64,000 nucleotides of DNA, taken from the NCBI GenBank assembly GCA_009914755.4, contig CP086569.2, positions 11,136,001 to 11,200,000 of the forward strand, in the 5' to 3' direction. The notes beneath the pieces are model-generated. The model searched no databases and was not told the origin of the DNA. It saw only the letters and a list, made by a program, of their open reading frames with translations. Of this stretch, positions 1 to 64,000 are shown in pieces. Position numbers and translations under genes: made by a program. How positions within the stretch are numbered: the first letter of the stretch is position 1; every line of letters starts with the position of its first letter. Origin of the DNA: the human T2T-CHM13v2.0 reference genome, Homo sapiens.

Positions 1-2037
1 CCCATGCCCCTGTAGGCAGAGCTTAGTCAAGAGTCACATCTCCTTGGTGATCATTGCAGAGATACGTCACAATGTCCCCATAGGCAGAGCCTAGACAAGA
101 GTTACATAACCTGTGTGATCCACGCAGAGTGATGTCACAATGCCCTCTGTAAGCAGAGACTAGAAAAGAGTTACATCACCTGGGTGATCAGTGCACAGAT
201 ATGTCACAATTTCCCCAGTAGGCAGAGCCTACACAAGTGTTACATCACTTTGGTGATCAGTGTAGAGATATGTCACAATACCCCCTGTAGGCAGAGCCTA
301 GACAAGAGTTACATCACCTGGGTGATCAATGCAGAGATATGTGACAAGGCCCCATTAAGCAGAGCCTACACAATAGTTACATCTTCTGAGTGATCAGTGC
401 AGAGATCTGTCACAGTGCCCCTTTAGGCAGAGCTTAGACCATAGTTACATCATTTGGGTGATAAGTGCAGAGACAGATCAGAATGCCCCATAAGCAGATC
501 CAAGAAAAGAGTCCGTCACCTGGGTGATCAGTGCAGAAATATGTGACCATGCCACCAGTAGGCAGAGCCTAGAGAAGAGTCCCATCACCTGGCTGATGAG
601 TGCAGAGTTATGCCCCAATGCCCCCTGTAGGCAGAGCCTAGACAATGGTTACATCACCTGGTTGATCAGTAAAGAGATATTTCACAATGCCCCTGCAGGC
701 AGAGAGTAAGCAAGAGTTGCATCACTTAGATGATCAGTGCAGAGATGTGTCACAAGGCCCCCTATAGGCAGAGCTTGGACAAGAGTTACATCACCTCGGT
801 GATCAATGCAGTCGTATGTCACTATGCCCCAGTAGGCAGAGCTTATTCAAGCGTTACATCACCTGGGTGATCAGTGCAGAGATATGTCACAAAGCCCCCA
901 TAAACAGAGCCTAGACAAGCGTCCCATTAGCTGGGTGATCAGTGCAGAAATATGTCACAATGTCCCCATAGGCAAAGCCTAGACAAAAGTCCCATCACCT
1001 GGATGATCAGTACAGAGATATGTCAGAAAACCCCTGTAGACAGAGCCTAGAGAAGAATTACATCACTTGGTTGATCAGTTCAGAGATGTGTCACATTGCC
1101 CACGTAGGCAGCGCCTACACACGTTTTCCATCACCTCGGTGATCAGTGCAGAGATATGTCACAAAAACCCTGCAGGCAAAGCCTAGAAAAGGGTTACATC
1201 ACCTGCTTGATCAGTGCAGATATATGTCAGAAAGCCCCCATACACGGAGCCTAGATAAGAGTCCCTTCTCCTGGATGTTTAGTGCAAAAATATGTCGCAA
1301 TGCCCCATAGGCAGATACAACACAAGAGATACATCACCTGGGTGATCAGGGTAGAGATATGTCACAATGCCCCCGTAGGCAGAGCCTAGACAAAAGTCCC
1401 TTCAAATGGGTGATCAGTGCAGAGATATGTCACAAAGCCCCTGTAGGCAGATCCTAGACAAGGGTTACATCACTTTGTTGATCAGTTCAGAGAGGTGTCA
1501 CAAGTGCCCATGTAGGCAGAACACAGATAAATGTTCCATCAGCGGCGTGATCAGTGAAGAGATATGTGACAAGGCCCCTTAAGCAGAACCTAGACAATAG
1601 TTACATCATCTGAGTGATCAATGCAATGATATGTCACTATGCCCCAGTAGGCAGAGCCTAGTCAAGCTTTACATCACCTGGGTTATCAGTGCAGAGTTAT
1701 GACACAATGCCCACTGTAGGGAGAGCCCAGGCAATATTTACATCACCTGATTGATCAGTAAAGAGATGTTTCACAATGCCCCTGCAGGCGGAGCGTAAGC
1801 AAGAGTTACATCACCTTGATGATCAGTGCAGAGATATGTCAAAAGGTCCCCTGTAGGCAAAGCCTGGACAAGAGTTACATCACCTCGGTGATCAATGCAG
1901 TGATATGTCACTATGCCCCAGTAGGCAGAGCCTAGTCAAGCATTACATCACCTGGGTGATCAGTGCAGTGATATGTCAAAAAGTCCCCAGACACACAGCC
2001 TAGACAAGAGTCCCATCACCCTTGTGATCAGTGATAT
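1..2037 (+). repeat. Beta satellite (Sau3A 68-bp family) tandem array, orientation 1, ~30 monomers, continues beyond left edge
   Basis: Monomer gtgatcagtgcagagatatgtcacaatgcccctgtaggcagagcctagacaagagttacatcacctgg recurs with 68-69 bp period (GATC at 1616, 1684, 1753, 1821, 1890). One GATC per monomer; GC-rich. Confidence 0.9.
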
Positions 2038-5000
2038 GTCAGCACTGATCACCCAGGTGATGTACATTTTGTCTAGGCTATGCCCACAGGGGCATTTTGA
2101 CATATCTCTGCACTGATCACCGAGATGATGTAACTCTTGTCTCGGCTTTGCCAATAGGAGGCATTGAGATATATCTCTGCATTGATCTCCGAAGTGATGC
2201 AACTCTTGCCTGGACTCTGCCTACAGGGGCCATTGTGACATATCTCTGCCGTGATCACCCAGGTGATGTAACTCTTGTCTAGGCTCTGCCTAAAGGGGGT
2301 ATTGTGACATATCTCTGCACTGATCACCTAGGTGCTGTAACTCTTTTCTAGGCTTTTCCTACAGGGGCATTTTGACATATCAGTGAAGTGATCACCATGG
2401 TGACGTAAGTCTCATCTAGGATCAATACAGAGTAATGTCACAAAGCACCTTGCATGCAGAGCCTAGAGAAGAGTTACATTACCTGCATAACTCTGCACTG
2501 ATCACCCAGGTGATGGGACTCTTCTCTAGGCTATGCCAGCTGTGGGCATTGTCACATATTTCTGCACTGATCACTGAGGTGACGGACTCTTGTCTTGGAT
2601 CTGACTATGGGGGCATTATGACATATCTGTGCACTGATCACCCAGGTGATGTAACTCTGGTCTAAGCTCTGCCTAAAGGGGCATTGTGACAGATCTCTGC
2701 ACAGATCACTCAGGTGATTTAACTATTTTCCAGGTTCTGCTTAAAGGGGCCTTGTCACATATCTCTGCACTGATCACCCTGGTGATGTAACTCTTGTCTA
2801 GACTCTGCTTACAGGGGGTATTGTGACATATCTCTGCACTGATTACCTACTTGATGTAACACTTGTGTAGGCTCTGCCTACAGGGGCTTTTTGACATCTC
2901 TCTGCACTGTTAACCGAGGTGATGTAACTCTTGTCTAGGCTGTGCCCACAGGGGGATTGAGACATATCTCTGCACTGATCCTGAGGTGATCCAACTCTTG
3001 TCCGGGCTCTGCCTATTGGAGACATAGTGACATACCTCTGCAGTGATCTCCCAGGTGATCTATCTTTTGTCAAGGTTCTGGCTACATGGCTTTGTGACAT
3101 ATCACTGCACTGATCTCCCAGGTGATATAACTCTTGTCTATGCTGTGCCTACCGGGGACTTGTGACATATCTCTGCACTGAACACCTAGGGGATGTAACT
3201 ATTGTCTAGGGTCTGCCTACAGTGTGCTTTGTGACATATCCCTGCAATGATCACCCAGGTGATGTAACACTTGTCAACGCTCTCCCTACAGGGGCATTGC
3301 GATGTATATCTGAACTGATCACCTAGGTCAAGTAACTCTTGTCGAGGCTCTGCCTGCAGTGACATTGTGACATATCTCTGCACTGATCACACAGGTGATG
3401 TAACACTTGACTACGATTTGCCTACAGGGTGCTTTGTGACATATCCCTGAAATGATCACCCACGTGGTGTACGACTTTTCAAGGCTCTGCCAGAGGGGCA
3501 TGTGATCTATCTCTGTGCTGATTACCTAGGTCATGTAATTCTTTTTTAGGCTCTGCCTACAGTGGCATTGTGACATTTCTCTGCACTGATCACCGAGGTG
3601 ATGGAACTCTTGTCTAGGATCTGCCTGAAGGGACTTTGTGTCATAACTCTTCACTGATCATCCAGGTGATAGGGCTTTTGTCTAGGTTCTGCCTACAGGG
3701 GTATTGTGACTTATTTCTGCACTGATCACCAAGGTGACAGACTCTTCCTGTATCTGCCTATGGGGGCATTGTGACATATCTCCTCACTGATCACCCAAGT
3801 GATGTAACTGTTTCATAAGCTCTGCCTACAAGGGAATTGTGAGCTCTCTCCACTGATCCCGAAAGTGATGTAATTATTGTCTAGTCTTTGCCTACAGGGG
3901 ACTTTGTGACATATCTTTGCACTGATCACTCAGGTGATGTAACACATCTAAGCTCTGCCTACTGGGACATTGTGACATATCTCTGCACTGATCACCCCGT
4001 TGATGCAACTCTTCTCTATGCTCTGCCTACAGGGGCATTGTGACATATCACTGAACTGATAACCCTGGTGATGTACCTCTTTTCTAGTCTCTGCTTACAG
4101 AGGGTGTTGTGACATCACTCTGCACGGATCACCCGGGTCATATAACTCTTGTCTAGGCTCTGCATATGGGGGCTTTGTGACGTATCTCTGCAATGATCAC
4201 CCAGGAGTTGTGACTATTGTCTAAGCTCTGCCTACAGGGAGACTGGGACATATCTCTGCAATGATCACTGAGGTGATGTATCACTTGTCTAGGCTTTGCC
4301 TACAGTGGGATTTATGACATATCTCTGCACTGCTCACCCAGTTGATGTAACTCTTGTCTAGACTCTGCTTACAGTGGGTATTGTGAGATATCTCTGCACT
4401 GACCACCCAGGTGATGTAACTCTTGTCTGGGCTCTGCCTACAGGGTCATTTTAACATAGCACTGCACTGATCACCTAGATAATGTAACTCTTGTATAGGC
4501 TTTGCCGAAAGAGGCATTGAGACATATCTCTGCACTTATCACCGAGGTGATACAACTCTTGTCTGGGATCTGCCTGCAGGAGACATTTTTACATATCTCT
4601 GAAATGATCATCGAGGTGATGTTACTCTTGTCTAGGCTCTGCCTACTGGAGACATTGTGACTTATCTCTGCACTGATCACCCAGGTGATGTAACTCTTGT
4701 CTAGAGTCTGGCCACAGGGACAGAGTGACATATATCTGCACTGATCACACAGGTGATGTACTTCTTGTAAAGTCTTTGCCTACAGGGGGTGTTGTGACAT
4801 ATCTCTGCACTGATCTCTGAGGGGAGGTAACTCTTGTCTAGTCTCTGTCTACAGAGGGCGTTGTGACATCACTCTGCAATGATCACCTTGTTGATGTAAC
4901 TCTTGTCTAGGCTCTGCCTACATGGACATTATGACATATTTCTGCACTGATCACCGCGGTGATGTAGATTTTGTCTAGGCTCTGCCCACAGGGGCATTTT

Positions 5001-8000
5001 GACATAACTATGCACTGATCACCGAGGTGATGCAACTCTTCTCAAGGCTCTACCTACACGGGGCATTGTGACATATCTCTGCACTGATCTTGCAGGTGAT
5101 GTAACTCTTCTCTAGGCTCTGCCTGCAAGGTGCTTTGTGACATCACTGTATTGATCATTAAGGTGATGTAACTTTTGTCTAGGCTCTGCCTATGGGGGAA
5201 TTGTGACACATCTCTGCACTGATCACTGAGGTGATGTGACCCCTCTCTAAGCTCTCCCTATGGGTGCATTTTGAGATATCTCTGCAATGATTCCCCAGAT
5301 GATGTAACTTTTCTCTAGGCTTTGCCTAAAGCTGGATTTGCCGCATGTCTCTGTACTGATCACCCAGCTGATGTAACACTTTTCTAGCCTCTACCTACAG
5401 GGGAATTTTAACATATCACTGCACTGATCACCGAGATGTTGTAACTCTTGTATAGGCTTTGCCAACAGTGGGCTTTGAGACATATTTCTGTACTGATCAC
5501 CGAGGTGATGCAACTCCTGTCTGGGACCTGCCTACAGGGGGCATTTTGACAGATCTCTGCCCTGATCACCCAGGTGATGTAACTCTTCTGTAGGGTCTGC
5601 CTCCAGGGGTTATTGTGACATATCTCTGCACTGATCACGCAGGTGAGGTAACTCTTCTCTAGGCTCTGCCTACAAGGTGCTTTGTGACTTCACTCCTTAT
5701 TAAACATCCAGGTGAAGTAACTTTTGTCTAGGCTCTGCCTAAGGGGGCTTTGTGACCCATCTCTGCACTGATCATTCAGGTGATGTGACCCCTGTCTAAG
5801 CTCTCCCTATGGGTGCATTTTGAGATATCTCTGTACTGATTCCCCAGATGATGTAACTCTTTTCAAGGCTTTGCCTAAGGGGGATTTGCCACATATCTCT
5901 GTACTGATCACCTAGGTGATATAATACTTTCCTAGGTTCTTCCTACAGCGGAATTGTGACATATCACTGCACTGATCACCCAGATGATGTAACTCTTCTG
6001 TAGGCTGTACTTTCAGGGGGCTTTGTGACATACCTCTTCACTGATCAACTAGGTGATGTAACTCTTTTCTAGGCTTTGCCCAGAGGGGGCATTGTAACAT
6101 ATCTCTGCACTGATCACCCAGGTGATGTAACTCTTGTCCAGGCTCTGCCAATAGGTGCCCTTGTGACATATCTCTGCACTGATCATCTAGGTGATGTAAC
6201 ACTTGCTTACGCTCTGCCTGCTGGGGCATTGTGAAATATCCCTTTACTGATCAACCAGATGATGTACCTCTTGTCTAGGCTGTGCTTACATGGGGCATTG
6301 TGGCATAACTGCACTGATCACTCAGGTGATGGGACTTTTCTTTAGGCTCTGACTACTAGAGGCATTGTCACATATTTCTGCACTGATCACCGAAGTGATG
6401 GACTCTTGTCTTGTATCTGCCTATGGGGGGCATTGTGACATATCTCTGCGCTGATCACCCAGGCGATGTAACTCTGGTCTAAGCTCTGCCTAAAGAGGCA
6501 TTGTGACAGATCTCTGCACTGGTCACTCAGGTGATGTAATTATTTTCTAGGCTCTGCTTAAGGGGTCTTGTCACATATCTCTGCACTGATCACCCAGGTG
6601 ATGTAATTCTTGTCTAGGCTTGGCTTACAGGGGATATTGTGACATATCTCTCCACTGATCACCTAAGTAATGTAATACTTGTGTACGCTCTGCCTACAGT
6701 GGCATTTTGACATATCTCTGCACTGTTAACTGAAGCGATGTAACTCTTGTATAGGCTTCACTGACAAGTGGCATTGAGACTTATGTCTGCATTGATCACC
6801 TAGGTGATGCAGCTCTTGTATGGGATCTGCCTACAGGGGGCATTGTGACTTATCTCTGATGTGATCACCCAAGTGATGTAACTCTTGTCTTGGCTCTGCC
6901 TACTGGAGACATTGTGACTTATCTATGTACTGATCACCCAGGTGATTTAACTCTTGTCTAGGCTCTGGCCACAGGGACAAAGTGACATATATCTGCCCTG
7001 ATCACACAACTGAAGTAACTCTTTTCTAGTCTTCGCCTACATAGGGTGTTGTGACATATCTCTGCACTGATCTCTCAGGTGAGGTAACTCTTGTCTAGTC
7101 TCTACCTACAGAGGGCTTGTGACATCACTGTGCAATGCTCACCCAGGTAATGTAACTCTTGTCTAGCCTCTGCCGACATGGAGATTTTGAGATGTCTCTG
7201 CACTGATCACCCAGGTGATGTAAATTTTGTCTAGCCTCTGCCCACAGGGGCATTTTGACATATCTCTGCACTGATCACAGAGATGATGTATCTCTTGTCT
7301 GGGCTTTGCCAACAGGAGGCATTGAGACATAGCTCTGCACTGATCACCAAGGTGATGCAACTCTTGTCTGGGCTATGCCTACTTAGGGCATTGTGACATA
7401 TCTCTGCCCTGATCACCCAGGTGATGTAACTCTTGTCTAGGCTCTGCCAAAAGGGGGTATTGTGAAATATGCCTGCACTGATCACCTAGGTGATGTAACT
7501 CAATTCTAGGCTCTGCCTGCAGGGGCGTTTTGACATATCTCTGAAGTGATCACCGAGGTGATGTAACTCTTGTCTAGGGTTTGCCTACAGGGGGCATTGT
7601 AATATATCTCTGGACTTATCACCCAGGTGATGCAACTCTTCTCTAGGCTCTGCCTACAGGGGGCATTGTGACATATCTCTGCACTGATCACGCAGGTGAT
7701 GTAACTCTTCTCCAGTCTGTACTTTCACGGGGCTTTGTGACATACCTCTGCACTGATAACCTAGGCGTTGTAACTCTTTTCTAGGCTTTGTCCAGAGGTG
7801 GCATTTTTACATATCTCTCTGCACGGAGCATTAAGATAATGCAACTCTTGTCTATGCTCTGCCTACAGGAGCATTGGGAAATATCATTACACTGATCACA
7901 CAGGTGATGGTACTCTTGTCTAAGCTCTGCCTAAAGGGGTCTTTGTGACATATCTCTGCACTGTTCACTCAGGTGATGGGACTCTTCTCTATATTCTGCC

Positions 8001-9016
8001 TAGAGGGGGATTTGTGACATATCTCTACACTTATCACGCAGGTGATGGAAGACTTGTCTAGGCTCTGTCTGTTGGGGTATTGTGTCAGATATCTGCACTG
8101 ATCACTCAGGTGATGTAACTCTTGTCTGAGCTCTGCCTACAGAGATTTTTGTGACATATCACCGCACTGATCACCTAGATGATGGAACTCTTGACTAGGC
8201 TCTTCCTACAGGGACATTTGGATGTATCACTGCACTGATCACCCAGGTGATGTAACTCTTTTGTAGCCTCTGCCTATAGGGGCATTGTGACATATCTCTG
8301 CACTGATCAATCAGGTGATGTAACTTTTGTCTAGGCTTTGACTGCAGGGTTTTTTTTGACATATCTCCTCACCGATCACCCAGGTGATGGAATATTTTAC
8401 TAGGCTCTGCCTACATGGGCATTGTGACACATCTCTGAACTGATCAACCTAGTGATGTTAACTCTTCTTTAGGCTCTGCCTATTGGGTCTTCGTGACATA
8501 TCTCTGCACTGATCACCCAAGAGGTGGGACCTTTGTCTAGGCTGTGCCTATGGGGGCATTGTGACATATCTTTACACTGATCACCCAGGTTATGTAACAC
8601 TTGTGTGGGATCAACCTCTGGGAGCATTGTGGCATATTTCTGTACTGATCACCCAGGTGATGGGACGCTTTCCTAGGCTCTGTATATGGGGGCTTTGTGA
8701 CATATCTCTGCTCTGATCACTCAGGTGATGTAACGCTTGACTAGGCTCTGCCTATTGGGGCAAAGTGACATGTCACTGCATTAATCACTCAGATGATGTA
8801 ACTATTGTCTAGCCTCTGTTTAAGGAGACTTGTCACATATCTCTGCACTGATTACACAGCTGATGGAACACTTGTCTAGGCTCTGCCTACATGGGCATTG
8901 TGACACATCCCTGAGCTGATCAACCAAGTGATGTAACAATTGCCTAGGCTCTGCCTACAGTGGCATTGTGACATATCTCTGCACTAATCACCCAGGTGAT
9001 GTAACTCTTGTATAGG
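2038..9016 (-). repeat. Beta satellite tandem array in inverse orientation, ~102 monomers
   Basis: Same monomer read as reverse complement (gacatatctctgcactgatcacccaggtgatgtaactcttgtctaggctctgcctacagg). Orientation flips at ..gtgatcagtgatatgtca|gcactgatcacccagg.. (~2038). Array ends abruptly at ..gtaactcttgtatagg|atcactccactcc.. (~9016). Confidence 0.9.
2421..2488 (+). repeat. Single 68-bp beta-satellite monomer re-inverted within the inverse-oriented array
   Basis: atcaatacagagtaatgtcacaaagcaccttgcatgcagagcctagagaagagttacattacctgcat is in orientation 1. It is flanked on both sides by orientation-2 monomers (..tctcatctagg| and |aactctgcactgatcaccc..). Confidence 0.75.
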
Positions 9017-9765
9017 ATCACTCCACTCCACGCCATTCTGCTCCACTCCACTCCAGTCCAGTCGACTCCACTGAATTCCATTCCACTCCCCGCCATTCCA
9101 CTCAACTCGATTCCACTCCAGTCCAGTATATTCCACTCCACTCCACTCCATTCCACTTCACTCCATTCCATTTCACAGCACCTCATTCCATTCCACTCCA
9201 CTCCATTCCATTCCATTCCATTCCATTCCATTCCATTCCATTCCATTCCTTTCCATTATACTCCGTTCCATTCCATTCCACTCAATTCCACTCAACTCCT
9301 TTCCACTCCACTCCATTCCATTCTATTCCATTCCATTCCATTCCATACCACTATAATCCATTCCACTTCATTATTTTCCATTCAACTGCATTCCATTCCA
9401 CTCCACTCCACTTCAATCCACTACATTCCATTCCACTCCACCCCCCTCCAATGCACTCCACTCCACTCCACTAAATTCCATTCCACTCCATTCCATTCCA
9501 CTACATTCCCTTCCAGTCCACTCCATTCCACACCACTCCATTCCACTCAACTCCATTCCATTCCACACCATTCCAATCCATTCCATTCCATTCCATTCCA
9601 TCCCATTCTATTCCATTCCATTCCATTACACTCCATTCCATTCAATTCCATTCTATTGCACTCCATTCCACTATCCGTCATTCCACTCCACTCCATTCCA
9701 ATCCACTCCACTCCATTCCATTCTACTCCATTCCATTTCATTCTACGCCATTCCATTCAATTGCT

Positions 9766-9835
9766 TTATTTCGATTAGATCTCACTCAGTCACCCAGACT
9801 GGAGTGCACTGGCACAATCTTAGCTCACATGTCAT
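9766..9835 (-). mobile_element. Antisense Alu 3'-tail relic, class A variant
   Basis: tcgattagatctcactcagtcacccagactggagtgcactggcacaatcttagctcacatg matches the reverse complement of the Alu 3' end (gagtctcgctctgtcgcccaggctggagtgcagtggcgcgatctcggctcac) with CpGs decayed. Confidence 0.75.
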
Positions 9836-10100
9836 TTCATCATTCAATTCCATTCCATATCATTCCATTCCACACCATTCCATTCAATTCCACTCCACTC
9901 CACACCATTCAACTCTATTCAATTCCATTCCACTCTTTTTCATTCCATTCCATTCCATTCCACTGCACTCCGATCCACTCCACTCAACTCTGCTCAACTC
10001 CAATCGACTCCCGTTCATTCCTTTCCATTCCATTCTAATCCATTCAATTCCACTCCACTCCAATCCACTCTACTGCACTCCACTCCACTCCATTCCATAA

Positions 10101-10160
10101 CATTCCACTGCACTCTGATTAACTACACGCCATTCCACTGCACTCTGATTAACTACACGC
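10101..10160 (+). repeat. Exact 2 x 30-bp tandem duplication within HSat3
   Basis: cattccactgcactctgattaactacacgc occurs twice in tandem without mismatch. Confidence 0.8.
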
Positions 10161-10720
10161 AACTCCACTCCACTCCTGTCCACTCCACTCCATTCCATTC
10201 CACTCCACTCCATTCCATTCCATGCCACCTCATTCCATTCCACTCCACCTCATTCCATTCCACTCCACTCCATTTCATTCCATTCCATTCCATTCCATAC
10301 CACTACAATCCATTCCACTTCATTCCATTCCATTCAACTGCATTCCATTCCACTCCACTCCACTCCACTCCCACTCCATTCCATTCCACTCCACTCTCCT
10401 CCACTTCAATCCACTCCACTCCACTAAATTCCATTCTACTCCATTCCACTCCATTCCACTCCAGTCCACTCCACTCCACACCACTCCATTCCACTCGACT
10501 CCATTCCATTCCAAACCATTCCACTCCATTCCACTCCATGCCATTCCATTCCATTCCTTTCCATTCCATTCCATTCCATTCCATTCCATTCTACTGCACT
10601 CCATTCCACTACCCTTCATTCCACTCCACTCCATTCCAATCCACTCCACTCCATTCTACTCCATACCATTCTGCTCCACTCCATTCCATTCCATTCTACT
10701 CCATTCCATTCAATTCCTTT

Positions 10721-10793
10721 ATTTCAATTAGATCTCACTCAATCACCCAGACTGGAGTGCAGTGACACAATCTTAGCTCACATGTCATTTCAT
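10721..10793 (-). mobile_element. Antisense Alu 3'-tail relic, class A
   Basis: gatctcactcaatcacccagactggagtgcagtgacacaatcttagctcacatgtcatttcatc. Confidence 0.75.
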
Positions 10794-11540
10794 CATTTGA
10801 TTCCATTCCATATCATTCCATTCCACACCATTCCATTGCATTCAATTCCCCTCCACTCCACACCCCTCTACTCTACTCCATTTCATTCCACTCTTTTTCA
10901 TTCCATTCCATTCCATTCCACAGCACTCCGATCCACTCCACTGAATTCCGCTCAGCTCCAGCCGACTCCCGTTTGTTCCTTTCCGTTACATTCCCTTCCA
11001 TTCAATTCCACTCCACTCCACTCCACTGCACTCCATTCAACTCCATTCCATTCCTTTCCATAACATTCCACTGCACTCCGATTAACTCCACAAAACTCCA
11101 CTCCACTCCACTCCTGTCCATTCCACTCCACTCCATTCCACTGCACTCCACTACACTCCACACAACTCCACTCCACTTCCATCCAGTTCAGTCCATTCCT
11201 TCCACTCCAGTCCATTCCATTCCACTCCACTCCATTCCATTCCATTCAATTCTATTCATTCAATTCCACTCCACTCATTTCCACTCCACTCCACTGCACT
11301 CCATTCCACTCCACTCCACTTCATTCCACTCCACTCCACTCCAAACCAATCCAGTCCACTCCATTACACTCTACTCCACTCTGCTCCCTTCCATTCCACT
11401 GCACTCCACTCCACTCCACTCCATTCCATTCCACTCCAGTCTAATCCTTTCCACTCCATTCCAGTCCACTCCATTCCATTCTACTCCATTCCACTTCACT
11501 CCACTCCACTCAATTCCATTCCACTCGATTCCATTCCATT

Positions 11541-11612
11541 CCTTTGTTTCCACAGGATCTCTCTCTATCACACAGGCGGGAGTTCAGTGGCACAATCTCA
11601 GCTCAAATTTCT
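11541..11612 (-). mobile_element. Antisense Alu 3'-tail relic, class D
   Basis: ccacaggatctctctctatcacacaggcgggagttcagtggcacaatctcagctcaaatttctttacacc. Confidence 0.7.
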
Positions 11613-11732
11613 TTACACCATTCCACTGCATTCCATTCCATCCCATTTCATTCCACTTTATTTCATTCCACTCCACCCCACTCCACTCCATTCCAGTCCA
11701 ATTTATTCCATTTCATTCCATTGCTTTCCATT

Positions 11733-11815
11733 CTTTTCTTCCAACAGGACATTACTTTTTCACACATGATGGAGTGCAGTGGCACAATCTCAGCTCACAT
11801 TACATGTCAACTTTC
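11733..11815 (-). mobile_element. Antisense Alu 3'-tail relic, class B
   Basis: ggagtgcagtggcacaatctcagctcacattacatgtcaactttccattgc. Confidence 0.7.
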
Positions 11816-12341
11816 CATTGCAATCCGTTCCAATCCGTTCCACTCCGTTCCACTCCACTCCAATTAATTTCATTACACTTCTTTCCACTCCACGCCATTC
11901 CATTCCATTACACTCTACTCCGTTCCACTCCACTCCACTCCTATCCACTCCAGTCCACTCTACTCAATTCCATTCCACTCCAGTCCACTCAACCCCACTC
12001 CACTCCACTTCACTCCATTCCACTACACTCTACTGATTCAATTCCATTCCACTCCATTCCATTCCACTCAACTCCTCTCCATTCCATTCCACTCGACTCT
12101 ATTCCATTCCACTCCACTCCACTCCACTCCATTCCACTCCACTCCACTTTATTCCACTCCACTCCACTCCATTCCACTCCACTCCACTCCATTTGATTCC
12201 AATCCATTCCATTCAACTTCACTATAATCCATTCCACTGCAATCCATCCCATTCCATTCGACTCCATTCCACTCCACTCCACTCCATTCCATTCCATTTC
12301 ATTCCTTTCATTCCATTCCATTTCACTCCACTTCATTCCAT

Positions 12342-12430
12342 TCCTTTCTTTCAACAGGATATCACAGTGTCACCCAGGTGAGAGTGCAATGGCATAATCT
12401 CAGGTAAGATTACATGTCAACTTTACATTG
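12342..12430 (-). mobile_element. Antisense Alu 3'-tail relic, class B
   Basis: caacaggatatcacagtgtcacccaggtgagagtgcaatggcataatctcaggtaagattacatgtcaactttacattgc. Confidence 0.7.
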
Positions 12431-12630
12431 CATTGCATTCTATTCCATTCCACTCCACTCCATTCCATGCCATTCCATTCCATTCCATTCCATTCCATTC
12501 CACTCCACTTTACGACATTTCATTCCACTCCACTCCCCTCCACGCCAATCCACTCTACTCCAGTCCTTTCCATTCCACTCCATTCCATTCCTTTCATTCC
12601 ATTCCATTTAACTCCACTGCATTCCATTCC

Positions 12631-12715
12631 TTATTTCGAGAGGATAACACCGTGTCACCCAGGCTGGAGTGCAGTGGCATAATCTCAGCTAAGATTACAT
12701 GTCAACTTTATATTG
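12631..12715 (-). mobile_element. Antisense Alu 3'-tail relic, class B
   Basis: gtgtcacccaggctggagtgcagtggcataatctcagctaagattacatgtcaactttatattgc. Confidence 0.7.
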
Positions 12716-12960
12716 CATTGCATTCTATTTCATTCCACTCCACTCCATTCCATTCCATTCCATTCCACTCCATTCCATTCCATTGCACTCCATTCAATTC
12801 CATTCCATTCCACACCATTCCCTTCAATTCCATTCCATTACATTCCATTCCTCTACCTTTCATTCCACTCCACTCTATTCAAATCCACTCCACTCCATTA
12901 AACTGCATTCCATTCCGCTGCACTCCTTTCCACTCCCTTCTACTCCATTCATTCCATTCC

Positions 12961-13040
12961 TTTATTTCGACTGGATGTCACACTGTCACGCAGACTGGAG
13001 TGCAGTGGCAAAATCTTAGCTCACATTTCATTTCATCATT
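12961..13040 (-). mobile_element. Antisense Alu 3'-tail relic, class A
   Basis: tttatttcgactggatgtcacactgtcacgcagactggagtgcagtggcaaaatcttagctcacatttcatttcatc. Confidence 0.75.
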
Positions 13041-13549
13041 CGATTCCATTCCATTTCATTCCATTTCACCCCATTCCATTCCATTCCACTCCATTCCACT
13101 CCACTCCACTCCATTCTACTTCATTCAATTCCACTCCATTCCATTCCATTCCACTGCACTTCGATCCACCCCACTCAACTCCACTCCATTCCAATCGAGT
13201 CTACTCCGTTCTGTTCCATTCCATTCCATTCCACTCCACTACATTCCACTCCACTCCATTCCATTCCATTCCATTCCATTCCATTCCATTCCATTCCATT
13301 CCATTCCAATGCACTCCGATCCACTCCACTCAACTCTACTCTACTCCACTCCACTCTGTTCCATACTGTTCCGTTCCCTTCCATTCCATTCCATTTCACT
13401 CCATTCCATTCCACTCCACTCCATCCCACTCCATCCCATTCCATTCCACTCCACTCCATTCCACTCCACTACATTCCATTCCACTCCACTGAATTGCACT
13501 CCATTCTATTACACTGAAATCCATTTCAATTCATTCTATTCCATTCCAT

Positions 13550-13630
13550 TCCTTTATTTCTACTGGATCTCACTCTGTCACCCATACTGCCATGCTGTGG
13601 CACAATCTTAGCACACAATTCATTTCACCA
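13550..13630 (-). mobile_element. Antisense Alu 3'-tail relic, class A (degenerate)
   Basis: tactggatctcactctgtcacccatactgccatgctgtggcacaatcttagcacacaattcatttcacc. Confidence 0.65.
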
Positions 13631-14329
13631 TTCCATTCCATTGTATTTTATTCCATCCCATTGCATTCCATTCCATTCCATTCCATTTCATTCCTTTCCA
13701 TTCCAATCCATTACATTCCATTTCATTCCACTCCACTCCACTTCACTCCACTCCACTTCTTTCCATTCCGCTCCATTCCATTCCATTCAATTCCATTTCA
13801 CTGAACTCTGATCCACTCCCCTCACCTACACTCCACTAAACTCCACTCCTTTCCTTTCCATTCCATTCCATTCCACAACTTTCCATTTCATCCCACTCCA
13901 TTTCACTCCATTCAAGTCCACTCCACTCCACTCTTCTCCACTCCATTCCACTACACAAAACTCCACTCCATTCCTTTCCATTCCATTCTATTGCACTGCA
14001 CTCCGATCAACTCCATTCAAATCCACTCCACTCCACTCCACTCAACTCTGTTCCTTTCCATTCCATTCCATTTCACTCCATTCCATTACACTCCACTCCC
14101 TTCCACTCCTCTCCATTTCACTCCATTCCCCTACATTACACTCCATTCCACTCCACTCTACTCCATTGCATTCCACTCCATTCCATTCCATTCCAAAATA
14201 TTCCACTCCAATAAACTCCACTCCATTCTGCTCCACTCCATTACACTCCATTCCATTCCATTCCATTCAATTTGATTCCACTCCTTTCTATTCCTCTCCA
14301 TTCCATTCCATTTTACTCCATTCCATTTC

Positions 14330-14412
14330 ATTCCTTCATTTCGACTGGATCTCACTCTGTCACCCAGACTGGAGTGCAGTGGTACAATCTTAGTTCACAT
14401 TTCATTTCACCA
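14330..14412 (-). mobile_element. Antisense Alu 3'-tail relic, class A
   Basis: tcgactggatctcactctgtcacccagactggagtgcagtggtacaatcttagttcacatttcatttcacc. Confidence 0.75.
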
Positions 14413-15264
14413 TTCCATTCCATTCCGTTGCATTCCATTCCATTCCGTTGCATTCCATTCCATTCCATTCCATTCCATTCCATTCCATTCCATTCCATTC
14501 CATTCCGTTCATTTCCATTCCACTCCATTTCATTCAATTCCATTCCACTCCGTTCAATTCGATTCCACTCCACACTGATACACTCCACTCCACTGCATTC
14601 CATTCCACTCAACTGCTTTCCATTCCATTCCACTCAATTCTACTCCACTCCACTCCATTCCATTCTATTCCATTCCACTGCACAAGCATCCACTCAAAAC
14701 AACTCCACTCCAATCCACTCCATTCAGTTCCATTTCATTACATTCCCCTCCATTGCATTCCATTCCACTCCATTCCACTCCACTCTATTTCACTCCATTC
14801 CCCTCAATTCCAGTCCACTCCATTCCACCCTACTCCATTTCATTCCACTGCATTCCATTCCATTCCCATAAATTCCATTCAATTTCATTCAACTCCATGC
14901 CACTCCACTCCATTCCACTAAACTCCGTTCCACTACATGCCATTCCTTTCCATTCAATTGCACTCCAATCCATTCCACTCAACTCCATTCCATTCCATTC
15001 CATTCCACTGCAATCCGATCCACTGCACTCAACTCCACTCCACTCCACTTCAGTGAACTTATTACATTCCATTCCGTTCCTTTCCGTTCCATTCCGCTCA
15101 AGTCCATTCCAGTCCACTCCATTCTACCCCACTCCATTTCAATCAATTCCACTCCACTCCACTCCATTCCATTCCACTCCATTCCACTTCATTCTATTGC
15201 ATTCCACTCCATTCCATTCCACTCCACTCCATTCCATTCCAATTTACTCCCTTCCATTCCATTC

Positions 15265-15345
15265 TTTAATTTCTACTGGATTTCACTCTGTCACCCAGAC
15301 TGAAGTGCAGTGGCACAATCTTAGCTCTTATTTCATTTCATCGTT
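15265..15345 (-). mobile_element. Antisense Alu 3'-tail relic, class A
   Basis: tttctactggatttcactctgtcacccagactgaagtgcagtggcacaatcttagctcttatttcatttcatc. Confidence 0.75.
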
Positions 15346-16182
15346 CCATTCCATTCCTTTCCACTCCATTCCATTCCATTGCATTCCACTCCACTCCACT
15401 CTGCTGCACTCCACTCCATTCCATTCCACTCCACTCCCTTCCATTCCATTCCATTAAATTCCATTCCTTTCATTTCCATTCCATTCCAGTGTACTACGAT
15501 CCACTCCACTCCACTACACTCCTCTCTGTTCCGTTCCATTCCTTTCCATTCCATTCCATTCTGCTCCTTTCCATTACATTCCTCTCCACTCCTTTCCATT
15601 CCACTCCATTCCACTCCATTGCACTACAGTCCACTCCACTCCACTCCATTCCATTCCATTGCATTCCATTCCATTCCATTCCATTCCACTGCACTCTCAT
15701 CCACTCCAGTTATCTCCACCCCACTCCACTCCAATCCACTTCATTCCATTTTGTCTCATTCCATTCCGTTTCATTCCACTCCATTGAATTCCACTCCACT
15801 CCATTTCACTCGTTCCACTCCATTCCACTCCACTCCACTGCACTCCACTCCATTCTATTCCACTCTCTTCCATTCCACTCCACTCCATTTCATTCTACTC
15901 CACTCCACTCCATTCTATTCCCCTCCATTCCATTCTACTCCAATCCATTCCACTCAACTCCATTCCACTCCACTCCATTCCATTCTAATCCATTCCAGTC
16001 CTACCAAATCCATTCCAATCCACTCCACTCCATTCCATTCCACTCCATTCCTCTCCTTTCCACTACAATCCAGTTTTATTCCACTCTATTCCAGTTCACT
16101 CCATTCCACTCCAATCAACTTCATTCCTGTCCATCCCATTCCATACATTCCATTCGATTACATTCTAATCAATTCCATGACA

Positions 16183-16262
16183 TTCTTTATTTCTACTGGA
16201 TCTCACTCTGTAACTCAGACTGGAGTGCCATGGCACAATCTTAGCTCACATTTCATTTCAAC
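16183..16262 (-). mobile_element. Antisense Alu 3'-tail relic, class A
   Basis: tctactggatctcactctgtaactcagactggagtgccatggcacaatcttagctcacatttcatttca. Confidence 0.75.
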
Positions 16263-17579
16263 AATCCATTCCATTCCATTCCATTTCTTTCCATTCCATT
16301 GCATTCCATTAAATTACATTACCTTACATTACCTTCCACTCCACACCACCTCACTCCACTCCACTAGACTCCATTCCATTCCACTCCATTCCATTCCAGT
16401 TCACTCCATTCCATTCCATTCTATTCAACTCCATACCACTCCATTACACTCTGCTCCATTCCACTCAACTCCATTTCACTCCTCTCCATTCGATTCCACT
16501 TCATTCCTTTCCATTTGACTCCATTCCATTGAACTCTACTCCATTTTACTCCATTCCACTCCACTCCACTCCTTTCCACTCCACTCCACCCAACTCCATT
16601 CAACTCCACTTCACTCCACTCCATTCCATTCCACTCCACTCCCTTCCATTTCACTCCATCCCATTCCACTTCACACCACTACATTCCACTCCAATCCACG
16701 CCACTCCAATTCACTCCACTGAACTCCATTGCATTCCATTCCTTTCCACTTCACTCCATACCCTTCCATTCCACACCATTCCATGCCATTCCATTCCACT
16801 GCACTTCGATCCAATCAACCCCACTGCACTCCACTTCATTCCGTTCTGTTCCTTTCCATTCCGTTCCATTCCATTCAGTTCTGTTCAATTTGATTCCATT
16901 CCACTCCACTCCATTCCATTCCCTCCATTCCACTCCATTCCTCTCTGCTGCACTCCACTCCACTCCCCTCCATTCCATTCCATTCCATTCCGTTCCATTC
17001 CATTCCGTTCCTTTCCACGCTATTCAGATCCACTCCACTCAAAACCACTCCACTCCAATTGACTCTATTCCGTTACAATCTGTTCTGTTCCAGTCCATTC
17101 CATTCCATTCTATTCTGTTCCATTCCATTACGTTCATTTACTTTCCATTCTATGCTATTGCGTTCCACTGCACTTCGATCCATTCCACTCAATTCCACTC
17201 CACTCCACTCCACCCTGTTCTGTTCCGTTTCATTCCATTCCGATCCGTTACGCTCAACTCCGTTCCGTTCTAATCCATTCCACTCCACTGCATTCTATTC
17301 CACTTTACTCCACTGCACTCCAATCCAATCCACTCCACTCCTTTTCATTCCATTCCATTCCATTCCTTTCCATTGCACTCCATTCCATTCCATTCCTTTC
17401 AACCCCATTCCGTTACATTACTGTCCACTCCACTCCACTCCACTCCACCCCAATCCAATCCCTTCCACTCCACTACAGTCCACTCCACTCTATTCCACTC
17501 CACTCCAATCCACTCAATTCCACTTCATTCCATTCCACTCCACTCCATTCCATTCCATTCTAGTACATTCCATTCCATT

Positions 17580-17658
17580 GTTCTATGTCGACTGGATCTC
17601 ACTCCGTCACCCAGACTGAAGTGCAGTGGCACAATCTAAGCTCACATTTCATTTCGCC
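17580..17658 (-). mobile_element. Antisense Alu 3'-tail relic, class A
   Basis: gtcgactggatctcactccgtcacccagactgaagtgcagtggcacaatctaagctcacatttcatttcgcc. Confidence 0.75.
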
Positions 17659-18207
17659 CCTCCATTCCATTCCATTCCGTTCCACTGCTCTTGGATCCGC
17701 TCCGCTCCACTACCCTCCACTTAACTCCACTCCACTCTGTTCCAGACCATTCCATTCTGTTCCATTCCATTCCATTCCACTCCACTCCATTCCATTCCAC
17801 TCCATTTCTGTCCATTCCACTCCAGTCCACTCCATTCCATTCCATTTCATTCCATGCCTCTGCACTCCGATCCACTCCACTCAACTCCACTGCACTCTTC
17901 ACCTCTTTGTTCCATTCCATTCTGTTCTATTCCCTTCCTTACCATTCTATTCCATTCCATTTCATTCCACTCCACTCGATTCCACTCCACTCCATTTCAC
18001 TCCATTCCACTCAATTCCACTCCACTCTACTCTACTCCACTACACCCAATTCCATTCTACTCCATTTCATTCCATTCCACTGCATTCCATTTGATTCCAT
18101 TCCACTCCATTCCACTTCATTCCTTTCCACTCCACTCCACTCCATTCCACTCCATTCCATTGCCCACCACTCCATTACAATACATTCTATTCCATTCCAT
18201 TCCATTC

Positions 18208-18285
18208 GTTTATTGCATCTGGAACTCACTTTGTCACAGAGACTGGAGTGCAGTGGCACAATCATAGCTGACATTTCATTTCACC
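18208..18285 (-). mobile_element. Antisense Alu 3'-tail relic, class A
   Basis: ctggaactcactttgtcacagagactggagtgcagtggcacaatcatagctgacatttcatttcacc. Confidence 0.7.
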
Positions 18286-19835
18286 TTTCCGTTTCATTCC
18301 ATTCTATTCCATTCCATTGCATTCCATTCCCTTCCATTCCACTCCACTCCATTCCACCTCATTCCACTCTACTCCGATCCACTCCACTCCACTCCACCCC
18401 GTTCCATTCCATTCCGTTCCATTCCATTCCATTCCGTTCCATTCGATTGCATTCAACATCACTCCATTCCACTCCACTCCACTCAATTCAACTCCAGTCC
18501 ACTCCACTTCATTCCTTTCCACTCCACTCCACCCCACTCCACTCCACTCCTTTCCATTGCACTCCATTCCACTCCATTCCACTCCAATCCACTCCTTTTC
18601 ATTTCATTTCACTCCATTCTGTTCCACTCCATTCCTCTCCAGTCCACTTCATTCCACCCCTTTCCACTCCATTCCACCCCAATCCACTCCATTCCACTCC
18701 ACTACACTCCATTTCATTCCACTACACTCCTTTTCATTCCTTTCCCTTCCACTCCTTTCCACTCCATTCCATTCCATCCCATTCTATTCCACTCAAGTCC
18801 ACTCCATTCAACTCCACTCCACTCCATTCCACTCCATTCCATTCCATTTCATGCCATTCTACCCCATTCCATTAAATTCCATTCCACTCCATTCCCCTCC
18901 ATTCCACTCTCTTCCACTCCATTCCATTCCATTCCACTCCACTCCTTTCCAATCCGTTCCAATACATTTCATTCCACTCCACTCCACTCCTCTCCATTCC
19001 ACTATTCCACTCCAGTTCCTTTTACTCAACTCCATTCAACTCCTTTTGACTCCACTCCAGTCCACTTCTTTCCTTTCCATTCCACTACATTCCTCTGCAG
19101 TCCACTTTACTCCATTGCATTCCACTCCACTCCAATCCATTACACTCCACTCCTCTCCACTCCCCTCCATCCCATTCCACTCCTTTTCAGTCCAATCCAC
19201 TCCACTACATTCCTATCCATGACACTCCATTTCACTCTACTCCACTCCTCTCCAGTCCACTACATTCCAATACACTCCAATCCATTCATCTCCACTCCAT
19301 TACATTCAACTCTACTGCATTCCATTCCATTTCACTTCATTCCATTCCGTTCCTTTTGACTGCATTCCATTCCACTGCATTCCATTCCACTCTACTCCTT
19401 TACATTCCATGCCATTCCATTGTATTCCATTCAATTTCATTCCATTCCATTCCATTCCACTACATTCCCTTACACTTCATTCCATTCCATTCAACTCCAT
19501 TCCATTCCACTCCACTCCACTGCACTCCGCGCCACTCCATTGCACTCCACTCCCCTCCACCCCAATCGACTCCCATTCAGTCCATTTCTTTCCACTCTTT
19601 TCCACTCCATTCCCCTGCATTCCACTCCAATCCAATCCACTCAACACCAATCCACTTCCCTCCATTATATTCCATTCCACTACTTTCCATTCCATTGCAC
19701 TCCATTCCATTTTATTCCATTCCATTGCACTCCATTCCACTACCCTTCATTCCTCTCCACTCAATTCCAATCCATTTCACTCCATTGCATTCCGCTCCAC
19801 TCCATTCCATTCCCTTCTACTCCCTTCATTCCATT

Positions 19836-19915
19836 ATTTATTTCGACTATATCTCACTCTGTTACCCAGACGGGAGTGCAGTGGCACAATCTTAGCTCAC
19901 ATTTTATTTCATCAT
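19836..19915 (-). mobile_element. Antisense Alu 3'-tail relic, class A
   Basis: tatttcgactatatctcactctgttacccagacgggagtgcagtggcacaatcttagctcacattttatttcatc. Confidence 0.75.
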
Positions 19916-20191
19916 TTGATCCCATTCCATTTCATTCCATTCCACTCCATTCCATTCCATTCCAATCCACTCCACACTACTCCACTCAACAGCAATCCAC
20001 TCCACTCCATTCCGTTCCACTCTATTCCATTCCATTGCATTGCATTCCATTCCTTTCCATTCCATTCTATTCCATTCCATTGCACTTCATTCCACTACCC
20101 TTCCTTCCACTCCATTCCAATCCAATCCATTCCACTCCTTTACACTCTATTTCATTCTGCTCCACTCCATTCCATTGCCTTCTATTCCATT

Positions 20192-20270
20192 CTTTATTTT
20201 GACTGGATCTCACTCTGTCACCCAGACTGGGGTGCAGTGGCATAATCTTAGCTCACATTTCATTTCATCA
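20192..20270 (-). mobile_element. Antisense Alu 3'-tail relic, class A
   Basis: ttgactggatctcactctgtcacccagactggggtgcagtggcataatcttagctcacatttcatttcatc. Confidence 0.75.
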
Positions 20271-20820
20271 TTCAATTCCATTCCATTTCATTCCGTTCCC
20301 CTCCATTCCCTTCCATTCCAGTCCACTCCACACCACTCCACTCCACTCTACTCCATTCCATTCCATTCCATTCCCATCCTTTCCATTCCATTCCTTTCCA
20401 CTGCACTGCGATCCAATCCACTCAACTCCACTTCTCTGCAATCAACTCTAGTCTGTTCCGTTCCATTCCATTCCTTTCCATTCCATTCCATTCCACTCCA
20501 CTCCATTCCACTCAACTCCACTGCACTCCACTCTACTCCATTCCCTTCCATTCCATTCCACTGTACTCTTATCCGCTCCACTCAACTCCACTCTACTGAA
20601 CTCCACTCCATTCAATTCTGTTCCATTCCCTACCATTCCATTCCATTCCACTTCATTCCATTGCACTCCACTCCACTCCATTCCACACCATTCCACTCCA
20701 TTCCACTCCACTCAATTCCACTCCACTACATTCCACTCCACTACACTCCATTGCATTCCATTCTATTCCATTCCACTACATTACATTCTATTCCACTCTA
20801 TTCCATTATATTACATTCCT

Positions 20821-20890
20821 TTATTTCGAATGGATCTCACTCTGTCACCCATATTGGAGTGCACAATCTTAACTCATTATTCATTTCACC
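20821..20890 (-). mobile_element. Antisense Alu 3'-tail relic, class A with internal deletion
   Basis: ttatttcgaatggatctcactctgtcacccatattggagtgcacaatcttaactcattattcatttcacc (lacks gtggca). Confidence 0.65.
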
Positions 20891-21671
20891 ATTCCATCCA
20901 TTGCATTGCATTCCATTCTATTCTGTTGCATTCCATTCCTTTCCATTCCATTCCATTTCATTCCTTTGCATTGCATTGCATTCCATTCCATTCCATTCTA
21001 TTCCGTTGCATTCCATTCCATTCCTTTCCATACCATGCTAATCCATTCCATTCCATGTCATTCCAGTCCACTCCACTTCACTTCTCTCCATTCCATTCCA
21101 TTCAATTCTCTTCCACTGAACACCGATCCAGTCCACTCCACTCCACTCCACTCCATGGCATTCTTTTCCGTTCCATTCCATTCCACACCACTCCATTCCA
21201 TCCCACTCCATTTCCCTCCATTCAACTCCACTCCACTCCATTCCTCTTCTCTCCATTTCACTACACAAAATTTCACTCCATTCCTTTCCATTCCATTCCG
21301 TTCCACAGCACTCGGATCAACTCCATTCAACTCCACTCCACTCCACTCCACTACATTGAATTCCATTCCGTTCTTTTCAGTTCCATTCCACTAAATTCCA
21401 TTACACTCCACTCCCTTCCACTCCTCTCCATTTCAATCCATTACATTTCATTATATTCCGTTCCACTCCACTCCACTCAACCCTCCACTCCAATCCATTC
21501 AATTCCACTCCACTCCACTCCAATCCATTCCATTCCAATCCATACCACTCCGTTAAACTCGACTCCATTCCACTCCACTCCATTCCACTTCGTTCCATTC
21601 CATTCCATTCTATTCCACTCCATTCTTCTCCTCTCCATGCCATTCCATTTTCCTCCATTCCACTCCATTCC

Positions 21672-21750
21672 TTCATTTTGACTGGATCCCAATCTGTCAC
21701 CCAGACTGGAGTGCAGAGGTACAATCTTAGTTCACATTTCATTTCTTTCT
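21672..21750 (-). mobile_element. Antisense Alu 3'-tail relic, class A
   Basis: ttgactggatcccaatctgtcacccagactggagtgcagaggtacaatcttagttcacatttcatttc. Confidence 0.7.
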
Positions 21751-22519
21751 ATTCCATTCCATTCCTTTCCACTGCATTCCTTTCCCTTCCTCTCCATTCC
21801 ATTCCATTCCACTCTACTCCACTCCACTCGACTACACTTCATTCCATTCAATTCCACTACCCTCCATTCCATTCCATTCCACTCCTTTCTACTACACTCC
21901 ACCACACTACACTCCATTCCATCACATTACATTCCACAGCACTGGTATCCACTTCAATCAACTCCACTCCACTCCACTCAGTTGTGTTCCATTCCCTTCC
22001 CCTCCATTACATTCCATTCCACTCCACTCCATTTCACTCCATTCCACTCCATTCAACTCCACTCATCTCCACGCCATTCCACTATATTTCATACCATTCC
22101 CCTTCATTCATTTCAATTCCATTCCCCTCCCTGCCACTTCTTTCTACTCCGCTCCATTCCACTCAACTCCATTCCGCTCCATTCCATTCCTTTCCACTCC
22201 ACTTCACTCTATTCCACTCCAATCCATTCCACTACACTACATTCCATTCCATTCCACTATAATCCGATCCACTTCACTCCACTCCACTCCTCTGCACTTC
22301 GTTCCATTCTTTTCTGTTCCCTTCTGTTTCATTCCGTTCCATTCCGCTCAATTCCATTCCACTTCACTCCATTCAATGCCACTCCATTTCAATAAATCCC
22401 ACTCCATTTCAATAAATTCCACTTCATTCCTCTCCAATCCACTCCACTCCACTTCACTCCACTTCATTCCATTCCACTACACTCCATTCCATTCCGTTTT
22501 ACTCCTTTCTATTCCATTC

Positions 22520-22598
22520 CTTTATTTCGACTGAGTCTCACTCTGTCACCCAGACTGGAGTGCAGTGGCACAATCTTAGCTAACATTTCATTTCACCA
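22520..22598 (-). mobile_element. Antisense Alu 3'-tail relic, class A
   Basis: tttatttcgactgagtctcactctgtcacccagactggagtgcagtggcacaatcttagctaacatttcatttcacc. Confidence 0.75.
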
Positions 22599-23424
22599 TT
22601 CCATTCCATTCCATTCCATTCCATTCCATTCCATTCCATTGCATTCCATCCCACTCAACTCAACTCCACTGCATTCCATTCCACTCCCTTCCATTCCATT
22701 CCATTCCATTCCAGTACAGTCAAGTGTAATCGTATCCACTTCACTCAACTCCACTCCACTGCACTCCGTTCCGTTCCATTCCATACCATTCCTTTACATT
22801 CCATTCCATTCCACCCCACTCCATTCCATTCCACTTCATTAAAATGCATTACACTCCAATCCACTGCACTATACTCTACTTCATTCCACTCCATTCCATT
22901 CCATTGTACTGCACTCTGATCCACTCCACTCATCTCCACCCCACTGCACTCCCATCAACTCCATTCCAATTTGTTCCATTCCATTCCATTCTCTTTCATT
23001 CCATTGCATTCCCCTCCACTCCATTCCACTCCACTGTATTTCACTCGTTCCTCTCCTTTCAACACCACTCCACTCCAATCCACTCCACTCCATTCCACTC
23101 CATTCCATTCCAATCCACTCCATTCTATTCCTCTGCAGCCCACTCCATTCTATTGCACTCCATCCCATTCCACTCCAATCATTTCCACTCCACTTCATTC
23201 CAATTCACTCCATTCCACTCCACTCCATTCCAGTCCACTCCAATCCCTTCCAATCCACTCCACTCCATTCCAGTCCACTCCATTCCACTCCTTTCCACTA
23301 CATTCCATTCCACTCCACTCCATTCCAGTCCATTCCATTCCACTCCACTCCATTCCATTCCATTCCATTCCATTCCATTCCATTCCATTCCATTCCATTC
23401 CATTCCAATCCATTCAATTCCATT

Positions 23425-23508
23425 CCTTTATTTCGACTGGACCTCACTCTGTAACACAGACTGTAGTGCAGAGGCCAAATCTTAGCTCAGATTTCATTTC
23501 AATATTCT
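23425..23508 (-). mobile_element. Antisense Alu 3'-tail relic, class A (degenerate)
   Basis: tttatttcgactggacctcactctgtaacacagactgtagtgcagaggccaaatcttagctcagatttcatttcaa. Confidence 0.65.
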
Positions 23509-24805
23509 ATTCCACTTCATTTGATTCCATTCCATTCCATTTTATTCCACTCGACTCCACACCACTTCTATCGACACCATTTCATTCCACTCCATTCTAT
23601 TCCATTTCACTCCATTCTATTCAACTCCATTCCACTACATTACACTTCACTCCATTTCACTCAACTGCATTCCACTACTCTCTACTCCATTCCAATTCAT
23701 TCCATTCAATTTCACTCCATTCCTTTGCACTCCACTACATTCCACTCCACTCCATTTCACTCCACTCCACTCCATTGCCCTCCACTCCACTCCACTCAAT
23801 TCCAATCTACTCCACTTCACTCACTCCATTCCATTCCACTCCATTCCATTCCATTTCACTCCATCCCATTCCACTCCACCCATTCCATTCCACTCTACTC
23901 CAGTAGACTTAACTCTAATCCACTCCACTTCACTGCACTCCGTTCCATCCCAGTCCATTCCATAACATTCCATTCCGTTCCATTCCTTTCCATTCCACTG
24001 CACTTTGATCCACTCCACTCAACTCCACTCCACTCCAATCCACTCTGTTCTGTCGCATTCCATTCCATTCTTTTAGATTCCATTCCATTCTGTCGCATTC
24101 CTTTCCATTCTGTTAGATTCCATTCCATTCTGTTCAATTCCATTCCATTCCACTTCACTCCATTCCATTCCAAGCCATTCCACTCCATTCCGCTCTACTC
24201 CCCTCCAATCCATTCCACTCCACTCCACTCCATTCCATTCCATTCCCAACCATTCCACTGAACTCTGATCCACTCCACTCAAATCCACTGCATTCTACTC
24301 CACTCCATTTTGTAACATTCCGTTCTGTTTCAGTCTGTTCTATTCCATTCTGTCCAATTCCATTCCATTCTGTTCCATTCCATTACATTCCATTGCATTC
24401 CACTGCAGTGTGATCCTCTCCACTGAATTCCACTCCACTCCAATCCACTCCACCCTGTTCCGTTCCATTCCATTCCATTCCAATCCATTCCCTTCCATTC
24501 TGTTCCATTCCAATCTATTCTAATCCACTGAATTCCATTCCACTCCACTCCACTGCACTCCACTCCAATCCACTGCACTTCATTCCATTCCATTCTTTTC
24601 CATTTCATTCCATTCAATTTCACTTCATTCCATTGCATTCCATTCCACTCCATTCCATTCCATTACCCTCCACTGCACTCCACTCCATCCAACTCCACTC
24701 CATTCCACCGAACTCCATTCCACTCCACTCAATTCCACTCCACTCCACTCCATTCCATTCATCTCTGCTCAATTGCGTTCCATTCTACTACATTGCCTTC
24801 CCTTC

Positions 24806-24882
24806 CTTTATTTCGACTGGATCTCACTCTCTCACCCAGACTGAAGTGCGTGGCATAATTTTAGCTCACATTTCATTTCGTC
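24806..24882 (-). mobile_element. Antisense Alu 3'-tail relic, class A
   Basis: tttatttcgactggatctcactctctcacccagactgaagtgcgtggcataattttagctcacatttcatttcg. Confidence 0.7.
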
Positions 24883-25067
24883 CTTCTATTCCATTCCATT
24901 ACATTCCATTTCACTCCATTCCATTCCACTGCATGCAACTCAATACCACTCCATTCGGCTCCACTCCATATCACTCGACTGTATTCTACTCCACTCCACT
25001 CCATTCCACACACTTGCTTTACAATCCAATCCATGCCATTCCCTTCTACTCAATTCCATTTCATTCC

Positions 25068-25150
25068 TCTATTTTGACCAGGTCTAACTCTGTCATTCAG
25101 ACTGGGATTCAGTGGCACAACCTAAGCTCACGTTTTCTTTCACAATTCCA
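25068..25150 (-). mobile_element. Antisense Alu 3'-tail relic, class A-like
   Basis: attttgaccaggtctaactctgtcattcagactgggattcagtggcacaacctaagctcacgttttctttcac. Confidence 0.65.
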
Positions 25151-25839
25151 TTCCATTCCATTCCATTCCATTCCATTCCATTCCATTCCATTCCACTCCA
25201 CTGCACTCCAATCAATTCCATTCCACTCCACTCCATTCCATTCCAATCCATTCCATTCCACTGCACTCTGATACACTCCATTCAAATCCACTCCACTCCA
25301 TTCCACTCCGTGCTGTTCTGCTCCATTCCATTCCATTACATTCCACTCAATTCCAGTCCACTCCACTCCACTCTACTCAAGTCCACTCTACTCCACTCCA
25401 CAGCACTCCTCTCCACTCCACTCCATTCCAGTCCATTCCACTCCACTCAACTCCATTCCATTCCACTCTATTACATTCCATTCCACTGCACTCCGATCCA
25501 CTCCACTCAACTCTAATCCACTCCACTTTACTCCACTCCGTTTTTTTCCATTCCATTCTGTTCCAATCCATTCCATTCCATTCCATTCCATTCCACTCCA
25601 TTCCATTTAATTCCACTGTACTCCAATCCACTCCACTCCACTCCATTCTATACCATTCCATTCCACTTTACCCCGGTCAACTCCAGTCAACTCCACTCCA
25701 CCCCACTCCATTCCTTTCCAGTCCGTTCCATTCCTTTCCACTCTACTCCATTTCACTCCACTCCATTCCACTCAACACCATTCCACTCCACTCCATTCCA
25801 TTCCATTTCATTCTACTCCATTCCATTCCTTTCCATTAC

Positions 25840-25912
25840 TTCCACTGGATCGCACTCTGTCACCCATACTGCAGTACAGTGGAACAATCTTAGCTCACCT
25901 TTCATTTCACCA
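25840..25912 (-). mobile_element. Antisense Alu 3'-tail relic, class A (CpG retained: ggatcgcac)
   Basis: ccactggatcgcactctgtcacccatactgcagtacagtggaacaatcttagctcacctttcatttcacc. Confidence 0.7.
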
Positions 25913-26257
25913 TTCCATTCCATTCCATTCTATTCCTAACCAATCCACACCACACAACTCCACTGAATTCCACTCCAGTCCGTTCTTTTCCGTTCTATTC
26001 CATTCCGTTCCATGACATTCCATTCCGATTCATTCCATTTCATTGCAGTCCACTCCATTCCACTGCACTCCACTCCATTTCATTCCACTCCATTCCATTC
26101 CACTACAGTCCTTTCCACCCCATTCCATTCCATTCCATTCCATTCCAGTCCATTCCATTCCATTCCAATCCATTCCATTCCATTCCATTCCACTCCATTA
26201 TACTCCATTCCTCTGCACTTCATTCCAATCCATTCTACTCTATTCCATTCCATTCCT

Positions 26258-26338
26258 CTGTTTCGACTGGACCACACTTTGTCACCGAGATTGGAGTGCA
26301 GTGGCACAATCTTAGCTCACATTTTATTTCATCATTGC
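26258..26338 (-). mobile_element. Antisense Alu 3'-tail relic, class A
   Basis: gtttcgactggaccacactttgtcaccgagattggagtgcagtggcacaatcttagctcacattttatttcatc. Confidence 0.7.
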
Positions 26339-26565
26339 ATTCCACTCCTTTCCATTTCATTCCATTCCATTCCATTCCATTCCACTCCACTCCACTCCAT
26401 TCCATTCCACTCCATTCGATTCTATTCTATTCCATTCCAGTGCATTCCACTCCATTGCACTCCACTCCAATTTTCTCCACTCCATTCCACTCCACTCCAC
26501 TCCATTCAACTTCATTCCATTCCACTCCACTGCATTCCAAACTTTTCTACTCCATTCCACTCACT

Positions 26566-26647
26566 TGCTTTATTTCCACTGGATCCCACACTGTCTCCCA
26601 GAGTGGAGTGCCGTGGCACAATCTTACCTCTCATTTCTCTTCACCAT
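26566..26647 (-). mobile_element. Antisense Alu 3'-tail relic, class A (degenerate)
   Basis: tatttccactggatcccacactgtctcccagagtggagtgccgtggcacaatcttacctctcatttctcttcacc. Confidence 0.65.
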
Positions 26648-26879
26648 TCCATTCTATTCCATAGCATTCCACTCCACTCCATGCCAGTCCAAGCCACTCC
26701 CATCCACTCCACTGAAGTCCACTCGTCTCCATTCCACTCCACTCCACTGTATTCCACTCCATTTCATCCCACTCCCCTCCCTTCCACTCCACTCCATTCC
26801 ACTCCACTCCACTTCATTCCACTCCATTCCATTCCACTCCACTCTTTTCCATTCCATTGTACCCCATTCCATTCTATTC

Positions 26880-26958
26880 CTTTATTTCAACTGGATCTCA
26901 GTGTGTCACCCAGAGTGGAGTGCAGTGGCACAATCTTAGCAGCATTTCATTTTGTCTT
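26880..26958 (-). mobile_element. Antisense Alu 3'-tail relic, class A
   Basis: tttatttcaactggatctcagtgtgtcacccagagtggagtgcagtggcacaatcttagcagcatttcattttg. Confidence 0.7.
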
Positions 26959-28365
26959 TCCATTCCATTCCATTGTTTTCCTTTCCATTCCACAGCATTC
27001 CAAAACAATCCACTGAAGTCCACTCCACTTCTCTCCTCTCCACTCCATTCCATTCCATTTCGTTCCATTCCATTCCACTCCACTCAACTACTTTCCACTC
27101 CATTCCATTCCATACCACTCCATTCCTCTCCATTCCTATCCACTCCACTCTGCTCCAGTCCTCTCTATTCTACTCCAATCCTCTCCTCTCCACTCCCTTC
27201 CACCCCACTCAACTCCATCGCATTCTGTTCCGTTCAATTCCGTTCCATTCCATTACACTCCATTGCATTCCACTCCATTCCACTCCACTCTACTCCACTC
27301 CTCTCCCTTCCATTGCATTCCATTCGAGTCCATTCCAATCCATTCGACCACATTCCATTCCACTCCACTCCATTTCACTCCACTCCACTCCATCCCATTC
27401 CATTCCACGCCATTCCATTCCATTCCAGTCCATTCCATTCCACTCCATTCCACTCCAATCCACTACAATATACTCCAATCCACTTCATTGCAGTCCACTC
27501 CACTCCACTCTACTTCACTTCACCCCAGTCCTCTCCATTCCATTACACTCCACTCCATTCCATTCCATTCCATTCCACTCCATTCCAGTCCATTCCATTC
27601 CACCACAGTATGCTCTATTCCATTCCATTCCATTCCATTCCACACCAATCCACACCACTCTAATCCATTCCATTCCATTCAATTTCACTCCACTCCACTA
27701 CACTCCATTCCTCTCCAATCCATTCCAATCCACTGAACTCCACTCTACTCCACTCCACTTTACTCCACTCCACTCCTCTTCACTCCTTTCCATTCCACTC
27801 CACTTCACTCCACTCCACTCCATTCCACTCCATTTTATTCCACTGCATTCCACTCCACTCCATGTCATTCCATTCCACGCCACTCCATTTCACTCCACTC
27901 CATTCCTTTCCTTTCCATCCCATGCTATTCTGCTACACTCCATTTCACTCCATTTCATTCCACTCCATTCCTCTTTATTTCATTCCATTCCACTCCAGTG
28001 CACTGCATTCCACTCCACTGCACTTCTTACATTCAATTACATTCCATTCCACTCAATTCCTTTCCACTCCACTCCAATCCACTCCAATCCACTCCATTCC
28101 ACTCCCCTCCACTTCACTCCACGCCACTCCACTCCAGTCCACTCCACTCCACTCCATTCCACTCCATTCCACTCCACTCCATTCCATTCCATTCCACTCC
28201 ACTCAACACCCCTCCACTCCTTTCCACTCCACTGCACTCTACTCCTTTCCACTGAACTCTACTACGCTCCACTCCACTCCATTTCTTTCCATCTGATTCA
28301 ATTCCACTTTTTTCCACTCCACTCCAGTACATTCCATTCCATTCCATTCCATTCCATTGCATTCC

Positions 28366-28447
28366 AATATTTTCTTTCGACAGGATCTCACTCTGTCACC
28401 CATGGTGGAGAGCAGTGGCACAATCTCAGCTCACATTTCATTTCCCC
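28366..28447 (-). mobile_element. Antisense Alu 3'-tail relic, class E-like
   Basis: tttctttcgacaggatctcactctgtcacccatggtggagagcagtggcacaatctcagctcacatttcatttcccc. Confidence 0.7.
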
Positions 28448-29019
28448 TTCCATTCCATTACGTTCCATTCCGTTTCATTCCATTCCATTGCATTTTCCTT
28501 CATTCTATTCCATTCCACTCCACTCCACTCCACTCCATCCACTCCATTTCATTTTATTACACTCCACTCAATTCCATTCCACTCCACTGCACTCCATTCT
28601 ATTCCACTCCACACCACTCCATTGTATTCCACTCAACTCCACTCCATTACAATCCACTGCACTCCATTCCATTCCACTCCACTCCCCTCCATTCCAATCC
28701 ACTCCACTCCACTCCCTTCCATTCCATTCTATTTCACTCCATGCCACTCCATTCCATTCCACTCTACTCCACTCCACTCCACTCCAATGCATTCCTCTCC
28801 ACTCCACTTCATTCTACTCAACTCCTCTCCTCTCCACTCTACTCAACTCTGCTCCACTCCTCTCCATTCCATTCAACTCCATTCCATTCCACTCCACTCC
28901 ACTACATTGCATTCCATTCGACTCCACTGCACTCTACTCCACTCCACTTCATTCCATTGCATTCCACTCCACTCCATTCCATTCTATTCCATTCCATTGC
29001 ATGCCATTCCATTCCATTC

Positions 29020-29100
29020 CATTTCTTTCTTTCAACAGGATCTCACTATTTCACCCTGGCTGGAGTGCTGTGTACAATCTCAGCTAACATTTCTTTTCAC
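29020..29100 (-). mobile_element. Antisense Alu 3'-tail relic, class D-like
   Basis: tttctttcaacaggatctcactatttcaccctggctggagtgctgtgtacaatctcagctaacatttcttttcacc. Confidence 0.65.
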
Positions 29101-29729
29101 CATTCCATTTCATTCCGTTAAATTGCATTTAATTCCACTCAACTCCACTCCACTCAAATCCACTGCATTCCACTCCACTCCATTCCATTCGGTACCACTA
29201 CTCTCCAATCCATTCCACTCCACTCCACTCTATTCCACTCCTCTTCACTCCATTCCACTCCACTCCACTCCATTCCTCTGCACACCGTTCCATTCCATTA
29301 AGTTCCATTCCATTCCACTCCACTCCATTCCACTCCACTCCATGGCATTTCACTCCACTCCACTCTATTCCATTGCATTCCACTCCAATCCTTTCCATTC
29401 TACTGCATTCCACTACATTCCTTTCCTTTCCTCTGCACTACACTGCATTCCACTCCACTCCACTTCATTCCACTCCAATTCACTCCAATCCACTGTATTC
29501 CAGTCCACTCCATGATACTCCATTCCACTCCACTCCACTTCACTCCATTCCACTCCACTCTATTCCAATGCACTCCACTCCCGTCCACTCATTTCCACCC
29601 AACACCACTCCACTCCATTCCATTCCCCTCTACTCCACTCCATTCCACACCATTTCATTCTGTCCCATTCAATTCTATTCCTTTCACTCCACTCCACTCC
29701 ATGCCATTCAAATTCATTCCATTCCAATA

Positions 29730-29806
29730 TTTTCTTTAGACAGTATCTCACTCGGTCACCCATGCTGTAGTGCAGTGGCACAATCTCAGTTCACATTTCA
29801 TTTCCC
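29730..29806 (-). mobile_element. Antisense Alu 3'-tail relic, class A'-like
   Basis: agacagtatctcactcggtcacccatgctgtagtgcagtggcacaatctcagttcacatttcatttcccc. Confidence 0.7.
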
Positions 29807-29940
29807 CTTCAATTCAATTCTATTGCATTTCATTCCATTCCATTCCTTTTTGCTCCACTCAATTCCATTCCACTCTACTCTACTCCACTCCTCTCCCATC
29901 CACTCCGTTCCATTTCATTCTACTCCATTCCATTCCATTA

Positions 29941-30018
29941 CTTTCTTTTGACTGGATCTCCCTTTGTCGCCCAGACTGAAGAGCAGCGGCACAATCTTGG
30001 CTGACATTACATTTCTCC
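29941..30018 (-). mobile_element. Antisense Alu 3'-tail relic, class A (CpGs retained: gtcgccc, cagcggc)
   Basis: ctttcttttgactggatctccctttgtcgcccagactgaagagcagcggcacaatcttggctgacattacatttctcc. Confidence 0.7.
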
Positions 30019-33000
30019 ACTCCGTTCCATTCCATTCCACTATATTCTATTCCACTGTACCCTATTCCATTCCATTCCAATCCACTCCACTCCACTCCAT
30101 TCCATTCCATCTCCTTGTATTCCGTTTCACTGCACCGCACTCCAACCTAAGCACTTAACTCCACTCCACTCCACTCCTCTCCAATCCATTCCATTCCATT
30201 CCACTCCACTTCATTCCATTCCAGTCCACCGATTCCACTCCACTCCACTCCACTCCAATCCATTCCATTCCCCTCCACTCCATTGCATTCCACTCCACTG
30301 CACTAAATTCCATTTCACTTTTCTCCAATCCATTCCATTCCATTCCACTCCACTACATTCCACTCGAATCCACTCCACTCCTCTTCACTCTGCTCCACTC
30401 CATTCCATTTCACTCCATTCCATTCCACTACATTCCACTTCATTCTATTCCACTCCACTCCACTCCATTCCATTCCACTCCACTCCATTCCATTCCACTC
30501 CTTTCTACTCCATTCCACTCCACTCATTCCATTCCAATCCAATCCACTCCACTCCAATCCACTCCACCCCACTCCATTACACTCCATTCCACTTCATTTC
30601 ATTCCACTCCATTCCATTCTATTCCACTTCCATTCCATTGTATTCCATTCCACTACACTCCATTTCACTCCATTTCACTCCACTCCATTCCTCTCCATTC
30701 CATTCCATTCCACTCCACTCCCCTCCATTCCGTTCCTCTCCACTCCACTCCATTCTGTTCCATTCCATTCCCTTCGATTAAATTCCATTCCATTCCTTTC
30801 AACTCCACTGCATTCCATTCCACTCCACTTTTCTCCATTCCATTCCAATCCACTCTACTCCACTGCACTCCACTCCACTCCATTCCATTCCACTTCATTC
30901 CACTGCACTCCACTCCTGTCCACTCCATACCATTCCATTCCATTCCACTCACCTGCACTTCAGTCAACTACACTCCACTACAGTCCATTGCATTCCACTC
31001 CACTCCACTCAACTCCATCACATTGCACTGTGTTCCATTCCATTCTACACGTTTCCACTCCACTCTATACACTCCATTCCATTTCATCCCATTCCACTCC
31101 ACTCCACTCCATTCCACTCCATTCCACTACACTCCACTCTACTACACTCCATTTCATTCCATTCCATTCCACTCCATTCTACACCACTCCACTCCACTCC
31201 TCTGCACTCCTTTCCATTCAACTACACTCCACTTCATTGTTCTCCTCTCCACTTCAATCCACTCCATTCCATTCCATTCCACTGCACTCTATTCCACTCC
31301 ACTACTCTCCCATCCATTCCATTCCACTCATTTCCTTTCCATTCCACTCCTTTCCCGTCCACTTCACTGCACTGCCCTCCGTTCCACTTCACTCTGCTCC
31401 ACTGCACTCCACTCCATTCCATTGCACTCTATTCAATTTCACTTCATTCCACTCCAGTTCACTCCATTCTATTACATTCCATTCCACTCCGCTGCATTCC
31501 AGTCCACTCCACTCCACTTCATTCCACTCCATTCCATTCCAGTCCACCCACTCTACTCCATTCTATTCAATTCCATTTCATTCCGCTCCACTCTACTCAC
31601 TTGCATTCCACTGCTCTCCACTCCACTCCTTTGCACTCCACTTCACTCTTCTCCATTCCTCTCCACTCCACTTCACTCCCTACCATTTCTCTCCACTCCA
31701 TTTCATTCCACTCCACTGCACTCACTTGCATTCCACTCCACTTCACTCCAATCCATTCCATTCTACTCCACTACATTTCACACCACTCCACTCCTTTCTA
31801 CTCAAATCCAATCCATTCCACTCCATTCCATTCCACTCCACTACAGTCTATTCCAATCCACTGCACTCCACTCCATTAAACACTTTTCCATTCCATTCCA
31901 TTCCATTTCATTCCATTCCACTATATTCCATTCAATTCCATTGCATTCCAATCCATTTCATTCCATTCCATTCCATTCACTTCCATTCACTTCCTCTCCA
32001 CTCCATCCCACTCCATTTCACTCCATTCCATTCCACCCCACTCCACACAACTTCACTCTACTCCGCTGAATTCCATACCAGTCCATTCCTCTCTACTCCA
32101 CTCCACTCCATTCCTTTCCATTCCATTCCGTTCCACTCCATTACACTCCACCCCACTCCACTGCAGTCCTCTCCATTCCACTCCATTCCATTCCATTCCA
32201 CAGCAGTCCATCCATTCCACTCCACTCCACTCCATTCCATTCCACACTACTCCATTACACACCACTCCACTCCATTCCACACCACTCCAGTCCATTCCAG
32301 TCTGCTCCATTATACGCCATTGCGCTGCATTCCACTCCACTCCACTCCAGTCCACTCCACTCCACTCCAGTCCACTCCTCTTCATTCGATTCCATTCCAT
32401 TCCCTTCCATTCCTCTACACTCCACTCCACTCAACTCCACTCCAATCCACTCCTCTCCATTCCATACCATTCCGTTCTACACCATGTCTCTCCACTCCAC
32501 TCATCTCCACTCCACACCACTCGTCTTCATTCCATTCCTTTCTAAAACTTTCCACTCCTATCTACTCCACTCCATTCCGCTCCATTCCACTCCATCCCAT
32601 TCCATTCCACTCCATTCCACTCCACTGCACTACACCCCACTCCACTCAACTCCACTCCATTCCCTAAGAATCCATACCACTCCATTCCACTCCACTCTAC
32701 TCCATTCCATTCCACTCCATTGCACTCCACTCCACTCAACTCCACTCCACTCCACTCCATTCCATTCCACTTCACCCCACTCCACTCCTCTCCATTCCAG
32801 TTGTCTCCACTCCACTCCTCTCCATTCCTCTCCCTTCCACTCCACTCCACTCGACTCCACTCCTCTTCACTACACTCCATTCCACTCCACTCCACTCCAT
32901 GCATTCCACTCCATTCCATTCCATTCCCGTGCACTCCATTCCATTTCATTCCACTCCACTCGATTCCATTCCATTCCCTTTCACTCCATTCCATTTCATT

Positions 33001-33616
33001 CCACTTCACTTGATTCCGTTCCACTCCCTTCCATTCCACTCCCTTCCATTCCACTCCAATCCATTCCATTCCATCCCATGGTATTCCACTCCATTTCACT
33101 CCCCTCCACTACACCCCAATCCACTCAACTCTACTCCATTGCATAAGAATCCATTCCACTCTATTCCACACCATTCCATTCCATTCCATTCCACTCCATT
33201 CCTCCCCATTCGACTCCATTCCACTCCCCTCCACTCCATCCCATTCCACTCCATTCTACTCCACTCCATTCCACTCCACTGCACTCCACTCCACTCCACT
33301 CAACTCCAGTCCACTCCAATCCACTCCACTCCATTCCGTTTTATTCCATTTCATTCCATTCCATTCCAATCCATTCCGTTCCATTCCATTCCATTCCTTC
33401 CCATTCCACTCCACTCCATTCCAATCCACCGCATTACACTCCAATCCACTCCACTCCACTCGATTCCACTACATTCCATTCCATTCCAACCCATTCCATT
33501 CCACTCCACTCCATTCCACTCTATTCCATTCCATTGCTTTCCATTCCATTCCACTCCACTCCACTTCACTCCACTCTCTTCCACTCCATTTCTTTCCACT
33601 CCATTCCATTCCATTC

Positions 33617-33693
33617 CTTTCTTTACACAGGATCTCTCTGCGTCAAAAAGTCGGAAGTGCAGAGGCACAATATCAGCTCACATTTATTTTCAC
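33617..33693 (-). mobile_element. Antisense Alu 3'-tail relic, class D-like
   Basis: ctttctttacacaggatctctctgcgtcaaaaagtcggaagtgcagaggcacaatatcagctcacatttattttcacc. Confidence 0.65.
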
Positions 33694-33864
33694 CATTCCA
33701 TTGCATTACATTCCATCCCACTGCTTTCCACTTTTTTTCACTCCACTCCACTCCATTCCATTCCACTCCATTCCATTCCATTCGACTCCATTGCACTCCA
33801 CTCCACTCTTTTCCACTGCACCTCACGCCACTCCATTTCATTTCATACCATTGCATTCCAATCC

Positions 33865-33950
33865 TTTCTTTTGACAGAATATCACTGTGTTACCAAGTTT
33901 GGAGTGCAGTGGCACAATCTCAGCTCACATTACCTGCCAACTTTCATTGC
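33865..33950 (-). mobile_element. Antisense Alu 3'-tail relic, class B
   Basis: ttttgacagaatatcactgtgttaccaagtttggagtgcagtggcacaatctcagctcacattacctgccaactttcattgcattgc. Confidence 0.7.
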
Positions 33951-36900
33951 ATTGCATTCTATTCCATTTCATTGAATTGCATTGCAAGTCATTACATTCC
34001 ATTGAACGGAATTGCCTTGCATTGCATACCATTTCATTCCACTGCACTCCATTTCATTCCATTCCACTCCACTCCACTCCACTACATTCCATTCCCTTTA
34101 ATTACAATCCACTCCACTCCACTCCATTCCACTCCAATGCACTCCACTGCACTCCCCTCCATTCTGTTCAATTCCTTTCCATTTCTTTCCATTCCACTGA
34201 GTTCCACTCCATTCCATTCCATCCCTTTTCAATCCACTGCACTCCACTCAGTTCCACTCCATTACACTCCATTCCATGCCATTGATCTCCACTCCACTCC
34301 ACTCCTTCCCACTCCAACTTACTCCACTCCAGATCATTCCATTCAATTCCCTTCCACTCCAATCCACTACACTCCATTCCATTCAATTCCACTCCATTCC
34401 AGTTCATTCCACCAAATTACACTCCATTCCACTTCATTTCACTTCAATCCACTCCACTCCATTCCGTTCCCCTCCATTCCATGCCATTGCTCTCCACTGA
34501 ACTCCACTCCACTCCACTCCTTTCCACTCCAACCCACTCCAGTCCAGTCAATTCCACTCAATTCCATTCCACTCCACTCCATTCTACTTCATTCCATTCC
34601 AATCCTTTTCCCTCCACTCCATTTCATTCCACTCCACTCCATTCCATTCCACTCCTCTCCATTCCATTCCTGTGCACTCCACTCCACTCCACTCCATTCC
34701 ATTCCATTCCACTCCACTCCACACCACTCCATTCCATTCGATTACATTCCTTTCCACTCCACTCCACTGCACTCCATCCTAGTCCACTCTACTCCATTCA
34801 ATTCCATTCCATTCCATTCCACTGCACTCCACTCAACACCACTCAATTCCTCTACATTCCACTCCTCCATTCCATTCCATTCCCTTCCATTCAATTCCCC
34901 TCCACTCCACTCCAATGCACACCACTCCATACGACTCCACTCCATTCCAATCCAGTCCATTCCATTCTATTCCACTCCATTCCATTCCACTCCACCCAAT
35001 TCCATTCCAGTCCACTCCACCCCCCTCAACTACACTCCATTCCATTCCATTCCACTACACACCCCTCCACTCCATTCCATTAATTCCATTTCCCTCCACT
35101 ACTCTCCAGTCCATTGCTTTCCATTCCATTCCACTCCATTCCACTCCACTCCCCTCCAATCCATTCCACTCCATTCTTTTCCACTCCACTGCACTCCACA
35201 CTAGTCAACTCCACTCCACTCAATTCCATTCCATTGCATTCCACTGCAGTCTACTCAATTCCTCTCCACTGCACTCCTCCAATCCATTCCATTCCTTTCC
35301 ATTGCATTCCACTCCACTGCACTCCGATGCACAGCATGCCATTCGACTCCGCTTCACTCCAATGCAGTCCATTCCGTTCCATTCCATTCCACTCCATTCT
35401 ATTCCACTCCACCCAATTCCATTCCATTCCACTCCACTCCACTCCACTCAACTCCACTCCATTCTATTCCTTTCCAGTCCACTCCACACCACTCCATTCC
35501 ATTCCTTCCATTCCACTACACTCCCCTCCACTACATTCCATTCCACTCCATTCCCCTCTACTCCACTACACTCCATTGCATTCCATTTCATTCCACTCCA
35601 ATCCACTCCACTCCCCTCCACTCCTCTCCATTATTTTCAACTCCACTCCATTTCATTCCACTCAATGCTATTCCGTTTCACTCTGCTCTATTCCATTTCA
35701 TTCCATTCCATTCTATTCCATTCCATTCCATTCCATTCTTCTCCATTCCATTCCACTCCATTCCATTCCACTCCACTCCATTTCATTCCACTCCACTCCA
35801 CTCCCCTCCTATCCATTATACAATACTCCACGCCACTGTAAACCATTTCACTCCATTCCATTCGACTGCACTCATTCCATTCCACTTCACTCCATTCCAC
35901 TCCGTTCCACTCCACTCCAGTCCATTCCATTCCATTCCATTCCACTCCGTTCCACTCCTCTGCATTCCACTCCTCTCCATTCCTCTCCACTCCATTCCAC
36001 TGAACTCCACTTCCTTCCACTCCAGTACACTCCAATCTACTTCAGTCCACTCTACTCCATTCCAGTCCTCTCCACTCCACTCCATTCCATTCCTATCCAT
36101 TACACTGCACTGTGGTCCACTCCAATCTACTCCAATCCATTCCGTTCCGTTTTCTTCTGATCTGTTCCATTCTGCTCTGTTCCACTTAACTCCACTCCAC
36201 TCCACTGCATTCCATTACATCCGATTACATTCCACTCCATTAAACTCATCTCCACTCTACTACTCTCCACTCCACTCCATTCCACTCTATCGCATTCATT
36301 TCTGTTCCATTCCACTGCACTCCATTCCACCCCACATCCCTCTTCTTCATTCCATTCCATTCCAGTCCACACCATTCCATTCCTTTCCATTCCATTCCAT
36401 TCCATTCCACTCCACACCTCTCCACTAAACTCCACTCCATTCTATTCCATTCCATTCCATTCCATTACAATCCACTCCACTCCACTAATTCCCACTCCAA
36501 TCCACTCCACTCCATTCCATTCTGTTTCATTAAATTCCAGTCCATCCCATTCCAATCTACTCCATTCCATTCCATTCCACTCCAATCGACTCCACTACAC
36601 TCCATTCCACTACATTCCAATACATTGCATGCCATTCCAGTCAACTCCAATCCAACCCAGTCCACTCCAGTCCACTCCACGATATTCCATTCCACCCCAC
36701 TGCACTCCACTCCATTCCAATTCACTCCATTGCTATCCTTTCAATTCCACTCCATTCCATTCCACTCCCCTCCATAATATTCCACTCTGCTCCATTCCAT
36801 TCCAGTGCACTCCACTTCATTCCATTCCACTCCACTCCACACCACTCCATTCCATTCCACTCCTTTCGTTTCCACTCACCTGCACTCCACTCCACACTAG

Positions 36901-36967
36901 TCAAATCCACTCCACTTCTCCATTCCATTGCAATCCTTTCCATTCCATTCCACTCCACTCTACTCCA

Positions 36968-37037
36968 ATGAAATGGAATAGAGGGGAATCGAATGGAATG
37001 GAGTGGAATGGAATTCCACTGAATGGAATGGAAAGTC
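36968..37037 (-). repeat. ~70-bp strand-flipped micro-segment (GGAAT strand on +) inside the CATTC-oriented array
   Basis: aaatggaatagaggggaatcgaatggaatggagtggaatggaattccactgaatggaatggaaag is embedded between CATTC-strand pentamers. It contains a central ggaattcc palindrome. Confidence 0.7.
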
Positions 37038-37930
37038 AGCTTTCCATAGCTTTTCAGTCTATTCCATTTCCTTCCATTCCATTCCACTGCATTCCATTCC
37101 ATGCCATTCCATTCCATTCTATTCCATTCCATTGCACTACACTCCACAACACTTCAATCCACTCCACTCCACTCCATTCCACTCCACTCCAGTCCACTCC
37201 ACAATGCTCCACTCCACTCCACTCCATTCCACTCTACACCACTCCACTCCATTCTATTCCACTCCACTCCACGCCACGCCAGTCCACTCCACTCCATTCC
37301 ACTCTACTCCTATCCCTTTCATTCTATTCCACTCGACTCCACTCCACTCCACTCGAATCCATTCCACTCCACTCCACTCCATTCCTTTCCATTCTATTCC
37401 ACTCCAATCCACTCCATTCCACTCCTTTCCATTTCATTCTATTCAATTCCATTCCATTCAACTCCACTCCAATCCAGTACATTCCACTGCACTCCAATTT
37501 ACTCCATTCCATTCCATTCCACTGCATTCCACTCCATTTCACTCCACTCCATTCCACTCTACTGCAATCCATTCCATTCCATTCCAATCCAATCTATTCC
37601 ATTGCACTCCACTCCATTCCACTCCTCTCCACTCCACTCAACTCCATTCCATTCCACTCAACTCCATTCCACTCCACTCCATTCCGTTCCACTACACTCC
37701 ATTTCATTCCACTGCAATCCATTCCATTCCATTCCACTCCATTCCCCTCCATCCCATTCCTTTCAATTCCATTCCTTTCCACTGCACTCCACTCCACTAA
37801 ACTCCATTCCATTGCTTTCCGTTCTATTCCAGTCCATTCCAATCTATTCCACTCCATTCCATTCCACTCCACTCCTTTCCATTTCATTTCATTCCATTCC
37901 ATTGCAATCCCTTACATTCCACTCCATGCT

Positions 37931-38002
37931 TTCAAAAGGATCTCCTTCTGTCACACAGGCTGTAGCACAATAGCACAATCTCAGCACACATTTCTTTTCA
38001 CC
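37931..38002 (-). mobile_element. Antisense Alu 3'-tail relic, class C
   Basis: caaaaggatctccttctgtcacacaggctgtagcacaatagcacaatctcagcacacatttcttttcacc. Confidence 0.7.
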
Positions 38003-38204
38003 ATTCCATTCCATTCCATTCCATTCCATTCCATTCCATTCCATTCCACTCCACTCCTTTCCACTACACTCCACTAGACTCCACTCCTTTCCATTCCAAT
38101 CTACTCCACTCCACTCCACTCAATTTCATTCCATCACATTGCATTCCACTCCTTTCTACTCCACTGCACACCAGTCCTTTCCATGGCACTGCAATCCATT
38201 CCAA

Positions 38205-38282
38205 TATTTTCTTTTGACAGGATTACTCTATCACCCAAGCTGGAGTGCAGTGGCACAATCTCAAGTCACATTTCATTTCACC
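38205..38282 (-). mobile_element. Antisense Alu 3'-tail relic, class F
   Basis: cttttgacaggattactctatcacccaagctggagtgcagtggcacaatctcaagtcacatttcatttcacc. Confidence 0.7.
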
Positions 38283-38374
38283 ATTCTATTCCATTCAATT
38301 CCTCTACATTCCTTTCCATTCCACTCCTCTCCATGACTCTTCACTCCATTCCATTCTAATCCATTCCATTCCAT

Positions 38375-38452
38375 TCTTTTATTTCGAATGTATCATACTC
38401 TGTCACCCAGACTGGAGTGCAGTAGCACAATCTTAACTCAACTTTCATTTCA
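38375..38452 (-). mobile_element. Antisense Alu 3'-tail relic, class G
   Basis: atttcgaatgtatcatactctgtcacccagactggagtgcagtagcacaatcttaactcaactttcatttcacc. Confidence 0.7.
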
Positions 38453-39289
38453 CCATTCCATTCCATTCCATTTCATTCCGTTCCATTCCATTCCATTCCA
38501 TTCCATTCCATTCCATTCCATTCCAGTCCAGTCCACTTCACTCCACTCTACTCCATTCCACTCCACACCACTCTAATCCACTCCATTCCATTCCACTACA
38601 CTCCATTCCATTCCATTCCATTCCACTCCACTGCAGTCCACACCACTCCACTACATTCCACTCCATTGCACTCCACTCCACTCCCTTCTATTTCACTCCA
38701 TTCCACTCCATTCCATTCCAATTCAGTCCATTCCATTCCGTTCCACTCAATTCCACTCCATTCAATTCCATTCCATTCCACTCAACTCCACTCCATTAAT
38801 TCCACTCCTCTCAATTCCATTCCATTCCCCTCCACTCCATTCCATTTCATTCTGTTCCATTCCATTCCAATCCTTTTGTCTCCAGCCCATTCCATTCCAC
38901 TCTATTCCAATCGAATTCACTCCTTTCCATTCCACCCCATTTGACTCCACTCCACTGTATTCCACTCCGCTCCACTCCACTGCATTCCACTCCACTCCAT
39001 TCCACTCCACTCCATTCCACTCTACTCCACTCCACTCAACTCCATTCCATTCCCTTCAATTCCATTGCACTCCACTCAATTCCATTCCAGTACACTCCAT
39101 TTCATTCCACTCCTATCCATTCCATTCCATTCCACTCCATTCCATTCCATTCCACTCAACTGCACTCCATTCCACTCCATTCCATTTCATTCCATTCTAT
39201 TCCACTCCCTTCCACTCTACTCCACTACACTCCATTCCACTCCCCTTCATTCCATTTCATTCCATTCCATTGCAATCGCTTACATTCCA

Positions 39290-39370
39290 CTCCTTTCTTT
39301 CCAAAGGATCTCCCTCTATCACACAGGCTGTAGCACAGTGGTACAATCTCAGCACACATTTCTTTTCACC
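39290..39370 (-). mobile_element. Antisense Alu 3'-tail relic, class C
   Basis: ccaaaggatctccctctatcacacaggctgtagcacagtggtacaatctcagcacacatttcttttcacc. Confidence 0.7.
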
Positions 39371-39549
39371 ATTCCATTCCATTCCATTCCACTCCTCTCC
39401 ACTCCTTTCCACTACACTCGACTAGACTCCACTCCATTCCATTCCAATCTGCTCCACTCCACTCAATTTCAATCCACCCCATTCCATTCCACTCCTTTCA
39501 ACTCCACTCCACACCATTCCATTCCATGCCAGAGCAATCCATTGCAATA

Positions 39550-39627
39550 TTTTCTTTCGACAGGATTACGCTGTCACCCAAGCTGGAGTGCAGTGGCACA
39601 ATCTCAAGTCACATTTCATTTCACCAT
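39550..39627 (-). mobile_element. Antisense Alu 3'-tail relic, class F
   Basis: tttcgacaggattacgctgtcacccaagctggagtgcagtggcacaatctcaagtcacatttcatttcacc. Confidence 0.7.
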
Positions 39628-39717
39628 TTTATTGCATTCAATTCCCCTACATTCCATTCCATTCCACTCCACTCCATGATTCTTGACTCCACTCCATTCT
39701 ACTCCATTCCATTCCAT

Positions 39718-39798
39718 TCTTTTATTTCGAATGTATCACATTTTGTCACCCAGACAGGGGTTCAGTAGCACAATCTTAACTCAACTTCCATTTCACCA
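39718..39798 (-). mobile_element. Antisense Alu 3'-tail relic, class G
   Basis: atttcgaatgtatcacattttgtcacccagacaggggttcagtagcacaatcttaactcaacttccatttcacc. Confidence 0.7.
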
Positions 39799-41182
39799 TT
39801 CCATTCCATTCCATTTTATTCCACTCCATTCCATTCCATTCCACTCCACTCCACTCCAGTCCACTCCACTATATTCCACCCCATTCCACTCCACTCAACT
39901 CCCTTCTATTTCTCTCCATTCAACTCCATACCATTGCAATTCACTCCATTCCATTCCGTTCCACTCCATTCAATTCTATTTCATTCCACTCAATTCCAGT
40001 CCATTAGTTCCACTCCACTCTATTCCATTCCATTCCACTCTTCTCCATTCCATTCCTTTCCATTCCAGTGCTTTTGACTCCAACCCATTCAATTCCACTC
40101 TATTCCAATAGAATCCTCTCCTTTCCATTCCACCCCATTTCACTCCATTTGACTCCATCTCCACTGCATTCCACTCCACTCCACTCCATTCCACTTCACT
40201 GCATTCCATTCCATTGCATTCCAATTCATTCCATTCGACTCCACTACACTCCATTCCACTGAAATCCATTCCACTCCACTCCATTCCACTCCAATCCCTT
40301 CCCATCCACTCCATTCCACTCCATTCCTTTCCATTCTATTCCACTCCAATCCACTCCATTCCACTACATTCCATTCCATTCCATTCCATTCCATTGAACT
40401 CCACTCCAGTCGAGTCCCTTCCACTCCTCTCTTCTCCTTTCCATTCCATTCCATTCCATTCCACTCCTTTCCACTACATTTGACTCCACCCCATTCCACT
40501 CCACTGCAATGTATTCCATTCCATTCCTTTCTAATCCAATCTATTACATTCCACTCCACTCCACTCAATTCCATTCCATTCCACTCCATTCCATTCCAAT
40601 CCACTCCATTCCATTACACTCCATTTCTTTCCACTCCATTCCATTCCATTACATTCCACTCCATTCCACTGCATTCGATTCCACTCCACTGCACTCCACT
40701 CCACACCACTCCAATCCATGGCATTCCATTCCATTCCACTCCCCTCCATTCCACTCCGATCCACTTCATTCAACTCCACTCCATTCCACTCAACTCCACT
40801 CCATTCTATTCCATTCTACTCCTCTCCATTTCATTGCACTCCACTCCATTCCTTTCCATTCCATTCCACTGTAGTCCTCTCTACTCCTTTCTCTTCCCTT
40901 CCATGCAACTCCAATACACTCCATTCCAGTCCACCCTACTCCACTCCATTCCACTCCTCTCCACTCCACTCCACTATGCTTTAATCCACTAAACTACACT
41001 GAACTACATTCCATTCCACTCCACTCCACTTCACTCAACTCCACTACTCTACACTCCATTCCATTTCATTCCACTTCATTGCACTCGAATCCACTCCATT
41101 CCATTCAATTCCATTCCACTCCATTCCTGTCCACACCACTCCCCTCCACTCCAGTGGATTCCAATCCATTCCATTCCATTCC

Positions 41183-41260
41183 TTTCTTTCCACAGGATGT
41201 CTCTCTGTCACAAACGCTGGAGTGCAGTGGCATCATCTCCGCTCACATTTCTTTTCACCA
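41183..41260 (-). mobile_element. Antisense Alu 3'-tail relic, class D
   Basis: ctttctttccacaggatgtctctctgtcacaaacgctggagtgcagtggcatcatctccgctcacatttcttttcacc. Confidence 0.7.
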
Positions 41261-43440
41261 TTCCATTGCATTCCCTTCCATCCCATTCCATTCAACTCTA
41301 TTACACTCCACTCCAATCCATTCCATTCCAATCCACTCCATCCCATTCCTTTTGACTCAATTCTACTCCACTCCACAACACTCTTCTCCACACCACTGCA
41401 CACCACTCCATTCCATTCCATTCCTTTCAATTACACTCCACTCCACAACACTCCTTTCCATTCCAATCCATTCCTTTCCACTCCATTCCATTCCACTCCA
41501 TTCCACTGCACTCCATTCCACTCCACTGCATACCACTCCACTCCACACTACCCCACTCCTCTCCATTACACTCCACTAGGCTCCACTCCACTCCAGTCCA
41601 TTCCACTCCACTCCACTCCACTACAGTCCACTGCATTTTACTACACTATACTACACTCCAATCCATTCCATTACAGTCCACTCCATTCCTTTCCACTCCT
41701 CTCCATTCCAATCCACTCCATGCCATTCCACTCCACTCTACTCCATTCCGTTCCACTCCACTCCATTCCACTCCACTTCACTCCATGCCTATTTACTCCT
41801 TTCCTCTCCAATCCATTCCATTCTATTTCCCTTCACTCCACTCCACTCCATTCCACTCCAATTCACTCCACTAAACTCCATTCCAGTCCACTACACTCCA
41901 TTCCAGTGCACACCACTCCACTCCAGTCCATTCTATTCCACTCCTCTCCATTCCTTTCCATGCAACTCCATTCTACACCACTGCACTCCAATCCAATCCA
42001 TTCCAGTCCACTCCACTACACTCCATTAATTCTACTCCAGTCCACTCCACTCCATTCGATTCCATTCCACTCCTCTCCACTCCCTTCCGTTCCATTCTAC
42101 TCCACCCCATTCCATTCCGTTACACACCATTCCACTCCACTCTATTCCACTCCACTCGACTCCACTTCACTCCACTCCATTCCATTCCATTCCATTCCTT
42201 TCCACTCTACTCCATTCCACACCACTCCACTCCATTACACTCCACTGCACTGTATTTCATTGCACTCCACTCCATTCCAATCCCCTCCATTCCATTCTGT
42301 TCCAATCGACTCCATTACACTGCACTCCACTCTATTCCACTCCACTCCACTCCAATCAAATCTATTCCAATCCTTTCCACTCCACTACATTCCACTCCAC
42401 TGCACTCCATTCCATACCATTCCATTCCTTTGCACTCCACTCCACTACACTGCACTACAATACTCTCCATTCCAGTCCACTCCACTCCATTCCACTCCAC
42501 TCCACTCCATTCCAATTCACTCCACCCCATTCCATTCCTCTCCACTCTATTCCATTTCATTTCTCTCCATTGCATTCCATTCCATTCCATTCCATTCCAT
42601 TCCATTCCACTTCATTCCACTCCATTCCATTCCACTCCACTCCATTCCAGTCCACTTCTTTCCAATCCACTCCACTCCACTCCACTCTAATCCATTTCAT
42701 TCCAATACACTCCAATCCACTCCACTCCCCTCCACTTGATTCCATTCTACTCCACTCCACCCTACTAAACTCCATTCCACTCCACTCCACTCCAATCCAC
42801 TCCTTTGCATTCCACTCCACTCCAATCCACTCTACTCCATTCCACTCTGCTCCATTTCAATCCAATCCATTCCAGTCCATTCCATTCCATTCCACTCTTC
42901 GCCATTCCATTCCACTCCATGCCATTCTGCTCCACTCCACTCCATTCCATTCCACTCCACTCCATTTCTCTCAACTGCACTCCACTCTACACCTATCCAT
43001 TTCATTCCACTCCACTCCACTGCATTCCATTCCACTCCTCTGCACTCCACTCCATTTCACTCCAGTACACTCCATTCCACTCCACTCCACTCTGCTTCAC
43101 TCCACTCAGCTCCATTCCTTGCCACTCCACTCTACTCCATTCCACTCCAATCTACTCCATTCCACTTCACTCTACTCCATTCCACTCCACTGCACTCCAT
43201 TTCATTCCAATCCCCTCCATTCCAGTCCACTCCACTCCATTCCATTCCAGTCCACTACACTCCACTCTATTCCACTCCTCAGTACTCCAATTCAATCTAC
43301 TCCACTCAATTCCACTCCAATTTATCCCAGTCCAGTCCACTCCGTTCCATTCCATTCCATTCCATTGCACTCCACTCCACTACACTACACTACGCTACAC
43401 TACACTACTCTCCATTATAGTCCATTCCACTCCATTTCAG

Positions 43441-43680
43441 TCGACTCCACTCCACTCCACTCCATTCTATTCCACTCCATTCCATTCCATTCCACTCCAC
43501 CCTATGCCATTCCATTCCTCTCCATTCCATACTCTTCCATTCCATTACATTCAACTCCATTCCACTCCACTCCACTCCACTCCATTCTATTCCACTCCAT
43601 TCCATTCCATTCCACTCCACCCTATGCCATTCCACTCCTCTCCATTCCATACTCTTCCATTCCATTACATTCAACTCCAT
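43441..43680 (+). repeat. Near-exact 2 x 120-bp tandem duplication within HSat3
   Basis: Block tccactccactccactccactccattctattccactccattccattccattccactccaccctatgccattcc..cattacattcaactccat is repeated at a 120-bp offset with 1-2 mismatches. The minus-strand ORF 43405-43959 shows the matching peptide periodicity. Confidence 0.8.
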
Positions 43681-43892
43681 TCCACTCCACTCCACTCCAT
43701 TCCATTCCATTACTGTCCACTCCACTCCACTCCATTCCATTTCATTCCACTCCATTCCACTCCACTCCACACCCTTCCATTCCATTCTACTCCAATCCAT
43801 TCCACTCCATTCTATTCCATTCCACTCCATTCCACTCCACTGCACTCCCCTCACTTCCAGGCCATTCCATTCCACTCCATTCCATTCCATTG

Positions 43893-43970
43893 CTTTCTTT
43901 CCACAGGATCTCTCTCTGTCAAAAGGGCTGGAGTGCAGTTGCACAGTATCAGCTCTCATTTCTTTTCACC
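43893..43970 (-). mobile_element. Antisense Alu 3'-tail relic, class D
   Basis: ctttctttccacaggatctctctctgtcaaaagggctggagtgcagttgcacagtatcagctctcatttcttttcacc. Confidence 0.7.
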
Positions 43971-44144
43971 ATTCCTTTGCATACCATTCCATAGAATTCC
44001 ACTCCACGCTTTTTCACTCCACTCCACTCCACTCCACACCACTTCCACTCCACTCCTTTGCACTCCACTGCACCCCACTTCACTCATTTCTACTCCACTT
44101 CACGCCATTTCATTCCATTCCATTTCACACCAATGGATTCTATT

Positions 44145-44235
44145 CTTTCTTTTGACAACATATCACAGTGTCAGCCAGGGTGGAGTGCAGTGGTACAATC
44201 TCAGCTCATATGACAGGCCAACTTTCCATTGCATT
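44145..44235 (-). mobile_element. Antisense Alu 3'-tail relic, class B
   Basis: cttttgacaacatatcacagtgtcagccagggtggagtgcagtggtacaatctcagctcatatgacaggccaactttccattgcattgc. Confidence 0.7.
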
Positions 44236-45582
44236 GCATTGCTTTTCACACCATTGCATTCCTTTGCATTGGAATGCATTGCATTGCATTCCATTCCATT
44301 CCACTCCATTCTATTCTATTCAATTCCATTCCACTCCATTCCATTAAATTCAACTCCACTCCACTCCACTAAACTCCACTCCACTCAATTCCATTCCATT
44401 GGTTTACCTTCCATTGCACTCCACTCCATTCCACTCCATTGCTCTCGACTCCAATTCACTGCACTCCATTCCAATCCATTCCACTCCTTTCTATTCCATT
44501 GCACTCGGATCCACTCCAATCCACTCCACTCCATTCCATTCCATTGCACTCCATTCCATCCATTCCACTCCGCTCCACTGCAACTCATTTCTCTCCAGTC
44601 CACTCCACTGCGTTGCATTCCACTCCAGTCCACTTCACTCCACTCCATTCCATTCCATTCCATTCCAATGCACTCCATTCCATTACATTCCACTTCACTC
44701 AATTCCATTCCATTCCATTCCATTCCAATGCACTCCATTCCATTAAATTCCACGCCACTCCACTTCACTACCCTCCACTCCATTCCATTTCATTCCATTG
44801 CAATCAAATCCACCCCACTCCATTCCACTCCATTGCTCTCCACTGCACTCCACTCCATTCCATTCCATTCCATTCCATTCCATTCCATTCCATTCCATTC
44901 CATTCCATTCCCCTCCATTCAACTCCATTCCATTTGATTCCACTCGAATCCACTCCACTCCACTCCACTACATTCCACTCCATTGCGCTACACTCCATTC
45001 CATTCCACTCCTCTCCACTCCACTCCAACCCATTCCACTCCAGTACACTCCACTGCATTCCATTTCACTCCACTCCACTCCATTCCACCACTCCACCCCA
45101 ATCCACTTTATTCCATTTGACTGCACTCCATTCCACTGCAACCCACTCCATTCCATTCCATTCCACTGCACTCCATTTCACTCCAATCCACTGCACTCAA
45201 CTCCATTCCACTCCACTCCACTCCCTTCCACTCCACTCCACTCAATTCCATTCCACTCCACTCCATTCCATTCAACTCCATTTCATTCCACTCCACTCCA
45301 CTCCACTAAATTCCACTGCATTCTATTCTACTCCAGTCAAATCTATTCCATTCTATTCCACTCCATTCCATTCCACTCCACTCCACTCCATTCCATTCCA
45401 CTCCATTCTATTTCACTTCATTCCATTCCAGTTCATTCCATTGCAGTCCACTCCACTCGCCTCCACTCCACTCACTCAATTCCACACCACTCTTCTCCAT
45501 TCCATTCCACTCCTCTCCCCTCCACTCTACTACACTCCACTCCACCCCACTTCATTCCATTCCGCTCCATTCCATTCCATTC

Positions 45583-45660
45583 CTTTCTTTCCACAGGATC
45601 TCTCTCAGTAACAAAAGCTGGAGTGCAGTGGCACAATTGCAACTCACATTTCATTTAACC
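45583..45660 (-). mobile_element. Antisense Alu 3'-tail relic, class D
   Basis: ctttctttccacaggatctctctcagtaacaaaagctggagtgcagtggcacaattgcaactcacatttcatttaacc. Confidence 0.7.
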
Positions 45661-45943
45661 ATTCCATTGCATTCCATTCCATCCCATTCCATTCCACTCT
45701 ATTTCACTCAACTTTTCTCCACTCCATTCCATTCCACTCAATCCCATTCTGTTCTACTCCTTTCCACTCCACTCCTCTCAACTCCACTCCATTCCATTCC
45801 ACTGCATAACATGCCATTCGACTACATTCCACTCCACTCCACTCCACTCCAATCCACTCCATTCCATTCCATTCCATTCCATTCCATTCCATTCCATTCC
45901 ATTCCATTCCATTCCATTCCATTTCACTCCATTGCATTCCATT

Positions 45944-46030
45944 CCTTTCTTTCAACACTATATCACTGTGTCACGCAGGCTTAAGTGCAGTGGCACAATC
46001 TCAGCTCACGTTACATGTCAGCATTCCATT
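45944..46030 (-). mobile_element. Antisense Alu 3'-tail relic, class B
   Basis: ctttcaacactatatcactgtgtcacgcaggcttaagtgcagtggcacaatctcagctcacgttacatgtcagcattccattgcattgc. Confidence 0.7.
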
Positions 46031-47469
46031 GCATTGCATTCTATTTCATTCCTTTCCATTCCATTCCATTTCATTCCATTCCATTCCACTGCACTCCACT
46101 CCATTCCATTCCATTCCACTGCACTCCACTCCATTCCACTCCATTCCATTCAATTTCTTTACATTCCATTCCACTCCACTCCAGTCCACTACACTCTATT
46201 CCATTCCATTCCACTCCACTCCACTCCACTACATTCAATTGAATTCCATTCCCCTGCACTCCACTCAATTTCATTCTATTCCACTCCATTTGATTACAGT
46301 CCACTCCACTCCATTCCACCCCACTCCACTCCATTCCATTCCTTCCCACTCCATTCCAGTCCACTCCATTCCATTCCATTCCATTCCATTCCAATGCATT
46401 CCATTCCACTCCATTCCAGTCCACTCCAGTCCACTCCACTCAACTCCATTTCATGCCGTTCTGCTGCACTCCATTCTATTTCACTCCACTGCATTCTATT
46501 CCATTCCATTCCACTCCATTGCATTCCACTCCTCTCCATTCCATTCCACTCCACTCCATTCCATTGCATTCCATTCCAGTCCACTCCACTGCACACGACT
46601 ACATTCCATTCAATTCCATTCTGCTCCACTGAACTCTAATCCATTCCATTGTAATTCATTCAATTCCACTCCACTCCAATCCACTCCAATCCATTCCACT
46701 CCATTCTACTCCATTCCATTCCTTTCCTCTCCATTGCATTCCACTTTATTCCATTCCACTGCATTCCACTCCATTCCACTGCTTCCCTTCCATTCCACTG
46801 CTTCCTCTCCATTCCATTCCATTCCATTCCATTCCATTCCATTCCATTCCATTCCATTCCACTCCACTTCATTCCACTCCATTCTATTCCATTCTACTAC
46901 ACTCCACACCACTCCACTCCATTTCACTCCATTTCAATCCATTCCACTCCATTCCATTCCCCTCCATTCCATTCCACTCTATTGCACTCCACTCAACTCC
47001 ACTCCATTCCACTGCTCTCCATTCCAATCCACTCCACTCCATTCCATTCCACTCTACTCCACTCCAGTCTACTCGACTCCACTCCATTCCACTCCATTCC
47101 ACTCCACTCAAGTCTACTCCATTCCATTACAATCCTCTCCATTCCATTCCACTCCACTCCTCTACACTCCATTCCACTCCTCTACACATTCCTTCTACTC
47201 CTCTCCACTCCCTTCCACTCTACTCCACTCCATTCCGTTCCATTCCACTCTACTCCAGTCCATTGCACTCCAATCCACTCCACTCCACTACACTCAATTC
47301 CACTCCAGTCCACTCCTTTCCACTCCTCTCCACTCCACTGCACTCCACTCCACTCCATTCCATTCCTTCCCATTCCATTCGACTCCATTCAACTCCACTG
47401 CACTACACTCCAGTCCACTCCATTCTAGTCCATTCCATTCCATTCCATTTCACTCCATTCTATTCCATT

Positions 47470-47560
47470 CCTTTCTTTCCACAGGATATCACTGGGTCAC
47501 TCAGACTGGAGTGCAGTGCCACAATCTCTCTTCACATTACATGTCAACTTTCCATTGCAT
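47470..47560 (-). mobile_element. Antisense Alu 3'-tail relic, class B
   Basis: ctttctttccacaggatatcactgggtcactcagactggagtgcagtgccacaatctctcttcacattacatgtcaactttccattgcattgc. Confidence 0.7.
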
Positions 47561-48164
47561 TGCATTCTATTCCTTTGCATTGCATTACATTGTCTTGCTT
47601 TGCAGTGCTTTGCATTGCATTGAATTGCATTCCATTCCATTTGATTCCTTTTATTTCCACTACCCTCCATTCCACTCCATTCGATGCCACACCACTCCAT
47701 TTCATTCCATTCCCCTCCAGTCCATTCCATTCCTCCCCACTCCACTACACTATACCCCAGTCCACTCCATTCCATTCAACTCCACTCCATTTCGTTTCAC
47801 TCAACTCCATTCCATTCCATTCCATTCCATTCCACTTCAGTCCACTCCAATGCTTTCCGTTCCCCTCCGTTCCACTCCATTCCAGTCCACCCCACTCCAC
47901 TCCACTCTATTCCATTCCATTCCACACCACTCCACTCCATTGCAATCCACTCCACTGCACTAAATTTTGCTCCACTCCACTCCACTCAACTCCATTACAA
48001 TACACTCCACTTCACTCCACTCCAATTCCACTGCACTACACTCCATTCCATTCCACTCTGTTCCACTCCATTCCACTCCAGTCCACTCCATCCTTTTGCA
48101 TTCCACTCCATTGCACTCCACACCTCTCTACTACACTCAGTTCCATTCGAATCAATTCCATTCC

Positions 48165-48248
48165 GCTCCTTTCTTTCCAAATTAACTCTCTCTGTCACAA
48201 AAGCTGAAGTGCACTGGCACAGTCTCAGTTAACATTTCTTTTCACCAT
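48165..48248 (-). mobile_element. Antisense Alu 3'-tail relic, class D (degenerate)
   Basis: ctttctttccaaattaactctctctgtcacaaaagctgaagtgcactggcacagtctcagttaacatttcttttcacc. Confidence 0.6.
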
Positions 48249-48449
48249 TCCATTGCATTCTATTCCTCAAATTCCATTCCACTCTATTTCACTCCACTCC
48301 ACTCCATTACATTCCACTCCATTCCATTCCATTCGACTCCTTTCCACTCCTCTTCACTTCATTCTACCCCACTCCACTCCAAAACACTCCATTCCATTCC
48401 ATTCCATTCCATTCCATTCCATTTCATTTCATTCCATTGCAATCTGTCA

Positions 48450-48540
48450 ATTTCTTTCGACAGGATGTCACTGTGTCACCCAGGCTGCAGTACAGGTGCA
48501 CAATCTCAGCTCACATTACATGTCTACTTTCCATTGCATT
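48450..48540 (-). mobile_element. Antisense Alu 3'-tail relic, class B
   Basis: tttctttcgacaggatgtcactgtgtcacccaggctgcagtacaggtgcacaatctcagctcacattacatgtctactttccattgcattgc. Confidence 0.7.
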
Positions 48541-49227
48541 GCATTGTATTCCATTCCATTAGATTCCATTGCATTCCTTTCCACTCCACTGAACTCCACC
48601 CCACTCCACTCCATTCCATTCCACTCCATTCCACGCCATGCCATTCCATTCCAATCCACTCCACTGCATTCCACTCCACTCCACTGCAGGACACTCCAGT
48701 CCACTCCTCTCCATTCCATTCCACTCCACTCCACTCCATTCAACTCCACTCCATTCCATTTTATTTCACTCCATTCCACTCCTCTCCACTGCATTCCATT
48801 CCATTCTACTCCACACCAGTCCACTCCACTCCACTCCATTCCACTCCACACCACCCCATTCCAATCTATTCCATTCCAGTCCACTCCTCTGCATTCCCTT
48901 CCTCTCCATTCCACTCCATTCCAGCCCATTCCTCTCTACTCCACACTACTAAAGTCCATTCCATTCCACTCCACTCCACTCCACTCCACTCCATTCCAGT
49001 CCATTCCTCTCCACTCCACTCCTTTCCACTCCACTTCACTCCATTCCACTCCTCTACACTCCATTGCATTCCACTCCATTCCATTCCATTCCACTCCACT
49101 CCACTCCATTCCACTCCTCCCCACTGCATTCCACTCCAATCCACTTCATTCCAATCCACTCCATTCCACTCCACTCTACTCCATTCCTTTCCATTCTGCT
49201 CCATTTTACTCCACTGCGTTCCATTCC

Positions 49228-49320
49228 TTTGTTTTCATAGTATATCACTTTGTCACCCTGACTGAAGTGCAGTGGCACTATCTCAGCTCACATTACATGT
49301 CAACTTCCCTTTGCATTTCA
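49228..49320 (-). mobile_element. Antisense Alu 3'-tail relic, class B variant
   Basis: tttgttttcatagtatatcactttgtcaccctgactgaagtgcagtggcactatctcagctcacattacatgtcaacttccctttgc. Confidence 0.65.
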
Positions 49321-50387
49321 TTCTATTCCATTCCACTCCATTCCATTCCATTCTATTCCATTCCATTCCACTCTCCACTCCATTCCATTCCAATCCACTG
49401 CACTCCACTCCACTCGACTCTACTCCACAAAACTCCACTCCATTCCACTCCATTCCACTCCACTTCACTCCACTCCACTCCATTCCACTCCATTCTTCTC
49501 CATGCCATTCCATTGCATTCCACTCCACTCTATTCCATGCCACTCCACTCCATTCCAATCCATTCCACTCCACTCCATTTCATTCAAACCCACTCCACTC
49601 CACTCCACCTCACTCAATTCCACTCCACTCTTCTGCATTCCACTCCACTACACTCCATTCCATTCTATTCCACTCCATTCCTCTCCATTGCCCTCCATTC
49701 CTCACCACTCTACTCCAATCCACTCCACTCCACTTCACTCCAATCCATTCCATTCCATTCCATTCCATTCCATTCCATTCCATTCCATTCCATTCCATTC
49801 CCTTCAATTGCATTCTGGGCCATTTCATTCTATTCCACTCCACTCCGTTCCACTCCTCTGCACTCCATTCCACTCGAGTGCACTCGAACCCAATGAATTC
49901 CACTTCACTCCACTCCACTTCTTTCCATTCGACTCCACCCAACTCCATTCCTTTCTATTCCACTGCAATCCATTCGACTCCAATCCACTTCACTCCACTG
50001 CAGTCCTCCCCACTCCACTCCATTCCACTCCACTCCCTTCCACTCCACTCCATACCATTCCACTCCACTCCATTCTATTCCACTCCACCCCACTCCACTC
50101 CTCTCCACTCCATTCCATTCCACTCCACAGCACTCCAGTCCAACCTATTCCACTCTATTCCATTCCACTCCACTCCACTTCATACCAATCTACTCCACTC
50201 CATTCTACTCCATTCCATTCCATTACACACCTTTCCATTCCTTTCCATTCCACTCCATTCCATTCCTTTCCACTCCATTCTGCTCCGTTTCAATCCATTA
50301 GACTCCATTCTTTCCATTCCACTCCATTCCCCTACATTCCACTCCACTCTGCTCCACGCTATTCCATTCCACTCCATTCCATTCCAG

Positions 50388-50470
50388 TTCTTTCTTTCCA
50401 CAGGATCTCTCTCGCTCACAAAGGCTGGAGTGCAGTGGAACAATCTCTGCTCACATTTCTTTGTAGCATT
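50388..50470 (-). mobile_element. Antisense Alu 3'-tail relic, class D
   Basis: ctttctttccacaggatctctctcgctcacaaaggctggagtgcagtggaacaatctctgctcacatttctttg. Confidence 0.7.
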
Positions 50471-50649
50471 TCCTTGCATTCCATTCCATCCCATTCCATT
50501 CCACTCTATTTCACTCCATTCCACTCCACTCTCTTCCATTTCACTCAATCCCGTTCCATTCTACATTCAACTCCACTCCACTCCACTCCACTCCATTCCA
50601 TTCTATTCCATTCCATTTCACTACATTTCACTCCATTACATTCCATTCC

Positions 50650-50740
50650 CTTCTTTTGAAAGGATATCACTGTGTCAATCATGCTCGAGTGCAGTGGCAC
50701 AATCTCAGTTCACATTACATGTAACTTTCCTTTGCCTTGC
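50650..50740 (-). mobile_element. Antisense Alu 3'-tail relic, class B
   Basis: cttttgaaaggatatcactgtgtcaatcatgctcgagtgcagtggcacaatctcagttcacattacatgtaactttcctttgccttgcattg. Confidence 0.7.
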
Positions 50741-51277
50741 ATTGTATTCCAATGCATTGCATTGCATTACATTGCATTGCATTGAATTGCATTGCATTGC
50801 ATTCCTATCCATTCCTTTCCATTCTATTGCATTACCCTCTACTCCACTCCACTCCACTCCAATACATTCCACTCCAGTCCACTCCATTCCTTTACTGTCC
50901 ACTCCACTGCTTTCCATTCCATCTTATTGCATTCCAATCCTTTCCACTTTACTCCACTCCGCTCAACTCCACTCCACTCCACGGCAGTCCATTCCACTCC
51001 ACTGCACTCCATTTCATTCTAATCCACTCCACTCCTTTCCATTCCATTCCTTTCCATTCCATTCCATTCTATTCCATTCCATTCCATTCCATTCCATTCC
51101 ACTCCACTCCACTCCAGTTAATTCCATTGCAACCCACTCTATTCCTTTCCAGTCCACTGCACTCCTTTCCATTCCATTCTGTTGCACTAAACTACAATGC
51201 ACTCCACTGCACTCAATTCCTTTGTACTCCATTCCAATCCATTCCATTCCATTCCATTGCAATCCCTTCCATTCCAC

Positions 51278-51358
51278 TGCTTTCTTTTGACAAGATCTCC
51301 CTCGTTCACACTGGCTGTAATGTAATGGCACAATCTCAGCACACTTTTTTTCAGCATT
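51278..51358 (-). mobile_element. Antisense Alu 3'-tail relic, class C
   Basis: ctttcttttgacaagatctccctcgttcacactggctgtaatgtaatggcacaatctcagcacactttttttcagc. Confidence 0.65.
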
Positions 51359-51711
51359 CCATACCATTCCATTCCATTCCACTCGACTCCTCTCCACTCC
51401 ACTCCTCTCCACTCCACTCCATTCCATTCCACTCCATCCCATTCCATTCGACTCCATTCTACTTCACTCCACTACTCTCCACTCCTCTCCACTCCATTCA
51501 ATTCCTTTCCATTCAACTCCACTCCACTCCACTCCATTCCACTCCACTCGAATCCACTTGACTACACTTCAATCCACTCCACTCCAATCCATTCCATTCC
51601 ACTCCAATCTATTCCACTCCACTCCATTCCACTCCACTCCATTCCACTCCACTGCACTCCACTGGACTCCATTCCACTCCATTCCATTCTATTCCACTCC
51701 ATTCCATTCCA

Positions 51712-51792
51712 TTCCTTTCTTTCCACAGGATCTAACTCTGTCACAAAGGCTGGAGTGCAGTGGCACAATATCAGCACACATTTTTTAAACAT
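51712..51792 (-). mobile_element. Antisense Alu 3'-tail relic, class D
   Basis: ctttctttccacaggatctaactctgtcacaaaggctggagtgcagtggcacaatatcagcacacattttttaaac. Confidence 0.7.
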
Positions 51793-51977
51793 TCCATTGC
51801 ATTCCATTCCATCCCATTCCATTCCACTCTATTTCCCTCAACTACTCTCCACTCCATTCCATTCCACTCTATCCCATTGTGTTCAACTCTATTCCACTCC
51901 ATTTCACTCCACTCCACTCCATTCCATTCCATTCTATTCCATTCCATTCCATTCCATTACACCCCATTGTGTTCCAT

Positions 51978-52068
51978 TCCTTTCTTTCCTCAGGATATCA
52001 CCGTGTCACCCAGGCTGGAGTTCAGTGGCACAATCTCAGTTCACATTACATGTCAACTTTCCATTGCA
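51978..52068 (-). mobile_element. Antisense Alu 3'-tail relic, class B
   Basis: ctttctttcctcaggatatcaccgtgtcacccaggctggagttcagtggcacaatctcagttcacattacatgtcaactttccattgc. Confidence 0.75.
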
Positions 52069-52396
52069 TTCCATTCTATTCCATTGCATTCCATTGCATT
52101 CCATTCCATTTCATTTCGTTCCATTGTATTCCATTCGAAGTCATTCCATTCCACTCCGTTCCACTCCACTCCACTTCACTCCATTACATCCGATTCCATT
52201 CCACTCCATTCCACTCTTCTCCACTCCACTGCTCTCCATTCCACTCCATTCCACTCCATCCTCTTCCGTTCGGCTGCTTTCCACTGCACTCCACTCCACC
52301 TCACTCCACTCCACTTCATTCCATTCCTTTCCATCCCATTGTATTCCTATCCATTCCACTTCACTCCACTTCACTCCACTCCACTCCAGTCTACTC

Positions 52397-52471
52397 CATT
52401 CCATTCCATTCCATTCCATTCCATTCCATTCCATTCCATTCCATTCCATTCCATTCCATTCCATTCCATTC
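52397..52471 (+). repeat. Perfect (CCATT)15 run
   Basis: Uninterrupted ccattccatt... for 75 bp. Similar perfect runs occur at 13256-13315, 14451-14505, 23351-23406, 44866-44910, 46811-46860, 49746-49801 and 57919-57982. Confidence 0.85.
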
Positions 52472-52487
52472 CACTGCATTCCATTCC

Positions 52488-52570
52488 ATTCCTTTCTGTT
52501 GAGAGTATCTCACTCTGTCACCCAGCCTTGAGCACAGTGGCACAGTCTCAGCTCACATTTAATTTCACCT
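52488..52570 (-). mobile_element. Antisense Alu 3'-tail relic, class A'
   Basis: ctttctgttgagagtatctcactctgtcacccagccttgagcacagtggcacagtctcagctcacatttaatttcacc. Confidence 0.7.
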
Positions 52571-52777
52571 CTCCATTCCATTCCATTCCACTCCACTCAA
52601 CTCCACTCCACTCCAATCCATTCCACTCCACTCCTCTCCACTCCATTCCAGTCCACTCGACTCCTTTCTATTCCATCCCATTCCATTATTCTCCTTTCCA
52701 CTCCTCTCCGCTCCAATCAATTCCATTACATTCTACTCCATTCCATGCCATTCTACTCCATTCCATTCCATTCCATT

Positions 52778-52856
52778 CCTTTCTTTTGACAGGATCTCAC
52801 TCTATCACCCAGGCTGGTGTGCAGTGGCACAGTCTCAACTCACATTTCATTTCACT
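52778..52856 (-). mobile_element. Antisense Alu 3'-tail relic, class E
   Basis: cttttgacaggatctcactctatcacccaggctggtgtgcagtggcacagtctcaactcacatttcatttcac. Confidence 0.75.
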
Positions 52857-53147
52857 ATTCCATTCCATTCCATTCCTTTTCATTCCATTCCATTCTACTG
52901 CACTGCACTCCAACCCACTCAATTTCACTCCACTCTCCTCCACTCCACTCCACTCCATTCCACTCCTCTCCACTCACCTCCACTCCACTCCAATCCACTC
53001 CATTCCTCTCCACTCCATTCCACTTTACTTCACCCCACCCCATTTCACTCCACTCCACTCTACTCTACTCCACTGAACTCCATTCCTCTCCACTCCATTC
53101 TATTCTATTCCATTCCATTCCATTCCATTCCATTCCATTCCATTCCA

Positions 53148-53228
53148 TTCCTTTCTTTCTACAGGATCTCACTCTGTCACAAAGCCTGGAGTGCACTGGC
53201 ATAATCTCAGCTCACATTTCTTTTCACC
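53148..53228 (-). mobile_element. Antisense Alu 3'-tail relic, class D
   Basis: ctttctttctacaggatctcactctgtcacaaagcctggagtgcactggcataatctcagctcacatttcttttcacc. Confidence 0.7.
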
Positions 53229-53257
53229 ATTCCATTGCAATAAATTCCATTCCGTTC

Positions 53258-53335
53258 CTTTCTTTCTACAGGATCTCACCTTTCACAAAGACTGGAATGA
53301 ACTCTGACAATCTCAGCTCACACTAATTTTCACCA
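53258..53335 (-). mobile_element. Antisense Alu 3'-tail relic, class D (degenerate local duplicate)
   Basis: ctttctttctacaggatctcacctttcacaaagactggaatgaactctgacaatctcagctcacactaattttcacc. Confidence 0.6.
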
Positions 53336-53479
53336 TTCCATCTCATTGCATTCCACTCTATTTCACTCCACTCTACTCTGTTCCACTACATTCCATTCCA
53401 TTCCACTCCAATCCAATACTTTCTACTCCACTCCACTCCCCTCCATTCCATTCCATTCCACTCCATACCATTCCATTCC

Positions 53480-53560
53480 TTTATTTTGACAGGATCTCAC
53501 TCTGTCACCCAGGCTGGAGTGCAGTGGCACAACCTCCGCTCACGTTTTATTTCATCATTC
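53480..53560 (-). mobile_element. Antisense Alu 3'-tail relic, class E-like
   Basis: ttattttgacaggatctcactctgtcacccaggctggagtgcagtggcacaacctccgctcacgttttatttcatc. Confidence 0.75.
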
Positions 53561-53942
53561 CATTCCGTTCCATTCCACTGCACTTCACCCTACTCCAATC
53601 AATTTTACTCCACTCCACTCCAAACCATTCCGTTCCATTCCATTCCACTCCACTCCACTCCATTCAACTAACTCAACTGCACTTCACTCCATCGCATTCC
53701 ACTAAACTCCATTCCACCACACTCGACTCCAGTCCCCTCTGCTCCACTCCACTACACTCCATTACATTTTACTCCACTCCACTGCATTCGACTCCACTCC
53801 ACTCCATTCCAATCTGCTCCGCTCCACTCCACTCCACTCCTCTCCACTCCACTCCATTCCATTCCATTCCATTCCATTCCATTCCATTCCATTCCATTCC
53901 ATTCCAATCCATTCCATTCCATTACACCCCATTGTGTTCCAT

Positions 53943-54035
53943 TCCTTTCTTTCAGCAGGATATCACTGTGTCACGCAGTCTGGAGTGCAGTGGCACAATC
54001 TCAGTTCACATTACATGTCAACTTTCCATTGCATT
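53943..54035 (-). mobile_element. Antisense Alu 3'-tail relic, class B
   Basis: ctttctttcagcaggatatcactgtgtcacgcagtctggagtgcagtggcacaatctcagttcacattacatgtcaactttccattgc. Confidence 0.75.
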
Positions 54036-54267
54036 CCATTCCATTCCATTCCATTCCACTCCACTCAACTCCACTCCACTCCAATCCATTCCACTCCACT
54101 CCTTTCTACTCCATTCCAGTCCACTCGACTCCTTTCTATTCCATCCCATTCCATTATTCTCCTTTCCACTCCTCTACGCTCCAATCAATTCCATTCCATT
54201 CTACTCCACTCCATGGCATTCTACTCCATTCCATTCCATTCCATTCCATTCCATTCCATTCCATTCC

Positions 54268-54350
54268 ATTCCATTCCTTTCTTTTGACAGGATCTCACTC
54301 TATCACCCGGGCTGGTGTGCAGTGGCACAGTCTCAACTCACATTTCATTT
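54268..54350 (-). mobile_element. Antisense Alu 3'-tail relic, class E
   Basis: cttttgacaggatctcactctatcacccgggctggtgtgcagtggcacagtctcaactcacatttcatttcac. Confidence 0.75.
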
Positions 54351-54480
54351 CACTATTCCATTCCATTCCTTTTCATTCCATTCCATTCTACTGCACTCCA
54401 CTCCACCCCACTCAATTTCACTCCACTCTTCTCCTCTCCACTCCACTCCATTCCAATCTGCTCCCCTCCACTCCACTCCA

Positions 54481-54635
54481 TTCCACTCCATTCCATTCCA
54501 TTCCACTCCATTCCATTCCATTCCACTCCATTCCATTCCATTCCATTCCATTCCATTCCATTCCATTCCATTCCATTCCACTCCATTCCATTCCATTCCA
54601 TTCCATTCCATTCCATTCCATTCCATTCCATTCCT
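54481..54635 (+). repeat. ~155-bp near-perfect (CATTC)n tract with occasional CCACT
   Basis: The longest near-homogeneous pentamer tract in the window. Confidence 0.8.
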
Positions 54636-54712
54636 TTCTTTCCACAGGATCTCACTCCGTCAAAAAGGCTGGAAATCAGTGATACAATATCAGCTCACAT
54701 TTCTTTCACCAT
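54630..54712 (-). mobile_element. Antisense Alu 3'-tail relic, class D
   Basis: ctttctttccacaggatctcactccgtcaaaaaggctggaaatcagtgatacaatatcagctcacatttctttcacc. Confidence 0.65.
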
Positions 54713-54949
54713 TCCATTGTTATCCATTCCATCCCATTCTTTCCACTATATTTCACTCACCTCCACTCCACTCCGTACCATTCCTTTGCATCCCGTTCCA
54801 TTCGACCCCAGTACACTACACTCCAGTTCACTCCATTCCATTCCTTTCCTTTCCATTCCATTCCATTCCATTCCATTCCATTCCATTCCATTCCATTCCA
54901 TTACATTCCATTCCATTACATTCCATTATTTCACACCATTGCCTTCCAA

Positions 54950-55040
54950 TCCTTTCTTTCAACGGGATGTCACGGTGTCCCCCAGGCTGGAGTGCAGTGG
55001 CACAATCTCAGCTCGCATTACATGTCAACTTTCCATTGCA
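54950..55040 (-). mobile_element. Antisense Alu 3'-tail relic, class B
   Basis: ctttctttcaacgggatgtcacggtgtcccccaggctggagtgcagtggcacaatctcagctcgcattacatgtcaactttccattgc. Confidence 0.75.
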
Positions 55041-55344
55041 TTACATTCTGTTCCATTGCATTCCATTGCATTCCATTCCATTCCATTCCATTCCAGTGCA
55101 ATCCATTCGATTCTATCTCCTTCCTTTTCATTCAATTCCATTACTTTCCACTCCTTTCCACTCCACTCCTTTACATTACATGCGATTCCATTCCACTCCA
55201 TTCCACTCCCCCGCACTCCACTTCACTCCATTCCACTACATCCCATTCCATTCCACTCCATTCCACTGCAATCCACTCCACCTCTCTCCACTTCACTTCT
55301 TTCCATTTCATCCCATTCCATTCCAATCCCTTCCATTCCACTCC

Positions 55345-55425
55345 TTTCTTTCGACAGGATCTATCACTGTCACACAGGCTGTAGTGTACTGGCACAATCT
55401 CAACACACATTTCTTTTCAACATTC
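55345..55425 (-). mobile_element. Antisense Alu 3'-tail relic, class C
   Basis: ctttctttcgacaggatctatcactgtcacacaggctgtagtgtactggcacaatctcaacacacatttcttttcaac. Confidence 0.7.
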
Positions 55426-55707
55426 CATCAGATTCCGTTACACTGCACTCCACTCCACTCCACTCCAGGACACTCCACTCCACTCCACTCAATTCCATTT
55501 CACTCCTCTCTACTCCACTCATTCCACTCCACTTGACTCTCCTCCAACTCATTCCACTCCACTCCACTCCACTCCACTCCACTCCACTCCACTCCATTCC
55601 ACTACTTCCCATTCCATTCCTCTCCATTCCACTCCACTCCACTTCAGTCCCTTCCACTCACCTCCAGTCCCTGCCATTCCTTTCCATTCCACTGCATTCC
55701 ATTCCAT

Positions 55708-55790
55708 TCTTTTTTTCGAGAGTATCTCACTCTGTCACCCAGCGTGGTGTGCAGTGACTTAATCTCAGCTCACATTTCATTTCACCATTC
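55708..55790 (-). mobile_element. Antisense Alu 3'-tail relic, class A'
   Basis: ttttttcgagagtatctcactctgtcacccagcgtggtgtgcagtgacttaatctcagctcacatttcatttcacc. Confidence 0.7.
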
Positions 55791-55994
55791 CATTCCATTC
55801 CATTCCATTCCATTCCTTTCCACTCCTCCCCAATCCACTCTTCTCCAGTCCAATCCATTCCACTCCACTCCATTCCTGTCCACTCCACTTCTGTCCATTC
55901 TATCCCATTCCGTTCCCCTCTTTTCCACTCCACACCACTCCAGTCAACTCTACTCAACTCCACTCCTTTCCATTCCACTCTATTCCATTCCATT

Positions 55995-56075
55995 GCTTTC
56001 TTTGTGAGTATCTCACACTGTCACCCAGGCTGGTGTTCAGTGACACAATCTCAGCTCACATTTCAATTCACCATT
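55995..56075 (-). mobile_element. Antisense Alu 3'-tail relic, class A'
   Basis: ctttctttgtgagtatctcacactgtcacccaggctggtgttcagtgacacaatctcagctcacatttcaattcacc. Confidence 0.7.
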
Positions 56076-56221
56076 CCATGACATTCCTTTCCATTCCATT
56101 CCATTCAATTCCATTCCATTCCTTTCCATTCCACTGCACTCCAATCCACTCCATTCAATGCCACTCCATGGCACTCAAGGCCATTCCATTCCATTATATT
56201 CCAATTCCTTCTCTTCTACTC

Positions 56222-56300
56222 CTTTCTTTTGACAGGATCTCCCTTTGTCCCACTGGGTGTACAGTAGTTGCACTATCTCATCACACATTATTTTCACCAT
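56222..56300 (-). mobile_element. Antisense Alu 3'-tail relic, class C (degenerate)
   Basis: ctttcttttgacaggatctccctttgtcccactgggtgtacagtagttgcactatctcatcacacattattttcacc. Confidence 0.55.
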
Positions 56301-56654
56301 TCTATTGCTTTGCGTTCTGTTCCGTTCCCTTATGTTCCGTATTGTTCCACTCTGTTCCACTCCACTCCCTTCCACTCCACTCCATTCAACTCCACTCCAC
56401 TCCTCTCCACTCCACTCCACTCCACTCCATTCCACTAAACACCACTCCACTCCAACCCACTACATTCCACTCCATTCCATTCCACTTATTTCCACTGCAC
56501 TCCACTCCACTCCATTCCACTCCCCTCCAGTCCATTCCACTATACTTCACTCCATTCCTCTCCACTCCATTTTACTCCACTGCATTCCACTTCACTCCAC
56601 TCCACTCCACTCCACTCCATTCCATTCCATTCCATTCCACTCCATTCCATTCCA

Positions 56655-56738
56655 TTCCTTTCTTTCCACACAATGTCACTCTGTCACAAAGGCTGTAGTG
56701 CATTGGCACAATCTTAGCTTCCATTTATTTACACCATT
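56655..56738 (-). mobile_element. Antisense Alu 3'-tail relic, class C/D
   Basis: ctttctttccacacaatgtcactctgtcacaaaggctgtagtgcattggcacaatcttagcttccatttatttacacc. Confidence 0.65.
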
Positions 56739-56902
56739 CCATTGCATTCCATTCCGTCCCATTCCAATCCATTCTATTTCACTCCACCCCACTCCACTCC
56801 ATCCCATTCCATTCGATTCCATTCCACTCCACTCCACTCCACTCCACTCTACTCCATTCCATTCCAACCCATGCCATTCCATTGCACTCCATTGCATTCC
56901 AT

Positions 56903-56998
56903 TCCTTTCTCTTGACAGGATTTCACTGTGTCACCCAGGCTGGAGAGCACAGGCAGAATGTCAGCTCACATTACAGGTTAACTTTCCATTGCTTTGCA
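56903..56998 (-). mobile_element. Antisense Alu 3'-tail relic, class B
   Basis: ctttctcttgacaggatttcactgtgtcacccaggctggagagcacaggcagaatgtcagctcacattacaggttaactttccattgctttgc. Confidence 0.7.
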
Positions 56999-57435
56999 TT
57001 CTATTCCATTGCATTTCTTTCCATTCCATTCCATTCTGTTCAATTCTATTCGATTCAATTCCATTCCGTTCCATTCCATTCCATGCGGTCCACTCCACTC
57101 TACTCCACTACATTCCATTACATCCGATTTCATTCCACTCCATTCCACTCCACTACACTCTACTCCACTCCATCCCATTCCATTCCGCTCTATTCCACTG
57201 CACTGCACTGCACCTCAATCCACTCAACTTCATTCCATTCCATTCCATCCCATTCCATTCCTCTCCATTCCACTCCATTCTACTTCACACCACTCCACTC
57301 CAGTCCATTCCATTCCATTCCATTCCATTCCATTCCATTCCACTTCACTCCACTCCACTCCATTCCACTCCACTGCACACCACTCCACTCCATTCCAATC
57401 CTTCCCATTCCATTCAGCTCCATTCCACTCTATTA

Positions 57436-57485
57436 CTGAGCATGGATCTCAGTGTCACAATCTAAGCTCACATTTTATTTCACAA
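57436..57485 (-). mobile_element. Antisense Alu 3'-tail relic, truncated (internal deletion)
   Basis: gagcatggatctcagtgtcacaatctaagctcacattttatttcacaattcc. Confidence 0.5.
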
Positions 57486-58002
57486 TTCCATTCCATTCAA
57501 TTCCATTCTATTCCATTACATTCCATTTCACTCCGTTCCACTTCACTCCACTCCAATACACTACATTCCATTACATCCGTTTCTATTCCACTCCATTACA
57601 CTCCTCCCCACTCCACTGAACTCCACGCCACTTCATTCCACTTCAACCCATTCAATTCCGCTCCTTTGCACTGCACTCCACTCAACCCCAATCCACTCAA
57701 CTTCATTTATTTCCATTCCACCCCATTCCATTCCTCTCCATTCCACTCCACTCAAATTCACTCCACTCCATTCCATTCCACTCCATTCCACTCCACTCCA
57801 TTCCAGTCCACTCCACTCCATTCCATTCCATCCCATTCCATTCCACTCTTTTCCACTCCGTTCCACTCCACTCCACTCCATTGCAATCCACTACACTCCA
57901 ATCGAATTAATTCCACTCCATTCCATTCCATTCCATTCCATTCCATTCCATTCCATTCCATTCCATTCCATTCCATTCCATTTCACTCCAATACATTCCA
58001 TA

Positions 58003-58095
58003 CCTTTCTTTCGACAAGATATCACTGTGTCACCCAGGCTTGAGTGCAGTGGCACAATCTCAGCTCACATTACATGTCAACTTTCCATTGCATTG
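58003..58095 (-). mobile_element. Antisense Alu 3'-tail relic, class B
   Basis: ctttctttcgacaagatatcactgtgtcacccaggcttgagtgcagtggcacaatctcagctcacattacatgtcaactttccattgcattgc. Confidence 0.75.
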
Positions 58096-58482
58096 CATTC
58101 TATTCCATTGTATTCCATTCCATTCCAATCAATTCCATTCCATTCCAATACATTCCATTCCATTCAAGAAAATTCCATTCCATCCCGTTCCACTCCACTC
58201 CACTCCACTCCACTACATTTCATTACATCAGAATCCATTCCACTCCATTCCACTCCTTTCCACTCCACTGCACACCACTCCACTCCATTCCAATCCTTCC
58301 CATTCCATTCAGCTCCATTCCACTGCAGTCCACACCACCCCACTCCCCTCCAATTCATTCCATTCCATTCCGTCCCATTCCATTCCTCTCCATTCCACTC
58401 TACTCCATTTCACTCCACTCCTCTCTACTGCTGTTCATTCCATTCCCTTCCACTCCATTCCATTCCACTGCTTTCCGTTCCA

Positions 58483-58565
58483 TTCCTTTCTTTTGAGAGT
58501 ATCTCACTCTCTCACCCAGCCTGGAGCACAGTGGCACAAACTCAGCTCATACTTCATTACAATTC
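58483..58565 (-). mobile_element. Antisense Alu 3'-tail relic, class A'
   Basis: ctttcttttgagagtatctcactctctcacccagcctggagcacagtggcacaaactcagctcatacttcattac. Confidence 0.7.
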
Positions 58566-58717
58566 CATTGCATTGCATTCCATTCTATTCCATTCCATTC
58601 CATTCCATTCCATTCCATTCCATTCCATTCCATTCCACTTCACTCCACTCCACTCCATTCCACTCCACTCCACTCTAATCCATTCCATTCCATTCCAATC
58701 CCTTCCTTTTCTCTCCT

Positions 58718-58796
58718 TTCTTTCGACAGGATCTCCCTCTGTCACAGAGGCTGTAGCCTAGTGTCACAATCTCAGCACACATTTCCCTTCACCTTT
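58718..58796 (-). mobile_element. Antisense Alu 3'-tail relic, class C
   Basis: ctttctttcgacaggatctccctctgtcacagaggctgtagcctagtgtcacaatctcagcacacatttcccttcacc. Confidence 0.7.
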
Positions 58797-59149
58797 CCGT
58801 TCTGTTTTTTTCCTTTCCATTCTGTAACATTCCGTTCCACTCCACTCCACTCTATTCCACTCCACTCCACTCGGTTTCATTCCACTTTATTTGATTCCAC
58901 TCTATTGCACTGCACTCCATTCCACCCCACTCCACTCCATTCCACCCCACTCCACTCCATTCCACTCCATTCCATTCGGCTCCATTGCACTTCTCTCCAC
59001 TCCACCCCACTCCACTCCACTCCACTGCATTCCACTCCTCTCCACTCCACTACACTACATTCAACTCCACTCTACTCCACTCCATTCCACTCCCCTCCAC
59101 TCCACTCCACTCCACTCCATTCCATTCTATTACACTCTAGTCCATTCCA

Positions 59150-59232
59150 TTTCTTTCTTTCCCCAGGATCTCACTCTGTTACAAAAGTTGGAGTGCAGTG
59201 GCAGAATCTCAGCTCACATTTCTTTTCATCAT
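59150..59232 (-). mobile_element. Antisense Alu 3'-tail relic, class D
   Basis: ctttctttccccaggatctcactctgttacaaaagttggagtgcagtggcagaatctcagctcacatttcttttcatc. Confidence 0.7.
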
Positions 59233-59404
59233 TCCTTTGCTTTCCCTTCCATTCCATTCCACTCAATTTCACTCCACTCCACTGCATTCCATTCCACTCG
59301 ATCCCATTCCATTCAACTCAATTCCACTCCACTCCACTTCACTCCACTCCACTCCAGTCCACTCCATTCCATTCCATTCCATTTCAGACCATTGCATTCC
59401 ATTC

Positions 59405-59495
59405 CTATCTTTCAACAGGATATCACTGGGTCACCCAGGCTGGAGTGCAGTGGCACAATATCAACTCACATTACATGTCAACATACAATTGCATT
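59405..59495 (-). mobile_element. Antisense Alu 3'-tail relic, class B
   Basis: ctatctttcaacaggatatcactgggtcacccaggctggagtgcagtggcacaatatcaactcacattacatgtcaacatacaattgcattgc. Confidence 0.75.
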
Positions 59496-59824
59496 GCGAT
59501 CTATTCCATTGCTTTCCATTGCATTCCATTCCTTTCCATTCCATTCCATGCAATTCAATTCCATCCCACTACATTCCACTACATTCCATTACATCTGATT
59601 CCATTCCACTACATTCCACTCCTCTCCACTCTACTGCACTCCACTCTACTCCATTCCACTCCATCCCATTTCATTCCACTTCATGCCGCTGCACTCCACT
59701 CTACCCTACTCCACTCCACTTCATTCAATTCCATCCCATTCCATTCCTCTCCATTCCATTCCACTCCACTTCCCTCCACTCCACTACATTCCTCTCTATT
59801 CCATTCCACTGCATTTCATTCCAT

Positions 59825-59905
59825 TCCTTTCTTTAGAGAGTATGTCACTCTGTCACCCATCCTGGAGCACAATGTCACAATCCCATCTCACATTTCATTT
59901 CACCA
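59825..59905 (-). mobile_element. Antisense Alu 3'-tail relic, class A'
   Basis: ctttctttagagagtatgtcactctgtcacccatcctggagcacaatgtcacaatcccatctcacatttcatttcacc. Confidence 0.65.
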
Positions 59906-60117
59906 TTCCGTTCCATTCCATTCCATTCCATTCCATTCCAGTCCATTCCAGTCCACTCCACTGCACTCCGCTCCATTCCAATCTATTCCACTCAACTCCA
60001 CTCCACTCTATTCCAGTTCACTCCACTCCTTTCAATTCCATCCAGTTCCAATGCACTGTTTTCCACTCCACTGCACTCCACTCCATTGCAGTCCATTCCA
60101 CGCCATTTCATTTCATT

Positions 60118-60198
60118 CCTTTCTTTTGACAGGATCTCACTCTGTTACCCAGGCAGGTGTGCAATGGCACAATCTCAGCTCACATTTCATTTCACCAT
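60118..60198 (-). mobile_element. Antisense Alu 3'-tail relic, class E
   Basis: ctttcttttgacaggatctcactctgttacccaggcaggtgtgcaatggcacaatctcagctcacatttcatttcacc. Confidence 0.75.
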
Positions 60199-60295
60199 TA
60201 AATTCCATTGCATTCTATTCCACTGCACTCCACTACACTCAATTTCATTCGACTCCACTCCAATCCATTCTATTCCATTCCATTCCATTCCATTC

Positions 60296-60340
60296 CGTTC
60301 CATTCCGTTCCGTTCCGTTCCGTTCCGTTCCGTTCCGTTC
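60296..60340 (+). repeat. (CCGTT)n CpG-retaining pentamer variant run
   Basis: ccgttccattccgttccgttccgttccgttccgttccgttcc; a similar run is at 63616-63650. Confidence 0.8.
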
Positions 60341-60382
60341 CATTCCATTCCATTCCATTCCAATCCCTTCCATTCAATTCCT

Positions 60383-60460
60383 TTCTTTCAACAGGATCTT
60401 CCTCTGTCACACAGGCTGTAGTGTAATGGACCAATCTCAGCACATATTTCTTTTCACTAT
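60383..60460 (-). mobile_element. Antisense Alu 3'-tail relic, class C
   Basis: ctttctttcaacaggatcttcctctgtcacacaggctgtagtgtaatggaccaatctcagcacatatttcttttcac. Confidence 0.7.
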
Positions 60461-60736
60461 TCCATTCCAGTTCTTTCCATTCCATTCTGTTCCATTCCGT
60501 TCCATTCCATTCCATTCCATTCCACTCCACTCTTCTCCACTCCACTCCACTCCTCTCAGTTCCCTCCACTCCATTCTAATCCACTCCACTCCTTTCCACT
60601 CCATTCCACTCCACTCCACTCCATTCCACTCCACTCCACTCCATTCCACTCCACCCCACTCCATTCCATTCCAGTCCACTCCACTCCACTTCACTCCATT
60701 CCACTCCATTCCATTCCACTCCATTCCATTCCATTC

Positions 60737-60815
60737 CTTTCTTTCCACAGGATCCCAATCTGTCACAAAGTCTGGAGTGTAGTTGCACAATCTCAGCTCA
60801 CATTTCTTTTGACCA
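60737..60815 (-). mobile_element. Antisense Alu 3'-tail relic, class D
   Basis: ctttctttccacaggatcccaatctgtcacaaagtctggagtgtagttgcacaatctcagctcacatttcttttgacc. Confidence 0.7.
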
Positions 60816-61021
60816 TTCCATTGCCTTCCATTCCGTCCCATTCCATTACACTCTATTGCACTCCACTCCACTCTACTACACTCCACTCCACTCAAATCCA
60901 TTCCATTCCATCCCATTCCATTCGATTCCATTCCACTCCACTCCATTGAACTGCACTCCACTCCATTCCCTTCCATTCCATTGCAACCATTCCATTCCAT
61001 TTCACTCCATTGCATTCCATT

Positions 61022-61115
61022 CCTTTCTTTTGGCAGGATATCACTGTGTCACCCAGGCTGGAGTGCAGTGGCACAATCTCAGCTCACATTACTTCTCAAC
61101 TTTCCATTGCATTGC
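61022..61115 (-). mobile_element. Antisense Alu 3'-tail relic, class B
   Basis: ctttcttttggcaggatatcactgtgtcacccaggctggagtgcagtggcacaatctcagctcacattacttctcaactttccattgcattgc. Confidence 0.75.
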
Positions 61116-61642
61116 ATTCTGTTCAATTGCATTCCATTGCATCCCATTCCATTTCATTCCATTGCACTCCATTCCATTCAATTCCACTCCGTTGCACTCA
61201 ACTCCACTCCACTGCTTTCCATCACATCCGATTCCATTCCACTCCATTCCACACCTCTCCACTCCACTGCACTCCACGACAATCCATTCAACTACATCCC
61301 ATTCCATTCCACTCCACTCCACTCCACCATATTCCACTCAAGTTCATTCCATTCAATTCCATCCTATTCCGTTCTTCTGTATTCCACTCCGCTCCCTCCA
61401 CTCCTCTCCATTCCACTCCACTCCTTTCCACTCCACTCCATTCCACTCCTCTCCATTCCATTCCACTCCACTCTACTCCATTCCACTCCACTCCGTTCCA
61501 CTCCATGCCACTCCACTCCACTCCACCCCACTCCACCCACTCCGTTTCACTCCATTCCACTGCACTCCATTCCACTCTACTCCACTACATTCTCTTCCAT
61601 TCCACTCCACTCCATCCCACTCCACTCCATTCCATTCCATTC

Positions 61643-61722
61643 CTTTCTTTCCACAGGATCTCACTCTGTCACAAAGTCTGGAGTGAACTGGCACAATCTC
61701 AACACATATTTCTTTTCAGCGT
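61643..61722 (-). mobile_element. Antisense Alu 3'-tail relic, class D
   Basis: ctttctttccacaggatctcactctgtcacaaagtctggagtgaactggcacaatctcaacacatatttcttttcagc. Confidence 0.7.
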
Positions 61723-61874
61723 TCTATTGCATTCTATTAAATCTTATTCCATTCCACTCTATTTTGCTCCTCTCCACTCCATTCCATTCCACTGCAGAAC
61801 GTTCCAATCGACTCCACTCCACTCCAATTCATTCCATTCCATTCCATTCCATTTAACTCCTTTGCATTCCATTA

Positions 61875-61965
61875 CTTTCTTTCGACAGGATATCACTGTG
61901 TCACTCAGGCTGTGGTGCAGTGGAACAATCTCATCTCACATTACATGCCAACTTGCCATTTTATT
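61875..61965 (-). mobile_element. Antisense Alu 3'-tail relic, class B
   Basis: ctttctttcgacaggatatcactgtgtcactcaggctgtggtgcagtggaacaatctcatctcacattacatgccaacttgccattttattgc. Confidence 0.7.
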
Positions 61966-62292
61966 GCATTCTATTCCATTGCATTCCATTCTATTCCATT
62001 CCATTCAATTCCAGTATATTCGACTCCATTCCACTCCACTGCACTCCACTCCACTACATTCAATTACATCCGATTCCATTCCACTCCACTCCACTCCTGT
62101 CCACACCACTGCAATCCAATCCATTCCATTCCACTCCATCCCATTGCATTACCCTCCCATACACTGTAATCCTCTCCCCCGCACTCCATTCCACTTCATT
62201 CCATTCCATTCCATTCCTCTCCATTCCACTCCACTCCACTCCCCTCCAGTCCACGCCATTCCATTCCATTCCACAGCATTCCATTCCATTCA

Positions 62293-62368
62293 TCTTTGGA
62301 GATTATCTCACTCTGTCACCCAGCCTGGAGTGCAGTGGCATAATCTCAGCTCACATTTTATTTCACCA
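62293..62368 (-). mobile_element. Antisense Alu 3'-tail relic, class A'
   Basis: ctttggagattatctcactctgtcacccagcctggagtgcagtggcataatctcagctcacattttatttcacc. Confidence 0.75.
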
Positions 62369-62547
62369 TTCCAGTCCATTTTATTCCATTCCATTCCACT
62401 CCACTCTTCTCCATGCCAATCGATTCCACTCCACTTCACTCCACTCCATTCCAGTCCACTCCACTCCTTTCCATTCCATTCCATTTCATTCCACTCCTTT
62501 CCACTCCACTCCACTCAACTCCACTCCATTCTACTCCATTCCATTCC

Positions 62548-62628
62548 ATTCCTTTCTTTTGACACCATCTCACTCTGTTACCCAGACTGATGTGCAGTGG
62601 CTCAATCTCAGCTCAAATTTCATTTCAC
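62548..62628 (-). mobile_element. Antisense Alu 3'-tail relic, class E
   Basis: ctttcttttgacaccatctcactctgttacccagactgatgtgcagtggctcaatctcagctcaaatttcatttcac. Confidence 0.7.
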
Positions 62629-62757
62629 ATTCCATTCCATTCCATTGCATTGCATTCCATTCCATTCCAATGCACTCCACTCCTCGCCACTCAATTCCAC
62701 TCCACTCTACTCCAGTCCATTCCTTTCCATTACATTCCAATCCCTTCTATTCCACTC

Positions 62758-62836
62758 CTTTCTTTCAACAGGATCTCCCTCTCTCACACAGGCTGCAGTT
62801 TAGTGGCACAATCTCAGCACACATTTCTTTGCAACA
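62758..62836 (-). mobile_element. Antisense Alu 3'-tail relic, class C
   Basis: ctttctttcaacaggatctccctctctcacacaggctgcagtttagtggcacaatctcagcacacatttctttgcaac. Confidence 0.7.
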
Positions 62837-63217
62837 TTCCATTGCATTCCATTCCATTCCATTCCACTCCGTTCCTCTCCACTCCACTCCACCCAATTCC
62901 AATCCACTCCATTCCACTCCACTCCACTCTACTCCCTTCCACTCCACTCCACTCCAGTCCACTCCATTCCAATCTACTCCGTTCCACTCCACTCCAATGC
63001 ACTCCTCTCCATTCCATTCCTTTCTGCACCATTCCACTGCAATCCACTCCACCCCAATCGACTCCACTCCACTCCACTACTTTCCACTCCAGTCTACTCC
63101 ACTCCATTCCATTAAGCTCCACTCCACTCCATTACATTAAGCTCCACTCCATTTCACTTCACTCCATTCAACTCCACTCCACTCCTTTCCATTCCATTCC
63201 ACTCCATTCTATTCCAC

Positions 63218-63296
63218 TCCTTTCTTTCCACCGGGTCTCTCTCTTTCACAAAGTTTGTAGTGCAGTGGCACAATCTCAGCTTATATTTATTTTCAC
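63218..63296 (-). mobile_element. Antisense Alu 3'-tail relic, class D
   Basis: ctttctttccaccgggtctctctctttcacaaagtttgtagtgcagtggcacaatctcagcttatatttattttcacc. Confidence 0.7.
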
Positions 63297-63485
63297 CATT
63301 TCATTGCATTCCATTCCATCCCATTCCATTCCACTCTTTTTCACTCCTCTCCCCTCCACTCTATCCCATTTCACTCCATCCCATTCCATTTGATTCCATT
63401 CCACTCCACTCCACTCCACTCCACTCCATTCCGTTCCTTTCCATTCTATTCTATTCCATTCCATTGCTCTCCATTGCATTCCATT

Positions 63486-63580
63486 ACTTTCTTTCGATAG
63501 GATTTGACTGTGTCACACAGGTTGGAGTGTAGTGGCACAATCTCAGCTCACATTACATGTCAACTTTCCATTTCTTTTCA
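63486..63580 (-). mobile_element. Antisense Alu 3'-tail relic, class B
   Basis: ctttctttcgataggatttgactgtgtcacacaggttggagtgtagtggcacaatctcagctcacattacatgtcaactttccatttc. Confidence 0.7.
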
Positions 63581-63615
63581 TTCTATTCAATTGCATTCCA
63601 TTCCATTCCATTCCA

Positions 63616-63650
63616 TTCCGTTCCGTTCCGTTCCATTCCGTTCCGTTCCA
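63616..63650 (+). repeat. (CCGTT)n CpG-retaining pentamer variant run
   Basis: ccattccgttccgttccgttccattccgttccgttcc. Confidence 0.75.
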
Positions 63651-64000
63651 TTCCATTTCATTTAATTCCATTCCATTCAACTCCTTTCCACTCCACTCCA
63701 CCCCACTCAACTACATTCCATTACATCCGATTCCGTTCCACTCCATTCCACTCCTCTCCACTCCACTCCACTCCACTCCACTCCACTCCATTCCACTCCA
63801 TCCCATTCCATTCGGCTCCATTCCACTGCACTCCCCTCCACCCCAATTCACTCCACTTCATTCCATTCTGTTCCATCCCATTCAATTCCTCTACATTCCA
63901 CTCCGATCCTCTTCACTCCACACCACTCCAGTCCACTCCATTTCATTGCATTCTCTTCCATTCCATTCCAGTCCATTCCACTCCATCTCATTCCATTCCT

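What the first reader, a model, noticed from the sequence alone, without database searches (positions are those of the whole stretch)
9017..64000. One ancient Alu 3'-tail insertion co-amplified 84 times inside a pentameric satellite
All 84 G-containing interruptions of the (CATTC)n array are the same about 55-nt piece of an Alu. The piece is the reverse complement of the 3' end ...gagtctcgctctgtcgcccaggctggagtgcagtggcgcgatctcggctcac plus a poly-T image of the A-tail (cctttctttc). Every copy is truncated at the identical point (gctcacat|ttcatttcacc, satellite resumes). Almost every CpG is decayed to CA/TG. A shared truncation point is not expected from independent retrotranspositions. It indicates a single insertion that became part of the satellite repeat unit and was then amplified and diversified into classes A, A', B, C, D, E, F and G. 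The relics are a built-in marker set for reconstructing the amplification history of this array. I cannot tell from the sequence alone whether this matches an already catalogued HSat3 subfamily.
Basis: partly seen in the sequence, partly recalled or inferred. Interest (0 to 1): 0.55.

Follow-up and report, generated by a model that had tools for sequence, protein, structure and literature searches.

The report
Alu tail fragment copied within HSat3
A roughly 65-base end piece of one old Alu element became part of the repeating unit of a pentameric (CATTC/CACTC) satellite and was copied 84 times in this window; this is real but ordinary, because Alu fragments inside human satellite 3 arrays are already described.

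Summary
The array at 9017-64000 is a (CATTC/CACTC)n HSat3-type satellite. It holds exactly 84 copies of the last ~58 nt of an Alu plus a ~10-nt A-tail remnant. All copies are on the minus strand, and 72 of the 83 detected with an Alu consensus begin at Alu nt 224-226.

All copies share both flanks. They also share a lost 'TC' before the tail, a C274T change, and the same C-to-T state at five or six Alu CpG sites. One founder is therefore the only reasonable reading.

I add four points:
- The CpG decay is shared, so it predates the common ancestor of the copies.
- The same relic, truncation and class-specific junctions occur in at least 120 unrelated metagenome contigs, probably host DNA. The relic therefore marks a whole satellite family, not this array.
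- The array is old and not homogenised. Only a C-B relic pair, and two clear C-B-D-D-E blocks of ~1.58 kb, show higher order.
- The relic evolves at the same rate as its flanks, so it is a passenger.

The Alu subfamily cannot be resolved. The T2T centromere and Y-chromosome papers already report Alu fragments within HSat3 repeat units. This is known and of low interest.

The parts
1..9016 (.). 68-bp beta-satellite-type array flanking the HSat3 array. It has a strand switch at 2033/2034 and one inverted monomer at about 2420-2485.
   Evidence: TRF period 68, 75% matches; inverted repeats; sequence
9017..64000 (+). (CATTC/CACTC)n HSat3-type satellite array with the C-rich strand on +. It runs off the window end.
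   Evidence: GC skew about -0.8; TRF period 5; pentamer counts CATTC 2857 and CACTC 2451
59152..60801 (+). One C-B-D-D-E block of five relic-bearing subunits (about 1584 bp between successive C relics)
   Evidence: class order and spacing; C->B order reached by 1 of 20000 shuffles
61642..63284 (+). Second C-B-D-D-E block (about 1577 bp)
9763..9828 (-). Alu 3' relic, class A
10716..10781 (-). Alu 3' relic, class A
11541..11606 (-). Alu 3' relic, class C
11733..11798 (-). Alu 3' relic, singleton (class-B-type junction)
12343..12408 (-). Alu 3' relic, class B
12628..12693 (-). Alu 3' relic, class B
12959..13024 (-). Alu 3' relic, class A
13551..13616 (-). Alu 3' relic, class A
14333..14398 (-). 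Alu 3' relic, class A
15264..15329 (-). Alu 3' relic, class A
16184..16249 (-). Alu 3' relic, class A
17580..17645 (-). Alu 3' relic, class A
18207..18272 (-). Alu 3' relic, class A
19835..19900 (-). Alu 3' relic, singleton (A-like)
20191..20256 (-). Alu 3' relic, class A
20821..20877 (-). Alu 3' relic, class A, with a small internal deletion
21670..21735 (-). Alu 3' relic, class A
22519..22584 (-). Alu 3' relic, class A
23425..23490 (-). Alu 3' relic, singleton (A-like)
24804..24869 (-). Alu 3' relic, class A
25066..25131 (-). Alu 3' relic, singleton
25833..25898 (-). Alu 3' relic, class A
26255..26320 (-). Alu 3' relic, class A
26567..26632 (-). Alu 3' relic, singleton (A-like)
26878..26943 (-). 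Alu 3' relic, class A
28369..28434 (-). Alu 3' relic, class F
29023..29088 (-). Alu 3' relic, singleton
29729..29794 (-). Alu 3' relic, class F
29940..30005 (-). Alu 3' relic, singleton
33616..33681 (-). Alu 3' relic, class C
33863..33928 (-). Alu 3' relic, class B
37924..37989 (-). Alu 3' relic, class E
38204..38269 (-). Alu 3' relic, class F
38376..38441 (-). Alu 3' relic, class A
39292..39357 (-). Alu 3' relic, class E (local duplicate of 37924-37989)
39547..39612 (-). Alu 3' relic, class F (local duplicate of 38204-38269)
39719..39784 (-). Alu 3' relic, class A (local duplicate of 38376-38441)
41181..41246 (-). Alu 3' relic, class C
43892..43957 (-). Alu 3' relic, class C
44144..44209 (-). 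Alu 3' relic, singleton (B-like)
45582..45647 (-). Alu 3' relic, class C
45944..46009 (-). Alu 3' relic, class B
47470..47535 (-). Alu 3' relic, class B
48168..48233 (-). Alu 3' relic, singleton (C-like)
48449..48514 (-). Alu 3' relic, class B
49226..49291 (-). Alu 3' relic, class B
50389..50454 (-). Alu 3' relic, class C
50648..50713 (-). Alu 3' relic, class B
51279..51344 (-). Alu 3' relic, class E
51714..51779 (-). Alu 3' relic, class C
51979..52044 (-). Alu 3' relic, class B
52491..52556 (-). Alu 3' relic, class D
52778..52843 (-). Alu 3' relic, class D
53150..53215 (-). Alu 3' relic, class C
53256..53321 (-). Alu 3' relic, singleton (106-bp tandem duplicate of the previous relic)
53478..53543 (-). 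Alu 3' relic, class D
53944..54009 (-). Alu 3' relic, class B
54276..54341 (-). Alu 3' relic, class D
54633..54698 (-). Alu 3' relic, class C
54951..55016 (-). Alu 3' relic, class B
55343..55408 (-). Alu 3' relic, class E
55708..55773 (-). Alu 3' relic, class D
55994..56059 (-). Alu 3' relic, class D
56221..56286 (-). Alu 3' relic, singleton (E-like, very diverged)
56657..56722 (-). Alu 3' relic, class C
56904..56969 (-). Alu 3' relic, class B
57428..57471 (-). Alu 3' relic with an internal deletion (the 84th copy, found only with the relic profile)
58003..58068 (-). Alu 3' relic, class B
58485..58550 (-). Alu 3' relic, class D
58715..58780 (-). Alu 3' relic, singleton (E-like)
59152..59217 (-). 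Alu 3' relic, class C
59404..59469 (-). Alu 3' relic, class B
59826..59891 (-). Alu 3' relic, class D
60118..60183 (-). Alu 3' relic, class D
60380..60445 (-). Alu 3' relic, class E
60736..60801 (-). Alu 3' relic, class C
61022..61087 (-). Alu 3' relic, class B
61642..61707 (-). Alu 3' relic, class C
61874..61939 (-). Alu 3' relic, class B
62289..62354 (-). Alu 3' relic, class D
62551..62616 (-). Alu 3' relic, class D
62757..62822 (-). Alu 3' relic, class E
63219..63284 (-). Alu 3' relic, class C
63486..63551 (-). Alu 3' relic, class B

Best explanation
One Alu 3' fragment came to lie inside, or at the edge of, a (CATTC)n-type pentameric satellite. The fragment is Alu nt ~225-280 plus a short A-rich tail. 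It lacks the whole left arm and most of the right arm, so it cannot retrotranspose.

By the time of the last common ancestor of today's copies it had already lost all its CpGs (all C to T on the Alu sense strand), had a C274T change and had lost 'TC' before the tail. It was then multiplied passively, together with a few hundred bases of flanking pentamers. The ordinary satellite processes did this: unequal exchange, local tandem duplication and interlocus conversion.

The copies diverged into subunit types (classes A-F). Some of these became linked into larger units: a C-B pair ~250-290 bp apart, and occasionally C-B-D-D-E at ~1.58 kb. The family spread to many arrays.

The window shows an old, non-homogenised array of this family abutting beta satellite. 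The relic has no detectable function and evolves like its flanks.

Shown here: the single origin, the shared truncation and derived states, the presence in other loci, and the lack of differential conservation. Inferred: the duplication mechanisms, and how the founder arrived (5'-truncated retrotransposition versus later deletion or capture).
For: - 84 relics, all on one strand; 72 of the 83 consensus-detected copies start at Alu 224-226; 0 hits in shuffles.
- Both flanks are shared.
- Per-site table: T at 231, 237, 239, 261 and 269 in 79, 81, 78, 80 and 65 of 84 copies; T at 274 in 55; tail consensus GAAAGAAAGG. CG dinucleotides are almost absent and TG dominates.
- 574 further Alu hits in 120 independent contigs. 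All start at Alu 219-242, 94% at 224-226, and none is longer.
- Classes are shared with other contigs: 65 of 84 nearest neighbours lie outside the window, and the class-B 34-mer is exact in 9 contigs.
- Class order is non-random: C is followed by B in 10 of 14 cases, reached by 1 of 20000 shuffles.
- Local duplications occur at offsets 953, 1343-1368 and 1468-1498.
- In those duplicates the relic is 92.7% identical and the satellite 92.7% identical, Fisher p=1.
[quoted passage not shown] HSat3 blocks are 'intermingled with Alu fragments' on the Y and the acrocentrics (10.1101/2022.12.01.518724).
Against: - No clear target-site duplication can be read, because the flanks are low-complexity GAAAT/GAAAG. 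A retrotransposition origin of the founder is therefore not demonstrated.
- There is no fixed repeat period. Spacing runs from 106 to 4061 bp with a median of 422, and three stretches of 2.7-4.1 kb lack relics. 'Part of the repeat unit' therefore holds only loosely.
- Gapped identity between relic-to-relic units is 0.79-0.90, barely above random pieces of the array at 0.80. Homology of the pentamer parts cannot be shown directly.
- Mean divergence from the founder is 14.7%. At euchromatic rates that is more than the age of Alu allows, so a faster rate must be assumed. That is plausible from PMC12240836 but was not measured here.
Confidence: 0.9

Rival explanations
1. The founder did not retrotranspose into an existing satellite. 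Either an already old, CpG-depleted genomic Alu fragment was captured (for example at a double-strand break), or the pentamer array was seeded beside it. The amplification story is otherwise the same; only the origin of the founder differs.
For: - All five or six CpGs were already decayed in the common ancestor.
- The founder already differed from any Alu consensus at 2 non-CpG sites of about 44.
- There is no readable target-site duplication.
- Only ~58 nt of the Alu body are present.
Against: - An A-rich tail remnant sits exactly where a retrotransposed copy would have it.
- Shared decay can equally be explained by a long lag, or by homogenisation after insertion.
- 5'-truncated Alu insertions are known (general knowledge of L1-mediated retrotransposition).
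Confidence: 0.3
2. The 84 pieces are independent Alu insertions into a preferred target in the satellite.
For: None, beyond the general fact that Alu is abundant.
Against: - The truncation point, both flanks and the strand are the same in all 84 copies.
- The same C-to-T state is present at each CpG, along with the same C274T and the same lost 'TC'.
Confidence: 0.01
3. The relic is retained because it does something, for example as a protein-binding or recombination 'punctuation' mark in the array.
For: - It has persisted in every subunit class and in many arrays.
- It is the only G-rich, non-pentameric element of the unit.
Against: - In recent local duplicates the relic has diverged exactly as much as the flanking pentamers (92.7% against 92.7%).
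- Relics carry deletions (20821-20877 and 57428-57471).
- Mean divergence from the founder is 14.7%, and nearly every possible substitution is seen.
- Kilobase stretches of the array lack relics.
Confidence: 0.03
4. The similarity to Alu is chance or an assembly artefact.
For: The Rfam scan found no SRP/Alu-related family. A ~58-nt 3' piece would not be expected to reach threshold.
Against: - The founder consensus matches the printed Alu consensus at 48-50 of 56 positions, depending on subfamily (50 against the J consensus, 48 against Sx/Y). Five or six of the differences are CpG transitions.
- Per-copy E-values go down to 3e-9, with no hits in shuffles.
- The same element is present in at least 120 independently assembled contigs.
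Confidence: 0.01

Closest known systems
HSat3 arrays intermingled with Alu fragments on the Y and acrocentric short arms (T2T-Y paper, 10.1101/2022.12.01.518724; T2T centromere paper, 10.1101/2021.07.12.452052, which cites Bandyopadhyay et al. 2001)
   Same: This is a pentameric HSat3 with Alu fragments as a recurring component, with no local homogenisation of the fragments. That matches what is seen here and in the 120 related contigs. Beta satellite lies next to it, as on the acrocentric arms.
   Different: Those papers label the fragments AluY and propose seeding from PAR1. Here the 58 nt cannot separate Y from S, and the 3' end is J-like. I could not verify that the fragments they describe are this same truncated piece, nor place the window on a chromosome.
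HSat1B / DYZ2 (2.4-2.5 kb unit with one ancient Alu per repeat; Frommer et al. 1984, as cited)
   Same: A single Alu-derived piece was fixed in a satellite repeat unit and amplified with it.
   Different: HSat1B carries a much larger Alu part in a regular, homogenised ~2.5 kb unit of AT-rich sequence. Here there is only a ~65-nt tail piece in a pentameric satellite, with irregular spacing and high divergence.
HSat3A4 / pTRS-47-type acrocentric satellite III (GGAAT/GGAGT monomers; Altemose 2014, PMC4022460)
   Same: CATTC and CACTC are present at about 1:1. The top HSat3A4-specific 24-mer is the only HSat3 marker found exactly in the related contigs (7 exact, 34 within 1 mismatch).
   Different: In the window itself that 24-mer occurs only once, at 1 mismatch. 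The published clones have homogeneous 1.0-1.6 kb units, whereas this array is not homogenised.
Composite satellites made of transposable-element pieces (Hoyt et al., as cited)
   Same: TE-derived sequence is multiplied by tandem duplication rather than by transposition.
   Different: Those arrays consist entirely of TE combinations. Here the TE piece makes up about 10% of the array.

Membership tests
Alu SINE (as a fragment) | Sequence homology to the Alu consensus | tested here: met
   83 nhmmer hits with E down to 3e-9 and none in shuffles. The Sx, Y and one J consensus were verified against PMC5218400 and PMC8097388.
Alu SINE (as a fragment) | 3' A-rich tail | tested here: met
   The consensus GAAAGAAAGG follows ...CCTGTC (Alu sense) in the per-site table. 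Class D keeps AAAAG.
Alu SINE (as a fragment) | Dimeric ~280-nt body with Pol III A/B boxes (a complete, potentially mobile element) | tested here: not met
   No hit begins before Alu nt 218 in the window or 219 in the 120 loci. It is a dead 3' fragment.
Alu SINE (as a fragment) | Target-site duplication flanking the insertion | tested here: inconclusive
   The flanks GAAATGAAAT (5') and GAAAGAAAGG (3', overlapping the tail) are similar, but they are low-complexity satellite variants.
Alu subfamily (J, S or Y) | Diagnostic positions within nt 225-282 | tested here: inconclusive
   Nt 233 is A in 81 of 84 copies (S/Y-like). Nt 275-277 are C-C-T (J-like). Sx and Y are identical in this stretch. 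Summed bit scores are Jo 1669, Y 1622 and Sx 1619.
Human satellite 3 (HSat3) | Array derived from the (CATTC)n pentamer | tested here: met
   TRF period 5 over 9042-63999. CATTC and CACTC frames dominate the 5-mer spectrum.
Human satellite 3 (HSat3) | Assignment to one of the 11 subfamilies by subfamily-specific 24-mers | tested here: inconclusive
   Only the single top 24-mer per subfamily was available. None is exact in the window, and A4 is the only one within 1 mismatch. A4 is the only HSat3 subfamily with exact matches in the related loci. The full 24-mer list is truncated in the held copy.
Human satellite 3 (HSat3) | Chromosomal location (pericentromeric or acrocentric short arm) and species | not testable with these tools
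   No human or ape reference is available. The best related contig is only ~80% identical.
Satellite with a TE fragment in its repeating unit (nested tandem repeat) | The same TE fragment recurs in register with the repeat | tested here: met
   Same fragment, same flanks, 84 times. The class order C-B is non-random.
Satellite with a TE fragment in its repeating unit (nested tandem repeat) | A defined longer repeat period | tested here: inconclusive
   Spacing is 106-4061 bp with a median of 422. A ~1.58-kb five-relic block is clear only twice. There are few long exact diagonals.
Beta satellite (flanking array 1-9016) | 68-bp tandem unit | tested here: met
   TRF period 68 with ~96 plus ~30 copies. 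The family definition is from 10.1101/2021.07.12.452052.

The most novel reading that the evidence does not exclude
The relic family may descend from a pre-AluY founder of J to early-S grade that was fixed in an HSat3 lineage before that lineage spread over the acrocentric arms and the Y. If so, the 'AluY from PAR1' seeding proposed for HSat3-associated Alu fragments would need revision. Because the founder sequence is known, the relics could also serve as an internal yardstick. Their ~15% post-founder divergence and low transition:transversion ratio (0.6-0.9) would then measure a several-fold faster and qualitatively different mutation or conversion process in this heterochromatin.
Probability: 0.3. 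Interest if true: 0.3.

Novelty: already known. Interest (0 to 1): 0.15.

Why it matters
It matters little as a discovery. Alu fragments built into HSat3 repeat units are already reported for the complete human genome and the Y chromosome, and RepeatMasker tracks of complete assemblies would show these 84 pieces.

The practical value is modest but real. The relic is a non-pentameric landmark with a known ancestral sequence, which brings three uses:
- it makes an otherwise unalignable satellite alignable;
- it defines subunit classes that are shared between arrays;
- it could be used to trace how this HSat3 family spread among chromosomes and apes, and to gauge mutation and conversion rates in heterochromatin.

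This analysis also warns that subfamily labels such as 'AluY' cannot be justified for a 58-nt tail piece. Divergence-based dating fails here as well.

Tried and rejected
- A whole-window blastn self-comparison timed out. It was replaced by an 18-mer diagonal analysis.
- Gapped global identity between relic-to-relic units was dropped as a measure of higher-order repeats. Random pieces of the array already align at 80%.
- The Rfam scan of 50-64 kb gave no SRP/Alu hit. It gave only sub-threshold miRNA-like matches on a CATTG palindrome.
- The scan of bacterial and archaeal genome contigs for the junction pattern found nothing.
- The held Altemose 2014 supplementary files, which include the (truncated) 24-mer list, contain none of four 7-8-nt relic-derived strings. 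Only the 14 top 24-mers from Table 1 could be used.
- Choo et al. 1990 and Jarmuz et al. 2007 are not held, and Bandyopadhyay et al. 2001 could not be read. I therefore could not check whether the classic clones show this same relic.
- The HSat3 transcription-factor preprint does not mention Alu.
- A search for HOR periods matching published clone sizes in the related contigs found almost no same-contig relic pairs within 5%.
- Dating the founder from divergence was rejected. It implies an age older than Alu itself at euchromatic rates.

Full report
LAYOUT OF THE WINDOW

Positions 1-9016 are a 68-bp tandem repeat of the beta-satellite type. TRF gives period 68 and about 75% matches. Its orientation flips at 2033/2034, and one monomer at about 2420-2485 is inverted.

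At 9016/9017 the sequence changes abruptly to a pentameric satellite that runs to the end of the window. TRF gives period 5 over 9042-63999, and the GC skew is about -0.8. The satellite is a near-equal mix of CATTC and CACTC (2857 and 2451 occurrences). That is the GGAAT/GGAGT composition described for satellite III (PMC7767330).

CHECKING THE OBSERVATION

There were 83 hits, all on the minus strand and all covering only the last ~60 nt of Alu. The 3' ends of the Sx, Y and one J (Jb-type) consensus were later confirmed against sequences printed in PMC5218400 and PMC8097388; the Jo variant itself was not found there.
- In AluSx numbering, 72 of 83 hits begin at nt 224-226, with a range of 218-245.
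- 71 hits have E<=1e-3.
- Five shuffles of the array in 5-nt blocks gave no hit at all.

A profile built from the 83 copies recovered one more, at 57428-57471, which has lost its middle part.

Printing all copies anchored on Alu nt 225 shows that both junctions are shared...cattcctttctttc|gacaggatctcactctgtcacccaggctggagtgcagtggcacaatctcagctcac|atttcatttcaccattcc...

The relics make up 9.5% of the array but hold 39% of its G. Outside them, G is scattered at 3.2%. There is only one other G-rich block, a short inverted segment at about 36967-37045. 'All G-containing interruptions' is therefore slightly overstated.

ONE FOUNDER OR MANY

A per-site table of the 84 copies against the Alu consensus gives this founder sequence in Alu sense: GTGAGCTGAGATTGTGCCACTGCACTCCAGCCTGGGTGACAGAGTGAGATCCTGTC, followed by GAAAGAAAGG.

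At the Alu CpG sites 231, 237, 239, 261 and 269 the C is a T in 79, 81, 78, 80 and 65 of 84 copies. CG survives in at most one copy per site. C274T and the loss of 'TC' before the tail are also common to the classes.

Independent insertions would not share a truncation point, both flanks, the strand and this set of derived states. Independent CpG decay would give a mixture of TG and CA. The copies therefore descend from one fragment that was already CpG-free at their last common ancestor. It corrects one detail: the decay is inherited rather than accumulated copy by copy.

STRUCTURE OF THE ARRAY

I clustered the relics with 40 nt of downstream flank and about 20 nt of satellite upstream of the tail remnant at a 20% distance. 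This gives six multi-member classes (A 19, B 17, C 14, D 11, E 6, F 4) and 13 singletons. The classes are zoned:
- Class A dominates 9.8-27 kb, often about 0.85-0.95 kb apart.
- 27-47 kb is relic-poor, with gaps of 2.7, 3.7 and 4.1 kb.
- 50-64 kb is relic-dense.

There, C is followed by B in 10 of 14 cases, a value reached by 1 of 20000 shuffles. The order C-B-D-D-E occurs as two clear blocks of 1584 and 1577 bp.

The array is old. Mean pairwise distance of relic plus flank is 0.24, and mean distance from the founder is 0.147. Long exact 18-mer diagonals are few. They mark a handful of local duplications at offsets of 953, 1343-1368, 1468-1498 and 1965 bp.

Gapped identity between units (0.79-0.90) is hardly above that of random pieces of the array (0.80). 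Only the relics make the higher order visible.

RELATED SEQUENCES ELSEWHERE

I scanned the public metagenome contigs for the junction pattern CACAATCTYAGCTCACATTWC. The bacterial and archaeal genome collection had none.

Those contigs contain 574 Alu hits. All begin at Alu nt 219-242, 94% at 224-226, and none is longer. One relic per contig is present by construction; the rest are not.

Further comparisons:
- No contig is close to the window. The best are about 80% identical over 1.5-2 kb.
- 65 of 84 window relics have their nearest relative in another contig.
- The CpG sites show the same TG states in the contigs.
- Two contigs also carry beta satellite 86-88% identical to the window's.
- Within contigs, almost no relic pairs are within 5% of each other.

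The relic is thus the hallmark of a whole, generally unhomogenised satellite family. The classes predate the separation of this array from the others.

Of the top subfamily-specific 24-mers of Altemose 2014, the HSat3A4 one is the only HSat3 marker that occurs exactly in these contigs (7 exact, 34 within one mismatch). The HSat2A2 marker occurs once. In the window the A4 marker is found once, at one mismatch. That points to the acrocentric/Y subfamily A4, but it is weak evidence.

WHICH ALU, AND HOW OLD

Sx and Y are identical over nt 225-282. The founder is S/Y-like at nt 233 (A in 81 of 84). It is J-like at 275-277 (CCT rather than TCC), and either assignment needs two non-CpG changes. Summed bit scores differ by only 3%. 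The subfamily is not resolvable.

Divergence cannot date it either. About 5% founder-to-consensus plus 14.7% founder-to-copy, all at non-CpG sites, exceeds what even the oldest Alu shows at euchromatic rates. That statement rests on my own knowledge of Alu divergence levels.

The likely reason is a faster and different mutation process in satellites. [quoted passage not shown] It also reports interlocus gene conversion there, and a lower transition:transversion ratio in segmental duplications. Here that ratio is 258:433 over relic cells and 65:72 in recent duplicates.

FUNCTION

In the four recent local duplications the relic is 92.7% identical (345/372) and the surrounding satellite is also 92.7% identical (1398/1508), Fisher p=1. 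Relics carry internal deletions, and kilobase stretches lack them. Nothing suggests constraint, so the relic is a passenger.

How the founder arrived is not settled. The A-rich tail sits where a retrotransposed copy would have it. No target-site duplication can be read in the low-complexity flanks, however, and the founder was already decayed. Capture of an old fragment, or seeding of the array beside one, remains possible; I give this about 0.3.

COMPARISON WITH WHAT IS KNOWN

[quoted passage not shown] 2001 for satellite III.

[quoted passage not shown] It adds that the Y copies cluster with those of the acrocentric arms, and that there is no local homogenisation.

That is the phenomenon seen here, including the lack of homogenisation. 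The classic parallel is HSat1B/DYZ2, which has one Alu per 2.5-kb unit.

The finding is therefore already known in kind. This analysis adds the exact anatomy: truncation at nt ~225, a shared decayed founder, and class structure shared across loci. It also adds a caution about the AluY label.

I could not read the 1990-2007 clone papers. I also could not map the window to a reference, so species, chromosome and formal subfamily remain open.

VERDICT

Novelty: already known. Interest is about 0.15.

Noticed in passing
window 1-9016, especially 2033/2034 and 2420-2485: The flanking 68-bp beta-satellite array switches strand at 2033/2034. It contains a single inverted monomer at about 2420-2485. 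The T2T centromere paper reports many inversion breakpoints in beta-satellite arrays.
   Followed up: partly
window 36967-37045: A ~70-80-bp segment of the HSat3 array is inverted (GGAAT strand on +). It forms an imperfect palindrome with its neighbours and is the only G-rich block that is not an Alu relic.
   Followed up: partly
window 9016/9017: The beta satellite to HSat3 junction is abrupt (...gtaactcttgtatag|gatcactccactccacgcc) with no transition sequence. Two unrelated metagenome contigs (L066, L103) also carry beta satellite, 86-88% identical to window 4-1117, on a contig selected for a relic junction.
   Followed up: partly
window 53120-53362: A 106-bp tandem duplication (2.3 copies, 81% matches) carries a relic. 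It explains the shortest relic spacing (53215 to 53321).
   Followed up: yes
window 10101-10160 and 43467-43689: Small local tandem duplications lie inside the satellite: a 30-bp unit 'cattccactgcactctgattaactacacgc' repeated twice, and a 120-bp offset repeat.
   Followed up: no
window 50752-50802: A run of CATTG/TGCAT variants is self-complementary. It gives sub-threshold, two-strand Rfam matches to mir-33-like hairpins (22 bits against a gathering score of 50). This is almost certainly chance.
   Followed up: partly
relics throughout 9763-63551; local duplicates at 9300-11060, 37880-39805, 51930-54445: Substitutions show no transition bias: 258 transitions against 433 transversions over relic cells, and 65 against 72 in recent duplicates. 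This is unlike typical human euchromatin. It is possibly interlocus conversion or a different mutation process, and class-shared changes are counted repeatedly.
   Followed up: partly
window 27000-47000: The middle zone is relic-poor, with gaps of 3676, 4061 and 2711 bp. It is slightly richer in CACTC than CATTC (ratio 0.8-1.0 against 1.3-1.6 elsewhere), which suggests a differently derived block within the array.
   Followed up: no
window 9017-64000: CpG is depleted in the whole array (434 observed against about 1085 expected from base composition), not only in the relics.
   Followed up: no
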